From positions 2,656,001 through 2,720,000 of the forward strand of contig OZ219791.1 in NCBI GenBank assembly GCA_964291215.2: a stretch of 64,000 nucleotides of DNA. Reading direction: 5' to 3'. The stretch comes from Alphaproteobacteria bacterium. Its GTDB lineage: Bacteria > Pseudomonadota > Alphaproteobacteria > MPNO01 > UBA830. Positions 1-64,000 of this stretch are shown one piece after another; the stretch's first letter is position 1, and each line of letters opens with the position of its first letter. The translations under genes and the position numbers were made by a program. The notes under the pieces are model-generated. The model saw nothing but the letters and a program-made list of their open reading frames with translations, did no database searches and was not told where the DNA came from.

Positions 1-286
1 AAGCGCAACTCCTCACAGCGACCCTCCGCAGCCTTCGTGCGGGCATCCGCAGCCTCGGTTCGAATACGCTCGCGATCGTACAGGGACTTCCTGGTGACCG
101 AATCACAACACGACGACTGCGGCACGTCGCCAGCGGCGTCCGCACCCGATGATGACATGAAATCCTCGATGCACATGACCATGCACGACCTGATGGCACC
201 GCCAAAAAAAATTACCGGCCCCCTTCTCCGAATCACCAAAATAAACCTCGGCGCAGATCGTCGTCACCGCGTGAACGAACGCTTAC
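1..286 (-). mobile_element. IS66-family element, left end and transposase 5' part (truncated by window edge)
   Basis: Ends in GTAAGCGTTCGTTCACGCGGTGA on the minus strand (IS66-type GTAA terminus); clearly homologous to 63541-63797. Confidence 0.8.
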
Positions 287-287
287 C

Positions 288-412
288 TATGACAACTCCA
301 GTGCAAGAAAGCCAGCGAAAACTGTAAAAAATCTCCTCGCACCAACCCGCGCCCCCGCAAAACCCAAGTGCTGCCTTGAAAAGTCAAACAGAATTTAGCG
401 TGAGACCCTCTG
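288..412 (-). mobile_element. Left-end stub of an ISAs1/DUF4338 element, abutting the IS66 end
   Basis: Close reverse-complement match to 55017-55140 (GAATTTAGCG...AAAACTGTAAAAAATCT). Confidence 0.75.
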
Positions 413-422
413 CGGCCCTATC

Positions 423-614
423 CAAGACTTTCCCACGCTGCGTTCAATCTTGCCGACTGGCGGTGAACGGAGGTTGCACAGACCAACCCCGCTGAATTTT
501 CTAGCTGCGACGACCCGCAGACAGCCCCGTAGCCAGAAAACCCGACATGATGCGAAAATTTGTGCCCCGTTCCGCGGTCATTCAAAACACCAGCCACAGC
601 GTGGGAAAGTCCTG
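423..614. mobile_element. MITE-like non-autonomous ISAs1-related element (192 bp)
   Basis: 18-bp TIRs CAAGACTTTCCCACGCTG / CAGCGTGGGAAAGTCCTG (1 mismatch); exact 10-bp TSD CGGCCCTATC at 413-422 and 615-624; no coding capacity. Confidence 0.85.
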
Positions 615-631
615 CGGCCCTATCTGTCGCC

Positions 632-2472
632 CACGGCGATCCCACGCTAGGTTTGTTGGAAGGGTCGGTTTTGCTTGTTCAGGATGATTCGCATTTTCGC
701 TGGCTTTTTGTGAAGCGGCGTAGTATCCGTTGTCGTGGGGGCAGCGGATTTTTTTGAGACGACTCCGGAGGGTTTTGAGCTCCGGGATGTGGTTGTGCGC
801 CTTGCGCGGCCTGATGTCGCTGGAACCGTGTTGTTGACCGTATCCTGGTTTCAAGCAGTTTGCCGGTCGAGGTCTGCGTGTTTACCTGGCGCGGGCGGTG
901 GATTGGTGCTGCGGGCTGGCAGACGGGCGCCCTCAGCTGCGCACCCGTTGGATTGGCTGGCGCCGCGAGGAACAGTTCAGGCGGTTGCCGGGAACAACAC
1001 GAGGTTTGTTGTTCTTGGTGGTCGTTTCCGGGCCTTGCCTCGTTTGTGTTGTCGCGGATGGTGCGGCGGCGACTGGGAGGCTGCCGTTGCTTGTTGCGGA
1101 GTCGTTTGTCTTGCCGACGAAGTTCAGCGGCACCATGTACAAGGCGGCGAACTGGGAGTGCGTTGGCAGGAGCTATGCGCGCGCCAGCGGGCGCTATACC
1201 GACCGGGGAGGCGAAGGATCTTTACGTGTTTCCGCTGCGTCGCGACGTCGGCTGCGGGATCGTTCGCCGCTTCCTGTGGCGTGGGAGTTGCGGGGGCCGC
1301 AGAGCGACTTGTCGGCGCAGGAGTTGCGCTCGATTTATCAGCGGCGCTTTCCGGCGCGCGCAGGGGCACCGCATCGCCTCGGTGCTGTGCGTGATTTTGC
1401 TGGCTTGCGAACCGGCACGGTGCGGTTGCGGCGGCGCACTACGACGCAGAAGGAGCTGGAGCAGCATGGAAGAACAGGGACAAGCCGGTTTCCAAATCGA
1501 CCGTGCATCGGGTGCTGCAGAACACCGACCCGGGATGGATCGAGGATGCGGCGCGCAGCCGCGCCTGGAGGTCGGCAACGCGATTGCGGTCGACGGCAAG
1601 CGCATCCGCGGCCGCACCGGCGAGGATCATTACGAGACGGTCTCGCTGGCACGGGACCGGTATGCCGGTTTCGATCCTCAACTATCACGACGGGGAGATC
1701 GCTGCCGTCCACGCCGCGACGGCACCGGTTGCCGGCCGGCTGCTCACCCTCGACGCGCTCCACACCACCAGCGAGGCTGATCATCGAGACCCATCGCGCG
1801 GACTGATGGTCAAGGGCAACGCACCTTCGAGAGAGCATCAACTGGAAGACCGCCAGCGCTACAACGAAAAGCCCGCGCATGGCCGCCAGCGCACCATCTT
1901 CACCCCGCTGGCGAAGATGATCAACTAGTCAAGCAGATCTTCCGCGTCACCCGACGCGTCGAATTCAAGAAATCCGGAAAACGGACAACCGAATACGCCA
2001 TGACCTCGGCCGAACGCGCCTCGCCGCAACAGCTGCTCGCATGGAATCGCGGACACTGGGTAGTCGAGAGCCACCATCATGTCCGCGATGCCACCTTCCG
2101 CGAAGACGACTCCATGCTTCGAACGCGCCCGCAAACAACGCGATCACCCTCGCCGTCATCATCCGCAACAAACGCAAGCTGCCCAAACCCTTCAACAGCT
2201 TCGTCGACGCCCGCCACCACTATGCCGACAAGCGCAAGCAGGTCCTGCACGCAATCACAAGACCAGGCTGACCGCGCCTCTCTCCCCGACAGAAACTGCA
2301 AGCTTTCGAGCCCGGCAACCAAGGCCTCTCGCTCGCCCCGGATACGCCGACCAATCGCGCCCCGCGCCGCAACAGCGCGTCAGCAATCTCAAAATCGCAG
2401 CCTCGAACGCGTCGACCCGCGCCACGATCAGGACTCCGATTACATCACATCAACAAGCATGGGATCACCTTG
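632..2472 (+). mobile_element. Decayed ISAs1-family element encoding DUF4338 (DruA-like) plus ISAs1 transposase
   Basis: Imperfect TIRs CACGGCGATCCCACGCT / AGCATGGGATCACCTTG; 10-bp TSD ATCTGTCGCC at 622-631 and 2473-2482; DUF4338 motifs (GNNTRF, LVAESFV, GTMYKAANW, KDLYVFPL) then ISAs1 motifs (AVDGKRIRG, TLDALHT, VKGN, RGHWVVES, RDATFRED) across many frameshifts. Confidence 0.85.
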
Positions 2473-2608
2473 ATCTGTCGCCCCTTGCTCATGGACAGGT
2501 AGGCGGATAGCGTGGCCGTGCGTTCGATGCGGCTGTTCCGGGACGGCCTCGGCAAGGAAGGTTCCGCGCGCCCCGCCGCAGGTGCCGGCGCCGCGAAAGG
2601 AGAGACCG

Positions 2609-4161
2609 ATGACCCGCCGCCGTCTTCCGATCGGGATCCAGGACTTTCCGACGATCCGGAGCGAGGACTTCTACTATGTAGACAAGACGTCGCTCGTCCG
2701 CAAGCTGGTGGACGAGGGGCGTCACTATTTCCTGTCCCGTCCGCGCCGCTTCGGCAAGAGCCTGCTGCTCGACACGCTGGGATCGCTGTTTGCCTGTCAC
2801 GAACCGCTGTTCCGGGGACTGGACATCCACCCCCACTGGGACTGGTCGGCGCCGCGGTGCGGCTGAGCTTCGACGGGAAGTACAACGAACCCGGGGACAT
2901 CGAGCGCAACATCCTCAACCAGTTGGCGATCATCGAACATCGCGCCGGCCTCGACAAGGTACCGGCCGCGAGCACGGGTCCGGAGCGTTTGCAGAATGTC
3001 CTCTATTACCTGCGTTGCGCCACCGGGCGGCAGGTGGTGGTGCTGGTGGACGAGTACGACAAGCCGATCCTCGACATGCTCCACGATCCCGAGCTCGCGA
3101 CGGCCAATCGGGACTACCTGCGCGGCTTCTACGGTATCGTCAAGGGCAGCGCCGAACATGTCCGTTTCGTCTTCGTCACCGGCGTCAGCATGTTCTCCAA
3201 GGTCAGCCTGTTCTCGGGTCTCAACAATCTGAAGGACATCAGCCTCGACCCGCGCTTTGCCACGATCTGCGGCTACCGCGAGAAGGATCTGGACCGGGTG
3301 TTCGGCTCCGAACTGGCCGGGTTGGACCGCGAGGAGATTCGCACCTGGTACAACGGCTACCACTGGCGGGGCGGGGAACGGGTCTACAATCCCTACGATG
3401 TGCTCCTGCTGCTCGACAGCCGCGAGTTCCGCCCCTACTGGTTCGGGACCGGATCGCCGGACTTCCTGTTCCGGACGCTGATGGAGAAGTCGGTGAGCCC
3501 GATGGAACTGGAGGGGCGGCTGGCGGACATGTCTCTGGTCTCGAAGTTCGATGTCGGCGACATCGACATCGAGGCGCTGCTCTTCCAGACCGGCTACCTG
3601 ACCATCGCCGGGGAAGAGCAGGATGACTTCGACGCCCTCTACCGTCTGGACTATCCCAACCTCGAGGTCCGGATCAGCCTGAACCGCGGACTGCTCGCCT
3701 GGCTGGGCAAGAAGGGGGCCGAGCCGCTGGAGAGGGGGCGGGAACTCTGCGCGCTGCTGGAGGCGAACGACTTCGCGGGCTTCGGCGAGAAACTCCGCGC
3801 CTGGCTCGCGGGCATTCCCTACCAGTGGCATGCCAGGGGCGACCTGGCGCGCTACGAGGCCTGGTATGCGAGCCTTCTCTACATGTGCCTGCGCGCGGTG
3901 GACCTCGGCGTGGAGGAGGCCTCGCATCGCGGCCGTGCGGACATGGTGGTGCGTCTCGGCGGGCAGGTCTTCGTGCTGGAGTTCAAGATGGCCGACGGCG
4001 AGGAGGACGGCGCCGCCGCGCTGGATGCGGCGATGGCGCAGATGCGCGAGCGGGGCTATGCGGAGACCTGGCGCGACCACGACGGCCCGGTCCACCTGAT
4101 CGGCTTGGCCTGCGGGCGCGAGGCGCGCAACCTTCTCGATATCCGCGCCGAGGCCGCGTGA
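2609..4161 (+). pseudogene. AAA-ATPase-like plus C-terminal PD-(D/E)XK nuclease protein, frameshifted near 2850
   Basis: LPIGIQDF, YYVDKT, LSRPRRFGKS in one frame; LVDEYDKP, WYNGY, GRADM, VLEFK in another; RBS AAGGAG before ATG 2609. Confidence 0.85.
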
Positions 4162-4763
4162 GCGGCGCCTGCGAACGCCTGCCCGACACCACGAAACGCC
4201 CCATCCCGGATCCCTGCACCGAACCGCTCCCGGCCGGTGCGGCCGTCCCGTGCGTCACGGTTTCACCACGCCGCTCGAGGCCTTTCAACCGGACACCGTA
4301 AACCCGTGCCCGCGCGGAAATGATTGTCTTGACCGACCCTCCGGCGGAACTTCGGGTTCGATCGGCCCTCGGTTTCCGGCAGAAGTCCTGCTCATTCGCG
4401 GCGCTATCGGGGCTCCTCCAGCCGGGAATCCGCAAACGTGTTCCCGCTCCCGGGCGGGCTTCGCGGCTGAGGTCGATGGGAGCCGCCGCGGCGCATCATC
4501 GTTGGGCCCGGACCTGCCCGTGCAGCAGCAAGCCGACGTGGTGGACATTGAAGGCCACCATCCGCGCAAAGCCGTCCGCCCCACAAGACGAGCACCCGGT
4601 TCATTCCGCGTTGCTCTACCCCGACATCAAGCCGGCTCATTCAGGTGGTGATCCTCGCCATCCTTTCTGGTATTTGACTCGCTCCCTCCACCGTCTATGA
4701 CTGCGGATCCGCCGTCGGCTTGCCGCGGGAAGCGCGGGACGATCGGAAACGACAGGACAGAAC

Positions 4764-5705
4764 GTGACGCGCGCACTTTTATTTCCCGGGCAGGGTTCGC
4801 AGGCCGTAGGCATGGCCGCCGAGCTGATCTCCGCCTATCCTGCGGCCCGCCAGGTCGTCGAAGCGGTCGATGATGCGCTCGGCCGCAGCCTCTCGCGGCT
4901 GATCGCCGAGGGGCCGCAGGAGAAACTCACGCTGACCGAGAACGCCCAGCCTGCGCTGATGGCAATCAGCATGGCAGTGCTGCGCGTCCTCGAGACGGAG
5001 GGACCGCCGGATCTCGTGCGCCGCTGTGCCTTCGTCGCCGGGCATTCGCTTGGCGAATACACGGCGCTGACAGCGGTCGGGAGCCTGCAACTCGCCGCTT
5101 CGGCGCGGCTTCTGCGGGTACGCGGCGAGGCGATGCAGCGCGCGGTGCCGGCGGGGCAAGGCGCGATGGCGGCGCTTCTCGGCGCCGACGCCGGCCAGGC
5201 CCGCGAGATCGCCGAACTTGCCGCCGAGGGAGAGGTCTGCGAGATCGCCAACGACAACGCGCCCGGCCAGATTGTGCTTTCGGGCGCTACGGCCGCGATA
5301 GGAAGGGCGATCAACATTGCCAAGGGCCATGGAATCCGGAAGAGCGTCCGGTTGCCGGTCAGTGCTCCCTTTCATTGCCGGATGATGGCTTCCGCGGCCG
5401 AGGTCATGAAGACGGCGCTCTCCGAGACGCCGCCGACCCGTCCCGAGGTGCCGCTGATTGCCAACGTGACTGCGGCTCCGGTCGAGGATCCGGACGAGAT
5501 CCAGACGCTGCTCGTCGAACAGGTCACGGCGATGGTCCGCTGGCGCGAGAGCGTGCAGGCCATGCGGGCCGCGGGTGTCAACACGGTGATCGAGCTCGGC
5601 GCCGGAAAAGTGCTTTCCGGACTGGTCAGGCGTATCGATCGGGAGATGACGGTCCTCAATGCCGAGACTCCAGGCGACGTCGAGGCCGTTCTCGGGACAT
5701 TTTGA
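4764..5705 (+). CDS. fabD: Malonyl-CoA:ACP transacylase
   Basis: FPGQGSQ, GHSLGEY, SAPFHC motifs; fab synteny. Confidence 0.97.
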   Translation: MTRALLFPGQGSQAVGMAAELISAYPAARQVVEAVDDALGRSLSRLIAEGPQEKLTLTENAQPALMAISMAVLRVLETEGPPDLVRRCAFVAGHSLGEYTALTAVGSLQLAASARLLRVRGEAMQRAVPAGQGAMAALLGADAGQAREIAELAAEGEVCEIANDNAPGQIVLSGATAAIGRAINIAKGHGIRKSVRLPVSAPFHCRMMASAAEVMKTALSETPPTRPEVPLIANVTAAPVEDPDEIQTLLVEQVTAMVRWRESVQAMRAAGVNTVIELGAGKVLSGLVRRIDREMTVLNAETPGDVEAVLGTF

Positions 5706-5721
5706 ACGGAGGGGGAGGCCG

Positions 5722-6459
5722 ATGTTCAACCTTGCCGGCAGGCGCGCCCTGGTGACCGGTGCTTCAGGCGCCATCGGCGGCGCAATCTCGCGGATGCTGG
5801 GTGTCCAGGGGGCGGAACTCTGTCTTGCCGGCCGCAACCGGGATGCGCTTGATGCCGTGGCTGAGGATATCGGCGATGCAGCGCATGTGGTTGTCGCCGA
5901 CCTTTCGGATCCCGATTCGTCGGCCCGCCTGGTCGACAGTGCGCGCGACGCCATGGGCGGTGTCGACGTGCTCGTCAACAATGCCGGTTTTGCTCGCGAC
6001 AATCTCGGTGTGCGCATGAAGGACGAGGAGTGGCAGGAGGTGCTCGACGTGAATCTCACCGCCGCGTTCCGCCTGTCGCGCGCCGTGCTTCGCGACATGC
6101 TCAGGGCGCGGTGGGGCCGCATTATCAGCGTCACGTCGGTGGTCGGTGTAACCGGTAATCCCGGACAGGCCAATTACGCCGCCTCGAAGGCGGGCATCGC
6201 CGGCATGTCGAAGGCGCTGGCGGCGGAGGTCGCGGCGCGCGGCATCACCGTCAACTGCATCGCTCCGGGTTTCATCGACACGGCGATGACCGAGGCGATC
6301 ACCGGCGAACACCGTGAGAAGCTGATCGCCGGGATACCGGCCGGCCGTCTCGGCAGCCCCGAGGATGTCGGCGCCTGCGCCGTGTTCCTCGCCTCGGCGG
6401 AGGCGGCCTACGTGACCGGCCAAACCCTGCATATAAACGGCGGCATGATCATGGTATAG
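5722..6459 (+). CDS. fabG: 3-oxoacyl-ACP reductase
   Basis: [33 protein letters not shown]; RBS GGAGG before ATG 5722. Confidence 0.97.
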
Positions 6460-6593
6460 AAGATTGCTGCGGACGCGGCATCCGTTCGCCACAGCGCCCG
6501 TCTGCCCGGCCGGTTCGGCCGTGGCACGGGGCAGGACCGAACCAGAACCGACCTGCCGCCCGGCGGAAACCGACAAACCTCAGGAAAGAGACA

Positions 6594-6830
6594 ATGAGCG
6601 ATACTGCAGAACGTGTGAAAAAGATTGTCGTCGAGCATCTCGGTGTGGACGAGAGCAAGGTAACGGACAATGCGAGTTTTGTTGATGATCTTGGGGCGGA
6701 CAGCCTCGACACGGTGGAACTGGTCATGGCGTTCGAGGAGGAGTTCGGCTGCGAGATTCCGGACGAGGCGGCCGAGAAGATCATCACCGTCAACGATGCC
6801 ATCGCCTTTGTCGAAGAGAACACGGACTAG
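6594..6830 (+). CDS. acpP: Acyl carrier protein
   Basis: [20 protein letters not shown] motif. Confidence 0.99.
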
Positions 6831-6899
6831 CCGGGACATGGGGCCGCGGCGCGGCTCCGGCGGCAGGGCGCGCTGGTCGTCGGGCGCAGGGCTACATCC

Positions 6900-8165
6900 A
6901 TGGAGCTGAGGCGGGTTGTCGTTACCGGCTTGGGGGCCGTGACTCCGTTGGGAGCCGGCGTCGACCATGCGTGGAAGCGCTTGCTTGACGGTGAGTCGGG
7001 AGCCGGACGGATCACCTTGTTCGACCCTTCGGACCTGTCCGTGACCATTGCCTGCGAGGTTCCGCGCGGTTCCGCACAGGGTGAGTTCAATGTCGACGAT
7101 GTGCTGCCGGTAAAGGAGCAGCGCAAGGTCGACGACTTCATCATCTACGCGCTCGCCGCGGCGGCGGAAGCAATCGCGGACGCGGGCTGGGAAGCCACGG
7201 ATGACGAGAAGGCTGAACGCACCGGTGTCATGATCGGCTCGGGGATCGGTGGGCTCGGCACGATTTCCGCGGCCGCGCTGGTGCTTGCAGAGCGGGGGCC
7301 GCGGCGCATCTCCCCGTTCTTCATCCCGTCGAGCCTGATCAACCTCGCCTCGGGCCATGTCTCCATCAGGTATGGCTTCAAGGGGCCAAACCATGCGCCG
7401 GTGACTGCTTGTTCAACGGGTGCGCACGCGATCGGCGACGCGTCGCGGCTGATCAGCTTCGGCGACGCCGATGTGATGGTTGCGGGTGGCTCCGAAGCCG
7501 CCATCTGCCGGCTCGGGGTCGCCGGGTTTGCTGCGGCCCGCGCGCTGTCGTCGCATTTCAACGACGAACCGCGGCGGGCCTCGCGTCCATGGGACCGCGA
7601 CCGCGACGGATTTGTGATGGGTGAGGGGGCTGGCGTCGTGGTGCTTGAGGAGTACGAGCACGCGAAAGCCCGTGGTGCCAGGATCTATGCCGAGGTCGCC
7701 GGCTACGGGCTCTCCGGGGACGCGCACCATGTGACTGCTCCGGCCGAGGATGGCAACGGTGGCTTCAGGTCGATGCGCAATGCGCTGCGCAACGCCGGCA
7801 TGGACGCCGGGGACATCGATTACGTGAACGCGCACGGCACCTCGACCCCGGTCGGGGACGAAATCGAACTCGGCGCCGTCAAGCGCCTTTTCGGCCGCCA
7901 TGTTGACGAGCTCTCGATGTCATCGACCAAGTCGGCGGTCGGACATCTCCTGGGCGCCGCTGGCGCCGTCGAAGCGATCTTCTCGATCAAGGCGATTCAG
8001 GACAATATGGTGCCGCCGACGCTCAATCTCGAAAATCCGCCGGCCGGCTGCGACATGGATCTGGTGCCGTTCGAGGCCAGGGAGCGCATGGTCCGGGCCG
8101 CGCTCTCGAATTCATTCGGTTTCGGCGGCACGAATGCAACGGTCATTTTCAGGGAAGTGTACTGA
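6900..8165 (+). CDS. fabF: Beta-ketoacyl-ACP synthase II
   Basis: TACSTG, NAHGTST, GHLLGAAG, SNSFGFGG motifs. Confidence 0.98.
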   Translation: MELRRVVVTGLGAVTPLGAGVDHAWKRLLDGESGAGRITLFDPSDLSVTIACEVPRGSAQGEFNVDDVLPVKEQRKVDDFIIYALAAAAEAIADAGWEATDDEKAERTGVMIGSGIGGLGTISAAALVLAERGPRRISPFFIPSSLINLASGHVSIRYGFKGPNHAPVTACSTGAHAIGDASRLISFGDADVMVAGGSEAAICRLGVAGFAAARALSSHFNDEPRRASRPWDRDRDGFVMGEGAGVVVLEEYEHAKARGARIYAEVAGYGLSGDAHHVTAPAEDGNGGFRSMRNALRNAGMDAGDIDYVNAHGTSTPVGDEIELGAVKRLFGRHVDELSMSSTKSAVGHLLGAAGAVEAIFSIKAIQDNMVPPTLNLENPPAGCDMDLVPFEARERMVRAALSNSFGFGGTNATVIFREVY

Positions 8166-8171
8166 GAGGAC

Positions 8172-9158
8172 ATGCGCCGCCTGACCGCCTTCCTCTGCCT
8201 CGCCCTCATCGCCGGCGCGGTGGCCGGTGGTTGGGCATGGCGGGCCTTCTTGCAGCCCGGGCCGCTTGAGACGCCGACCACGCTGATTATTCCGCGGGGT
8301 GCGGATCTCGGGACGATATCGCGGGCGCTGGAGGCGGCCGGAGTTATCGACAGCAGACTCGTCTTCATCGCCGGCGCCCGCGTTGCGGGCCTTGCCGGGC
8401 GGTTGCGTGCGGGCGAGTTCCTGTTTGCGCCGCGCATGGCGATGCGCGATGTGGCCATCCACATCGCGGAGGGCCGGATGGTGCAGCGTCGCCTGACCAT
8501 CCCCGAGGGGTTGACGACCGCGGAGGTTATCGCCGCGGTCAGGAGCGCCGGTGGTCTCAGAGGCGACACGGACGAGGACTTTCCGGAAGGGGCGCTGCTC
8601 CCCGAGACGTATTTCTTCTCTTATGGCGATACCCGGATGTCCATCCTCGACCGGATGGCTGCGGCCATGGACATGGCGTTGACGGAAGCCTGGCGCCGGC
8701 GCGGCGACAACATTGCCCTCCGCTCGCCGCGAGAGGCGCTGATACTCGCTTCCATCATCGAGAAGGAGACAGGCAACGCGGCCGAGCGCGCCCGCGTGTC
8801 GGCGGTGTTTCACAATCGGCTCCGGCGCCGCATGCCGCTGCAGTCGGACCCGACGGTAGCCTATGCGATCACTGGCGGCCGGCAGTCGCTCGGCCGGACA
8901 CTGACCCGCAAGGACCTGAAGTTTGCTTCTCCCTACAACACCTATTTCCACCGCGGCCTTCCGGCCGGACCGATTGCCAACCCTGGCCGCGCCGCGATCG
9001 AAGCGGCGGTCCGGCCCCTGCGCACCGACGAGCTCTATTTCGTTGCCGATGGCGAAGGCGGGCACAGGTTTGTGCGCACGCTAGAGGAGCACAACCGGAA
9101 CGTTGCGAAGCTGAGACGCATCCTCAGGAAAAGGGCGCAGGAGAAGGCAGATCAGTAG
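8172..9158 (+). CDS. mltG: Endolytic transglycosylase MltG
   Basis: N-terminal TM, TIPEG, LASIIEKET, LQSDPT, SPYNTY, GLPAGPI. Confidence 0.95.
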   Translation: MRRLTAFLCLALIAGAVAGGWAWRAFLQPGPLETPTTLIIPRGADLGTISRALEAAGVIDSRLVFIAGARVAGLAGRLRAGEFLFAPRMAMRDVAIHIAEGRMVQRRLTIPEGLTTAEVIAAVRSAGGLRGDTDEDFPEGALLPETYFFSYGDTRMSILDRMAAAMDMALTEAWRRRGDNIALRSPREALILASIIEKETGNAAERARVSAVFHNRLRRRMPLQSDPTVAYAITGGRQSLGRTLTRKDLKFASPYNTYFHRGLPAGPIANPGRAAIEAAVRPLRTDELYFVADGEGGHRFVRTLEEHNRNVAKLRRILRKRAQEKADQ

Positions 9159-9236
9159 CTGGCCGTCGGGTGCGACGACACGGCGTGCCTGCGCCGGCAG
9201 GCTGCATCATCGTGCGGAAACCGTTCGGGGCGTGAC

Positions 9237-10121
9237 ATGACGATCTGCAGCATGACGGGTTTTGCCCGGATCGAGGATTCCGCGCCGGCGTTCGACTGGG
9301 TCTGGGAGGCGCGCAGCGTGAACGCGCGGGGAATAGATTTCCGCTTCTCCCTGCCCGCGGGGCTGGATGTGATCGAACCCGAGATACGGAAGGTCGTGGC
9401 GGAGAGGTTCGCGCGCGGCAATTTCAGCATCACGCTCCGGGTCCGGAGCGCCCATACAGCCGTCCGTCACCAGATCAACCTGGAGATGCTGGAAGAGATG
9501 ATGCAACTGGTGGAGGCCTATCGCGGCGATGCCGACGGGGAGATCCGCATCGAGGCGCTGCTCGGTGTCCGCGGAGTCGTCGAGCCGTTTCCCGACGACG
9601 GAGACTGCGGAGATGTCAGCGACCGCAACGCCCGGATCGTCGACGGGTTCACGTGCCTTGTCGATGCCCTGTGCGACTCGAGACAGGAGGAGGGGACACA
9701 TCTGCAGCGGATCGCGGCCGGGCTTCTCGACGAAATCGCGCGGTTGACGGCCGAGGCTTCCCGTATCGCTCCGGTGCGGCTCGAGGAGCGGCACGCGGTG
9801 CTCCGCCAGCGTCTTGGCGAGTTGCTGTCCGGCGACTCGCAGATGCAGGAGGACCGCATCGCGCAGGAGGTTGCGCTGATCGTCGCGCGAGGAGACGTCC
9901 GCGAGGAAATCGACCGTCTGGACGCGCACGTCCAGGCCGCCTCTGCACTTGTCGACGGTGGCGGGACCGTGGGCCGGCGCCTCGATTTCCTGTGCCAGGA
10001 GATGAACCGCGAGGCGAACACGCTGTGTTCCAAGTCTTCAAGCCTCGAGCTGACGCAGACGGGGCTCGACCTCAAGCTCGCCATCGAACGGCTGCGCGAG
10101 CAGGTCCAGAACATCGAATGA
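9237..10121 (+). CDS. yicC: YicC/YloC family endoribonuclease
   Basis: SMTGFAR, RSVN, EEIDRL, GRRLDFLCQEMNREANT, REQVQNIE. Confidence 0.96.
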   Translation: MTICSMTGFARIEDSAPAFDWVWEARSVNARGIDFRFSLPAGLDVIEPEIRKVVAERFARGNFSITLRVRSAHTAVRHQINLEMLEEMMQLVEAYRGDADGEIRIEALLGVRGVVEPFPDDGDCGDVSDRNARIVDGFTCLVDALCDSRQEEGTHLQRIAAGLLDEIARLTAEASRIAPVRLEERHAVLRQRLGELLSGDSQMQEDRIAQEVALIVARGDVREEIDRLDAHVQAASALVDGGGTVGRRLDFLCQEMNREANTLCSKSSSLELTQTGLDLKLAIERLREQVQNIE

Positions 10122-10131
10122 GGTCGATACC

Positions 10132-10776
10132 GTGAAGGGCGCCGCCATCGTACGCCGCGGACTCCTGCTGGTGCTGTCGTCGCCATCGGGTGCCGGCAAG
10201 ACGACAATCGCGCGCGAACTGGTGGCGAGCGAGCCCGAGCTTTCGCTGTCGGTCTCTGTCACTACGCGTCCGCGACGGCCGGCCGAACGCGACGGGCAAG
10301 ACTATTTCTTTGTCGACGAGACCCGTTTCCGGCAGATGGCCGGCGCCGGAGAGCTTCTCGAGCATGCTGAGGTGTTCGGCCATCGGTACGGCACGCCCCG
10401 CGAACCCGTCGAAAGCGCGCTGCGCAACGGCAGGGATGTCCTGTTCGACATCGACTGGCAGGGGACCCAGCAGTTGCGGCGGGCGATGCGTGAGGACGTT
10501 GCAAGCGTCCTGATCTTGCCGCCGTCGACCGGCGAGCTGGTGTGCCGTCTCCGTCTGCGCGCCCAGGATCCGGAGGAGGTGGTGGCGGCGCGCATGGCCG
10601 AGGCCAGCGACGAGATCAGCCACTGGCCCGAATATGACTATGTGGTGGTCAATGACGAGCTCGGCGCGTGCGTCGGCAAGGTCCGGGCAATCCTGGTCGC
10701 GGAAAGTCTCCGGCGCGAGCGGCAGACCGGGCTGCCGGGGTTCGTGGAGCAGCTCGGCGCCGGGCGGGAGGCCTGA
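10132..10776 (+). CDS. gmk: Guanylate kinase
   Basis: SSPSGAGKT, SVTTRPRR, YGTP, DIDWQG. Confidence 0.97.
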   Translation: MKGAAIVRRGLLLVLSSPSGAGKTTIARELVASEPELSLSVSVTTRPRRPAERDGQDYFFVDETRFRQMAGAGELLEHAEVFGHRYGTPREPVESALRNGRDVLFDIDWQGTQQLRRAMREDVASVLILPPSTGELVCRLRLRAQDPEEVVAARMAEASDEISHWPEYDYVVVNDELGACVGKVRAILVAESLRRERQTGLPGFVEQLGAGREA

Positions 10777-11168
10777 GCCCGACTTGCGCGCGGTCGCGGT
10801 GTGCGGGAGGCGCTGCTCGCTTCGCGGTCTCTCTGCCCCGCGCCCCCGGCCGTCTGGCGGACGAAGGCGGGCGTGGTTCGAACCTGAGGGCCGAAACGCT
10901 CCGGCGTTGCGGTCCAGTTCCCGAAACTTATCCGAGATTGTGAACTCCGGATGCATGCGGCGGGGTTCGGGAGCGGCGAATACCCGAAACTTCCTCGCTG
11001 CTCCGCCGCAGGGCGCGAACCGGCGAGGCTGTGCCACGGCATCACCGGCCATCCGCCCTCCAGCTCGGTCCGGAGTCTCCTCTCACACGTCATGCCGCCT
11101 TCCGGTCAACGGTTGATTTGGAAGGTGCGCGTGCCTATCATCTGGCTGTCCAGCAACGGGGGGCTGAT

Positions 11169-12074
11169 ATGCGCGACCTGACTGAACAGAATACAACCGA
11201 AGCGGTTCTGGCTGCTTGGTCAGACAATCCCGATCCGCGCTTCAAGCAGATCGTGGACGCGATGATCCGACATCTTCATGCGTTCGTCCGCGAGGTCCAG
11301 CTCACCGAGGAGGAATGGGCCGCGGCCATCGAATATCTCCACAAGTGCGCCGATATCTCCACGGCCGAACGCAGTGAATTTATCCTTACCTCCGATGTCC
11401 TCGGCGTTTCCTCGCTGGTCGACACCATCAACAATCGACGCCCCGAAGGCGCGACCGAGAATTCCGTCCTTGGCCCGTTCTTCGTTGCCGAAGCCGGTAA
11501 TTTCGGACCGGTGCCGGAGCTCGAGGTGGGCGGAGACCTGATCGGCGAGCGCAACCGGGACGGCGATCCGACCCATGTGTACGGTATCGTCAGGCGGCGG
11601 GACGGTACCCCGATCAAGGGGGCCGAACTCAACTTCTGGCAGAACGGACCGGACGGGCTCTACGACATGCAGGAGCCCGACCGGGGCTATAACTTGCGCT
11701 GCCGGATGTTTACTGGTGCTGACGGGCGCTTCGCCTTCACCACCACGAAGCCGCTGCCCTATACGATCCCGCTCGACGGTCCGGCGGCGGCGATGATGGA
11801 ATACGCGAAGCGCAACGTGTGGCGTCCGGCGCATCTCCATGTCCGCATCGAGGCGCCCGGATATGAGCGTCTGACCACGGAGATCTTCGACGAGCGCGAC
11901 GAGTATCTCGACAATGACGCGGTTTTCGGCGTCAAGAACTCCCTGGTTCTCGACTGGCGCGTCAATGAGTCCCGGAAAGACGCCGAAGGGCTGGGGCTCG
12001 CGGCGCCGTTCCACGAGATCAACTACGACATCGTGCTTGAGCCGGCGGCGGAGGTTTCCCAGGCGGCCGAGTAG
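11169..12074 (+). CDS. Intradiol ring-cleavage dioxygenase (hydroxyquinol/catechol 1,2-dioxygenase-like)
   Basis: LHAFVREVQLT, SDVLGVS, VLGPF, GLYD, PYTIP, RPAHLH Fe-ligand motifs. Confidence 0.9.
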   Translation: MRDLTEQNTTEAVLAAWSDNPDPRFKQIVDAMIRHLHAFVREVQLTEEEWAAAIEYLHKCADISTAERSEFILTSDVLGVSSLVDTINNRRPEGATENSVLGPFFVAEAGNFGPVPELEVGGDLIGERNRDGDPTHVYGIVRRRDGTPIKGAELNFWQNGPDGLYDMQEPDRGYNLRCRMFTGADGRFAFTTTKPLPYTIPLDGPAAAMMEYAKRNVWRPAHLHVRIEAPGYERLTTEIFDERDEYLDNDAVFGVKNSLVLDWRVNESRKDAEGLGLAAPFHEINYDIVLEPAAEVSQAAE

Positions 12075-12094
12075 GGCCGGGCGGGCGCCCGGAC

Positions 12095-12787
12095 ATGCAC
12101 AAGGTGACGATTCGCCGTGAGATCGTCGACCGGGTTCTGGCGCGGCGCGGACGCTACCACCTGTCCGATGCGCTTGAGCCCGCGGCGACGGCCTTTGTCG
12201 TCGTCGACATGCAGAACATGTTCTGCGAGCCCGGGGCGCCGGCCGAGGTCCCGGCGTCGCGCGGCATCTGCGCTGCCGTCAACCGTCTTGCCGACGCCGT
12301 CCGCGAAGCCGGCGGACTCGTGATCTGGATCACGAGCGCCACGACATCCGCCGGCGGTAGGACTGACTGGGAATCATTTATCAGGAACTTCGTGGCTGAG
12401 GATGTGCGCGAGCGCACCGTCGAGGCGTTGCAGCCCGGCGGTCATGGCGAGCAGATCTGGCGCGACCTAGTCGTTCACGAGGATGATCTGCATGTCCGCA
12501 AGAACCGCTATTCGCCGCTGACGCCGGGATCCTCGATCCTGCAGAGCGTGCTCTCCAGCCATGGTGTCAGGCACGTCCTGGTCGGCGGTACGAAGACCAA
12601 CATCTGCTGCGAGAGTACCTGCCGCGATGCCATGATGCTGGATTACTCCGTGATCATGGTCGAGGACTGCAATGCAGCGCTCTCGGACGACGAGCATCGC
12701 TCGGCGCTTGAGAACGTGATCCAGCAGTTCGGCGACGTCATGACGGCAGACGAGGTGATCGTGCGCTTCGCCGCCCGGCGGAACTAG
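12095..12787 (+). CDS. Cysteine hydrolase (isochorismatase family; RutB/NicF-like amidohydrolase)
   Basis: VVDMQN, KNRYS, TNICCEST catalytic D-K-C. Confidence 0.88.
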   Translation: MHKVTIRREIVDRVLARRGRYHLSDALEPAATAFVVVDMQNMFCEPGAPAEVPASRGICAAVNRLADAVREAGGLVIWITSATTSAGGRTDWESFIRNFVAEDVRERTVEALQPGGHGEQIWRDLVVHEDDLHVRKNRYSPLTPGSSILQSVLSSHGVRHVLVGGTKTNICCESTCRDAMMLDYSVIMVEDCNAALSDDEHRSALENVIQQFGDVMTADEVIVRFAARRN

Positions 12788-12792
12788 CCGGC

Positions 12793-13272
12793 ATGGTTGT
12801 GGTGGACGAAATCCGGGATCTGGAGGCGTTTCTTTTCGAGGAGGCCAGGATGCTGGACGAGCGGCGCTTCGAGGACTGGCTGGCGCTGTTTGCCGATGAC
12901 GGTGTCTACTGGATTCCGGCAACACCGGACCAAATCGATCCGGTGAACCAGGCGTCGATCGCCTACGAGGGGCGGCAGCTTCTGGAGGTGCGGGTACGCC
13001 GGCTGCGCCATCCCGCGAACTACGCGGATCAACCACCTGTGCGGACACGGCGCGTGATCGGCAACGTGACGGTCGAGCGGCATACGGACGAAGGCGTGAC
13101 GGTGTGCTCCAATTTCACGCTTGTGGATTTTCAGGCGGATGTCCAGCGGCTGTTTGCCGGCGACTATGTCCATACGCTCAGACATGACGAGGAACGTCTC
13201 AAGATTGCCTGCAAGCGGGTCAACCTGCTCAACTGCGACGCGCCGATGGGGCCGATCGTCATTCCCTTCTGA
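12793..13272 (+). CDS. Aromatic ring-hydroxylating dioxygenase beta subunit
   Basis: FLFEEARMLDERRFEDWLALF, YWIP, KRVNLLNCD. Confidence 0.9.
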   Translation: MVVVDEIRDLEAFLFEEARMLDERRFEDWLALFADDGVYWIPATPDQIDPVNQASIAYEGRQLLEVRVRRLRHPANYADQPPVRTRRVIGNVTVERHTDEGVTVCSNFTLVDFQADVQRLFAGDYVHTLRHDEERLKIACKRVNLLNCDAPMGPIVIPF

Positions 13273-13274
13273 GG

Positions 13275-14012
13275 ATGGAGCTGGAGATGGCGGATGTCGC
13301 GGCGGTAATCATCGGGGCAGGAGACGCGCTCGGCGGGGCGATAGCACGGCGTTTCGCACGCGAAGGGCTGGTGGCGGTGCCGGCGCGGCGCAAGGTGGAG
13401 GCGCTCGACGGGCTGGTCGCCGGGATCCGGAGCGCAGGCGGTCGTGCGGAAGGCGTCGCCTGCGACGCCCGCGACGAGGAATCGGTCAGCGCCCTGTTCG
13501 GCCGGGTCGAGCGCGAGATCGCGCCCGTCGGGGTTTGCGTCTTCAATGTCGGCGCCCAGCATCACAGTCCGATCCTTGAGATGACGACGCGGATCTACCG
13601 CCAAGTATGGGAGAGCGCGACCTTTGCAGGATTCGTTGCTGGCCGCGAGGCAGCTCGCAGGATGGTTCCGCGCGGTTCGGGAACGATCATCTTCACCGGA
13701 GCGACGGCCAGCATCCGCGGCGGCGCAGGCTTTGCGTCGTTCGCCTCCGCCAAGCATGCCCTGCGCGCGCTGGCCCAGTCGATGGCGCGCGAACTCGGGC
13801 CACGGGGCATCCATGTCGGTCACATCATCGTCGACGGCATGATCGATTCCGAGGCCGTGCGCCAGAAATTCCCCGAGGCAGTCGCGGCGCTGCCCGAGGG
13901 CGGCATGCTCAATCCAGACCACATCGCCGACGCGTACTGGAATTTCCACGCTCAGCCTGCGGATGCCTGGGCGTTCGAGATGGATCTGCGTCCGGCGCCA
14001 GAACGGTGGTAG
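13275..14012 (+). CDS. SDR family oxidoreductase
   Basis: GAGDALGG, FTGATAS, ALAQSMARELGP, EMDLRP. Confidence 0.9.
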   Translation: MELEMADVAAVIIGAGDALGGAIARRFAREGLVAVPARRKVEALDGLVAGIRSAGGRAEGVACDARDEESVSALFGRVEREIAPVGVCVFNVGAQHHSPILEMTTRIYRQVWESATFAGFVAGREAARRMVPRGSGTIIFTGATASIRGGAGFASFASAKHALRALAQSMARELGPRGIHVGHIIVDGMIDSEAVRQKFPEAVAALPEGGMLNPDHIADAYWNFHAQPADAWAFEMDLRPAPERW

Positions 14013-14127
14013 AACCCTGCCGGGGCGCCGCGACCGCGTCCATGCGTCTTCGGAGCGCACGGGCCGGGCTCGCGGCGGGCGAAGTTCCCGTACGGCCGCA
14101 CAACGCAGTGTTATCGGGAGAGGTGCC

Positions 14128-14583
14128 ATGATCGAGACGAAGGGAATTGTACACTTTACGATATCGGTGACGGATCCCGACAGGAGCGAGGCGTTCTACA
14201 GCAACGTTCTGGGCCTCGAGACCGTGCAGAAGGTTCCGGCGATCGGCATGGTGTTCATGCGCACCGGCAGCGACTTCGTGATCCTGACCAGAAGCAAGAC
14301 GCCGATCGATCCCAATCCGGGCGACGAGTTCATGGTGCACCACGCCTTCCGGGTTGATGTGGACCGCTACGAGGACGCCAAGCAGCACCTCGCCGATTGT
14401 GGCGTCGAGATCATCTTCGAGGAAGAGCGCCACGAAGGCGTCTTCCACGGCCGGCAATGCTATTTTCATGATCCGGACCGCAACGTGCTTGAGATCATCG
14501 GCCTGGAGAAGATCGGCGATGGCTTTGGCGCGTCGGCCCTGTCCGACGATTTTTCGCCGTTTTCCCAACCCTCCGGTACGTGA
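14128..14583 (+). CDS. VOC/glyoxalase family protein
   Basis: GIVHFTISV, FYSNVLGL, HHAF, YFHDPDRNVLE; RBS GAGAGG. Confidence 0.88.
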   Translation: MIETKGIVHFTISVTDPDRSEAFYSNVLGLETVQKVPAIGMVFMRTGSDFVILTRSKTPIDPNPGDEFMVHHAFRVDVDRYEDAKQHLADCGVEIIFEEERHEGVFHGRQCYFHDPDRNVLEIIGLEKIGDGFGASALSDDFSPFSQPSGT

Positions 14584-14624
14584 ACGCGGCAGCGGAATGG
14601 GTAGGCGTGCCGCCTCGGTCCGGG

Positions 14625-15044
14625 TCAGCTCAGCAACCGTCTGCGGATCTCTTCCGGAAACTCGACGGCGCGAATGCCAGAATGAGAGTCCGGATCCTCC
14701 CGGACCATGACACGCCTCTCGAAGCCCTCCGCGGCGGGGGTGCCGTCTGCGTGTTCGATCCGGTGGCGCATGACAAAGGTCCTGCCGGATATCTCGTCGA
14801 GCCCGGAGGTTACCCGGACCAGGGTTCCGAGCCTGCAGGCGGCCTTGTAACTTGCGCCGGTTTCGACAAGCGGCATGCCCGAGATTCCGAAATGCTGGGC
14901 AAGTTCCGGGTAGGACAGGCGGTGTTCGGTGAACAACCGTTCGGTCCCCTGATCGAACCAGGTGTAGTAGTGCGGGTAGAACACGATGCCCGCCGCATCG
15001 CAGTGCGCCCATTCTATCCTGAATTCGCTGGTGAACTGTGTCAC
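14625..15044 (-). CDS. 4-HBT/YbgC-like acyl-CoA thioesterase
   Basis: WAHCDAAGIVFYPHY hotdog motif. Confidence 0.9.
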   Translation of the reverse strand: MTQFTSEFRIEWAHCDAAGIVFYPHYYTWFDQGTERLFTEHRLSYPELAQHFGISGMPLVETGASYKAACRLGTLVRVTSGLDEISGRTFVMRHRIEHADGTPAAEGFERRVMVREDPDSHSGIRAVEFPEEIRRRLLS

Positions 15045-15166
15045 TGGTTTCCTCGCCGGGACAGGGATGGCGCACCGCCGCCGGGAGTTATAGGCGATAG
15101 CGGGGCGGTTGTCGCCCGCTCGCGGTGCGCCGCGCCGGCATGCCTCACCGCCGGCCGCCGCTCTCC

Positions 15167-15994
15167 TCAGATCTTCGCGAGCAGCCGGTCGCGCATGCTC
15201 GAGGGCAGCATGATACGGAGTGCGCGCGCAATATGGGTGACCCTGGTGACGTAATACCGCGCCTTCGGATTCGGGCTCTCGAGTGCGTGAATGAGTTTCC
15301 TGGTGACGGCCTCCGGGCCCATCTCGCCAGGATCCGGACCCGGATTCTCGGCGTAGAGGCGGGGTTCGAGGACTGTCTCGTACGTCTCCCGCCAGGCGCT
15401 GCTGTCCCTGTCGATCCAGCGTTCGTACGGCGCCCGCGCCTTCTCGCGGATAAGCGTACGAATCGGTCCGGGCTCTACAAGGATGATCTTGATCGGGGTT
15501 CCATGGAGTTCGAGGCGCAGGGTATCGGTCAGCCCCTCCATTGCATGCTTGGTTGCGGTATATGCGCCGCGGAAGCGGAGATAGGCGAAGCCGAGGACCG
15601 ACGAGCAGTTGACGATCCGCCCCTGCTGTCGTCGCCTCATGGCACGCAATGCCTGGCGTGCGACCTCGTGCGGGCCGAACAGATTGGTCTGGAAGCTGGC
15701 CTGCAGGGCCTCGATACCGAGATCTTCGGCCGCGCCCGGCTGCGCGTAGGCACCGTTGTTGAATACGGCATCAAGTGCGCCATCGCAGCGGGATAACGCC
15801 TCTGCCATTGCCGTATCGATCGAGGCCGGGTCGGCATAGTCGAGACGAAAGCTCTCCAGCCCCCGTTCCTGCAAGGTTCGGCAGTCCTCCTGGCGACGGC
15901 AGGTCGCGAATACCCGCCAGCCGCGGTAATACAGGGTGTCCGCCGCGTCGAGGCCGATACCCGACGAACAGCCGGTGATCAGGATGGTCTTCAC
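15167..15994 (-). CDS. SDR family oxidoreductase (YbbO-like)
   Basis: TGCSSGIG, SSVLG, YTATK, LRLEL, EPGPI. Confidence 0.92.
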   Translation of the reverse strand: MKTILITGCSSGIGLDAADTLYYRGWRVFATCRRQEDCRTLQERGLESFRLDYADPASIDTAMAEALSRCDGALDAVFNNGAYAQPGAAEDLGIEALQASFQTNLFGPHEVARQALRAMRRRQQGRIVNCSSVLGFAYLRFRGAYTATKHAMEGLTDTLRLELHGTPIKIILVEPGPIRTLIREKARAPYERWIDRDSSAWRETYETVLEPRLYAENPGPDPGEMGPEAVTRKLIHALESPNPKARYYVTRVTHIARALRIMLPSSMRDRLLAKI

Positions 15995-16075
15995 GCGGGC
16001 CTTTCCATGGACAGGGTCTGGAGCGGCAGGCGGGCCGCGCCGGCGCCGGGCCGCTGTTCCGCGACGCCGAAACTG

Positions 16076-16819
16076 TCAGGCGGCCATCGCTGGCGGCAGG
16101 ATCCGGTCTTCCTTCAGGACATGCTCGCGATAGACTTCAGTGATCGATTCCCAGCGCAACATGCAGGCTTCTTCGCAGATCCTGACCGCACGATCGAGTT
16201 CTTCCTGTGTGGTGAGGTATTTCTCGCACAGTTCCATCTGTCGGTCGCTGTGTTCCTCATCGGCTTCGGCGTGTTCGACAAAGAAGGCGATCTCCTTCGA
16301 CTCCCTGGTGAAGCCGTAATGCTTGATGAAGGACGGTATCGTGACTTCCTTGTTGAGTTTCGGTTGCTGTCCTTCTTGGGTCGATTGCATGGCGAGTACC
16401 ACGCCAAGCGATTCGTCGCGGACCACCTGGGCATAATGGAGCCGTCGCGCATGCCATGCAGGGCCGATGGCGAAATTCCGCACGTCTTCATCCGAGAACC
16501 CTGCCGAGTTGCAGAAGTCGAAGATCATCCGATTGTGGTCGTGAGGTTCGTGGCCGGGCCTTGGAATGGCGACCAGCCCTGTCTCTTCGGCGAGGTTCTC
16601 GATCACGGAATGCCTCACGTCTTCGGGCGCCTTCCAGAGGAGAAATCCGAAGGATGGCAGCGCAAGCTCGACGAACTTGTAGTGTCCCGCCATGTATATC
16701 CCGAGCGCACGCAACTCCAGTGATCCGTCCAGCATCTTCTGGAAGAACGGGTGATTCTTGGTGTGCCACTTGTCGCGGATCGCGGTGATTTCCTTGCCAG
16801 CGCCGGTAGCTGTTCCCAT
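16076..16819 (-). CDS. CADD/PqqC/TenA-like heme-oxygenase-fold diiron protein
   Basis: HPFF, ENLAEE...H, FFVEHAEADEEH diiron motifs; RBS AGGAG before ATG 16819. Confidence 0.85.
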   Translation of the reverse strand: MGTATGAGKEITAIRDKWHTKNHPFFQKMLDGSLELRALGIYMAGHYKFVELALPSFGFLLWKAPEDVRHSVIENLAEETGLVAIPRPGHEPHDHNRMIFDFCNSAGFSDEDVRNFAIGPAWHARRLHYAQVVRDESLGVVLAMQSTQEGQQPKLNKEVTIPSFIKHYGFTRESKEIAFFVEHAEADEEHSDRQMELCEKYLTTQEELDRAVRICEEACMLRWESITEVYREHVLKEDRILPPAMAA

Positions 16820-17201
16820 CACTTTCTCCTTGGGTATATTGCGCCCGCGCAACGGGCCGTATTGCGACGATTGGTCGCTCGGCACCATCCCGTGCCTGTC
16901 CGTCCGGTTGGCCGCTGCCACTATAGGAAAGGGATTCTGACGACGCAATGCGCGGGATAACTGGCCGGGCGCGAACATCCGCGTGAGCAGAAAGTCGGAT
17001 TGCGGTAGCTGAAACCCTGCTCGTCGGGTCTTGTCGTGATCCGATCTGCTGCCGGCGTCCTGTCCCTGGCTGCTGTGATTTCCGGAACCGGTGCCCCCTC
17101 GGTGCGGGCCGGGAGGTGCTCCCGCTACCGCTCCGCGACGTTGCTGCTGGACGCGACGACGCGGCGGACGTTTCCGACGTGTGCGTGGTGTGTTGTGCGC
17201 A

Positions 17202-17851
17202 GGTACTGTAACTTGATGTCTGGAAATTTGTCTGAGGTTTGCGCTTTGAGGCGTTTCACTGGGGGGCTAGCCCCCCAGTGAAACGCGGCGCCATCGTGCT
17301 ATCCCATGGGGTTGGAAAACCTTCATGGAGGAAGCGAATGGACCTGCGACACACTACGACGATCGGGACTGTTTTGGAACATCTGATCGCAAACGGAGCA
17401 ACGGATCTGGGGCGGGTCTTTGGCCAGCTCTTCGAGCTTGCGATGCAAATCGAGCGCGAGCAGTACTTGAAAGCGGGCCACCGGACGCCGGAGCGACAGG
17501 GCTATGCCAACGGCTACAAACGGATCGACACCCCTGTCGGGACTGTTACCGTTCAGGTGCCAAAGACGGCCGGTCACGGGGACGACCCCCCCAGTCGCTT
17601 GAACGCGGCCAGCGATCTTCTCGCGCCGTAGCCGAGATGTACATCAAGGGTGTTTCCACGCGGCAGGATGTAATGCGCGAGTTCGGGAGCCTGTCCTCTT
17701 CTCAGGTCAGCCGGGCCACCAGGTTGCTCGATGAAGAACTCACCGCCTGGCGCAACCGGCCCCTGATGAAATACCTGATCCTGGATGCGCGCTACGAAAA
17801 AGCCCGCCATGACGGCGTTGTGCGCGATGTTGCAGTGCTCTCTCCCTCGGC
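17202..17851 (+). mobile_element. IS256-family element, 5' partial copy (decayed)
   Basis: GYANGYK, AEMYIKGVSTR, SLSSSQVS, LDARYEK; near-identical to the copy starting 650 bp downstream. Confidence 0.85.
17251..17286. repeat. Perfect 36-bp palindrome in IS256 left end (second copy at 17901-17936)
   Basis: GCGTTTCACTGGGGGG-CTAG-CCCCCCAGTGAAACGC. Confidence 0.95.
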
Positions 17852-19068
17852 GGTACTGTAACTTGATGTCTGGAAATTTGTCTGAGGTTTGCGCTTTGAG
17901 GCGTTTCACTGGGGGGCTAGCCCCCCAGTGAAACGCGGCGCCATCGTGCTATCCCATGGAGCTGTAAACCTTCATGGAGGAAGCGAATGGACCTGCGACA
18001 CACTACGACGATCGAGGCCGTTTTGGAACATCTGATCGCAAACGGAGCAACGGATCCGGGGCGGGTCTTTGGCCAGCTCTTCGAGCTTGCGATGCAAATC
18101 GAGCGCGAGCAGCACTTGAAAGCGGGCCACCGGACACCGGAACGACAGGGCTATGCCAACGGCTACAAGCGGATCGACACCCCCACTGTTACCGTTCAGG
18201 TACCAAAGACGGCCGGTCACGGGGACGACCCCCCAGTCGCTTGAACGCGGCCAGCGATCTTCTCGCGCCGTAGCCGAGATGTACATCAAGGGTGTTTCCA
18301 CACGGCAGGATGTAATGCGCGAGTTCGGGAGCCTGTCCTCTTCTCAGGTCAGCCGGGCCACCAGGTTGCTCGACGAAGAACTCGCCGCGCAACCGGCCCC
18401 TGATGAAATACCTGGATGCGCGTTATGGAAAAGCCCGCCATGACGGCGTTGTGCGCGATGTTGCAGTGCTCTCGGCCATCGGAACAGGGGCTGCAGGCGC
18501 GTTCCGGGGCTCTCTGTGGCGCTCTCCGAGGCCGAGGTCCATTGGAGGGCCTTTCTGGAAAGCTTGCAAGCCCGTGGCCTGCATGGTACGACCTTCATCG
18601 TCTCGGATGCCGGGCTGAAAGCGGCGCGGTGCCAGCGCTGCCAATTCCACCTGGCACAAAACGCCGTGCACCGAACAACGACATCAGGAAACGTATCGGA
18701 AAACAGCTCGGAGCCATGCGTCCTCACTCCAAACCGCCGAGGCTGAACCGGGCGCCCTCGTGGCCAGCTATCGCGACAAGCGTCCAGGTTTCCTGGCTGG
18801 AAAACAATGCGGGGCTCGCTGTCTTCACCTTGCCCGATGCTTACCGCAAACGTATGTGAACCTCGAACGGCATCGAGCGACCGATCCAGCAAGAACTCAA
18901 GCGGCGCACCTCCAAAGTCAGGGTCTTTCCGAACCTCGCCTCGTTGGAGCGCCTCTCAACCGCGGTCCTCATCGACGAAAAATGGGAAACCGAAACCAAG
19001 ATCAAATGGGAACAGCTCGATGACTGACAGCTTCACGACAATTTCCAGACAATCAGGTTGCGTAATCC
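17852..19068 (+). mobile_element. IS256-family element with decayed transposase
   Basis: TIRs GGTACTGTAACTTGATGTCTGGAAATT / AATTTCCAGACAATCAGGTTGCGTAATCC; motifs EAEVHWRAFL, SDAGLK, QRCQFH, ERPIQQELKRR; many frameshifts. Confidence 0.88.
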
Positions 19069-19115
19069 TGCCGGGCGGACCAACAACCCAACCGGCGAAC
19101 GAAGAAAGGCAAGGC

Positions 19116-20324
19116 ATGATGATGATCCGGCGCATACTCTTGGCTCTTGCCCTGGTCCTGCAACTCTCGCCTGCCGTTGCGCAGCAGCCGGACAGTGCCG
19201 CGCAGGTCGACGCCCTTCGTGCGCGCGCCGAGCAGGGTCATGCTGACGCACAGGGCCAACTCGGCTTTTTTTACCAGTTTGGCGTGGGCGTGCCGCAGGA
19301 CTATGCAGAGGCCGTCCGGTGGTATCGCAAGGCGGCGGAGCAGGGTGACGCTAATGCACAGGGCATTCTCGGCGGTATGTACCGCCTAGGCCGGGGCGTG
19401 CCGCGGGACGATGCGGAGGCCGCCCGATGGTATCGCAAGCTGGCGGAGCAGGGTGACGCCAAGGTACAGAACATTCTCGGCATCATGTACGCCGAAGGCC
19501 AAGGTGTACCGCAGGACGATGCGGAGGCTGTCCGGTGGTTTCGCAAGGCGGCGGAGCAGGGGTACGCCCGGGCACAGAACATTCTCGGCGTCATGTACTC
19601 CGAAGGCCGAGGCGTGCCGCAGGACTATGCGGAGGCCGTCCGGTGGTTTCGCAAGGCTGCGGAGCAGGGTAACGCCGATGCACAGAACATTCTCGGCATC
19701 ATGTACGCCGAAGGCCAAGACGTACCGCAGGACTATGCGGAGGCTGTCCGGTGGTTTCGCAAGGCCGCCGAGCAGGGTGACAACTGGGCACAGCACTTTC
19801 TCGGCGTCATGTACTCCGAAGGCCGAGGCGTGCCGCAGGACTATGCGGAGGCCGTCCGGTGGTATCGCAAGGCCGCCGAGCAGGGTGACAACAGGGCACA
19901 GTACAGTCTCGGCCGCATGCATGAATTCGGGCGGGGCGTCGCCCGCGATCCGGTACGGGCACACATGTGGTACAATCTCGCTGGCGCCAAAGCCTCTGGC
20001 AAAGCTGTCCGGGAACCTGCCGTAGACGGTCGGAACCGGGTGGCGCAGCGATTGACGGCGGCGCAACTTCGCGAGGCGCAACGGCTGGCGCGGGCGTGGC
20101 GGCCGGGTAGGGACGAGGGCCTGCTGGCGGAGCGGCGGGAGCGGGTCGAGTCGGTGCAACTCGCCCTTGCCCGGCTTGGCTACGACCCCGGCCCGGCCGA
20201 CGGGATAGCCGGACCCAAAACTCGCGCTGCAATCCGTGCCTTTCAGGCCGCGGCCGGCCTGCCGGTCGACGGAAAACTGTCCGAGGCATTGCGCAAGGCG
20301 CTCCGGTCCGTGTCCGTTAATTGA
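19116..20324 (+). CDS. Secreted Sel1-like repeat protein with C-terminal peptidoglycan-binding domain
   Basis: Signal peptide; seven 36-aa SLR units (AQ..LG.MY..G.GVPQD..EA.RW.RKAAEQG); PG_binding_1 motif (LGYDPGPADG..GPKTRAAIRAFQ). Confidence 0.92.
   Translation: MMMIRRILLALALVLQLSPAVAQQPDSAAQVDALRARAEQGHADAQGQLGFFYQFGVGVPQDYAEAVRWYRKAAEQGDANAQGILGGMYRLGRGVPRDDAEAARWYRKLAEQGDAKVQNILGIMYAEGQGVPQDDAEAVRWFRKAAEQGYARAQNILGVMYSEGRGVPQDYAEAVRWFRKAAEQGNADAQNILGIMYAEGQDVPQDYAEAVRWFRKAAEQGDNWAQHFLGVMYSEGRGVPQDYAEAVRWYRKAAEQGDNRAQYSLGRMHEFGRGVARDPVRAHMWYNLAGAKASGKAVREPAVDGRNRVAQRLTAAQLREAQRLARAWRPGRDEGLLAERRERVESVQLALARLGYDPGPADGIAGPKTRAAIRAFQAAAGLPVDGKLSEALRKALRSVSVN
19242..19997 (+). repeat. 108-bp tandem coding repeats (SLR units)
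   Basis: Recurrent GTGCCGCAGGACTATGCGGAGGCCGTCCGGTGGT-like sequence at 108-bp spacing. Confidence 0.9.
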
Positions 20325-20490
20325 GGTCCGCGAAGCCGGCGCACTCGCCGTCAACAGGCGGAATATCCAGCGACAAATCCTGCCCTTCTTCAAAGGCCGA
20401 CCGACCGCGGAGATCGACCGCGAGGAAGAGCAGCGCTGGTTTCGCTCTCTCCGCTCTCTCTATGTCACCCCGGCGGTGGCGAACCAGTTG
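20325..20490 (+). pseudogene. Tyrosine recombinase (core-binding domain) fragment
   Basis: VNRRNIQRQILPFFKGRPTAEIDRE..QRWF..L..TPAVAN resembles an integrase SAM-like segment; no start or catalytic domain. Confidence 0.55.
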
Positions 20491-20657
20491 GGTCGGACGG
20501 TTGGTCCGAAGTTCCAGCTAGGTGGTGAGCAGTTACTCCGCAATCTTGTTTTCGCCTTCCGGAAGTGCAGCCGGGTTGCGGTACTTCGGAACTCCGTCAA
20601 CCTCTGCTATAGGGGTGCCAGGGATATTTCACCGAGGCCGAAGGGACGGTCACGACG

Positions 20658-21650
20658 ATGGCGAACACCCCCGTATGGATCACGGAAAGGGACGTGGTCG
20701 AACTGATCAGCCTGCCGGAGGCCATCGAGGCCCTGAAACGCACGCTTGCGCTCGAGGCCGACGGTGGCGCGGAGAACCTTCCCAAGACCCACCTGATGGT
20801 GGCATCGAACGACGCCATGCACGCGATTGGCGCAGCTGTTGCCGGTGCCGGGATCTGCGGCTTCAAGGCCTGGGTCAACGTCCAGGGAAAGTCGGAGACC
20901 ACGATTACGCTCTTTTCGCTTGATGACGGCGCCTGCCTCGCCGTGGTCGAGGCCACGGCGCTGGGCCAGATAAGGACGGCGGCGATGACCGGCGTCGGCA
21001 CGTCGGAGCTGGCGCCCGGCGGCGCCGACGAGATGGGCATTGTCGGTACGGGAAAGCAGTCACTGCCCCAGATCGCTGCAGTGCATGCGGTGCGTCCGCT
21101 CAGGGCAGTACGGGTGGCGAGCCGCAACGCCGATACCCGCAAGGCCTTCGCCGAGACCGTGACCGGGCGCCTCGGAATTCCCGTGAGGCCCGTGGAGAAT
21201 GTCAGCGATGCGGTAAGGGATGCCCCGATCGTGACACTGATCACCAACTCGACGGAGACCTTCCTGTCCGCCGACATGCTGGCCGCCGGCAGTCACCTGA
21301 ACGCCATGGGCGCGATCGTGCCGGCGCGCCGCGAGTTCACGGACGACGTGTTCGACCGCGCCGATGCCGTCGTCGTCGACAGCCTGCGCGCCGTGCGCGA
21401 CCTGTCGTCCGAGTTCCGCCTGCATTTCGGCGCCGATGACAGCAAATGGGGTCGGGTGCGACCGATCTCCTCACTCGTTGCCTCCGGAGAGGGGCGGCCG
21501 GTTTCGGCCGATGTCACGCTGTTCAAGGCAATGGGCATGGGCCTCTCGGACCTCGCGCTGGCCATCGAGGTGCTCGCGCGCGCGCGCGCGGCAGGCCGGG
21601 GGCAGGCGGCTCCGGAACGGATCAAGCTGCCGCCGCGGCTCGTGACGTGA
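20658..21650 (+). CDS. Ornithine cyclodeaminase/mu-crystallin family protein
   Basis: LGQIRTAA, GTGKQS, HLNAMGA, TLFKAMGMGLSDLA. Confidence 0.9.
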   Translation: MANTPVWITERDVVELISLPEAIEALKRTLALEADGGAENLPKTHLMVASNDAMHAIGAAVAGAGICGFKAWVNVQGKSETTITLFSLDDGACLAVVEATALGQIRTAAMTGVGTSELAPGGADEMGIVGTGKQSLPQIAAVHAVRPLRAVRVASRNADTRKAFAETVTGRLGIPVRPVENVSDAVRDAPIVTLITNSTETFLSADMLAAGSHLNAMGAIVPARREFTDDVFDRADAVVVDSLRAVRDLSSEFRLHFGADDSKWGRVRPISSLVASGEGRPVSADVTLFKAMGMGLSDLALAIEVLARARAAGRGQAAPERIKLPPRLVT

Positions 21651-21678
21651 CCCGGACTCTGCGGCGGGGGAGCGCGCC

Positions 21679-23163
21679 GTGACCGAAGCGGCGGGCCCTG
21701 TCTTCGATGTCGTGGTCGTCGGCAGCGGAAGCGCCGGGCTCGCGGCCGCAATCGCTGCGGCCGAGCGCGGCGCCCAGACGCTGATGATCGAAAAGAACGC
21801 CGCGCTCGGCGGCACCAGCGGCTGGTCGGTGGGCTCGATCACGACCAGCGGTTCTCCCCATCAGGAGAGGGCCGGGATCGTCGACGATCCCGATCGTCAT
21901 TTCGCGGACATGGAACTGTTCCATGACGACCGGCTGCGTGGGCGCGACAACGAGACCCTCCGCCGGCTGCTTGTCGACAACCTTCCCGGCACCTTCCGCT
22001 GGCTCCTCGATGTCGGGCTCGTTTTCCACGGCCCGATGCCGGAGCCTCCCCACGCGGTGCCGCGGATGCACAACGTGATTCCGAACTCGCGGACCCTCGT
22101 TCATCATCTGTCACGTCATGCGCGTCGGCTCGGGGTCGAGGTCCGGACTTCGTGCCCGATGGAGGATCTGGTCGCGGAATGCGGCCGCGTGACCGGCGTG
22201 GTCGCTGGCGGCCGGAGGATCGGAGCCCGCCGCGGCGTGATCCTGGCGTCCGGCGACTTTTCCGCGAGCGATCCGCTCAAACGCCGCTATCTTGCCCCGG
22301 AGGCGGCGCGTGTGGCGCCGTTCAATCCCGATAGCACGGGAGACTGGCACGACCCGGCGATCGCGCTCGGCGCCCGGGTCGTCAACGGCGACATCGTGCT
22401 GGGACCCGAAATCCGCTTTGTGCCTCCGGCCCGCGAGACGCTGGTCCGGCGCCTGCCGCCGTGGCTCTGGCTCGCCCGCGTCGTGCGATGGTCGATCGAC
22501 CATGTGCCGCCGCGGATCCTGCGGCCGTTCGTGATGGGTTTTCTGACGACGGCGCTGATGCCGTCATCAGCCCTCTATCGTGACGGCGCGATCCTGATCA
22601 ACCGCTCGGGCGAGAGATTTACCGACGAGACTGCGGCGCCATGGGCGGACATGCCGGAACAGGCGGGCGGGGAGGCCTTCGTGCTGATGGACGGCGCGCT
22701 TGCCGGCCGTTACGGGTCGTGGCCCAACTTCATCTCGACGGCGCCCGGCATCGCCTACGCCTATCTCGGGGATTACCGGAGAAACCGGCGGGACATCTAC
22801 CATGAGGCCGGCTCACTCAACGGTCTTGCGCGGGCTCTCGGCATGGATGCAGGCGTTCTCGAGAGTACGGTGGCGCGCTGCAACCGCGAGCGCGCGGCCG
22901 ACGAACGGCGGCAGCTCGGAAAGGCGCCGTTCGTTGCGCTGGGCCCGGTCCGCGCCTTTGTTGTCGCGACCGACGGCGGCCTTGCTGTCGATGGACGCCT
23001 CCGGGTGCTCGGCCCCGGCGACGAGCCGATCGCCGGGCTTTATGCCGCCGGCTCGACCGGGCAGGGCGGATTGCTGCTCGAGGGCCACGGCCATCATCTG
23101 GGATGGGGCTTCGTCTCGGGCCGCATCGCCGGCCGCAACGCGGCCGCCGAGGCCGGCGGTTGA
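21679..23163 (+). CDS. FAD-dependent oxidoreductase (FAD_binding_2; fumarate reductase/ketosteroid dehydrogenase-like)
   Basis: DVVVVGSGSAGL, GGTSGWS, VILASGDF, TDGGL, GLYAAG, SGRIAG. Confidence 0.88.
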   Translation: MTEAAGPVFDVVVVGSGSAGLAAAIAAAERGAQTLMIEKNAALGGTSGWSVGSITTSGSPHQERAGIVDDPDRHFADMELFHDDRLRGRDNETLRRLLVDNLPGTFRWLLDVGLVFHGPMPEPPHAVPRMHNVIPNSRTLVHHLSRHARRLGVEVRTSCPMEDLVAECGRVTGVVAGGRRIGARRGVILASGDFSASDPLKRRYLAPEAARVAPFNPDSTGDWHDPAIALGARVVNGDIVLGPEIRFVPPARETLVRRLPPWLWLARVVRWSIDHVPPRILRPFVMGFLTTALMPSSALYRDGAILINRSGERFTDETAAPWADMPEQAGGEAFVLMDGALAGRYGSWPNFISTAPGIAYAYLGDYRRNRRDIYHEAGSLNGLARALGMDAGVLESTVARCNRERAADERRQLGKAPFVALGPVRAFVVATDGGLAVDGRLRVLGPGDEPIAGLYAAGSTGQGGLLLEGHGHHLGWGFVSGRIAGRNAAAEAGG

Positions 23164-23207
23164 CCGGATCCGGCGGGGGCCGCCCCGCCGACCTGTCAGG
23201 AGGGGTG

Positions 23208-24335
23208 CTACGCCGACGGCAGTTCCACCGTCCATGCATCGTAGCCGTACACCCAGTCGGGATCGGTTCGTCGACGCATGAACTCGTTGCGATGCGAGGT
23301 CGCCTGGATCTCGGACGTCCGCGGCTTGCGCGCGGCCTCGAAGCGCCGGAACGCCGTGGCGGGGTCGCCGCCATCCGCCAGGCATCGGGACAGTACCGCG
23401 GCGTCCTCGAGCGCGGTTGCCGCTCCCTGGGCCATGTAGGGGGTCATCGGATGGCACGCGTCGCCGAGGAGCGTGACCCCGTCTTTGCTCCATCCGGGGA
23501 GCGGGTCGCGTTCGAACAGCGCCCATTTGTGGACATCGGGACACGCGTCGAGAACCGCTCGCACATCTTCGTGGAAGCCGGAAAACGTTTCCCGGAGATC
23601 GTCAAGGCTGCCTTTCGCCGACCATGATTCCATGCGCCAGTCAGGTTCGGGGTGACTGGTCGTGAAATAGATCTCGTCGCGGTTCCCGGTGACGTAGTAG
23701 ATGACGATGTGGCGATCCGGCCCCCACCATTTCACGCTGTCATCAAGGAGGCGGCCGTCCAGACGCGCCGCCGCAAAGGTTGCGCGGTAGGCGGCGTTTC
23801 CGGTGAAGCGCGGGCTCTCGGCGCCCAGCATCCAATCGCGTACCACGGAATGCACACCGTCGGCGGCGATTACGGTGTCGGCGCGCGCTGCAGCGCCGTC
23901 GGCGAACCGGAGCGTGATGCCGCGCCCTGACCGGTCGAGACCGGCGAGCTTGTGGTCGTAGCGGATGGAGCTATCGGGCACGGCTGCGTGAAGCGCCGCG
24001 TGGAGGTCGCCGCGGTGCATCAGGAGATAGGGGACGCCGTAGCGCGCCGCCGCGTTTGGCCCGAGCGGGTGCTCGTTGGACATCCGGCCGCTGTCGTGGT
24101 CGCGGTTGCGCCACGATGGCGGCGTGAACGCGGCCTGCCGGACGCGTTCGCCGACGCCGAGGCCATCGAGCACGCGCACGGCGTTGGGACTCATCTGGAT
24201 GCCGGCGCCGACCCGCGCGAAGCCTGGCGCCTGCTCGTAAATGACGGTTTCGATACCGGCGCGCCGCAGCGCGGCGGCGGTCGCGAGGCCGCCGATCCCG
24301 GCCCCGATGATGGCGATGCTCGGATGGTCAGCCAT
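23208..24335 (-). CDS. FAD-dependent monooxygenase (6-hydroxynicotinate 3-monooxygenase/salicylate hydroxylase-like)
   Basis: GAGIGG, VGAGIQ, HRGDLH, ADGVHS, KWWGPDRH, GDACHPMTPYMAQG, DWVYGYD. Confidence 0.9.
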   Translation of the reverse strand: MADHPSIAIIGAGIGGLATAAALRRAGIETVIYEQAPGFARVGAGIQMSPNAVRVLDGLGVGERVRQAAFTPPSWRNRDHDSGRMSNEHPLGPNAAARYGVPYLLMHRGDLHAALHAAVPDSSIRYDHKLAGLDRSGRGITLRFADGAAARADTVIAADGVHSVVRDWMLGAESPRFTGNAAYRATFAAARLDGRLLDDSVKWWGPDRHIVIYYVTGNRDEIYFTTSHPEPDWRMESWSAKGSLDDLRETFSGFHEDVRAVLDACPDVHKWALFERDPLPGWSKDGVTLLGDACHPMTPYMAQGAATALEDAAVLSRCLADGGDPATAFRRFEAARKPRTSEIQATSHRNEFMRRRTDPDWVYGYDAWTVELPSA

Positions 24336-24362
24336 CGCTGGTTATGGCGAAGCGCAGCCGCC

Positions 24363-25352
24363 CTAGGCCATCAGCAGCACCGACTTGCCCACGATCTTCC
24401 GCTCCTCGAGCATCCCGATTCCGTCGAGATACTGCTCGAAGTCGAAGCGCTTCATGATATGAGGGTCGATCTTGCCGGCGAGCAGGAGTTCGAAAAGCGC
24501 CTGCTGCGCCTCGGCAACCACGGGAGACCGTGCCTTGATGTAGTCGTTCACGGTCGAGCCGACGACGGCGATGTTCTTGAGGAGCAGGTAGTTGGTGCGG
24601 ACCGACGGGATCGTGCCGGAGGTGAAGCCGGACACCACGACGCGCCCCTCGCTCGCGATGGCGCGAAGCGTGGCGTCGAAGACCTCGCCGCCCACGAGAT
24701 CGAAGGCGAGATCGATCCCGCGTCCGCCGGTAGCCTCGAATACCTGCCGCCGCAGCTCGTCGCGCAGGTCGTCGCCCGACAGGTCGATCACCGCGTCGGC
24801 GCCGGCGGCAAGCACGGCGTCAGCCTTCGAGGGTGTCGTCAGCCCCGCAAGCACCGGGGCGGCGCCGAGGGCGCGCGCGACGCTCACCGATGCGAGCCCG
24901 ACGCCGCCCGACGCTCCATTGACGAGGACGACATCGCCCTCGCCAAGGCCGCCGCGGCGTGTCAGGGCAATATAGGCCGTGAGGTAGGCGAGCCCCATGG
25001 CGGCCGCGGCGTCGAATGCGACGCCGTCAGGGAGCGGAAATGCCAGTTCTCCCCGGCAGACCGCCTTTTCCGCCATGGCGCCGTGGATCACGTGGGCAAT
25101 GACCCGATCGCCGGCCTTGAGGCCGCTGACCCCGGGTCCGACCGCCGAGACGATTCCGGCGGCATCCTTGCCCGGCGTGAACGGTACCGGGGGATTGTTC
25201 TGATACTTGCCGTCGAGGGACAGGAGATCGGTGAAGTTGATGCCGCAGGCCTTGACGTCGACGAGGATCTCGCCGTCGCCGGGCACCGGATCGGGAAGTT
25301 CCTCGATTCCCGAATCGCGGTTGCTGGTGTCCCTGATTACGACGGCGCGCAT
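24363..25352 (-). CDS. NADPH:quinone oxidoreductase family (MDR) protein
   Basis: GINFTD..GKYQ, PFTPG, GASGGVG, GFTSG, LLKNI. Confidence 0.92.
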   Translation of the reverse strand: MRAVVIRDTSNRDSGIEELPDPVPGDGEILVDVKACGINFTDLLSLDGKYQNNPPVPFTPGKDAAGIVSAVGPGVSGLKAGDRVIAHVIHGAMAEKAVCRGELAFPLPDGVAFDAAAAMGLAYLTAYIALTRRGGLGEGDVVLVNGASGGVGLASVSVARALGAAPVLAGLTTPSKADAVLAAGADAVIDLSGDDLRDELRRQVFEATGGRGIDLAFDLVGGEVFDATLRAIASEGRVVVSGFTSGTIPSVRTNYLLLKNIAVVGSTVNDYIKARSPVVAEAQQALFELLLAGKIDPHIMKRFDFEQYLDGIGMLEERKIVGKSVLLMA

Positions 25353-25486
25353 GGCTTTCTCCCGGTTTTCGCCTACGATGCGACCGTCATATAGCCGATC
25401 GCCGGGAGCTTTTGAACCGAACCGGCGGAAGGCGGCGCGCGCGTGCCGCCCCGGGCCAGGCGGCCCCGGGAGGAGGGGAACGAGGC

Positions 25487-26371
25487 ATGGTTTCAGGCGG
25501 CATGATCGGCGATATCGCGTGGCACCGGGTGGTCGAGACCGAGGGGCCGGAATTCGACATCGGTTTTTTGCTGCCGGATGCCGATGCGGAGGCTGTCGAC
25601 GCGCATCGTTCGTGGATGGAGCCACGGTTCCTCGAGCCCGGAACCGGGCGTCTGGTCATGGCGGTGCAATCCTACGTGCTGCGCACCCGCTACCACGTGA
25701 TTCTCGTCGATTCCTGCGTCGGCAACGACAAGGAGCGGCGCTTTCATGCGCCCTGGTCCGGGCGCACCGGGACCGACTACCTGAGCCGCCTCGGTGCGAT
25801 CGGTCTCTCCGTCGAGGATGTCGATTTCGTGATGTGCACGCACCTGCACGCCGACCATGTCGGCTGGAACACGCGGCTGGTCGACGGACGCTGGGTGCCG
25901 ACCTTTCCGAACGCCCGCTATGTCTTCGCGCGCACCGAATTCGACTACTGGTCGGAACTCAACGAGAAGGGCAAGAAGTATTCCGATGGCTGCATCGACG
26001 ACAGCGTCCTGCCCGTGGTCGAGGCCGGCCAGGCCGAAATCGTCTCCGATGACCATGCCTTCGACGACCGCATCCGGTTCGAGCCGACGCCGGGGCACAC
26101 GCCCGGGCACGTCAGCATCCATCTTTCCGGCGGCGGGCGGGCGGCGGTGATATCGGGCGACGTCATCCATACCCCGGTCCAGTGCCGGGAGCCGGCCTGG
26201 AGCGCCGTCGGTTGCGCCGACCGCCGACAGTCGGCGGCGACACGCGCCGCCTTCCTCGACAGGCACTGCGAGACCGATACGCTCGTCATGACGAGTCATT
26301 TCCCGTCGCCGTCCGTCGGCCATGTGCGGAGATTGGGGGACGCGTTCGATTTCGCGTTCGCCGATGGCTGA
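25487..26371 (+). CDS. MBL-fold metallo-hydrolase
   Basis: THLHADHVGWNT, PGHTPGH, GDVIH, HFP. Confidence 0.92.
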   Translation: MVSGGMIGDIAWHRVVETEGPEFDIGFLLPDADAEAVDAHRSWMEPRFLEPGTGRLVMAVQSYVLRTRYHVILVDSCVGNDKERRFHAPWSGRTGTDYLSRLGAIGLSVEDVDFVMCTHLHADHVGWNTRLVDGRWVPTFPNARYVFARTEFDYWSELNEKGKKYSDGCIDDSVLPVVEAGQAEIVSDDHAFDDRIRFEPTPGHTPGHVSIHLSGGGRAAVISGDVIHTPVQCREPAWSAVGCADRRQSAATRAAFLDRHCETDTLVMTSHFPSPSVGHVRRLGDAFDFAFADG

Positions 26372-26456
26372 TGGACAGCGGCGGCGCATCGCTGATAATG
26401 GCGGGGTGCGGTCGCGGGCGTGCGGCAACGGACAATATTCGAGGAGGAGCGCGGGC

Positions 26457-28001
26457 ATGCTGAACAGGACGATCGGCCAGATCCTGCCCGAAACTGCGGC
26501 GCGTTTCGGGGACCGCACGGCGCTGGTGTTCGAGCGGCGGTCCTTCACCTTCGTCGAGCTCGAGGCGCTGACGAGCCGCCTCGCATCCGGGCTTGCGGAA
26601 ACCGGCGTCGGCACCGGCGACCGGGTGACGCTCTATGCCCAGAACAGCTGGGAATGGGTCGTGGCCTACTACGCGATAGCCAAGGCCGGCGGCGTGATCA
26701 ACCCGATCAACTCGATGCTGACGCCCTCCGAGGTCGCATACGTGGTCCGGCACTGCGGAGCAAAGGCGCTGTTCACGACCGCGGACGGTGCAGGCCCGAT
26801 TCTCAAAGCGACGGGCGACAGCGATCTTCGCGAGATCATCGCGTTCGGCGGCGACGCTCCCGAGGGCGCGTCGTCCTTCGATTCACTGCTGGCCCGGGGC
26901 AGCGAAGACTTCACGCCCGTGGATGTCGCGGCGACCGACCTGTCGACGATCTGCTACACGTCGGGAACGACCGGGTTCCCGAAGGGCGCAATGCTGAGCC
27001 ACCGGAACGTGATTCTCAATGCCGCGATGACGGCGGCGATGAACATGCGCGTTGCCGACGATGTGCAGATCACGGCGCTGCCCTGCGCCCATGTCTACGG
27101 CGCTGCGGTCATGAACCTGTGCGCGCTGCTGGGCAGCACCTTCGTCCTCCTCGAGCGTTTCGACGCGGTCGAGCTGATGGCCGGGATCCAGGAACACCGT
27201 GCGACCGTCATGGACGGCGTGCCGACGATGTACTTCTACATCCTCGCCAACCCGGCCTTCGACGACTACGACCTGTCGTCGCTCACCCGCACGGTTGTTG
27301 GCGGGCAGACCATGCCTGCCGCCAAGTCCGAGGAATGGACCGCCCGCGTTGGCTGTCCGGTACTGGAGCTCTGGGGCATGACGGAACTGGCCGGCCCCGG
27401 GCTCATGCAGCATTCCTACGGCGAGAACCGCCTCGGTTCGGTCGGCATCGAGATGCCGTATCTGCGGGCGAAGATTGCCGATCCGGAAGATGCCTCGAAA
27501 ACGCTTCCCTGCGGCGAAGTCGGAGAGCTGATGGTGTCAGGACCGCTGGTGATGATGGGGTATTACGGCAACGAGGATGCGACGCGTGAGACGATCGAGC
27601 CCGACGGCTGGCTTCATTCCGGGGATCTCGCGCGCATGGATGAGGAGGGCTATTTCTACATCGTCGACCGCAAGAAGGACATGATCCTGACGGCTGGCTA
27701 CAACATCTACCCGGCCGAGATCGAGCGCGTCATATCCGCCCACCCCGCCGTCGCCATGGTCGGTGTCGGCGCCAAGCAGGATGCTGCCAAGGGCGAGATT
27801 GCGAAGGCCTACGTGGTGCTCAAGCCGGAAGGCGGTGCGACGCCGTCCGACATCGAGACGCACTGCCGCGCCCACATGGCGGCCTACAAGGTTCCGCGCG
27901 AGATCCAGATTGTCGACGACCTGCCGACGACCTCGACGGGAAAGATCCTGCGCCGCGAACTCCACACGCTGGAAGCCGGCGCGGAGATCGCGCCGCAATA
28001 G
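26457..28001 (+). CDS. AMP-dependent acyl-CoA ligase
   Basis: YTSGTTGFPKG, WGMTE, WLHSGD, DRKKDMI, TGKI; RBS GAGGAGG. Confidence 0.93.
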   Translation: MLNRTIGQILPETAARFGDRTALVFERRSFTFVELEALTSRLASGLAETGVGTGDRVTLYAQNSWEWVVAYYAIAKAGGVINPINSMLTPSEVAYVVRHCGAKALFTTADGAGPILKATGDSDLREIIAFGGDAPEGASSFDSLLARGSEDFTPVDVAATDLSTICYTSGTTGFPKGAMLSHRNVILNAAMTAAMNMRVADDVQITALPCAHVYGAAVMNLCALLGSTFVLLERFDAVELMAGIQEHRATVMDGVPTMYFYILANPAFDDYDLSSLTRTVVGGQTMPAAKSEEWTARVGCPVLELWGMTELAGPGLMQHSYGENRLGSVGIEMPYLRAKIADPEDASKTLPCGEVGELMVSGPLVMMGYYGNEDATRETIEPDGWLHSGDLARMDEEGYFYIVDRKKDMILTAGYNIYPAEIERVISAHPAVAMVGVGAKQDAAKGEIAKAYVVLKPEGGATPSDIETHCRAHMAAYKVPREIQIVDDLPTTSTGKILRRELHTLEAGAEIAPQ

Positions 28002-28021
28002 CCGCCAGGGAGATCTGCGTC

Positions 28022-28771
28022 ATGGCCGACACGGCAGTCTTCGAACCGGGCGGTTACCGCTATGTCCGGGGACCGTTCCAGTATTCAGGCGGCGTTGCGG
28101 CCGAACCGGGCTTCGCGATCGAGCGCGTGCGGTTCGCCAGGCCGCTGCCGCTCGCGGAAGGCTTTGCCGCGGTCGAGCGCTACCTTGCCGGGCTGGCGCG
28201 GGATCCGGTGGCATTCTGCGCCTGCGAGCTTCGTTCTCCGGCGCCGTTTTCCGAACAGGGATTCCGCGACTTCAACCGCATCTATGTCGGTACCCTCGAA
28301 CGCTGGGGTATCGTGCGCGGGGACACGAACCCGGTGGCGCGCTCCAACGTGTGCCCGGTTGTCGATCCGCCGCTCCAGCCGGTCCTTTACGCCTTCAGCT
28401 ATACGGTTCCCTCGCCGGCTGCCGGTTCGGACTTCGTCGTCGCCGGCTCGGCCGAAGCCCCGGAAGGCCATGCCAATTACCGCGATCATATCGTGCGCCT
28501 TGGCGAGACGTCGGAAGATGCTCTCCGCGAAAAGGCGCGTTTCGTGCTCGGCGCTATGGAGAACCGCATGGCCGGGCTCGGCGCCAGCTGGCCTTCCGTT
28601 ACCGCCACCCAGGCCTATACGGTGCACGACCTGCATCCCTTCCTTGGCGACGAGATCGTGGCGCGCGAAGCGTCACCCTTCGGGCTGACTTGGCACTATG
28701 CGCGGCCGCCGGTGGAAGGGCTCGAATACGAGATGGATGTTCGCGGCGTGGCGATGGAACGCGTGCTCTGA
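28022..28771 (+). CDS. CnbZ-like (2-amino-5-chloromuconate deaminase-like) protein
   Basis: GGYRY..FQYSGGVAA.PG, CACELRSPAPF, NPVARSNV, RPPV.GLEYEMD, recalled as typical of this family. Confidence 0.7.
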   Translation: MADTAVFEPGGYRYVRGPFQYSGGVAAEPGFAIERVRFARPLPLAEGFAAVERYLAGLARDPVAFCACELRSPAPFSEQGFRDFNRIYVGTLERWGIVRGDTNPVARSNVCPVVDPPLQPVLYAFSYTVPSPAAGSDFVVAGSAEAPEGHANYRDHIVRLGETSEDALREKARFVLGAMENRMAGLGASWPSVTATQAYTVHDLHPFLGDEIVAREASPFGLTWHYARPPVEGLEYEMDVRGVAMERVL

Positions 28772-28825
28772 TCTGTGCCTGCGGTGAGCGCCCAGGCCTG
28801 CCCGTCGGTCCGATGACGCTGCGGA

Positions 28826-29848
28826 TCAGTGCTGGCGGGGCTTGTGCGTCAGCTTCGCGCGGTCGGTGGTAATGACCGAGACCTCGATGACCTTGCGTTC
28901 GCGCAGCAGGGTGAGGTCTACCGGAACGCCGGCCGTTCCCGACCCCCACAGCTTGCGGTAGAAGCCGGGAAGGCCTTTTACGTCCTCGCCATTGACGGCG
29001 AGTACCACGTCCCCCGGTTCCACTCCGGCCTTGGCGGCCGGGCCGCGTTCGGACAGCGACGTGATCAGCAGATGCCCCATCGTCTCGACGGTATAGATCC
29101 CGAGCCACGGCCGCGGGGGAACGCCTGTCGTTCCCTTTTCCAGAAGCGTGTCGAAGATCGGCTCGAGCAGGGCGATCGGCACGAACATGTTGCCGGGGCG
29201 CTTCTCGGTTTCGTCGTCCTCGGGATCCTGGACGAACAGCGAGCCGATGCCCACGAGCTTCCCCGATTCGTCGATCAGCGCGGCCCCCGACCACATCGGG
29301 TGTGGCGGTTCGGTAAAGATGGCGCTCGGGATCAGGTATTCCCAGTAGCCTGCGAATTCGCGCACCGAGGAGACGGTTGCCGCCAGCGCCTGGGCAGGCC
29401 CGCCATGCGCGCCCACGGTGAGCACGTCGCCTTCACGTATATTGTCCGAGTCGCCGAACGCGACCGGCTCCAGGCCGAGGTCATGGCTGGTGCGGAGCAG
29501 ACCGAATCCGGTTTCGTAGTGATAGGCCACGACATGTGCTTCGGCGACACCGCCGATCCGGGTACCTACCATCACCAGATCGCATTCGTTGATCAGATAG
29601 CCAATGGTGACGAGAAGTCCGTCGCTGGAGATCAGGACGGCGTTGCCTTCGCGCTCGGTCCCGAGATAGGACGCCGAAAATGCGTCCTTCGGCGCACGCG
29701 CCTGCAGCGGCACGACCGCGGAGAGGATCTTGTCGAGATCGTAGGAGAGCGCTGCCGGATCGGGCCGTGGCGCACTGGCCAGGGCCGAATGGAAGGGCGA
29801 AGCGGCGCCGGACGGCCGCTGGCCGTTCGCCCTGTCTACTCCTGTCAT
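28826..29848 (-). CDS. S1C (HtrA-like) serine protease-fold protein with PDZ domain
   Basis: EFAGYWEY, LVGIGSL, RPWLG, GPAAKAG PDZ; catalytic residues degenerate. Confidence 0.85.
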   Translation of the reverse strand: MTGVDRANGQRPSGAASPFHSALASAPRPDPAALSYDLDKILSAVVPLQARAPKDAFSASYLGTEREGNAVLISSDGLLVTIGYLINECDLVMVGTRIGGVAEAHVVAYHYETGFGLLRTSHDLGLEPVAFGDSDNIREGDVLTVGAHGGPAQALAATVSSVREFAGYWEYLIPSAIFTEPPHPMWSGAALIDESGKLVGIGSLFVQDPEDDETEKRPGNMFVPIALLEPIFDTLLEKGTTGVPPRPWLGIYTVETMGHLLITSLSERGPAAKAGVEPGDVVLAVNGEDVKGLPGFYRKLWGSGTAGVPVDLTLLRERKVIEVSVITTDRAKLTHKPRQH

Positions 29849-29967
29849 TACCAATCACCCTCTCTGCTATGGGCCGCGAGTCTAGAACATTTGATACGGT
29901 TGGGAAAACATCGTGCGGGTCTCCCCAGGGCTCTTCTTTTGTCCGGTTTCGTCCGACGAGGGGCGTT

Positions 29968-30290
29968 CTAGGCAGATCTGGAGGTCCATTCGGGAGCGGA
30001 TTTCGTTGTCGATGTGCCGGTTCCGACCTTGAGACGGTGCCACCAACTTCAAGAACGGCCGCTCTGACGCGGTTGTCCGCCGCCGACCGCGACAACAGAA
30101 TGGTCCTGCGGGTCTCCCCGACAGCGCGAATGCGAAGACCGCGCCGGGCCGACACCGCATCACGGCGGGTGCGGCCTGCGGCCAGTCCGTCTCTGACCGG
30201 CGGCTGCAGTGCGTTTCCGATACCCGGTTGGCGCTGGCGGGAATAAGCGGCGCGTGCCAAAATGGCGAAGGATGCTGGCGCCTCCGCGAG
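29968..30290 (-). pseudogene. Possible eroded XRE-family HTH regulator
   Basis: Fragments ANRVSE and ETRRTILLSRS..DNRVRAAVLE resemble alphaproteobacterial XRE regulators often found beside Smr genes. Confidence 0.25.
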
Positions 30291-30433
30291 GAGGCGCCGG
30301 GCACAGGCTGTACCCGGACCGGGCGCGGCGCCGAAACAGGATTGGGAAGGACCGCGGATGCGGGGCGTTTGCCCCGTTCCGGCGCCCCGGAACCCGGCAG
30401 GGGCCGGTTGCACGATACCGGAAGGTGAGCTGG

Positions 30434-30985
30434 ATGGCGGGCAGGACAGACAGGCGGCAGGACAAGGTCAGCGGCGATGACTCGCTCCTGTTCGAACAGG
30501 TCATGGACGGCGTCAAGCCGCTCGATTCGTCGAAGCGTGGCCGCAAGAATCCGCAACGGCCCGCGCCCGTACAGCCGGAGGCTGCCAGCACGGCCGCCCC
30601 GCGGCAGGTGCGGCCGCCTGCGCGGCGCCTCGACCGGCTCGAGATCGGCAAGACGCACGGCCTTGACCGCGGAATGGCAAAGCGGCTCCGTGACGGCGGC
30701 ATCCGCCCCGAGGCGCGGCTGGACCTCCACGGCAGGACGGTGGACGAGGCTTGCAAGGCAGTTGCCGATTTTCTTGCCCGGTCCCAGATGTCGGGCAGAC
30801 GCTGTGTTCTCGTTATCACCGGAAAGGGATCGGCCGGGCCAGGCAGCGGGGTCATCAGGGGTGAGTTCTCCGGATGGCTCAACGCACCCGAAAACAGGGC
30901 GCGCATCGTGGCCTGCATCGCCGCCAGGCCCGCCGACGGCGGCGGTGGCGCGTTCTACGTCTATCTGAAGAAGGCGCCACGCTGA
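30434..30985 (+). CDS. Smr/MutS2-domain protein
   Basis: EARLDLHG, LVITGKG, GGGGAFYVYL. Confidence 0.9.
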   Translation: MAGRTDRRQDKVSGDDSLLFEQVMDGVKPLDSSKRGRKNPQRPAPVQPEAASTAAPRQVRPPARRLDRLEIGKTHGLDRGMAKRLRDGGIRPEARLDLHGRTVDEACKAVADFLARSQMSGRRCVLVITGKGSAGPGSGVIRGEFSGWLNAPENRARIVACIAARPADGGGGAFYVYLKKAPR

Positions 30986-31091
30986 TCGCTGCCGGGGCGG
31001 GCCGCCAAATTCGTGACACCGGACGGGCAAACGATATACTGCCGCCTTCCGGCATCTTCCCGGGTTTCCGGCTCCCTGCAGGACTGTCTGC

Positions 31092-31859
31092 ATGACCGCA
31101 CCGCGTATCGCCTTCGTCGTCGCCGCCACGGAAAAGGCCCGCAAGGCCTGCGACAAGCTTGCGGCGCGCTACGACCATGTGCCGCCCGAGGAGGCGGACG
31201 TTATCGTGGCGCTGGGCGGCGACGGACACATGCTCGAGACGCTGCATGCCCATGCCGGCCGCGATGTGCCCATTTACGGGATGAACCGGGGAACCGTTGG
31301 ATTCCTGATGAACGAGTACCGGGAAACGCGGCTGCTTGAACGTCTTGCCGCCGCGAACGTGGTGCGGATCAGCCCGCTGGAAATGACGGCGCTTGCCGTC
31401 GACGGCCGGAAGGTTTCGGGTCGCGCCATCAACGAGATATCGCTTCTTCGCCAGACCCGACAGGCGGCCAAGATCCGGATCAAGGTCGACGGCAAGGTCC
31501 GCATTCCCGAACTGGTTTGCGACGGGGTTCTCGTCGCGACCCCGGCCGGCAGCACTGCCTACAACCTTTCGGCGCACGGGCCGATCATCCCGCTGGACGC
31601 GCGGTTGCTGGCGCTGACGCCCATCAGCGCCTTCCGCCCGCGCCGCTGGCGGGGCGCGCTCCTGCCGGACAAGGTCAAGGTCTCGCTCGAGGTCCTCGAG
31701 CCGCGCAAGCGACCGGTCAGCGCTGTCGGCGACTACACCGAAGTGCGCGACGTGCGCCGGGTAACCGTGTGCGCCTCGTGCGACAGGGAACTCTGCCTCC
31801 TGTTCGACGCCGAGCACAATCTTGAAGAGCGGATCCTGAACGAGCAGTTCGTCCCATGA
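31092..31859 (+). CDS. nadK: NAD kinase
   Basis: [37 protein letters not shown]. Confidence 0.95.
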
Positions 31860-32962
31860 CTGCGACATCGGTGCAATCGGAGAACGACATGCCGACAATC
31901 GTCGCCGAAGACGACGTCATCATCCGTACGGCGCAGGTCATCCTCGACCGCCGGACGGATCCCGAGCGCTACGCGGCCATCGCCGACTACTATCACGTCG
32001 ACATTCCGGGCTTCGACGAATGGGTCGACGGGCTGAGAAAACGGGTACCCGGCCTTTACCCGGCAAGCTTCCGCATGGTCGGGAGCCAGGAGGAGTTCCG
32101 GAGCGAGCTGGGCGAGGCCGACGGCGTCATCTGCGAGAGCTTGGCTATCGGCGCCGCCGAACTTGCTGCCGCGCCGCGGCTCAGGGTGGTCCAGAAATTC
32201 GGCACCGATCTGCGCAACATAGATCTCGAAGCCTGCGCCGCCCGCAATGTCGCAGTCCGCCCGTTGCGTCGGAGGGTCAACATCGCGGTGGCGGAACACG
32301 CCTTTGCGCTCATGATCTCCATGGCCAAGAAGCTGTTCCGGGTCAATGGCCGGATCGACGAGGAAAGCCTGCGCGAGGCCGGATTCCGGCCGCGCATGTA
32401 TGATCGCCGCCATGCGGCCGCGGCCAACTGGGGCCGTGTGCACGGCCTCGGGACCCTGTACGGCTCTACGGTCGGCTGCCTCGGTCTCGGCGAGATCGGG
32501 CGCGAGGTAGCAGCGCGCGCCTCGGCCTTCGGAGCCACGGTTCTCTATCACCAGCGCAACCGGTTGGCGGACGCGATCGAAACGCCGCTCGGCGCCGCCT
32601 ATTGCGGTTTCGAGGACATGCTCCGCCGCGCCGACTATGTCGTCGTTTGCGTTCCGCTCACGGCGGCGACCCAAGGGATGATCGATGCGACGGCCTTCGC
32701 GTTGATGAAGGACGGGGCGTACCTGGTCAATGTCTCGCGGGCGGCAGTCATCGACAGGGAGGCGCTCCTCGACGTTCTCGAAAGTGACCGCCTGGGCGGG
32801 GTTGCGCTCGATGTGCATTACGAGGAGCCGGCGCCCGCGGACGAACCCCTGAAGCGCTTCCCCGGGGCTGTGCTGACGCCGCATTCGGCGGTAGCCTCGC
32901 GGGAAAACGCGGCCGCCGACATGGAAGAGCTGGTCGGCAATCTTGCCGCCGAAATCCGGTGA
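31856..32962 (+). CDS. D-isomer-specific 2-hydroxyacid dehydrogenase family protein
   Basis: AVAEH, GLGEIG, NVSR, DVHYEEP, TPH; ATGA overlap with nadK. Confidence 0.88.
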
Positions 32963-33001
32963 ACGCCGGCAGCGGGCAATCACCAGAGGCGGGAGCAGTT
33001 C

Positions 33002-33781
33002 ATGAGCGACAAGATCCTGTGCCGGCGCGACGGAGCAGTTGCGACGGTGACCATCAACCGGCCCGAGAAACGCAATGCGCTCGATTCCGAATGCTGGCGG
33101 TCCCTCGGCGAGACCATGCAGAGCCTCTCCAGCGATCCGGCGCTGCGCTGCGTGGTAATCACGGGCGCCGGCGACAGAGCCTTCGGTTCCGGGAATGACA
33201 TAGCGGAATTCGAGGCCGCGCGGAGCAGCGCCGCGCAGGTTCGCGCCTACAACGAGGTCACAGCCGCGGCGATCCGGGCCATCGAGCACTCCCTGCATCC
33301 GACCGTTGCCCGCATACAGGGCTACTGCATCGGTGGCGGGCTGGAAATCGCGCTGGCCTGCGATATCCGCGTGGCCGCGGAGGGTTCAAAGTTTGGCCTG
33401 CCGGTGAAGAACATGGGCATATTCCTCGACCCGATTCTTGCCGACACCCTGGTCAACGCGGTCGGCCGTGCGGTGGCGCTGGAGCTGGTCCTCGAAGGCC
33501 GCATCCTCGACGCTGACGCAGCGCTCGCCCGTGGCTTGGTGACGCGGGTGGTTGGCGAAGCGGAACTCGACGCGGAGGTGGCGCAGACCGTGGAACGCAT
33601 CACTGCCGGCGCGCCGCTCGCCGCGCGCTACAACCGGCGCGGTATCCGGCGCGTTGCGGATCCGGCGGCGCCGACCGGGGAGATGCTTGCCGAGGCGGCG
33701 GCTTATGGCGACACCGAGGATTATCACAACGCTTTTCGGGCTTTCGCGAACAGATCGAAGCCCGAATTCAGGGGCCGCTGA
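33002..33781 (+). CDS. Enoyl-CoA hydratase/isomerase family protein
   Basis: NRPEKRNAL, GYCIGGGLEIALACD, PEFRGR. Confidence 0.92.
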   Translation: MSDKILCRRDGAVATVTINRPEKRNALDSECWRSLGETMQSLSSDPALRCVVITGAGDRAFGSGNDIAEFEAARSSAAQVRAYNEVTAAAIRAIEHSLHPTVARIQGYCIGGGLEIALACDIRVAAEGSKFGLPVKNMGIFLDPILADTLVNAVGRAVALELVLEGRILDADAALARGLVTRVVGEAELDAEVAQTVERITAGAPLAARYNRRGIRRVADPAAPTGEMLAEAAAYGDTEDYHNAFRAFANRSKPEFRGR

Positions 33782-33894
33782 GCCGGCCGTCATGTGCGGT
33801 TCCGCACTGGCGCAGGCGCCCTTTCCGACTCTGGCGGATCTCCGGGCTCGGGCCGTCCCGCAGCGCCTGCTTCACTGCGAAACGCGCTGAGGCC

Positions 33895-34890
33895 ATGGCC
33901 GCAGATCCGAACGTGTGGGTTCTTGCCGACGACCGGAGCGGCAATGTCAGTCAGGCGACCGGTGTAGCGGCAGCCCTCGGCGCTCCCTACGAAACCATGA
34001 CCCTCGCATACAACGCGCTGGCGCGGCTGCCGAACCCGGCCCTTGGAGCCACGCTTCGGCATCTGAGGAGCGGCAGCGCCGCACGGCTTGCGGCGCCGTG
34101 GCCGGACATCGTCATCGCCGCCGGCCGGCGGACGGCGCCGGTGGCTCGCGCGATCAAGAGGTCGAGTGGCGGCAGGAGCTTCCTCGTGCAGATCATGTGG
34201 CCCGGCTGGCCGGCCGGCGGATTCGATCTGGTCGCGGTTCCAGCCCATGACGGGATACGGGCTGGCAGCAACATCGTGACCACCGTCGGCGCGCCCCACA
34301 ACGTTAGCGGCGAGGCGCTGGCCGGGGCGCGGGAGGCCTGGAAGGCACGCCTTGGCAGCCGCGCCCCGCCCCGCATCGCGGTGCTGGTCGGTGGCTCGAC
34401 GAGGCAGCGCCGGTTCTCGCCCGCCATGGGGCGCGAGCTTTGCCGTTCGGCCTCCGCTCTGGCGGAGGGGACAGGCGGTACGCTGATGGTGGCGACAAGC
34501 CGCCGCACCGGGCAGGAACTCACCGAACTGCTGCGCACGGAAATGCGTGGGCGCGTCGAGTTCCATGCCTGGCAGCCGGTCGGAAACGACAATCCCTATC
34601 TGGGCTATCTCGCCTGGAGCGATATCGTTATCGTCACCGGCGATTCGTCTTCGATGTGCACCGAAGCCTGTGCTGCCGGTTGTCCGGCCTACATCTTTGC
34701 CCCGCCCGGCCTCGTGGGATCGAAGCACGAGCGCCTTCACCGGACGCTCTATGAGCGCGGGTCCGCCCGGCCGCTGGCCGAAGCGGCGGGCGACGCCGGC
34801 CCCGGGGCGTGGCAAGGCGAGCCGCTTGACGACGCTGCGGTGGTGGTGGCGGAGATCAGGCGCCGCCTCGCCGGCAGGGATCCGCCATGA
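33895..34890 (+). CDS. ELM1-family (mitochondrial fission ELM1-like) protein
   Basis: WPDIVIAAGRR, TSRRT, NPYLGYL, VTGDSSSM. Confidence 0.88.
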   Translation: MAADPNVWVLADDRSGNVSQATGVAAALGAPYETMTLAYNALARLPNPALGATLRHLRSGSAARLAAPWPDIVIAAGRRTAPVARAIKRSSGGRSFLVQIMWPGWPAGGFDLVAVPAHDGIRAGSNIVTTVGAPHNVSGEALAGAREAWKARLGSRAPPRIAVLVGGSTRQRRFSPAMGRELCRSASALAEGTGGTLMVATSRRTGQELTELLRTEMRGRVEFHAWQPVGNDNPYLGYLAWSDIVIVTGDSSSMCTEACAAGCPAYIFAPPGLVGSKHERLHRTLYERGSARPLAEAAGDAGPGAWQGEPLDDAAVVVAEIRRRLAGRDPP

Positions 34891-34969
34891 CGACCGGCCG
34901 GCGGAACGGTTGGGAGCGCGGGGGCGCGTTTGCTACACTCCGGACGGCTGCAACGGGAATTAACATGCG

Positions 34970-36136
34970 ATGAGAAAAAGCGCTGCGAGAATCCTTACGA
35001 CCCACGTGGGAAGCCTGCCGCGGCCGTCTCGTCTCGTTGACGTGATACTGGCTGAGGATCGCGGCGTTGCCATCGATCGCGATGCGTTCGATGTGGAGTT
35101 GAGGACAGCGGTCGACGACGTCGTGGCAAGGCAGGCTGCGCTCGGGATCGACATCGTCGATGACGGCGAGTTCTCGAAACGCGGCTTTGCCGTCTACGCC
35201 AACGAACGGCTGGCCGGATACGAGGCGCGGCCGCGGGAGCGCGGCATCCCGTGGGGCGGCTCCCGCGAGGCGCTGGCGTTTCCGGAATTCTACGGGGCGT
35301 CGAGGCCGCACGGCTCGGGGGCGGTCGCGCGTGTTGACGAGATCGTCTGCACGGGGCCGGTTTCCTACAAGGGTCACGCTCAGCTCGAACGCGATCTCGC
35401 CAATCTCAGGGCCGCGGTCGACGCCCACGGGGTGGAGGAGGCATTCATGCCGGCGATCTCGCCGGTCGATGTCGTCGGCAACCAGACGAACGAGTACTAC
35501 CTGTCTGAGGAGGAGTTCCTCGGCGCCGTCGCGGCAGCGATGAACGAGGAGTACCGGGCGATCGTCGACGCCGGATTCCTCCTGCAGATAGACGACCCGC
35601 ATCTCGTCACCCATTACGTCAAGACGCCGGACCTCGAACTCGCCGGCTACAGGAAATGGGCGCAAGCCCAAGTCGAGGCGGTCAACCACGCCCTCGAAGG
35701 CATTCCCGAGGACCGGGTCCGCTACCACACCTGCTACGGCATCAACATGGGGCCGCGCGTCCACGAGGTCGAACTCGGCTGGGTTCTCGACATCGTTCTC
35801 GGCATCCGCGCCGGTGCCTACTCGTTCGAGGCGGCCAATCCACGCCACGAACATGAGTGGCGCCTCTGGGAGCGCACGAAGCTTCCCGAGAGCAAGATCC
35901 TGATCCCGGGCGTCATCACCCATTCGTCGGTGCTGGTCGAACATCCCGAACTCATCGCCGAGCGCATTCTCCGCTTCGCCGGGCTGGTCGGCCGGGAAAA
36001 CGTCATCGCCGGCGGCGATTGCGGTTTCGGCACCCAGGCGAGCCTCACCCCCGAGGTGCATCCGAGCATCGTCTGGGCCAAGTTCGAGGCGCTGGCCGAA
36101 GGCGCCCGGATCGCCTCGGAGCGGCTGTGGTCGTGA
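34970..36136 (+). CDS. Cobalamin-independent methionine synthase II (core MetE-like) family protein
   Basis: TTHVGSLPRP, DGEF, HTCYG, FEAANPRHEHEW, DCGF. Confidence 0.92.
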   Translation: MRKSAARILTTHVGSLPRPSRLVDVILAEDRGVAIDRDAFDVELRTAVDDVVARQAALGIDIVDDGEFSKRGFAVYANERLAGYEARPRERGIPWGGSREALAFPEFYGASRPHGSGAVARVDEIVCTGPVSYKGHAQLERDLANLRAAVDAHGVEEAFMPAISPVDVVGNQTNEYYLSEEEFLGAVAAAMNEEYRAIVDAGFLLQIDDPHLVTHYVKTPDLELAGYRKWAQAQVEAVNHALEGIPEDRVRYHTCYGINMGPRVHEVELGWVLDIVLGIRAGAYSFEAANPRHEHEWRLWERTKLPESKILIPGVITHSSVLVEHPELIAERILRFAGLVGRENVIAGGDCGFGTQASLTPEVHPSIVWAKFEALAEGARIASERLWS

Positions 36137-36170
36137 TCCGGACGGGTGCGGCTGCCGCCTGCGGCTGCCC

Positions 36171-36572
36171 ATGACGGTCTTCAAGGGCGTCGGGCTTGCC
36201 GCCGGCATCGGCGAGGGCGAGGCGCTGGTTACCGCGGAAGGGATCGCGTTCAATCTCGGCGTCGACGAAATGACCGGCACGATCATCGAGAGCGGCCATC
36301 CACTTGCCGGCGAAAGCGTCGCCGGGCGGGTTGCCGTATTCCGTTCGGGCAAGGGCTCCAGCGCCGGCTCGTTCAGCCTGCTGCAGATGGCGGCGCGCGG
36401 CGTGGCGCCGGTTGCCATCGTCAACGTTCAGGCCGATGCGGTGGTGACGGCAGGGTGCGTGCTGGCGGACATCCCGCTGGTACACAGGCTCGGGGCGCCG
36501 CTCTGCAGGCTGCGCACCGGCGACCGGCTGCGCGTCGACGGCGGCAGGGGTACCGTCGAGATCCTGGCATGA
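36171..36572 (+). CDS. Aconitase X swivel (small) subunit, DUF126
   Basis: GVD..TG.I....HPL.GES, KGSSAG, VDG..G.V. Confidence 0.88.
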   Translation: MTVFKGVGLAAGIGEGEALVTAEGIAFNLGVDEMTGTIIESGHPLAGESVAGRVAVFRSGKGSSAGSFSLLQMAARGVAPVAIVNVQADAVVTAGCVLADIPLVHRLGAPLCRLRTGDRLRVDGGRGTVEILA

Positions 36573-37792
36573 AGCTCACGGCGAAGCAGCAGCGGATGCT
36601 CGACGGCGAACAGGGATGGCCGCAGCAGATCGCGATGCGCATGCTTGCTGCGGTCGGGCGCGCCCTCGACGCCCCCGACCTGATTCCCGCGTCTTCGGCG
36701 CATCTCGTGATTGACGGTACGGCGCTCGGCGCGGCGGGACGGGATTTTCTCGAGCGCCTCCTTCGCGAGGGCGGGCGGTTTGCCATCCCGGCGTCGATCA
36801 ACGCCATCGCCGTCGACAGGAGGCGCACCACCGTCTCGGGCGCCGGAGCAGACCAGCTGCGCATGCTCGAAGCCTGCGAGAAGATGGGCGCCATGCCGAG
36901 CTGCTCGTGCAACCCGTTCATCCAGGGCATCCGGCCGGGCCGGGGCGAAACGGTTGCGTGGAGCGAATCGGCGACCGCACCCTATGTCAATTCGGTGCTG
37001 GGCGCGCGCACCAATCGCGAGGGGGCGACGGCGCTCGCCTCGGCGCTGACCGGCCTCACGCCACGCTGCGGCATGCATGTCGCGGAGAACCGCTGCGGGC
37101 GGGTACTGTTCCGCGTAACCGCGGATGTCGTCGGCGTCGACGGCTACAGCCTCCTCGGGGCGCTGATCGGACGGGAGGCGGGAGCGCGGCTGCCGGTCAT
37201 CGACGGCATCGCAATTCCTCCGTCCGAAGACGAATTCGTAGCCTTTTCTGCGGCCTTTGCAATCTATGGCGAGGTGGCGATGTTCCACATGGCCGGAATA
37301 ACGCCGGAAGCGCCGACGCTGGCGGACGCCTTCGGCGGCGTTGCCTTGCCCGGGCCTGTCATCGTCGATCGGCGGGCTCTCGACGAGGCCCGCTACAGCG
37401 TCGGGCCGGGTGCCGGCGGTCGGGTCGACGTGGTGTCCATCGGCTGTCCGCACGCATCGCTGGAGCAGCTTCGGGAGGCCGCCGACCGCGCCGACGGCGG
37501 CCGCGCTGCGGGGCGCGTCGCCTTTTATGTCCACACCAACCGTTCAACCTACGATGCGGCCGTTGCCGAGGGGATCATCGGGAGGCTGGAGCGTGCGGAG
37601 ATCTCAGTGACCACCGACAATTGCGCGGTGGTGTCGTACGACCGGTTGCCGACGGGAACGCGGCTTGCCACCAACTCGACAAAAATGGCCCTGTTCGCGA
37701 AATCCGTGGCTGATGCGGAGATCCTCTTCGGCAGCGCCGAACAGTGCATCGTCGCAGGCCTGTCCGGGCACTGGACCGGAGGGGCGGAATGA
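36569..37792 (+). CDS. Aconitase X catalytic (large) subunit, DUF521
   Basis: SCNPF, AWSES, NSVLGARTNREG, MFHMAGITPE, IGCPH, DNC, TNSTK; ATGA overlap. Confidence 0.88.
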   Translation: MKLTAKQQRMLDGEQGWPQQIAMRMLAAVGRALDAPDLIPASSAHLVIDGTALGAAGRDFLERLLREGGRFAIPASINAIAVDRRRTTVSGAGADQLRMLEACEKMGAMPSCSCNPFIQGIRPGRGETVAWSESATAPYVNSVLGARTNREGATALASALTGLTPRCGMHVAENRCGRVLFRVTADVVGVDGYSLLGALIGREAGARLPVIDGIAIPPSEDEFVAFSAAFAIYGEVAMFHMAGITPEAPTLADAFGGVALPGPVIVDRRALDEARYSVGPGAGGRVDVVSIGCPHASLEQLREAADRADGGRAAGRVAFYVHTNRSTYDAAVAEGIIGRLERAEISVTTDNCAVVSYDRLPTGTRLATNSTKMALFAKSVADAEILFGSAEQCIVAGLSGHWTGGAE

Positions 37793-38571
37793 GCGGCGAC
37801 GCCGTCCTGCCCGGAATCGACGGCGCTGCAGTCGTCGTGACTGGCGCCGCCGGCGGAATCGGCGAGGGTGTCGCGCGTCGGCTTGCCGCGCACGGCGCAC
37901 GGCTGGCCCTGATCGACCACGAGGCCGGTGCTCTCGAAGCCGTCGCTGGCGATCTCGACTCGGCAGCCCTCGCTGCCGACATTGCCGACGAGGCTGCGGC
38001 AGAAGCCGCCGTGGAGGCGGCTTCCGTCCGTCTCGGCGACATTGACGGGCTCGTCAATGTCGCCGGGGTTCAGCGGATGGGGCCGCTGATGGAACAGGAC
38101 GTGGCCGACTTCGACGCGCACTACTTCGTCAATCTGCGCGGAACCTGGATGGTGACACGCGCGATAGCGCGGGGCATGGCCGGGCGGGGCAGGGGCGCGA
38201 TCGTCACGGTGTCTTCGAACGCGGCGCGGGTGCCGCGGGTGCGCCAGGGCGCGTATTGCGCGTCCAAGGCTGGGGTCAGCCATCTGATGCGCGTGTTGGC
38301 CCTCGAGCTCGGGCCGTTCGGTATCCGCGTCAACACGGTTGCCCCGGGCGCCACCGAGACGCCGATGATCCGCAGGATGATGGACGAGATGGGGTTCGGC
38401 GAGGAAATGCTCCGGGGCAGTCTCGAGAATTTCCGGACCGGCGTTCCGCTGCAGCGGAACGCGCAGGTCGAAGATGTCGCCGACGCCGTGCTCTGGCTGC
38501 TTTCCGACATGGCCTGCCACGTGACCATGCACGAAGTCGTCGTCGACGGCGGAGCGTCGCTCGGTGCCTGA
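37789..38571 (+). CDS. SDR oxidoreductase, EntA/DhbA-like
   Basis: TGAAGGIG, SSNAARVPR, YCASK, FRTGVPL, VVDGGASL; ATGA overlap. Confidence 0.85.
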   Translation: MSGDAVLPGIDGAAVVVTGAAGGIGEGVARRLAAHGARLALIDHEAGALEAVAGDLDSAALAADIADEAAAEAAVEAASVRLGDIDGLVNVAGVQRMGPLMEQDVADFDAHYFVNLRGTWMVTRAIARGMAGRGRGAIVTVSSNAARVPRVRQGAYCASKAGVSHLMRVLALELGPFGIRVNTVAPGATETPMIRRMMDEMGFGEEMLRGSLENFRTGVPLQRNAQVEDVADAVLWLLSDMACHVTMHEVVVDGGASLGA

Positions 38572-38730
38572 CGCGGCGGACATGGTGACGGCGGCGACGC
38601 GCCGGCCCGCAATGCGACCAAGCGTGGTGCCCGGCGAGTCTCCGTGTTGCGCGCCGTCCGGGTGCGCCGGCAGTGCGGTGGATCCGCACCACCCGCGCGG
38701 CGGCCGGTCATGTGCGCATGGACGAGCGGG

Positions 38731-39450
38731 ATGATCGGCGACCGACTTGAGGGAACGACCGTTCTGGTGACCGGCGCGTCGTCGGGAATCGGGCGCGAGA
38801 CGGTCCTCCGGTTCGCCGAATCGGGCGCCGTGGTCGTCGCTGTGGCGCGCCGCGCCGAACTGCTCGAAGAGCTAGCTTCGGTGTCGCGCGCTGCCATATT
38901 CCCCGTGCCCGGTGACCTTGCCGATCCCGAGTTCGTCGACGGGCTCGCTGCGGACCGTGACGTCGATGTCCTTGTCAATGCTGCCGGGCGCACCGCCCAC
39001 GCGCCGTTCCTGGAAGCGGATCCGGCGTTGTGGGAGCGCGCGTGGCGGCTCAACGTTCATGCGCTCATGTGCCTGACCCAGGCGGTTGCCCGGCGGATGG
39101 CCCGGCGCCAGAGCGGCCACATCATCAATGTCTCGTCGGTTCTTGCGCGCCAGGTCTATCCCTTCACCCTTGCCTATGCGGCGACCAAGCATGCCACCGC
39201 CGCGATTACCAGGGGCCTCCGGGTGGAACTGGCTGAATACGGTATACGCGTTACCGAGGTCGCCCCCGGGCTCGTCGACACGGGCCTGATGGACGAGGTG
39301 GAGCATCCCGAGGTGCGGCGGGCCTATGCGGCACGTCGCAAGGAGAGGATACCGGCAGGTGAGGTTGCACGGGCGATCGTCTTTGCCGCCGCCGCCGCTC
39401 CCGGGACAGTGCCGGAGCTCGTGACCCTGAACCCCCACGCGCAGCTCTAG
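38731..39450 (+). CDS. SDR family oxidoreductase
   Basis: TGASSGIG, VNAAG, YAATK, PGLVDT. Confidence 0.9.
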   Translation: MIGDRLEGTTVLVTGASSGIGRETVLRFAESGAVVVAVARRAELLEELASVSRAAIFPVPGDLADPEFVDGLAADRDVDVLVNAAGRTAHAPFLEADPALWERAWRLNVHALMCLTQAVARRMARRQSGHIINVSSVLARQVYPFTLAYAATKHATAAITRGLRVELAEYGIRVTEVAPGLVDTGLMDEVEHPEVRRAYAARRKERIPAGEVARAIVFAAAAAPGTVPELVTLNPHAQL

Positions 39451-39699
39451 ATTTCGGGGGGCCGGGCCTGTTCTTCGCTGTCCGTTCCGGACACAAATGC
39501 AATATAGGCTTTTCTTCTTATATAACCGCCTGTAATTGTTATATTTTTTCTAGCCTTTACATATGCTCGTAAGCAGATCGAAAGCGAGATGGGATCAATA
39601 TCAGCGTGTTTCAGCGCGGTGTCGTCGATGAAAACTACCTATCGCTCGACAGCGGGTAGCGCGCGTCATAACTCCGTCGGGCTGTAGAGCATCTGACGA

Positions 39700-40082
39700 G
39701 GGTTGGCGGTCGCTGGGCCTCTGGCGCTCAACCGCCATGCCCTGCCGAAGGAGTTCTGTCGGCGCATGGGTTGGTTCAAGTCCGACGGTGACCTCAAGGG
39801 CATGATGGCCTGGGTCGTCATGCTGGCCATGCACCGCGATGCCGTCATCGCCCTGTCACCACCAAGGATGAAGCAGGGCAGGCTCAAGCCCCTCGTCTTC
39901 GGAGCCGACACCGATCCCCGCCCCGATCACCATCGACGAAGTTTGCCCGCTCGACTTTCGCCCCGCCGCGCGTGGGGGCCATGAGGGGAAGCTCTGGAAC
40001 GAGTTCGTCGTCCGCTACCACTATCCCGGATATGGCACTACCGGTGCGCAACTCGCCGAACGCGATGCAGGGCCGGGTGCTG
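39700..40082 (+). pseudogene. DUF4338 (DruA-like) N-terminal fragment
   Basis: LNRHAL.KEFCRRMGWFKSDGDLK.MMA...MLAMHRD..IAL.PP; then LWNEF...YHY.GY....GAQL; cut by IS21 remnant. Confidence 0.7.
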
Positions 40083-40580
40083 TGGTTGATCGGTTCTTCA
40101 TCGGCGGTCCGGCCGGCCGGCAGGTCCCGCAGCGTCGCGCGCACGGCCTCGAGCGCCCTGGATCGGTGCGCATTGGCCCAACCGACCGCCTCGGCGGCAA
40201 AGCGCCGACAGGCATCGAGGTTCCAGAAGTCCGCCGCGCAGCGCAGCGCCAAGGCGTCCGCGGTCCGGTACTCGAGGTGGCCGTGCGGTCCCTCGACCGA
40301 GCCTCTCTCATGCGCCACGCCGCGGTTGTTGCGCGTGACCTCCATGCCGCAATGCGTGCCCAGTACCCGGTCACGTCCTCGGCCGCGTCCTTGCTCAGAT
40401 TGCGGAACACCGCCACAGGCTGTCGGTGCGGTGTGGCGGGGCGCGCCGCCGAGGTGCCGCAGCACATCCTGCAGACCCCCGGCCAGCGCCGTGAAGCTCT
40501 CGCCGCCGAGCGCCACCCGGGCATGGATGTCGCCCGACCGGGCGAGGCGATGTGTCCGGCGCGCCATCGCACCCGCCTGA
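40083..40580 (-). pseudogene. IS21-family IstA transposase fragment
   Basis: GGESFTAL..GLQ..L..LGGAP, TRNNRGVAHE.GSVEGPHGHL, LRDLP.GRT.D. Confidence 0.8.
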
Positions 40581-40775
40581 CGATAGTGTCCATCAGTTGA
40601 TAATTGGACACCGTCGATCATCCGAAACTCGGCAGAGACTGCAGCGAGAAGCTCCCCGGCCTTGCAAGGGATGCGTCTGCCGGCTGCCGTACAAGTGCCG
40701 GAATGACATTCAATTCTTGACTTCGCCCATAGCTCTTGCTTAGCATCGTCCCGCACTGACCAGCGGGAAAATGTC

Positions 40776-41480
40776 ATGACAGAAAGAAACGGAATTTTCA
40801 TCTTCACCATTCTGGCATTTGCCGTCTTGATGCTCAACTTCCCCGCAGCAGCACAGCCTGTCAAGAAATCGAGGTCCGGTATTTGTCACTGTCTAGGCGG
40901 GAAATACTATGGCCGGACGAAGAATTTTACATCCTATTCCAGTATCGAGAAATGTTTGGCCGCTGGCGGTCGCCATCCTAAAGGAGGTCAGGGCGATTGC
41001 AGCAAAGCATCGGGTACGCAATCGAAACCGGAAAGGTCAAGTAACAGCGGACCTGCTCGGCAGTTCGATAGATCCTTGCGCATCGTCGATGGCGACACCA
41101 TTGTGATTTCCAGGATTGAAACTCGCTTGCACGGCATCGATGCTCCGGAGGCGCGACAGTCTTGCAGAGACGACCGGGGCAAGGCATACCCTTGCGGCCA
41201 GCGCGCCACAGAGGCACTGACTTTACTTGCCGCCGGCGGTGTCAGTTGCGATATGGAAATGAAACCGGACAAATACGGACGCAAGATCAGTACATGCTAT
41301 GCCGTTGGCGGCCGGAACGTCAATGCGCTCATGGTCCGCATGGGCTACGCCCTGGCATATCGACAATACTCGACGGATTATGTTGCTGAGGAAGAGAAGG
41401 CCCGCGCTGCGCGCAAGGGCATGCACGGGGGCGAGTTCGTTGCACCATGGGAATGGCGCCGCGGCAAGCGGCTGCCTTAG
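40776..41480 (+). CDS. Secreted thermonuclease (SNase) with N-terminal Cys-rich domain
   Basis: Signal peptide; VKKSRSGICHC...CLAAGG; IVDGDTI, RLHGIDAPE, DKYGR, YALAYRQYS, PWEWR. Confidence 0.9.
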   Translation: MTERNGIFIFTILAFAVLMLNFPAAAQPVKKSRSGICHCLGGKYYGRTKNFTSYSSIEKCLAAGGRHPKGGQGDCSKASGTQSKPERSSNSGPARQFDRSLRIVDGDTIVISRIETRLHGIDAPEARQSCRDDRGKAYPCGQRATEALTLLAAGGVSCDMEMKPDKYGRKISTCYAVGGRNVNALMVRMGYALAYRQYSTDYVAEEEKARAARKGMHGGEFVAPWEWRRGKRLP

Positions 41481-41610
41481 TACGTGGATTTTTCCTTCTG
41501 CTTCTGTCTTTTTGTCGATATTCTGCGTATCCGTCGCGGCCATTTCAGAGAGTTATTTGATTTGAGAAGGCCGTGATTCAGCATTTTCATGAGGGACTGG
41601 CGGCGGCTGA

Positions 41611-43767
41611 CTAGGTCTGCCGAGTAATGACAATTACGACGTGACGTCGCGGGTCTGAATGTATTGCAAGGGTTGCCGCTGTCCGGCCCGGAAGCCGACT
41701 TGATGGCCAAGAACGGCGCTGGGTCGCGCCACATGACCTGGTGTCCGGGCTCGGGTTGCGATTCTGGTACCCGCCGAGATGGGCCACCAGGCGGACGGCA
41801 TCCCCGAGGCGGTCGGCATGCGCTTCTCGGCGGCGTAGTCGCGCAGGAAGCTCAGCTCCTGATCGGTGAACATCAGCTCGGGCTCACAGTCGGGAACCTG
41901 CCGCAGGGTCATGACCATGATGCGCGATGACGGCGTTGATGGCGATGGCCCGCTGCAGTCGTTCTGCGGTCCGGAACAGCAGGAACTCGGTGCGACAGCC
42001 TGACTTGAGGATGCGGAAGAAGTCTTCGACCTTCCACCTCTGGAGGTAGAACCATCCTGGCGGCGTCCTCGGCGCTGCGCACCTTGAGCGTGGTGAGCAG
42101 GAACCACTGCACCGGGTTCTCGGGAGGATCGGTTTCGATGATGTGGACACCGGAAAGGGCGAGCGGCCTTCGAGGGTGGAGGGCAAGGCGGCGGAACCGC
42201 AGTGCGTACTGAGCCACGCGTTTGCGTCGGGCGCCTTCGTTCGGCTCGCCTTCGGACGCTCGCCGTCGACGGTGATGCCGCCTGCGCTCAAGGTTGCAAA
42301 CAGCGCGCCCCTTGCCGAGAACCCGGTCATGCAGGAGCCCGACCCGTGGGTTGATGACAGCTCGAAGAAGTCCGCTTCCCGATCACGGACCGAGATCACC
42401 CGCGTCGTGACGTCGCGAACCGCTTCGTCGATGTCCTTGAAGCCTTCCGCGCCGGCTCTTCAACCGCTCCTCGGCCGCCGGGGAGCGCTGCTTCACCGCA
42501 TCGAACCCCAGAACCTCGAGCGGCAACCCCGTCTCGCTCACCGCCAGCGTCGCATGCAGGCCCCGGGCCGACGAGGAGGTCTGGTTCTTGCCGATGACCT
42601 GCAGACCTTCGCATCCGCCGGGAGAAATCGAGGTCGCTGGATTGCCAGCACGGTCGTTTGGCCCCGGATCGTGCGCTCCCGATGCGGAGCAAGAATGTTC
42701 GCCACCGCACTCTACACCGGCTTCTCGATCAAGCGGCAGAAAGCACTGATCGCCGTGTTGTCGGCATCCGTGCTCGCGTGAATCCGGGACAGGAGGCCAG
42801 AAGAGCCGCACTCTTCACCAGGCGTGCCGACAGTCGCTTGTCACCCGCCCCTCCGAATTCGTTCACCGCCCACACCGCACCATCCAGACCGTCTCCGGGC
42901 CCCGGCAGGAGCGACCGGACCCACCCCCAGCTTGCGTCGCCGATCCAGACCGCGCATCCATTGACCGTCTTGGCAGCGCGATGGTGACGATCCTGACGAC
43001 CCTTCGTCCGCCCCGCACACACGAAGTTCGCAGCCCGCAGGCAGGTCCCGGCCCTCGTCCGCACAGGTTTCCACCACCAAGGGACGGAATCCATACCGGG
43101 CCTCGAAGTCCCTCGGCAGACGCCGGAGAAGCCGCCCCGGAACATGGCTCCCGGCACCGCACCCGAAGCAGAAACCGACTCGGACAGACCACCCGATGAT
43201 CCCGTCGCCGGGACGGCGCCATCCAGCGGTCGCGGGCCCGTCAACGCCGCCGCCGAGATCCCGACCGCACCCAGGATCCCGTGCTCCGAAGTCACAAGAT
43301 AGCGCACCTGACAGCCGGCAAACGTCGTCATGCCATGAGGATGCTCGCGCGCCGTGTTCCATACCGTTCGCTCCGAAACCTCGGTCACCACCGACAACCG
43401 CACCTGCGCAATCCCTGACAGACGGGACGGCACCCCGACAGGCACTTCTCCGTCAAGAAGACGCGGAGAGTTGTCCACGGCAGCAGCCTGCGCCGCCGGA
43501 AGCCGGATCTCACGACGATGCCAACGTGGTCAGGGCCTTCAGACAACTCGACAGCTGCCAACGCCCGGCCGCGTCCCGGAACGAAAACTCTTCGCATATG
43601 GCTCGCAGCCCGACGGCCAGAGTGCTGCTCCTGCGACAGGATGGCAGCAACGCGCGCCCCGTCCTCGCGTAGAGTGTGAAGAATGCTGGATCGTGCCATC
43701 ATGGCTGCAAGCTGGCGCAGACCGAGCGGCACGTCCAGACCTAATTTTCATGACATGGCAGGACTAG
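41611..43767 (-). mobile_element. Decayed IS4 (Tn5/IS50-like) element encoding a DUF4338-transposase fusion
   Basis: Imperfect TIRs CTAGTCCTGCCATGTCATGAAAA / CTAGGTCTGCCGAGTAATGACAA; DUF4338 motifs (GCQVRYLV, DFEARYG.RP.VVET, GTCLRAANF..GRT.GR) followed by GDKRL..RL, DREAD, WFLLTT, RW.VEDFFRILKSGC. Confidence 0.85.
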
Positions 43768-43921
43768 GTCGTGAAGCCCCGAGATCGGTTGCGTCAGAAT
43801 TTGCAATTTTTGGCAAGCATCGAAGTGGAGCTTTTCATAGGCTGTAAGGCGAATATAGTTCTGCGACTTATTTGAGTTATACAGAATTGATATAATTTTA
43901 CTGTTACCCTGTTCGATTAAC

Positions 43922-44272
43922 TTGACCAAGTGTCGGCTGCAGGATTTTTTGACTGTTTCCGGTAGTAAGCCTTTACAGGATAGAAGACGGATTGAGAGTG
44001 TGCTAAATTGGTCGACATTTGGCAAAGAATTTGTTGTCGAAAGGCTCTGGAAAATATCGGAGAAAGAAGGAGTTTTTTGCTCCGGAAAATCTGCTAATTT
44101 AAGTAGTGTGCGACGTATACTTTTTCTGGCCGAGTCTCAGTCAAGCGATCCAGAGGAATATTACTCGATATTCCATTCTATGACTTCGGCAGGAGAAAGA
44201 ATGTGGTCCATGAGAGATCCTTGGCTTGGTCCGAATGGTATATGGCGGACTGACGTTGCCGCAAACCATTGA
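43922..44272 (+). CDS. AT-rich hypothetical protein (possible fragment)
   Basis: 116-aa ORF in a visibly low-GC segment; no recognisable motif. Confidence 0.3.
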   Translation: MTKCRLQDFLTVSGSKPLQDRRRIESVLNWSTFGKEFVVERLWKISEKEGVFCSGKSANLSSVRRILFLAESQSSDPEEYYSIFHSMTSAGERMWSMRDPWLGPNGIWRTDVAANH

Positions 44273-46729
44273 TTGTTCTCGCCTCACGTGGCGGTGTATT
44301 CATTGGTGACCGTCGGTTCTCGACTGAGCCGCGCTCGCCAGTCCCGAATCGTTGCAAGCTCGATCCCCGCTGTGGCGGCGGCGGCCCGGTCGAGGGCATC
44401 GCGCAGGTCGTCGTCCGCCGCGTTCTTCCAGGGTTCGACCGGCATACCCTTGGTCTGCTCGAACGCTTCGGCAAGCGCAACTGCGCTTGATGTCCTGAAG
44501 TCCGGAACGGGCAGCGTGGCAAGCTCGGCCTGCGAAAACGACGGGTTGGTCAACTTCGTTCCTCGCCTCATCAGGAAGCCGAGCGCACCGAGTGTGCTGC
44601 TGCACCAGGCACACAGCGCCCTCGTCCCTTCTGTGCTTGTATCCTGGATGGGAACCCACATCGACCCCAGAGCCGGCCGGCCGCTGAAAATCGCGAGAAG
44701 CCGGCCGGAAGTCGTGTTGAACTTCGCCGCCAGCAGGATGTATCCGGCCTGTTGCCGGTAGCGGGCGGCGAGCGCCGGCTTCTTGTCCGTCACCGCCTGT
44801 TCCGGAACCGCCTCCATCGTCGTCCGCAGATCCTTCGAGCGTCCCCAGAACACGCGGTAGCCGTCGCCATCATTCTCAACCGGACGAAACGCGTCCCGAA
44901 TCCGCCGCCCCGCCGGACCCAGCCGATATTGGCTTCCCAGCGGCACGAGCGATGTCTCCCGTTCGAGACGCATGGCGGCGCCAACCAGCTCCGGATCCAG
45001 AAACTGGCAGGGCCGCCAGTCTCCCGCTCGGACCTGCATCTCCGGCTGTTCGTAAACGGTAAACCACTCGCTCACAGCACCCATTTCGATGGCTTCTGCA
45101 GCCTTGATCGCTTCCTCGGGCGTTGCGGGCATGGTGCGCAGCGCAACGAAGCGGGTAGGCTGAGCCTTGCCGGCGCCGTCTTCGTTCCGACGACGGCATA
45201 TCAGCAGCGATTCATGAATCGCGGTGTTCTCGCTGAAGTTGGGTCGGCGCGGATCGTGGCTGGTCACGACGGTTTCGATCTGGAAGCGCTCGGCAAGAAA
45301 GCGGCGTTCCGCCGTCCCGCTTGGGCCAGTGCAAGCTGTGGTGGGAATAACCATGGCAAGCAGGCCAGAGGCGTTCCGGACGAGCATATCCGCAAGGGGA
45401 GTGAAAAATGTCCGGATGCTGTTCGCCGTCACGGCGGCGCCCGCAAGCGGGTCTCTCTGCGCAAGCCGCGTCTGCATGTCGAGTTGGTAGCGCTGCATGG
45501 CCTTGCGACCGTCGGCGCCGTACTTCCTGCTTCGGTTCTCGTTCGCGGTGAACGGCGCGTTCATGATCACAGCGTCGAGGTTCCGCAGCGGGAACCGGAT
45601 CTCCGTACTTTCGTTGACTTGGGCGGCATCCAGGCCTTCGAGCGACCGGGGCGGCGCGATCAAGGACGCAAGGCTTGCCCGGGAGTCTTCCGTCGCCGTC
45701 AGGATCTCCAGCGATCCCGCCTTCGGCGGTCCTTCCGCCTGCGGACCATGAGGCATGGTGACCAGATTCATGCGCGCATAATCGACGGTCGGGGCACCGA
45801 GGGTCATGTTGCACGCGGCCAACTGGATTCCGTGCTGGTTGATGTCGAGACCGCAGAGAACATCCTCCACGAGATGCCTGTGCAGGGCGTTTCGATCCGC
45901 GTCGCTCATCTCCCCGGATTCGGAGACCCGGGCCTTGATGGTCTGGAAGGCGGCCATGAGCAGCGTTCCGGTCCCGCACGCAGGATCGATGAGCCGGAGT
46001 TTCCCCACGGCTTGCGGATCGGACCAGTCGATCAGATCCCGGGCAAGACGCGCCAGCATGACCGCCGACAGGTTGTTGGTATAGAACGCCCCGTCGCTCT
46101 TCGCGGAGCCGAGGATGCGATGGTAGAGCGGTCCCGCGTGGTCGTAGCCGAGATCGCTGAGCGAGTCGGCGACGCGATTGGCGCACTCGGCAAGCATGCG
46201 GATGGTGTCGTCGATGGCCTTGCTTTCGCGCAAGGCGGCCAGCACCGCGAGCGCGGGGCGGAACACCGGCGCATAGTCCTTTTCGAGGATCGCCTCCCAC
46301 GCGACTTCAAGGACCTCTCCGGGATGCTTCGCCCCCGAAACCTTGTCAAGCCGCACGATGGTCTTCATCTCCGGTTCGTCGCGCAGCCGGCGCTGCAGCA
46401 GGCAGGCGTTGCAGAGCATGAGCGCGGCGACCGTGCAGACCCCCTTCGCGCCGCCGTCGTCTTCGGGCACGAGGTCAAGCGCTGCCGCGAGCGGTTCCTC
46501 CATCGCTTCGTCCTGAAGCACGGTGCTGGCGTGACGGACTGCGTCGGTAATCTCATCCGCGACGACCTGCCCGGGCTTGCCGAGCCCCGACGCCGCGGCG
46601 ACATGTGCGTAAATCCCCTGCTCGGCCTCCTTCAGATCAAGTTCACGCTGGATGTACTCTCCTTCTGTCTCTCGAACCTGGCCGCCGGCCGATTCCCCCG
46701 GTGCCGTCGCGCCGGACTGTTCGTAAACC

Positions 46730-48195
46730 GTATCTACTCACCCCTAGTTGGGTTCCGATTGGTCGTGGTGCTCGTTGATGATGTCTGCGGCTTTTCCGTC
46801 GAGGGCGATCTGGGTGGCGACGTGATGATTGTAGCCGAGTGTGGCCATGGAGGTGAGGTAGCTTGAGCCCCATGCTTTTGCGTGGAGCGGAAGCATCCGG
46901 ACACCTTGACCTTTGCCATCCTGATCTTCTGTTCTCCGGCATTGTTGGTGAAGCTGACGTCGGGGTTGTCTGTGAAGCGCAGGTTTTCGTGTTTCACGAG
47001 ACGTTCGTGCAGGTTGTGCGCGTTTGCTATGCGTTTTCCTTTCGGCGGGATGTCGGGCAGTTCCCTGGCGCCCTGATGGTGCGGTAGCGCCCGGCCTCGT
47101 TCAGAGTCCTGGATGCGCTCTTGTTGACCTTGTGGCAGACCTCGCGGAGCAGGCTCTTCATCAGTCGCGCGGCAGCCTCGACGACGAAGGTCAGTTCGCG
47201 CAGCAGGTGGCTGCCGCACAACTGGTGGCTACACTGCCATGTACGAGGCCCAGGACGCCCTTGTAGCACGGGCCGATCTCTTGCCCGCGCTTGCGGTGCG
47301 GGAACTTGCACGTCCCGACGACATGGAGCCACTTGCTGTTGATCCGAAATCGTCGACATCGGGCGTTGCAGGAGGTGCGCCACGGCGGCCTCCTCCCATG
47401 ACGCATCGTGAAAGCATGGCCGAGGCCTCGGAGAGCTTGATATCGCCTGCACGAGCGCGACGGCGCAGGGACAGCATCCGGGCGACCAGCAGGTTGATGA
47501 CGAGGGCCTGGATGCCGTACTGCACGGGATGTTGTCGGGGAACCGGGCCTTGCACTTCGGGCATTCCTCGGCGTCGACGCGGCGCGACCTCGAACACGAT
47601 GTCGTGCGGCGCTCGACGGGGTCGGCGCCGCAGGCGTCGCAGGCCGCGACCGTCTCCTCGACGATGGCAGGTTGTCGCCCATCTGCCGGTTCGGCTTCGG
47701 GCCCTTGCTCCCGGCACGCTCTTGTCCGTCTGTGACGGCGGCAGACCGGAGTTCCGGCTCGTGCGTGGTCTTCTCCAGAAGGACGACGATGAGGATGTCG
47801 AGGATCACGGCCTCTTCCGCCACCTTGCCGGCAGCGCCGCGGTCCTGGCCGCTTCGAACTCCTCGCGCGCCGCCCGTCGCCATCACCCGGCCTCGACGGT
47901 CATGATCGTTGCGAGCATCGCCTGGCGCTCGCCCGGCGGCATCTTCCGGTACTCCGCCTTGCGCTTCATCAGCGCGCCGCCTCCGAGATGCGTTTCCACA
48001 TACAGATCATGCGGAGGCTGGAGCCCCGGAAGCAGCTGGCACAGCCCGCTCGTCGCCTTCGATCCAAAGTAGCCCACTGGCGGTCCCCGTCGTTCTTGAT
48101 GACCACCACTAAACGAATCGGGTGTCAAATCTCCACGAAAACCCGTTCGTTACTCTACCCCGACATCAAGCCGGAACCAGGGGGTGAGCAGTTAC
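46730..48195 (-). mobile_element. IS66-family element (decayed TnpC) with Dam-like methyltransferase cargo
   Basis: TIRs GTAACTGCTCACCCC / GTATCTACTCACCCC; 8-bp TSD CGTAAACC at 46722-46729 and 48196-48203; TnpC motifs HQLCGSHLLREL, FTNNAGEQKIRMAKVK, SGCFRS. Confidence 0.92.
47883..48077 (-). pseudogene. Dam/D12-class DNA adenine methyltransferase remnant inside IS66
   Basis: GYFGSK...PPHDLYVETHLGGGA (motif X/I-like), joined by an internal deletion to a short C-terminus; no DPPY-type motif left. Confidence 0.75.
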
Positions 48196-50276
48196 CGTAA
48201 ACCTTAATGAAATTGGCAGGAGACTCCGCAAGGCGCCCGTCGTGGGCCTGGAGCGCTCGCAGCACCCGCCCGACCGTCCTGTAGCCCTCCGTGCCTCGCT
48301 CAAGCGCGGCCACGACATCCTGGTCCGGTGCGACGACAACCGGAATGATGATGTAGCCGAAGCGCTTCCCCGGCGCCTTTCGCATCACCCGTCCGACCGC
48401 CTGCACGACATCGACCTGGCTGTCCCGGGGGTCAAGGAAGGCAACGGCGTCGAGCGACGGCACATCCACGCCTTCGGTAAAGAGCTTGACGTTGCACACC
48501 ACCCGGCATTCCCCGTCCGCGTCGGCATGGGCCAGCGTGCGAAGTTCCTGATTGCGTTGCAGCGCGCTGGACGATGCATCGAGGTGCTGCGCGACAACTT
48601 TCATCGCCCGTCCGGCCTGCATTCGCCGGGTGGTGGCCCTCAGGACCTCGCTCTCCATGAGCGCTTCTGCATACCACTTCGAACGCGCAATGCTGTTGGC
48701 AAACGCCATCGTGCGCGGGAGCTTGCCCGGCTGCTCCAGCGCCTTGCCTTCGGTAACGCCATTCAAGGCGAGCGAGACGCCAAGCACGCGCGTCATGTCG
48801 TTGGTGGTCGGCGCCTGCTTGCCCTCCGCCGACTGGTCGATCCCTTCGAGGCGTCGCCGCAAGCCGGGCGTCACGCTCCCCTCGCCGACGCCGAGGACAA
48901 TCACCCGATAGTCGGAGAGCATGTCGTGATTTACGGCCTTGGCGAACGGCAGCCGATGAAGCTCCGGCCCGTAGACTTCGTAGTCACCCATGTCGACAAC
49001 GGCGATCCCCTGTTCGGCGAGCCTGCCCCTGGAGCGTTCGGTGTAGAGCCGCGGCGTGGCCGTCATGTAGAGGCGCTTGTGAGACTTCAGCCGCGCGTCG
49101 TCGTGAAACTCCTGGAAATCGACCTTGCGGCCATTGCCGGACTTGCGTCCGTCGAGAACCGCTCCGGTCGTGCGGTGTGCCTCGTCGGCGATGGCGAGAT
49201 CGAATGCCGGTGCGCCATGCAGCGCCTGAGCCTCGGTCACTCGCCCCAACGAATGGTAGGTGCAGAACACGACACGGGTCGCGCCGTTGCCGACGAGCGA
49301 CTGCGCGATCTCGCCGGGATCCGTCGTCACCGGGCATTCAAGCTCGGAGATCCGGATATCCTCGTTCTCGTTGCGTCCACCGGCCGTCGGGTCCGAATAC
49401 ACCACGATGCATGCAAGCTTGCGCGTCGTCTGACGCAGCCACTCCCGCCGCGCCTGCGAAACCAGCGCGATGGTCGGGGCGGCAAACAGGATCCGTTGTC
49501 CGTCCTCGACGATTTGCTCGGCGATGCGAAGGGACGTGAATGTCTTGCCCGTACCGCACGCCATGATGAGGCGGCCCCGGTCGTGGTTGGCAAGCCCGGT
49601 TGCCATGTCCTCTATCGCGTCGGACTGAAGCGGCCATGGCGCCTGCACCGGGCGCCCGGCATCCCGCTCCTCGACCTGAACGTCGAGATACTGTCTGAAG
49701 TCGATTTGCCTGGCTTCGGGATGGGCGTTCTGGATCGCACGCTCCGCGTTCGGCCCCCATCTGCAAGTCGCCACGACCCACCGCAGGCGGAAGACCGGCT
49801 GTTGCGAGCCGCCGAGAAACTTGTCGATCCCGCTTTTGCCGAGCACATGCCGGTCGTCGTAGCACTTGCACTGAACAGCGACCCACTCGCCGGAGGAGCG
49901 TCGCGCCACCAGATCGATCCCGATGTCGCGCCCGTCAAGTCCGGTCAATGTCTCGCGCTCGGGCCACTCCGCCCAGCGCCAGATTCCGTCGATCTCGAAC
50001 TCCGGTTCCTGATACGCGATCCGCACGAACAACTGTTCGAACCAGCGTCCCTTCTCGGCCTCATCGCGGCTTTCCTTGCGAATGCGATCGAGAATGGCAC
50101 GTGCGCTCGGCCTTCCTGCGAGGTCCAGATTCATCTGACCTTCCGTCACGGCCTGGAGCATCGCGACTCCTCGACCGCGGCGGTTCGGATGAGCGCATAC
50201 GATCGGATCTCGCATGCCAGCGCCGGTCCAATGGGTTGCTCTTCCCGCTCGCGAGCAAAGGCATCGTTTGCGATAC

Positions 50277-50702
50277 TCATCCGGCTGTCCACGGATCGAC
50301 GACCTGGATGTCGATGTCCTTGAAGTCCCGGACGTTGCGCGTCGCCACCGCCATATTCCGGGACCGGGCGATGGCCGCGATCTGGCAGTCTGCCGGCGCG
50401 ATGGGCCGGCCCGCCGAACGGCGCCGCGCCGCGATGTCGGCATATTCCCGCGCCGCTGCGCTGTCGAAGGGAAGGATGCGGCCTTCGAAGGCTTCGCCCA
50501 GCATGCGCTCAATGTCCGCCGTCAGGGTCTCCCGGCGTCGTCCCGCTGCTAAGATCGCCGCGCCATAGCGCAGTTCCGCCTCGCCGATAGCGGAGAAGAA
50601 TAGGTCGTGCAGCGAATGGGCGGCGGCCCAGCCTCCTACTGCCGCATCGGGTGATCGGCGGACCAACTCGGATACTACATTCGTGTCGACCAGTACGGCC
50701 AT
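50277..50702 (-). CDS. vapC: VapC/FitB PIN-domain toxin
   Basis: VDTNVVSE, AELRYG, DCQIAAIA, ATRNVRDF. Confidence 0.93.
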   Translation of the reverse strand: MAVLVDTNVVSELVRRSPDAAVGGWAAAHSLHDLFFSAIGEAELRYGAAILAAGRRRETLTADIERMLGEAFEGRILPFDSAAAREYADIAARRRSAGRPIAPADCQIAAIARSRNMAVATRNVRDFKDIDIQVVDPWTAG

Positions 50703-50712
50703 CGCGCCAAGC

Positions 50713-50955
50713 TCAATCGAAGGACGGCGGCTCGCGCCCGGGCTCGCGCAGCGGCAATTCCAGATCTATCCCGTTGTTCGGCCCGAAATACGAACGGGCA
50801 ATCTCCGCGAGGTTCCGCGTGGGCCGCCCGCGCTCGACAGCCTCGTGTAGAATGATGCGCACTTCTTCCTCCATTGATCGGCGATGCTCGGCGGCACGCA
50901 CGCGCAGGCGCGTCTTCACCTCGTCGTCGAGATTGCGGATCGTGATACTCGCCAT
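50713..50955 (-). CDS. fitA: FitA-like ribbon-helix-helix antitoxin
   Basis: MASITIRNLDDEVKTRLRVRAAEHRRSMEEEVR; directly upstream of the PIN toxin. Confidence 0.9.
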   Translation of the reverse strand: MASITIRNLDDEVKTRLRVRAAEHRRSMEEEVRIILHEAVERGRPTRNLAEIARSYFGPNNGIDLELPLREPGREPPSFD

Positions 50956-51419
50956 GCCCCTGCCCTCCGCCCGTCGGCGCGCCATTCTATCTGCGTCGGC
51001 GATGCCATCAAGGGGTCGCGCATCCCGACCGGCAAGTGCGGGCATGCTCGCGCCACGCCTGCTGGTATCTGTATAGCCATCAAGGCAGCTTCTGCCGATC
51101 ACTGCTCCGGAAGTCTCGCATTGCGAAGAGGCAGGTCGAGATCGTGAGCGGGGCGGTAGTTGGCGCTCAGGAAGGGGACGCAGCCACCATTTTCTTTCAC
51201 CCGACTGGAGGAGCACAGCGTCATGCAGGCCGCACTCGCACCGCGTGGCGACGCGCGCACCTTTCTCACCGACTTCGGCGGCGGCGGCTTTGATGACGAC
51301 CGCTACGTCATCCAGCGCTACCTGTCCCGGGCCGACGGCGTCAGACCGAAAGGACGGCGCAAGCCGTGCCCGGTCATCGTCTTGCTGAAGGTGGTTGAGA
51401 GGATGCGTCCGGCCTGTGA

Positions 51420-51600
51420 CGAGATCATCGGCAGGTGGATTCCTGCACGGAAGCGAACATCGGGGCCAAGCGGCTTGGCAAGGCCGAGCCAACGTTCCGT
51501 CACGCGCAGCAGGATCAGCCCGCCGTCCGACGGGATCCAACTGCTCTCGAAATCAGCGGTCATCCGTGGTTCAACGCCGGAGAAAGGACGACCACGGGCT
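51420..51600 (-). pseudogene. IS1380-family transposase N-terminal fragment
   Basis: TADF....SDGGLILLR..ER.LGL motif. Confidence 0.6.
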
Positions 51601-51672
51601 CGCATGGGCGGATACGGAAGATGCATCATGTGCGCCGCGTCGGTGCTCTGGCTCCCGGGAAATTCGTTCGGC

Positions 51673-52006
51673 CTACTCGGGACCGCGCTTCGGATCGGAT
51701 CGCGATGGCGATGAATTGACGGTGGCCTCGGGCACCAGCGTCGAGACGAACTGCAGAATCTTCTCGACTTCATTCTCGCGCCCGGCGACAATAAGGTCGC
51801 GCCGGAGAATCTGAGCGGCAAACAGCGCGGCCTTGGCGACCTGGACATCAAGCTCGGTGCGCGGCCATCCGCTCCGGTCGAGGGCTTCCATGGCGAGTTC
51901 GACCACCGAGCCGGTTGGCAGAAACCTTGCGCTGCTTGGCGGTTTTTTCGATGCGCCACCATTGCTTCGTCGTGACCCTGATGGTCTTCGTCAATGTCTC
52001 CGCCAT
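51673..52006 (-). pseudogene. Small RHH-like DNA-binding protein, frameshifted
   Basis: MAETLTKTIRVT..QW.RIE..A....SANRL continues after a frameshift near 51905 as VELAMEALDR..WP. Confidence 0.5.
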
Positions 52007-52181
52007 CGGTCTATCCATCCTTTTCGGCAAGATTCGACCAACGTACGGGAATACGACAGCTTCGGGCATCTACAGCGCGTTGACCGCCGAACTGGAGGCC
52101 CGGGCGCTGAATCGGGGCGCATGCCCCACCATCCTTCCCACCCGCACGGCGTATGATGCCACCATACGTCGGGCGGGCCGG

Positions 52182-52265
52182 AGCAGTCAATCTGACTGCT
52201 TTTCAGGATCGAGGCAATCTGCGAGCCTTGGAGAATGGGGGCGAGCAGTCAGATTGACTGCTCGC
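52182..52265. repeat. Two palindromic 19-bp sites in inverted orientation
   Basis: AGCAGTCAATCTGACTGCT (52182-52200) is the exact reverse complement of the core of GCGAGCAGTCAGATTGACTGCTCGC (52241-52265). Confidence 0.85.
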
Positions 52266-53026
52266 AAGCCACTGGAACGACTTGAAAAACACGGATTGTG
52301 TGACGCGCGTATGCTCCGAGCATACGCTCGGCCCAAGACAGCCCTGTCGTTCCAAGTGATTGGAAACGCACGGAAAAGCGGTCAGGCGCGCGCCTGGCAT
52401 ACCTTCACCTTCATGTGAGTGGGGTGTGACGGTAAAACTCTGAACGGAGTCGAGATCGGGCGAAGTTGCCCTGCACACCACCATCGCCTGAAACGCCGGC
52501 GTCACAAGGGAATGGAGCCGTCGCGACGATTTAGCGAGACGCCCGGTCCACGATCTTCGAGCGCGTTCTGCGTTGTCGTCCGGTCGCAGAGGTAACAGAA
52601 CGCGGCGCGGCGTGCAAACGGCGGAGGGCAGTCTTCACACATGGCGCACCGGAGCCGGCGGCGTTACCTCGGCGACACGGGCGCCGCCGCACATGTTCCG
52701 CGGAACCGGTGGAGGCCGCGCACCTGTTACCGCGGTGGCAGCCGCGCGGATGCAGTGACGGTTGCACAGGCCGTTGTGATCGAAGGCGGCGACGGCGGCG
52801 CCTGCACGACTGCGGGCAGCAGTGCGAAGCACCGTGCCATGCTGGTCCGGCAGCAGCGCCGGCAGCGGGCGCGTCGGCAGTGCCGGCGGCACTGCCCCGG
52901 GCCAGGCGCAGTGGTCGGCGCACTTGTGCGCGGCGTGTTGCGGCGGCGGCGCGACGGGTATGCGCATATGGAGATGGACCGCACCGCCGCCGGAGCGGAG
53001 ACGACGCGGCCCGTGGGTGCTGCGTG

Positions 53027-53856
53027 TCAGGCGGCGCAGCGCATGACCGGGATGCCGAGGGTGCGGGCCTTGTCGACGAGGTTCTCCGTGATGCCGGAGC
53101 CGGGGAAGGCGATGACGCCCCTGGGCAGGAGGTTGAGCAGTTCGTCATTGCGCCGGAATGGAGCGGCGCGTCCGTGGCGGTCCCAGTCGGGCTTGCAGAC
53201 GATCTGGTGGACGGCATTGCGTTTGGCCCAGCTGGCGGCGATCTTCTCGACGCCGGGGTCGATGACGTCCTTGCCGCCGGCGATGGCGACGAGGGTTCCC
53301 TGGGGCAGGTGTGCCTGTGTCTTGCGGTCCTTGCGGGCGCGGACGAAGTCGCGGGCGTCGATGGCGGCGGAGGTCAGATGTCCGGTCTGGCTGCCGCGCC
53401 GGGGCCGCCATGTGTCGCCGGTGTCTGCTCGGTAGGCTTCGGCGGCCTCGTTGCGCAAGGTCTCGAAGGCGTCGCGGCGGTCGGAGAGGTTCCGGGCGCG
53501 GTGAGTTCCAGTTCCAGCGACCTGATCTCGGAGCCGTCCTGCGTGCGCTGGAGGTCCTGGAGTTCGGGGGTGAGCTTGTCGACGCTGCGGTCGAGGCGCT
53601 GTGCCTGGGCGTGGAGCATGTTGACGAAGCCCCAGAGGAGGTGTTCGCGTTCGTCGGCCATCTGGGTGCCGTCGGGCGCGACGCCCTGGCTGAGGATGCA
53701 GAAGGCTTCGTTGACGGCGCAGACGTCCTCGTCCCAGATCTCGCGGGCGTCGAACTCGTCGCGCTCCGGGGTTGCGCCGAAGAGTGCGGCGTTGTCGCAG
53801 ACGATCGCGGTTGCGGACTGTGCTGCGGTCTTGATGGTGTCGGTATTGAAGGTCAT
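53027..53856 (-). pseudogene. DUF2493 (YspA/SLOG-related) plasmid/ICE protein, frameshifted
   Basis: LWGFVN, QDGSEI.S.ELE, TG.TWRPR.GS, VAIAGG, PDW.RHGRAAPFRRND, AFPGSGI. Confidence 0.8.
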
Positions 53857-54240
53857 GTCGTTTTCCTTTCGGTTTTCACGTTCGGGGCCGATCCCCGCTG
53901 TGATGTCCTGTTGGGTCACGCGCGCGAACCGCAGCCACCGGGGCCGGAATAAATTGCCTGGCGGGATGCGCGAGTGGTGCGGGCGCACAAGCGAGCGTGA
54001 GCGAGCGCGGAGCCACGGTCGCGCATGGCGCCAGGCGCTTGCGCCGTTTCATTCCGAGTCCCGGCCGGAACGGAGCGCCAGCGGAGTGGAGGACCCCGCC
54101 TCCGGCGGGATTGGCGGAGGGAGCCCGTGTGGCACAATGGGACAGCACAGCACTCGGCCAATTCTCTCCACCAGCACGGACCCCATCGGCGGTTCGGCCG
54201 GCACGGCGCCGGAGCGGGAGGCGCCGTTGCCCGCCCTTGC

Positions 54241-54449
54241 GTCAACCCCACAGGGGATGGGAGAGGACCAGGCGCTCGGCGACCTCGCGGGCGCGGTCGT
54301 GGAGATACACCGGCCCGCGCGGGTCCTCGTCGAGATGTATGGCGAACACCCTGCGCCCCGGCCGGATGCTGTCGTCGAAGGCGTGGATGTCGCCGACATG
54401 GTCGCCGTCCCGGTAGATGCGGGATGCGGCGGAAGGCGATGTTGCTCAT
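54241..54449 (-). pseudogene. Small hypothetical mobile-element gene, frameshifted
   Basis: MSNIAFRRI / RIYRDGDHVGDI...IHLDEDPRGP...HPLWG*; codon pattern looks gene-like. Confidence 0.45.
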
Positions 54450-54578
54450 CGGGCTCTACGGGTCGCGTGATGGGCGCGCGAGCGGCCTCCCTCTCCTCCT
54501 CGCGCGGTTCACCCGCTTTCCAGCCTCGCTCCCACTCCCGTATGCGCCACGGCGAGACTCCAACCTGCCTGCATAGGA

Positions 54579-54609
54579 AAAGGGCCGACGCGTGAGGCGC
54601 CGGCCCTTT
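54579..54609 (-). terminator. Probable intrinsic terminator
   Basis: Stem AAAGGGCCG...CGGCCCTTT followed by a T-run on the minus strand. Confidence 0.55.
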
Positions 54610-54696
54610 CGGGAGGGACAAGAGCGGACGGCGTCAGAAGGGAATGCGGTCCCCGTCCATCGGATCGGCGGCGGGCCGTCCGGCGAGGCGGGCGGT

Positions 54697-55016
54697 TAGC
54701 CGCGCTGGCGGCGGTCGATGCCGAAGCCCATGGCGTGGACGCCCCAGTACTGCACCCCGCCGCGGGAGCGCAGGCCGGTGCACACGATGATCTCGTTGCG
54801 CGCCGGGCGCATCTTCTTCACCGCCTTCAGCGTGGCGGTGGCCGGCTTCGCGCCGCGCCGGGCGCCCTTCGGGGCGGTGTTGTCATGGCAGCGGCGTATG
54901 TCGCCGTCCTTCAGGCCGCCGTTGCAGAAGTGGATGAGGAAGGTGTATCCGTGTTGCCGGGCCTCGAGATTGCGGATGTCATGGGGTGCGCCTCCGTCGT
55001 GTCGGGACTTCAGGGC
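54697..55016 (-). pseudogene. Hypothetical protein 3' part, 5' end lost at the ISAs1 end
   Basis: Open GC3-rich frame HDIRNLEARQHGYTFLIHFCNGG...QYWGVHAMGFGIDRRQRG* with no start before the IS boundary. Confidence 0.5.
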
Positions 55017-56324
55017 CAGGGTGATCTTACGCTAAATTCTGTTTGATTTTTCAAGGCAGTACCTGGGTTTTGCGGGGGCGCGGGTTGGTGCGGAAGATTT
55101 TTTACAGTTTTCGCTGGCTTTCCTGCACTGGAGTGTCATGGTGCGGGGATGTCGGTTCACAAGCATGTCGCGTCCTGTCCGATTCACGTCGCAGCTCCGG
55201 AAGGGTCTGTCCGAGGTCGAGGTTCGCGAAGCCTGAGGAGCATCCGCTGCGGGATGCGTTGATGGACGACTATCTCGGGTTTCGCCGTCTGGCGGGGCTG
55301 CGCCATATTGCGTTCTTCAGGGGGCAGTGGTCTGGCCGGGGCCTTCAAAGTGCCGCGACCGGTGGCTGGAAGCCGGAGCAGCAGTGGCTTGATCTGATTG
55401 CGAACAACACGCGACTGCTTGCGGCGCCGGGAACGTTTCCGAACCTCGCCTTGTTCTTTCTTGCGACGCGGTGGCTGGCCGACGACTGGGCCTGCGGCCA
55501 CCAGGTGGTTGTGGCGGAGACGTTCTGCGATCCGGAGCGTTTTGCGGGCACAAGGCGGCGGGCTGGCGTGCCAGGGGGTTTGCCCGCGCCAACGGGCGCT
55601 GCACCAATGTTCGCGGCAAGGTGATCACCCTCGACGCGCTGCACACGACGCCGGCGACGCTGATCACCCGGCGCCGCGGCGCAGACCACGTCTTCCCGGT
55701 CAAGCGCAATGCGTCCGAAACCTTTGACATCCTCGACGGCATCGACCAGGAGACGGATGCCAGCGGCCGCTTCAAGCAGGAGTTCGACAAGGCCCGCGGA
55801 CGCCTCGAGCAGCGCTCGAGGCGTGTCCTGACGCCGCTCGAGGGCCTGATCAACTACCCCGGCAGAAGGAGCGCCAGCGGCGCAGCGAGCGGCAACGACT
55901 GCACCGGTACATCATCACCTCGCTCGATGCGCAACACGCGTCGCCAGAGGAACTGCTGCGGCCGCGGGCCGTGAAAAACATGAACCACCGAGACTGCGTC
56001 TTCGGCGAGGACGCCTGCCTGACCCGCAAACCGCGCCAGCCTCGACAACATCGCGCTCGCGGTGATCTTCGCCAACCGACGCGAGAGCCTCGCCGAAACA
56101 CGGCTGCGGCTCGACCGCCGGGAAGCCGTCGCAGCCCTGAGCGCCAATGGTGTCCGGCCGATTCCCGGACGCCGCCCACAACCCGCCCACATCCCGAAAA
56201 CAACCCGCCGATAACGCCGCCGGCGACGACCGCGGACGGCCCCGAAGCCAGAAAACCCGGCACGCCGTGAAACCTCCGGACAACAGAAGACAACAAAAAT
56301 TGAATGCAGCGTGGGAAACACCTG
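55017..56324 (+). mobile_element. Heavily deleted ISAs1-family element with DUF4338
   Basis: CAGGG...CCTG termini; DDYLGFRR, IANNTR, FPNLA, VAETFCDP, ITLDALHT, VKRN, RDCVFGED; left end matches 288-412; no TSD seen. Confidence 0.8.
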
Positions 56325-56429
56325 GCCGTGCATCGGCCCGGACCCCGTTGCCGTGCGTGACCTTTCGAGTTGCTCTATCATGACACGCATTGTGGAGTTC
56401 CGGCCTTGCCGGTTTGGGAGAACGGGAAA

Positions 56430-57182
56430 ATGGATCTTGGACTGACCGGCAGGACGGTCTGGGTAACCGGCGCCACCGGCGCAATCGGCCGCGAGATATC
56501 GCTTTGCCTAGCGCGGGAAGGCGCGCTCGTGGCGGTATCGGCGCGCACCGAAACGGCCTTGAACGCCCTCGCAGCTGATATCGAACGCACGGGCGGCAAG
56601 GCTTGCGCCATGCCTCTTGACGTCACCGATAGCGCTGCCGTCAGCTCGGCGGCGCAGCGGATCGTCGACCTGACGGGCCGGCTGGACATTCTGGCGAGCA
56701 CGGTTGCGGTGCCGGCCTTCGGCCCGTTTCTCGAGATTGACGGTGACGTGTTCCGCGCGGCTCTTGAGGTCAAGTATCTCGGCTACATCAACGCCCTGCA
56801 GGCAGCGTTGCCCCACATGCTGGCGGTCGGAAGTGGTGCTATCGTTGCCGTGACCGGGACCGGCGGCAAGCAGCCGATTGGCATTCATCTTCCCGGCGGC
56901 AGCGTCAACGCAGCGCTCAATCTCGTACTCAAGGGGCTTGCCAGCGAATTCGGCCCCAAGGGCATCCGCGTAAACGCGGTATCGCCCGGCCCGGTCATGT
57001 CCGAGCGCCAACAGCAGATGATTGATGCCGGCATGAGCAATCCGGCAGAGGACATTCCGCTTGGGCGGCTCGCGGAAGCGGCAGAGGTGGCCGATGCCGT
57101 TGCCTTCCTCGCAAGCGATCGGGCCGCGTACGTCACGGGACAGGTGCTCTCGCTCGACGGGGGTGGAATCCGGGCGCTTTAG
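56430..57182 (+). CDS. Atypical SDR oxidoreductase
   Basis: MDLGL.G, TGATGAIG, VSPGP, IPLGR, TGQ..DGG; GSVNAA where YxxxK is expected. Confidence 0.85.
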   Translation: MDLGLTGRTVWVTGATGAIGREISLCLAREGALVAVSARTETALNALAADIERTGGKACAMPLDVTDSAAVSSAAQRIVDLTGRLDILASTVAVPAFGPFLEIDGDVFRAALEVKYLGYINALQAALPHMLAVGSGAIVAVTGTGGKQPIGIHLPGGSVNAALNLVLKGLASEFGPKGIRVNAVSPGPVMSERQQQMIDAGMSNPAEDIPLGRLAEAAEVADAVAFLASDRAAYVTGQVLSLDGGGIRAL

Positions 57183-57194
57183 CCTCGCTCCGGC

Positions 57195-58271
57195 TCAGGA
57201 CTTCCGTTCCCGTGATGTTGCCCCGAGACCTTTCCGCACGCGTTCCATGTTTGCGGGATCGAAATAGTCCTTGAACCGTCTTTCGAGAGCTTCCCTGTGG
57301 CCCGATTGCCTCAGGGCCGCCGACCAGGACGAATCGCCCGTCGATTCGGTGCGCCATCTGGCGAACCACGTCATCGTGCGCAGCCACGTGAGGCGTCGCA
57401 TCGGGCCGATCCAGGGCCGGATGCGGTCTCCGAGTTCTGCGGGCAGCGCATCGAAATAGGCATCGTGGAACAGCGCCGTCTGTTGCGCCGTCAGCGCCGT
57501 CGCGATGTCGGGATCCCACATCGTCGACGTATAAATGGTGGCATGGGCGAGATCGATGGCCGGCGAACCGTAGAGCATCTTCTCCAGGTCGAGAAAGATG
57601 GCCCGGCCCCTGCGGTCGACGAGGAAATTTCCGGGATGGGTGTCGGTGCCTACGAGCGTGACCGGATGCTTCGGCTCGGCCCGGACATCGGACAACGCGC
57701 GGCTGATTTCCTCGTCGAGCTGGCGCCGGGATTCCGGGTCGAGTCCGGCTTCGTCGAGGAACCGGGCCTGCGCGGTGATCACTTCCAGAGTGGCCCGGAC
57801 AGGATCGCGGTGCACGAGGAGGGGCGGCGTCTGCTCCGGTATCGGCAGGGAATGCACGGCGGCCAGCGATTGCGCAATCAGCGGCAGATCATCCGGAAGT
57901 TCCGGCGTGCTGCCGGTGATCCGGTCCACGATCAGCGCCCCCCAGGGGATACCCGCCTGGGGAACCAGTTCGCCGTGCAGCTTCGGAACGATGTTGCTGG
58001 GACCTGCCCGGGCAAAGCAGGCGGACTGGTAGGCGAGGTTCTCGCCCGGGGCGAATCTGAATGCGCTGAGCCGCGGGAGCCGGAGGAGCATTCCGCTGCC
58101 CTCGACCCGGATATGCGCGTGGTTGAGCCCCTTGGAGGCGAGCGGGACGAGGCAGTCCGGGTGGATGCTCTCCAGGGTGCTGAAGCGGGAGAATTCCCGG
58201 AACAGGATGTCGAGATCGGCGCCGCCGGTGATCCATGCAGTCTCGTCGGCAGGCGCTGAAGCCTCGTTCAT
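57195..58271 (-). CDS. APH/choline-kinase-like phosphotransferase family protein
   Basis: LAAVH, TDTHPGN, FLDLEK, DLAH. Confidence 0.75.
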   Translation of the reverse strand: MNEASAPADETAWITGGADLDILFREFSRFSTLESIHPDCLVPLASKGLNHAHIRVEGSGMLLRLPRLSAFRFAPGENLAYQSACFARAGPSNIVPKLHGELVPQAGIPWGALIVDRITGSTPELPDDLPLIAQSLAAVHSLPIPEQTPPLLVHRDPVRATLEVITAQARFLDEAGLDPESRRQLDEEISRALSDVRAEPKHPVTLVGTDTHPGNFLVDRRGRAIFLDLEKMLYGSPAIDLAHATIYTSTMWDPDIATALTAQQTALFHDAYFDALPAELGDRIRPWIGPMRRLTWLRTMTWFARWRTESTGDSSWSAALRQSGHREALERRFKDYFDPANMERVRKGLGATSRERKS

Positions 58272-58497
58272 GTCCGATCGCCGTCCGAAGGGCGGCAGGG
58301 TGCCGCAGCGTGAGGGCGGTCCCCCGGCCCATTGTGCAGGCTGCGGGCCGCATCCGCAGTGTCGCGAGGACATACCAGACCGTTATCGGGCCGGCAACGG
58401 CGTCCTGCAATCCGCGGCGGGCCGATGCCGATTTGTTGCCGCGGCTGTTTCGTGTTAGCAGTTTGGCAGCAAAGCAAGGAGAACACGGGAGAACGAC

Positions 58498-59580
58498 ATG
58501 GGACGGAAACTCTCCAGAACGAACGTGCTGACGTCGGCGACGCTGGCCCTGTGCCTCGGATCCTCGGCGGTCATCGCGGCGCCGAAGACGATCAGCCTGA
58601 CGGCGGTCGACGGCTATCCGCCAAAGGCGCTGCAGGTGCGGACATTCCTCAGCTACTTCATTCCCGAGGTGGACAAGCGCCTGGCCAAGTCGGGTCAATA
58701 CAAGATCAACTGGAACAAGGCGTTCGCCGGCCAGATCGTCAAGGTCAGGCACGTGATGACTGGCATGCAGAAGGGGCTCGGCGACATCGGCGTCGTTACC
58801 AGCGTCTTCCACCAGGACAAGGTGCCGATGCAGGCCGTCGCCTATGTCACGCCGTTCGTCACCTCGGATCCCGTTCTGCTGTCGCGCACCGTCGACGAGC
58901 TGTCGGGCAAGTTTCCGGCGATGAAGGAGGCCTGGGGCAAGTACAGCCAGGTCCTGCTGACCAGCTTCTCGGTCATCGATACCTACCAGATGTTCTTCCG
59001 CGAAAAGATCACCAAGCTTGAGGAGTTCAAGGGCCTCAAGATCGCCGGTGCGGGGATCAACATGCGCTACCTGACGGGTACCGGTGCAACCCCGGTGATC
59101 GGATCCATGGTCCACTACTACAACAAGTTCAAGACCGGGGCGATCGACGGATCCATGCTGTGGACCGACGCAGCGGTGGCCTTCAAGCTCGTCGAGGGTG
59201 CGAAGTTCATGCTCAAGGCCGATATCGGTACGGCCAACTCAAAGGCGCTGACCATGAACGCCGCGTCCTACAAGCGTCTGCCCAAGGCTGTGCAGGACGT
59301 CATCCACGAGGTCTCTGCCGCCTATCGCGATCACACTGCCGCGCAGGCCCTGGCCGACGCGGACAAGGCCTACCAGAACTTCAAGAATAAGGGCGGCACC
59401 ATCATCCAGATGTCGCAGGCGGCGCGCGCGAACTGGGCGAGCACCATGCCCAATATCGCCAAGGACTGGGCTGCCCAGCTCGATGCGAAGGGGTTGCCGG
59501 GAACCGGGCTCCTGAAGGGCTATATGGACAGCATGCGGGCGGCCAACCAGCCCATCATCCGTCACTGGGACAAGGAGTAA
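58498..59580 (+). CDS. dctP: TRAP transporter substrate-binding protein
   Basis: Signal peptide; FAGQIVK, GLGDIG, KGLKI, TGAIDG, MNAASYKRLP. Confidence 0.9.
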   Translation: MGRKLSRTNVLTSATLALCLGSSAVIAAPKTISLTAVDGYPPKALQVRTFLSYFIPEVDKRLAKSGQYKINWNKAFAGQIVKVRHVMTGMQKGLGDIGVVTSVFHQDKVPMQAVAYVTPFVTSDPVLLSRTVDELSGKFPAMKEAWGKYSQVLLTSFSVIDTYQMFFREKITKLEEFKGLKIAGAGINMRYLTGTGATPVIGSMVHYYNKFKTGAIDGSMLWTDAAVAFKLVEGAKFMLKADIGTANSKALTMNAASYKRLPKAVQDVIHEVSAAYRDHTAAQALADADKAYQNFKNKGGTIIQMSQAARANWASTMPNIAKDWAAQLDAKGLPGTGLLKGYMDSMRAANQPIIRHWDKE

Positions 59581-59584
59581 CGGC

Positions 59585-60133
59585 TTGACCCTCGGCGGGC
59601 GCAGTGCGGCGCGGCACTCGTCCGCGCCGCGCCGTCTTTTCATGTCCCTTGTCGGCGGCATGAATGCCGCCGGATCCTGCTGGATCGTGGTGCTCATGCT
59701 GCTCATCAACGCCGAGGCAATCAGCCGTTCGGCGTTCAACGCGCCGATCATCGGCGTCATCGAGATGATCGAGATCTCGATCATTGGCATCGTCTTCATG
59801 CAGCTCGCCGATTCCCTCCGCCAGGGCGTGCTCACGCGCTCCGACGGGCTGTTCAACCAGGTCATGCGGCGCAAGCCGGTGGCCGGTCGGGTCATGGCTG
59901 TTGCGACCTGCGCCTTCGGCGCGGTCTTCATGATCCTGATCACCTGGGGCAGCATCCCCTTCTTTATCGAATCCTGGGACAACGACTACTATATCGGCGT
60001 CGACGGCATGTTCACCGCCCCGGTGTGGCCGGTCGCGCTGATCATCGTCTTCGCGGTCATCGTCACCATGATCCAGTTCCTGGTCATGCTTATGGACAAT
60101 CTTGTCGCCCTTGCCGGCCGGGATCGGGGCTGA
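59585..60133 (+). CDS. dctQ: TRAP transporter small permease
   Basis: Four TM segments; R.AFNAPI.GVIE, PVWP; start uncertain. Confidence 0.88.
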   Translation: MTLGGRSAARHSSAPRRLFMSLVGGMNAAGSCWIVVLMLLINAEAISRSAFNAPIIGVIEMIEISIIGIVFMQLADSLRQGVLTRSDGLFNQVMRRKPVAGRVMAVATCAFGAVFMILITWGSIPFFIESWDNDYYIGVDGMFTAPVWPVALIIVFAVIVTMIQFLVMLMDNLVALAGRDRG

Positions 60134-60139
60134 CCGGCA

Positions 60140-61456
60140 ATGGCGGGCGTCGAGGTCGGCATCGCGTCAGTCCTGGTCATCCTGGTTCTTATCTACACCG
60201 GTATTCACGTTGCCGTCGCGCTCGGCCTGGTGTCGTTCGTCGGCGTATGGATTTACCGGGATTCGATTGATGTCGCGATCAGCCTCCTGACCGCGGCTAC
60301 CCATGACACCATCGCCCACGCCGTTTTCGCGAACATTCCACTGTTTGCCCTGATGGGCATTGTCTCGAGCGAGATCGGCCTCGGCAGCGACGTCTACAGG
60401 GTCGCCGACCAGATCTTCCGCCGGGTGCGCGGCGGGCTCGGCATGGCGACCGTTGCGGCCAATGCACTGTTCGCCTCGATCACCGGATCGTCGATCGCGT
60501 CGGCGTCGGTGTTTACCCGCATTGCCGTCCCCGAGATGCGGCGTTTCGGCTACACGCGCCAGTTCTCGGTCGGGGTGGTGGCCGGCAGCTCCGTGCTCGG
60601 CATGCTCATCCCGCCGTCGTCGATGCTGATCATCTACGCTATCGTCGCCGAGCAGTCGGTCGGGCACATGTTCATTGCCGGCTTCATCCCCGGCGTGCTG
60701 CTCGCGGCAGCCTTCATCCTCGGCATCTTCCTGATGACGCGCCTCACGCCGAACTTCATCGGCGGCAACGATCCGGCGGTGATCGCGTCAGAGACCCCGG
60801 ATTTCGGCGTATGGGACATCGCTCGCCTTCTGCTTCCGGTGCTGTTTCTCGTTGTTCTCGTTCTCGGCGGAATCTATACGGGATGGTTTTCTCCAGAGGA
60901 AGCGGGCGCTGCCGGCTCGGCCGGTGCACTTGCGATTGGCGTCCTCAAGCGGCGCCTCACATGGCACGGGTTCTGGCGTATCCTCGTCGAGACCGGCCAG
61001 ATCACGGCCGCCATCCTCTTCCTTATCATCTCGGCGTCGATGTACAGTCGGATGCTGGGCGTCGCCGCGCTTCCGACGCTGTTCAGCGACTGGCTGGCGA
61101 GCATGAATTTCGGGATGGCGGAGCTGATGGTCATCTATGTCGTGCTGATGGTCCTTCTCGGCACGATCATCGAGACCGCCTCGATCATCCTCATCGTCGT
61201 GCCGCTGTTTCTCAGCTCGGTCGAAGCGCTCGGCGGAAACATCGTGTGGTTCGGCATCGTCACCGTGATCGGTGCCGAGATCGGCTTGCTCACGCCGCCG
61301 CTCGGCATCTCGTGCTTCACGATCAAGAGCACGATCCGTGACCAGTCGATCACGCTCGCCCACATATTCACCGGCGCGTTCCCATTCGCCTTCGTGATGC
61401 TGCTGGTGCTGATCCTGATCATCGCCTTTCCGCCGCTGAGCCTCGCCCTCCTGTAG
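60140..61456 (+). CDS. dctM: TRAP transporter large permease
   Basis: IPLF.LMG, GSSIA, LGMLIPPS, TPPLG. Confidence 0.93.
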   Translation: MAGVEVGIASVLVILVLIYTGIHVAVALGLVSFVGVWIYRDSIDVAISLLTAATHDTIAHAVFANIPLFALMGIVSSEIGLGSDVYRVADQIFRRVRGGLGMATVAANALFASITGSSIASASVFTRIAVPEMRRFGYTRQFSVGVVAGSSVLGMLIPPSSMLIIYAIVAEQSVGHMFIAGFIPGVLLAAAFILGIFLMTRLTPNFIGGNDPAVIASETPDFGVWDIARLLLPVLFLVVLVLGGIYTGWFSPEEAGAAGSAGALAIGVLKRRLTWHGFWRILVETGQITAAILFLIISASMYSRMLGVAALPTLFSDWLASMNFGMAELMVIYVVLMVLLGTIIETASIILIVVPLFLSSVEALGGNIVWFGIVTVIGAEIGLLTPPLGISCFTIKSTIRDQSITLAHIFTGAFPFAFVMLLVLILIIAFPPLSLALL

Positions 61457-61622
61457 GGCAGCGGGTCTTTCAACTTGACACTATTAAAATCCGTTGAATT
61501 CTGCATATCGTGTTCCCGCATTTTTCTGTGATGCTCGACGAAGTAGAGGAGGAGTTGGTGTCCTTGCCAGAGTTTCTCGGTTTCTGGCAGGGGTTGGCGC
61601 TTTCTGGGGATGAAGCCTGCCA

Positions 61623-63797
61623 GTAAACGTTCGTTCGTGCGGTGAGGTGTTGTTGTTTTCGTCCGTTTGATCGGCTTTTGTCAGGGAGTTCCAGCGTCAT
61701 CCGGAGCGGTTTCGTGCACCGGGATGCGCGGTGAGGGGCACTGGCGCCATGCGGTGTTTCCCGCATCGGTTGCGGTTTTGTCCCGGTGCTGCGGAGGAGG
61801 AGCTGAGCGCCATCCCGTGCCGGTTGCAGGGTTCTGAGGGTCCGCTCCTTGCGGGGCGGGCCAGATGTCCTTCTTCGGCTTCTGTCATGTCGGTCGTGGC
61901 GGCCGCAGGTTGTTCCGACGCGGATCCGGCAGACGCCGCGGCGCGGGACCAGGATCTCGCAGGGCACGGGCGTGGTGTTGCAGCGCGCGGTCCATGCGGC
62001 GGTCGAGAAGCAGCGGCTCGCCGCATGGTAGCGCATCTGCGGCGCCGCCAGGCGCGTGTATCCGAGGTCGTGTCAGCGGGCGGGGCTCGTCGAGGGTCTT
62101 AGGGGCGGCGGTGTGATTAGCTTCGGGGGCTGGCGGCGGCAGAAGGCGCGGGCGATGGGGTCCGCTCCGTGATCGTCGCAGCACTGCGCGACCATGAAGT
62201 CGCGCCCTCGACCTCACGGCGGCGCTGCGAATCTCCGCCGCCTCTCCGGGCTCACGGCAACCAGGGCGACAGATCGCCGGGCCGCCGTTCTCCGCGCAGG
62301 CGCCAGCGCAGAACGTCGAGGCCGCTCCTCGCGACCGTGCCGTGTACATGACAGCCGTCCATGCTGTCGGAACCGAAGCCGGGCTTCCGCCCGGGCCCCT
62401 GACAGCCCTTTCCCCGAAATTGTTGTCCATGGTCGACAAACACGCGATGGTTGAGCGCAGCGGCCTGCCTTCCGGCGCCGCTTTCGGAAGCCTCGGCGCT
62501 TCCGCAAACAGCGACCGCAGTCTCCAGCGCCGCCTGCGCGGCCTCGAACGCCGCCGGAAGCAAGGCAGTCGAGCCGTGTTCAGGCGGCAGATCTCCGCGA
62601 TCGATCCATTCCCACCCCTCCAGCTGCGGCCGGCGCAGTCCGGAAAGTCGCGCCGACAATGCGCCCGACAACAGCACAGGATGATGAAGGGCCACAGGCG
62701 CGCCAGCTTCTTGCAGGCGCCGCAGCGGTCGCAGACATGGGGGCCGTCCGCGAACAGCTTCGCCGCGACCTCGGCGCTGCGCGAGGGAGAGAACCGCGTC
62801 ACGGCTGACCGATGTCTGGAGCCAGGCGCGACTTCCGGACCTCCCTCGGGGCCTGGATGCATCGGCATGGCGCAAACCCCGGTGCGCGAGGATCGCGTCC
62901 CGAAGCGGCTCGAACAGGGGCACAGCATCTGGCTCGCTGGCCAGCGTTCCCGGCGAAAGCCCCTGGACGCGGCGCGCATGCACGCGCTCGTGCAGCACAT
63001 GCGTCCACACCCGAAGGCGGTGCCGGGAAACAGCCGCCACCGGTGAACCGGGGCAGTCACAGCCCCGGCGGACAATCCGCCGCTTTTGATCTCGATGATC
63101 CTGGTGCGAACCGTTGGCAACGCAGCACGAGCAGGCGTCCTCCGCCACCTCCAGCCGCCCTCCACCTCCTCGAGCGCCGGCGGCGGCCAGGAGTGCCGTG
63201 CTGCTGGCCGCGCTTCGATGACGCCCGCTGCCTCTTCTCGCTTTTGCGCCTGTACGACCTGTTCGAACGAAGCTTGTCGTTCTCCGCCCCGACCCTTCAG
63301 AACCCTCATCGCGGTCTTCAGGCTGGCATTCTCCATGCGCAGCGACACCACCGTCGACCGCTTCCGCGCGCCGGCCTCGGCAAGAAGCTGGCCCGGACGC
63401 GCAACCTCCTGCTTCAGCGCAAGAGACTGCTTCGCCGTCCGCCGAATTTCCCTGACCTCCGCACGGGCAGCTGCCAGCTTCTCGCGGTTGCTCTCGAAAA
63501 TCGCCTTCAGGGAATTCGCGCGGCCCCTCCACTTCCTGCAAGCGCAGCTCCTCACAGCGCCCCTCCGCCGCCTCGGCTCGAATACGCTTGCGATCGTACA
63601 GGGACTTCCAGGTGGCCGAATCACGACACGACGACTGCGGCATGTCGCCAGCGGCGTCCGCACCCGATGATGACACGAAATCCTCGATGCACATGACCAT
63701 CTGATGGCACCGCCAAAAAAATTCACCAGCCCCCTTCTCCGAATCACCAAAACAAACCTCGGCGCAGATCGTCATCACCGCATGAACAAACGCTTAC
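61623..63797 (-). mobile_element. Decayed IS66-family element carrying TnpC plus a downstream DUF4338 gene
   Basis: TIRs GTAAGCGTTTGTTCATGCGGTGA / GTAAACGTTCGTTCGTGCGGTGA; TnpC (coiled coil, CDR..A.KK, AH.RRDF, MDNNFGERAVRGP); DUF4338 at about 61800-62210 (GRDF, LGYTRL...QMRY, FSTAAW, TTPV.CE, IRVGTT.GR, KKDIW). Confidence 0.85.
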
Positions 63798-64000
63798 GGC
63801 GAAGATATACCCCTGCAATGGCGGTGGGATTTTGTTTTTTCTGTCACTTATTCCCTGTTCCGGCAGTCGATCATGAGCCAGGTCCGCAAGAACGCCGCGA
63901 GCCAGAGGTGGCAGTATGCTTCCGTTGACTTTGAGAGCCGGCAGGTTGCAGAGGAACCCAAGCGGAGATGGAATGAGCGGCTGACCGCGGTCCGGGACAT

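Follow-up and report, generated by a model that had tools for sequence, protein, structure and literature searches.

DUF4338 remnants in decayed insertion sequences

The stretch of DNA analyzed here (64 kb, hereafter the window) comes from a genome of 6.15 Mb with 64 per cent G+C, which is assembled in two contigs and is 99 per cent complete. An earlier reading of the window from its letters only (hereafter the sequence-only reading) had noted DUF4338 coding remnants at five places. Using intact proteins of the same genome as tblastn queries, we found DUF4338 homology at all five, and all five remnants are confirmed as genuine. Four of them are enclosed by inverted repeats, in two ISAs1 elements, one IS4 element, and one IS66 element, and here the tblastn matches and the element ends (derived from alignments of copies) agree with the earlier placement of the remnants inside terminal inverted repeats (TIRs). 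Target duplications are perfect in two of these four elements (one ISAs1 element and the IS4 element). An automated repeat search reported no TIRs for four of five elements of the genome submitted to it, and the copy alignments served to set the ends. The window copies are dead remnants. Pfam profile PF14236, now called DruA and previously DUF4338, matches the genome at 41 places, 34 of them above the cut-off. None of the 41 lies within the window, where the copies are too degraded to be recognized by Pfam.

Specifically, the first ISAs1-family element (632..2472, plus strand) is decayed, has TIRs that agree at 14 of 18 positions, is flanked on both sides by a perfect 10-bp target duplication (ATCTGTCGCC), and matches the transposase profile NF033564 at 1904-2128. 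Its DUF4338 remnant (747..1250, plus strand; a putative Mom-like GNAT, see below), detected by tblastn with the intact 586-aa and 670-aa frames, corresponds to the N-terminal part of the fused ISAs1 transposase in intact relatives. The second ISAs1-family element (55017..56324, plus strand), also decayed, has TIRs read from the sequence that agree at 11 of 17 positions and a single internal deletion of 612 bp; no target duplication was found at its ends. It contains a DUF4338 remnant of the HYLG type (55220..55567, plus strand), which across 137 aa is 68 per cent identical to the intact frame of 670 aa.

The decayed IS4/Tn5-type element (41617..43761, minus strand) matches NF033590 and is flanked by the 8-bp target duplication GACTAGGT. 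The sequence-only reading had recognized this element correctly and had set its ends at 41611 and 43767, thereby including six bases of the duplication on each side. The target of this IS4 family is NNCTAGNN, and the 8-bp duplications are centred on CTAG in all five copies whose flanks were read. A remnant of an N-terminal helical domain and an EHPHG-type DUF4338 was located in the element by tblastn (43048..43699, minus strand; queries P0001, P0004, and the genome's own 793-aa frame), the DUF4338 match proper being at 43048-43511 (minus strand). In intact relatives, this type is fused to the IS4 transposase.

The decayed IS66-family element (61623..63797, minus strand) has GTAA-type TIRs that agree at 20 of 24 positions and a tnpC remnant at about 62255-63528; no target duplication was found there. 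Downstream of tnpC and within the right TIR lies a remnant of a DUF4338 gene (61840..62253, minus strand), identified by tblastn and blastn with intact elements. Intact relatives bear out the arrangements described from the window, namely an N-terminal fusion in the IS4 type and a separate gene after tnpC in the IS66 type. The fifth remnant (39697..40087, plus strand; tblastn E 1e-30 to 1e-25) is an orphan, with no transposase found within 1.5 kb, and it spans the N-terminal helical domain and the start of the GNAT domain. Its homology to DUF4338 holds, and its status as a separate lineage does not: with 55 per cent identity to intact IS66-type copies, it is a fragment of an IS66-type gene.

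Association of DUF4338 with transposases across the genome

By tblastn, DUF4338 is present at about 206 places in the genome, and at 157 of these a same-strand IS4, ISAs1, or IS66 transposase lies within 1.5 kb, where it would be expected; the same criterion picked out 79 of 2,000 random places. The DUF4338 lineages are each associated with a particular IS family (28/30 and 23/30 for the two IS4 types, 76/95 for ISAs1, and 27/51 for IS66). Conversely, the domain accompanies 59 of 69 ISAs1, 44 of 54 IS4, and 21 of 37 IS66 transposase places of at least 600 bases, counts that lean high because the transposase queries were drawn from DUF4338-bearing elements. We regard most copies in the genome as dead, since only 12 of 142 profile matches cover at least 80 per cent of the domain in one frame. 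Open frames elsewhere in the genome encode DUF4338 together with an IS4/Tn5-type transposase (793 codons), together with ISAs1 transposases (670 and 586 codons), or as a stand-alone protein.

As a separate observation, the IS copies are distinguished from each other by numerous short deletions, whose lengths peak at 5–7 bases (58, 68, and 60 distinct events, versus 31, 15, and 22 at 2–4 bases). Deletions are common to copies at different sites, 440 of 820 deletion pairs are incompatible with one tree (mosaic sharing), and microhomology of at least three bases accompanies 48 of 199 deletions, versus 14 expected; no sequence motif stood out at the deletions. An assembly artefact is ruled out as their cause, as the same deletions occur beside undeleted forms in contigs of three public runs from one study (the source sample may be among them). 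A link between DUF4338 and the deletions is likewise ruled out, as repeats without DUF4338 are also deleted. A candidate explanation is that non-autonomous copies are mobilized in trans and exchange sequence with each other.

Intact elements in other genomes

A scan of GTDB yielded at least 593 confirmed stretches, the best 80 of which corresponded to 77 loci, with a few genomes contributing many of them; a single 2.4-Mb chromosome supplies 17 of the 77, most with both ends. The right GTAA-type end was found at 55 of the 77 loci by a simple pattern that misses some. At 48 loci both ends enclose tnpC and DUF4338, and 37 of these 48 have a target duplication matching at no fewer than seven of eight positions, so the module lies within the IS ends in intact copies too, as the sequence-only reading had supposed. 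These elements show the features of IS66 (TnpC, GTAA ends, and an 8-bp duplication), and ORF reading of the intact ones reveals a single long frame that fills the space between the left end and the DUF4338 gene, apparently leaving no room for tnpA/tnpB. Among 18 elements chosen for inspection, the tnpC stop overlaps the DUF4338 start in all 13 that were readable. DUF4338 is shown to be fused or translationally coupled to the transposase, inside the element ends. Prediction of a TnpC-DUF4338 complex scored 0.01 and gave no answer. The domain is also better conserved than TnpC: across the same 66 unsaturated pairs, which are not independent, simple counting with the last 350 codons of TnpC gave a median dN of 0.116 for DUF4338 versus 0.274 for TnpC and a dN/dS of 0.23 versus 0.38. 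DUF4338 is thereby shown to be under purifying selection.

The other families are equally recognizable. ISAs1 elements have the ISAs1 transposase, TIRs, and a duplication of 9–10 bp, and the IS4 (IS50/Tn5-like) elements have Tnp_DNA_bind, DDE, and Tn5 dimerisation domains, TIRs, and a duplication. The fusion is present in the 120 IS4 relatives listed, of which 119 have PF14236. At E <=0.001, searches with the IS4 fusion and with the stand-alone gene returned 2267 and 2732 relatives, respectively.

When the phylum was sampled evenly, DUF4338 matched in 20 of the 300 other genomes. Among the 27 loci examined there, for which 50 of the 61 long frames were scanned, a transposase accompanies 15 (six ISAs1, three IS66, three ISKra4, two IS4, and one IS1634), four encode proteins of at least 700 aa in which no transposase was seen, and eight are unassigned. 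DUF4338 is therefore carried by five IS families: IS4, ISAs1, IS66, ISKra4, and IS1634. At the three IS66 loci of this sample the domain is upstream, and the one IS1634 locus has neither a fusion nor the helical domain. In plasmid records the module is present in 2 of 72,556 and in phage records in 0 of 50,697, collections in which the hosts may be under-sampled.

The sequence-only reading had proposed a comparison of DUF4338 and transposase phylogenies. In a 39-row unrooted tree, one supported split sets off the IS4 fusions, another the IS66-downstream genes, and a third the ISKra4 genes; the ISAs1 rows cluster with two rows of unassigned loci, and the two IS66 arrangements do not group together. 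For two of the groups, the members had been collected by their similarity to a single query, and their clustering is therefore partly built in. The lineages do track IS families, and the number of captures is not fixed by this tree.

Fold of DUF4338 and its kinship to Mom

In an AF2 model (pLDDT 81), the stand-alone DUF4338 protein has a GNAT fold. Foldseek ranked phage Mu Mom (8bv8) first, at E 3.8e-5, with SpeG close behind at E 4.6e-5, and VIA also placed 8bv8 first (Z 11.3, rmsd 4.3, 168 aligned residues), with the next GNAT at Z 11.2. As judged from the model, Mom and ordinary acetyltransferases are therefore tied in structural similarity.

The kinship to Mom, as estimated from profiles, is more specific in sequence than in structure. 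A single-sequence comparison with Mom reached 8 bits only, and a Mom alignment was therefore built from Mom and 102 of 150 search matches, selected by length. Against this 103-row alignment, the DUF4338 profile scored a probability of 97 per cent (E 6e-11, 169 columns). PHROG 1384, a Mom-like family, was matched at E 6e-6 and 7.5e-5, and in the two nearest Atlas clusters, with PF14236 set aside, Mom appears on 11 and 42 per cent of members (scores 0.89 and 0.87), which we take as a lead only. Other searches returned less: PF25680 (Mom) had no match in the source genome (a search without a positive control), the best DUF4338 relative scored 25.9 bits against PF25680, under the cut-off of 27.1, a PDB sequence search with the DUF4338 alignment gave nothing meaningful, and a scan of viral contigs for Mom found near-identical copies only. 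Phage Mu Mom is the nearest characterised relative of DUF4338, and the module is related to the Mom family and not a member of it.

The key residues of Mom given in portions of PMC13219725 and PMC7261163 are H58, Y59, R111, S124, D149, R151, and Y159. The equivalents of H58, R111, and S124 are invariant in 121 of 121 IS66-type and 120 of 120 IS4-type sequences (the R111 match, one column off in the automatic alignment, was placed by motif), and the D149 position is D or E in 98/121 and 111/120, respectively. The IS66 type retains Y59 (119/121), R151 (115/121), and Y159 (120/121), and in the IS4 fusions these positions are occupied by P, G, and L; R151 itself is present in only 51 of 103 Mom relatives. 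For the ISAs1 type, active-site residues were seen in two copies of the source genome only. The helix-turn-helix (HTH) insertion of Mom (residues 175-209), described in sections of PMC13219725 as essential, its deletion abolishing activity, is absent from DUF4338, in which the profile alignment shows a 26-residue gap and a short Gly/Arg loop instead. The likeness to Mom seen from the window is thus upheld as to the GNAT fold and the nearest relative, and a simple equivalence with Mom is doubtful because this required insertion is absent and the IS4 fusions replace Y59, R151, and Y159.

An additional N-terminal helical domain of 80 residues (pLDDT 91 for the predicted fold) is found in the IS66, ISKra4, and IS4 types (115 of 120 IS4 fusions) and is absent from the ISAs1 fusions. 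It resembles winged helices weakly (Z <=5.0; Foldseek E >=0.5).

Possible functions of the module

Extracts of PMC13219725 describe Mom as a Gly-tRNA-dependent modifier of adenine in dsDNA and warn that the substrates of GNATs are not readable from structure. Tentatively, we favour the view that DUF4338 is a built-in, conserved part of these IS elements and a putative enzyme that transfers acyl or aminoacyl groups onto DNA bases at or near the element. By analogy with Mom, the donor would be a charged tRNA. Contact with DNA would be made through the predicted winged-helix-like N-terminal domain in the IS66, ISKra4, and IS4 types and through the fused transposase in the ISAs1 type, each replacing the HTH insertion of Mom. 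Being expressed together with the transposase, the enzyme would leave its mark only while transposition takes place. Such a mark would probably serve to protect the element, the intermediate after excision, or the fresh insertion against nucleases of the host; alternatively, the ends may be marked to control their re-use. The near absence of the module from plasmids and phages weakens the idea of protection during transfer between cells. A further-reaching proposal, which we consider possible and rather doubtful, is that at least five IS families independently adopted a putative tRNA-dependent DNA acylase that writes a new base modification at transposition, a self-marking whose chemistry may differ between lineages such as the IS4 and IS66 types. 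On that proposal, the enzyme would be hidden in databases under the defence label DruA.

The same fusion and translational coupling to the transposase would also suit an active acyltransferase that acts on protein (the element's own transposase or a host factor) and tunes transposition. Acylation of proteins is common among GNATs, which equal Mom in the fold-search scores, the DNA-binding insertion of Mom is missing, and a part of PMC10853773 takes DUF4338 in DndF fusions as a protein-targeting effector. We nevertheless regard protein acylation as unlikely, given that the sequence kinship is specifically to Mom and that most types have a helical domain resembling, if weakly, DNA-binding domains. 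Moreover, the transposase partners are structurally unrelated, which makes it difficult to imagine a protein target common to them. That DUF4338 assists the transpososome without catalysis, as a structural or DNA-binding component, is less probable. This would explain the loss of three Mom residues in the IS4 fusions, and, with apparently no room for tnpA/tnpB in these IS66 elements, DUF4338 could replace accessory proteins, yet the invariant residues are those lining the Mom active site. Furthermore, ISAs1 and IS4 relatives ordinarily function without accessory genes.

We see still less reason to postulate a GNAT toxin or growth brake (acting, e.g., on charged tRNA) that would make the element addictive or time its transposition. 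Charged tRNA is used by Mom and, according to segments of PMC13219725, is acted on by the TacT/AtaT toxins, and nearly all copies in the source genome are broken, as the 12 of 142 near-complete matches attest. However, the same decay affects repeats without DUF4338, intact elements have no space for an antitoxin gene, and one 2.4-Mb chromosome holds 17 mostly two-ended loci. Least probable of all, in our judgement, is a host-defence passenger (Druantia DruA) hitchhiking on IS elements, to which the Pfam name DruA, the weak PADLOC DruA scores, and the four long non-IS proteins among the 27 phylum-sample loci would point. Passages of PMC13316683 state that Druantia type I requires druABCDE. The PADLOC DruA matches cover only 95-126 of 407 positions (best E 1e-5 to 1e-6), searches of the source genome for DruB, DruC, and DruD (two of the three run without a positive control) found no match, and a Pfam scan of 56 of the 324 listed window frames found no Druantia-type genes. 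The neighbours of DUF4338 are transposases inside TIRs, with no druBCD operon found, and DUF4338 lineages track IS families. The module is not Druantia, in agreement with the sequence-only reading.

If the domain does modify DNA, as we favour, simple insertion sequences bring their own DNA-marking enzyme, and a family with more than 2,000 relatives per search would be a source of new base chemistry, testable by the recent Mom assay. Even if it does not, the genes that Pfam labels 'DruA' in environmental genomes often belong to IS elements, and they should be left out of counts of anti-phage defence.

Comparison with known systems

Mom-like proteins were reportedly linked to diverse bacterial transposases by Iyer, Tahiliani, Rao, and Aravind in 2009, with DNA modification by transposons proposed, so the putative function of the module was probably predicted before. 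A full-text literature search, with the Aravind-lab papers of 2009 and 2013 outside its reach, found no paper on DUF4338 inside IS elements and no experimental test of that proposal. The novelty of our results is limited by that 2009 prediction and by the appearance of DUF4338 as a GNAT in print. The latter statement is made in an excerpt of PMC10853773, and one of PMC7824862 refers to Iyer 2009 and 2013 on the subject of phage and bacterial Mom systems.

With Druantia type I DruA and the DndF-fused DUF4338 (an extract of PMC10853773), the module shares the PF14236 domain; it differs from Druantia type I in that no DruB-D partners were found, its PADLOC DruA match is weak, and it is seated inside IS ends. 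With phage Mu Mom (PF25680, PDB 8BV8), it shares the predicted GNAT fold, carriage by a transposing element, and the motifs HY, R, S, D/E, and GxxYxAxNW/F, whose order and spacing agree. Unlike Mom, to which it has about 17 per cent identity, it has no HTH insertion and has an extra N-terminal helical domain or transposase fusion, and its IS4 type lacks both tyrosines. With ISAs1, IS4 (IS50/Tn5-like), and IS66, the elements share transposase profiles, TIRs, and duplications of 9-10, 8, and 8 bp, respectively. The IS66 type described here differs from classical IS66 in having one long tnpC and apparently no room for tnpA/tnpB, and all three lineages differ from ordinary ISAs1, IS4, and IS66 elements in carrying the GNAT module.

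Possible mobility and target sites of the IS elements

Among the contigs of the public run X3, one has an empty site (window 621-2478) for the ISAs1 element at window 632-2472, and in another the right end of the element (2472) is joined to its left end (632) with 9 bases in between, a joint that may represent either a circle junction or a tandem copy. In two other genomes, the transposases of ISAs1-DUF4338 elements (L170:1399-3214 and L172:129-1935) have a frame break at the same place, at about model position 151, which could be a programmed frameshift.

The window's IS4 family (window 41609-43769 and four other copies) inserts at NNCTAGNN. One insertion of this family lies inside a palindrome of the type that ends Mutator-type transposase remnants (window 17251-17286 and 17901-17936).

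Short deletions of 5-7 bases are abundant in IS copies across the genome, including those at window 632-2472, 41617-43761, 55017-56324 and 61623-63797. They are shared in a mosaic manner between IS copies whose perfect target duplications differ, are enriched in short microhomology, recur in independent contig sets from three public runs of one study, which may include the source sample, and are likewise found in repeats without DUF4338.

Other features of the window

Positions 1-620 hold nested fragments of additional IS66 and ISAs1 ends, which resemble the sequence at 63540-63797 and at either end of 55017-56324. At 2609-4161, a member of a multi-copy family of AAA-ATPase/PD-(D/E)XK nuclease genes is frameshifted near 2855. 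The protein encoded at 18807-20324 has Sel1 repeats (108 bases each at the DNA level) and a peptidoglycan-binding domain. The IS4 element adjoins a restriction-modification-like locus on the reverse strand (44284-50512), in which two long frames encode a Mrr-type nuclease, a helicase and an N6 methylase.

Long DUF4338 proteins

At four loci from other genomes of the phylum (L173, L174, L175 and L184), where no transposase was seen, the DUF4338 domain is split and resides in proteins of 700 to over 1100 amino acids. These long proteins are perhaps DndF-type fusions like those described in PMC10853773.
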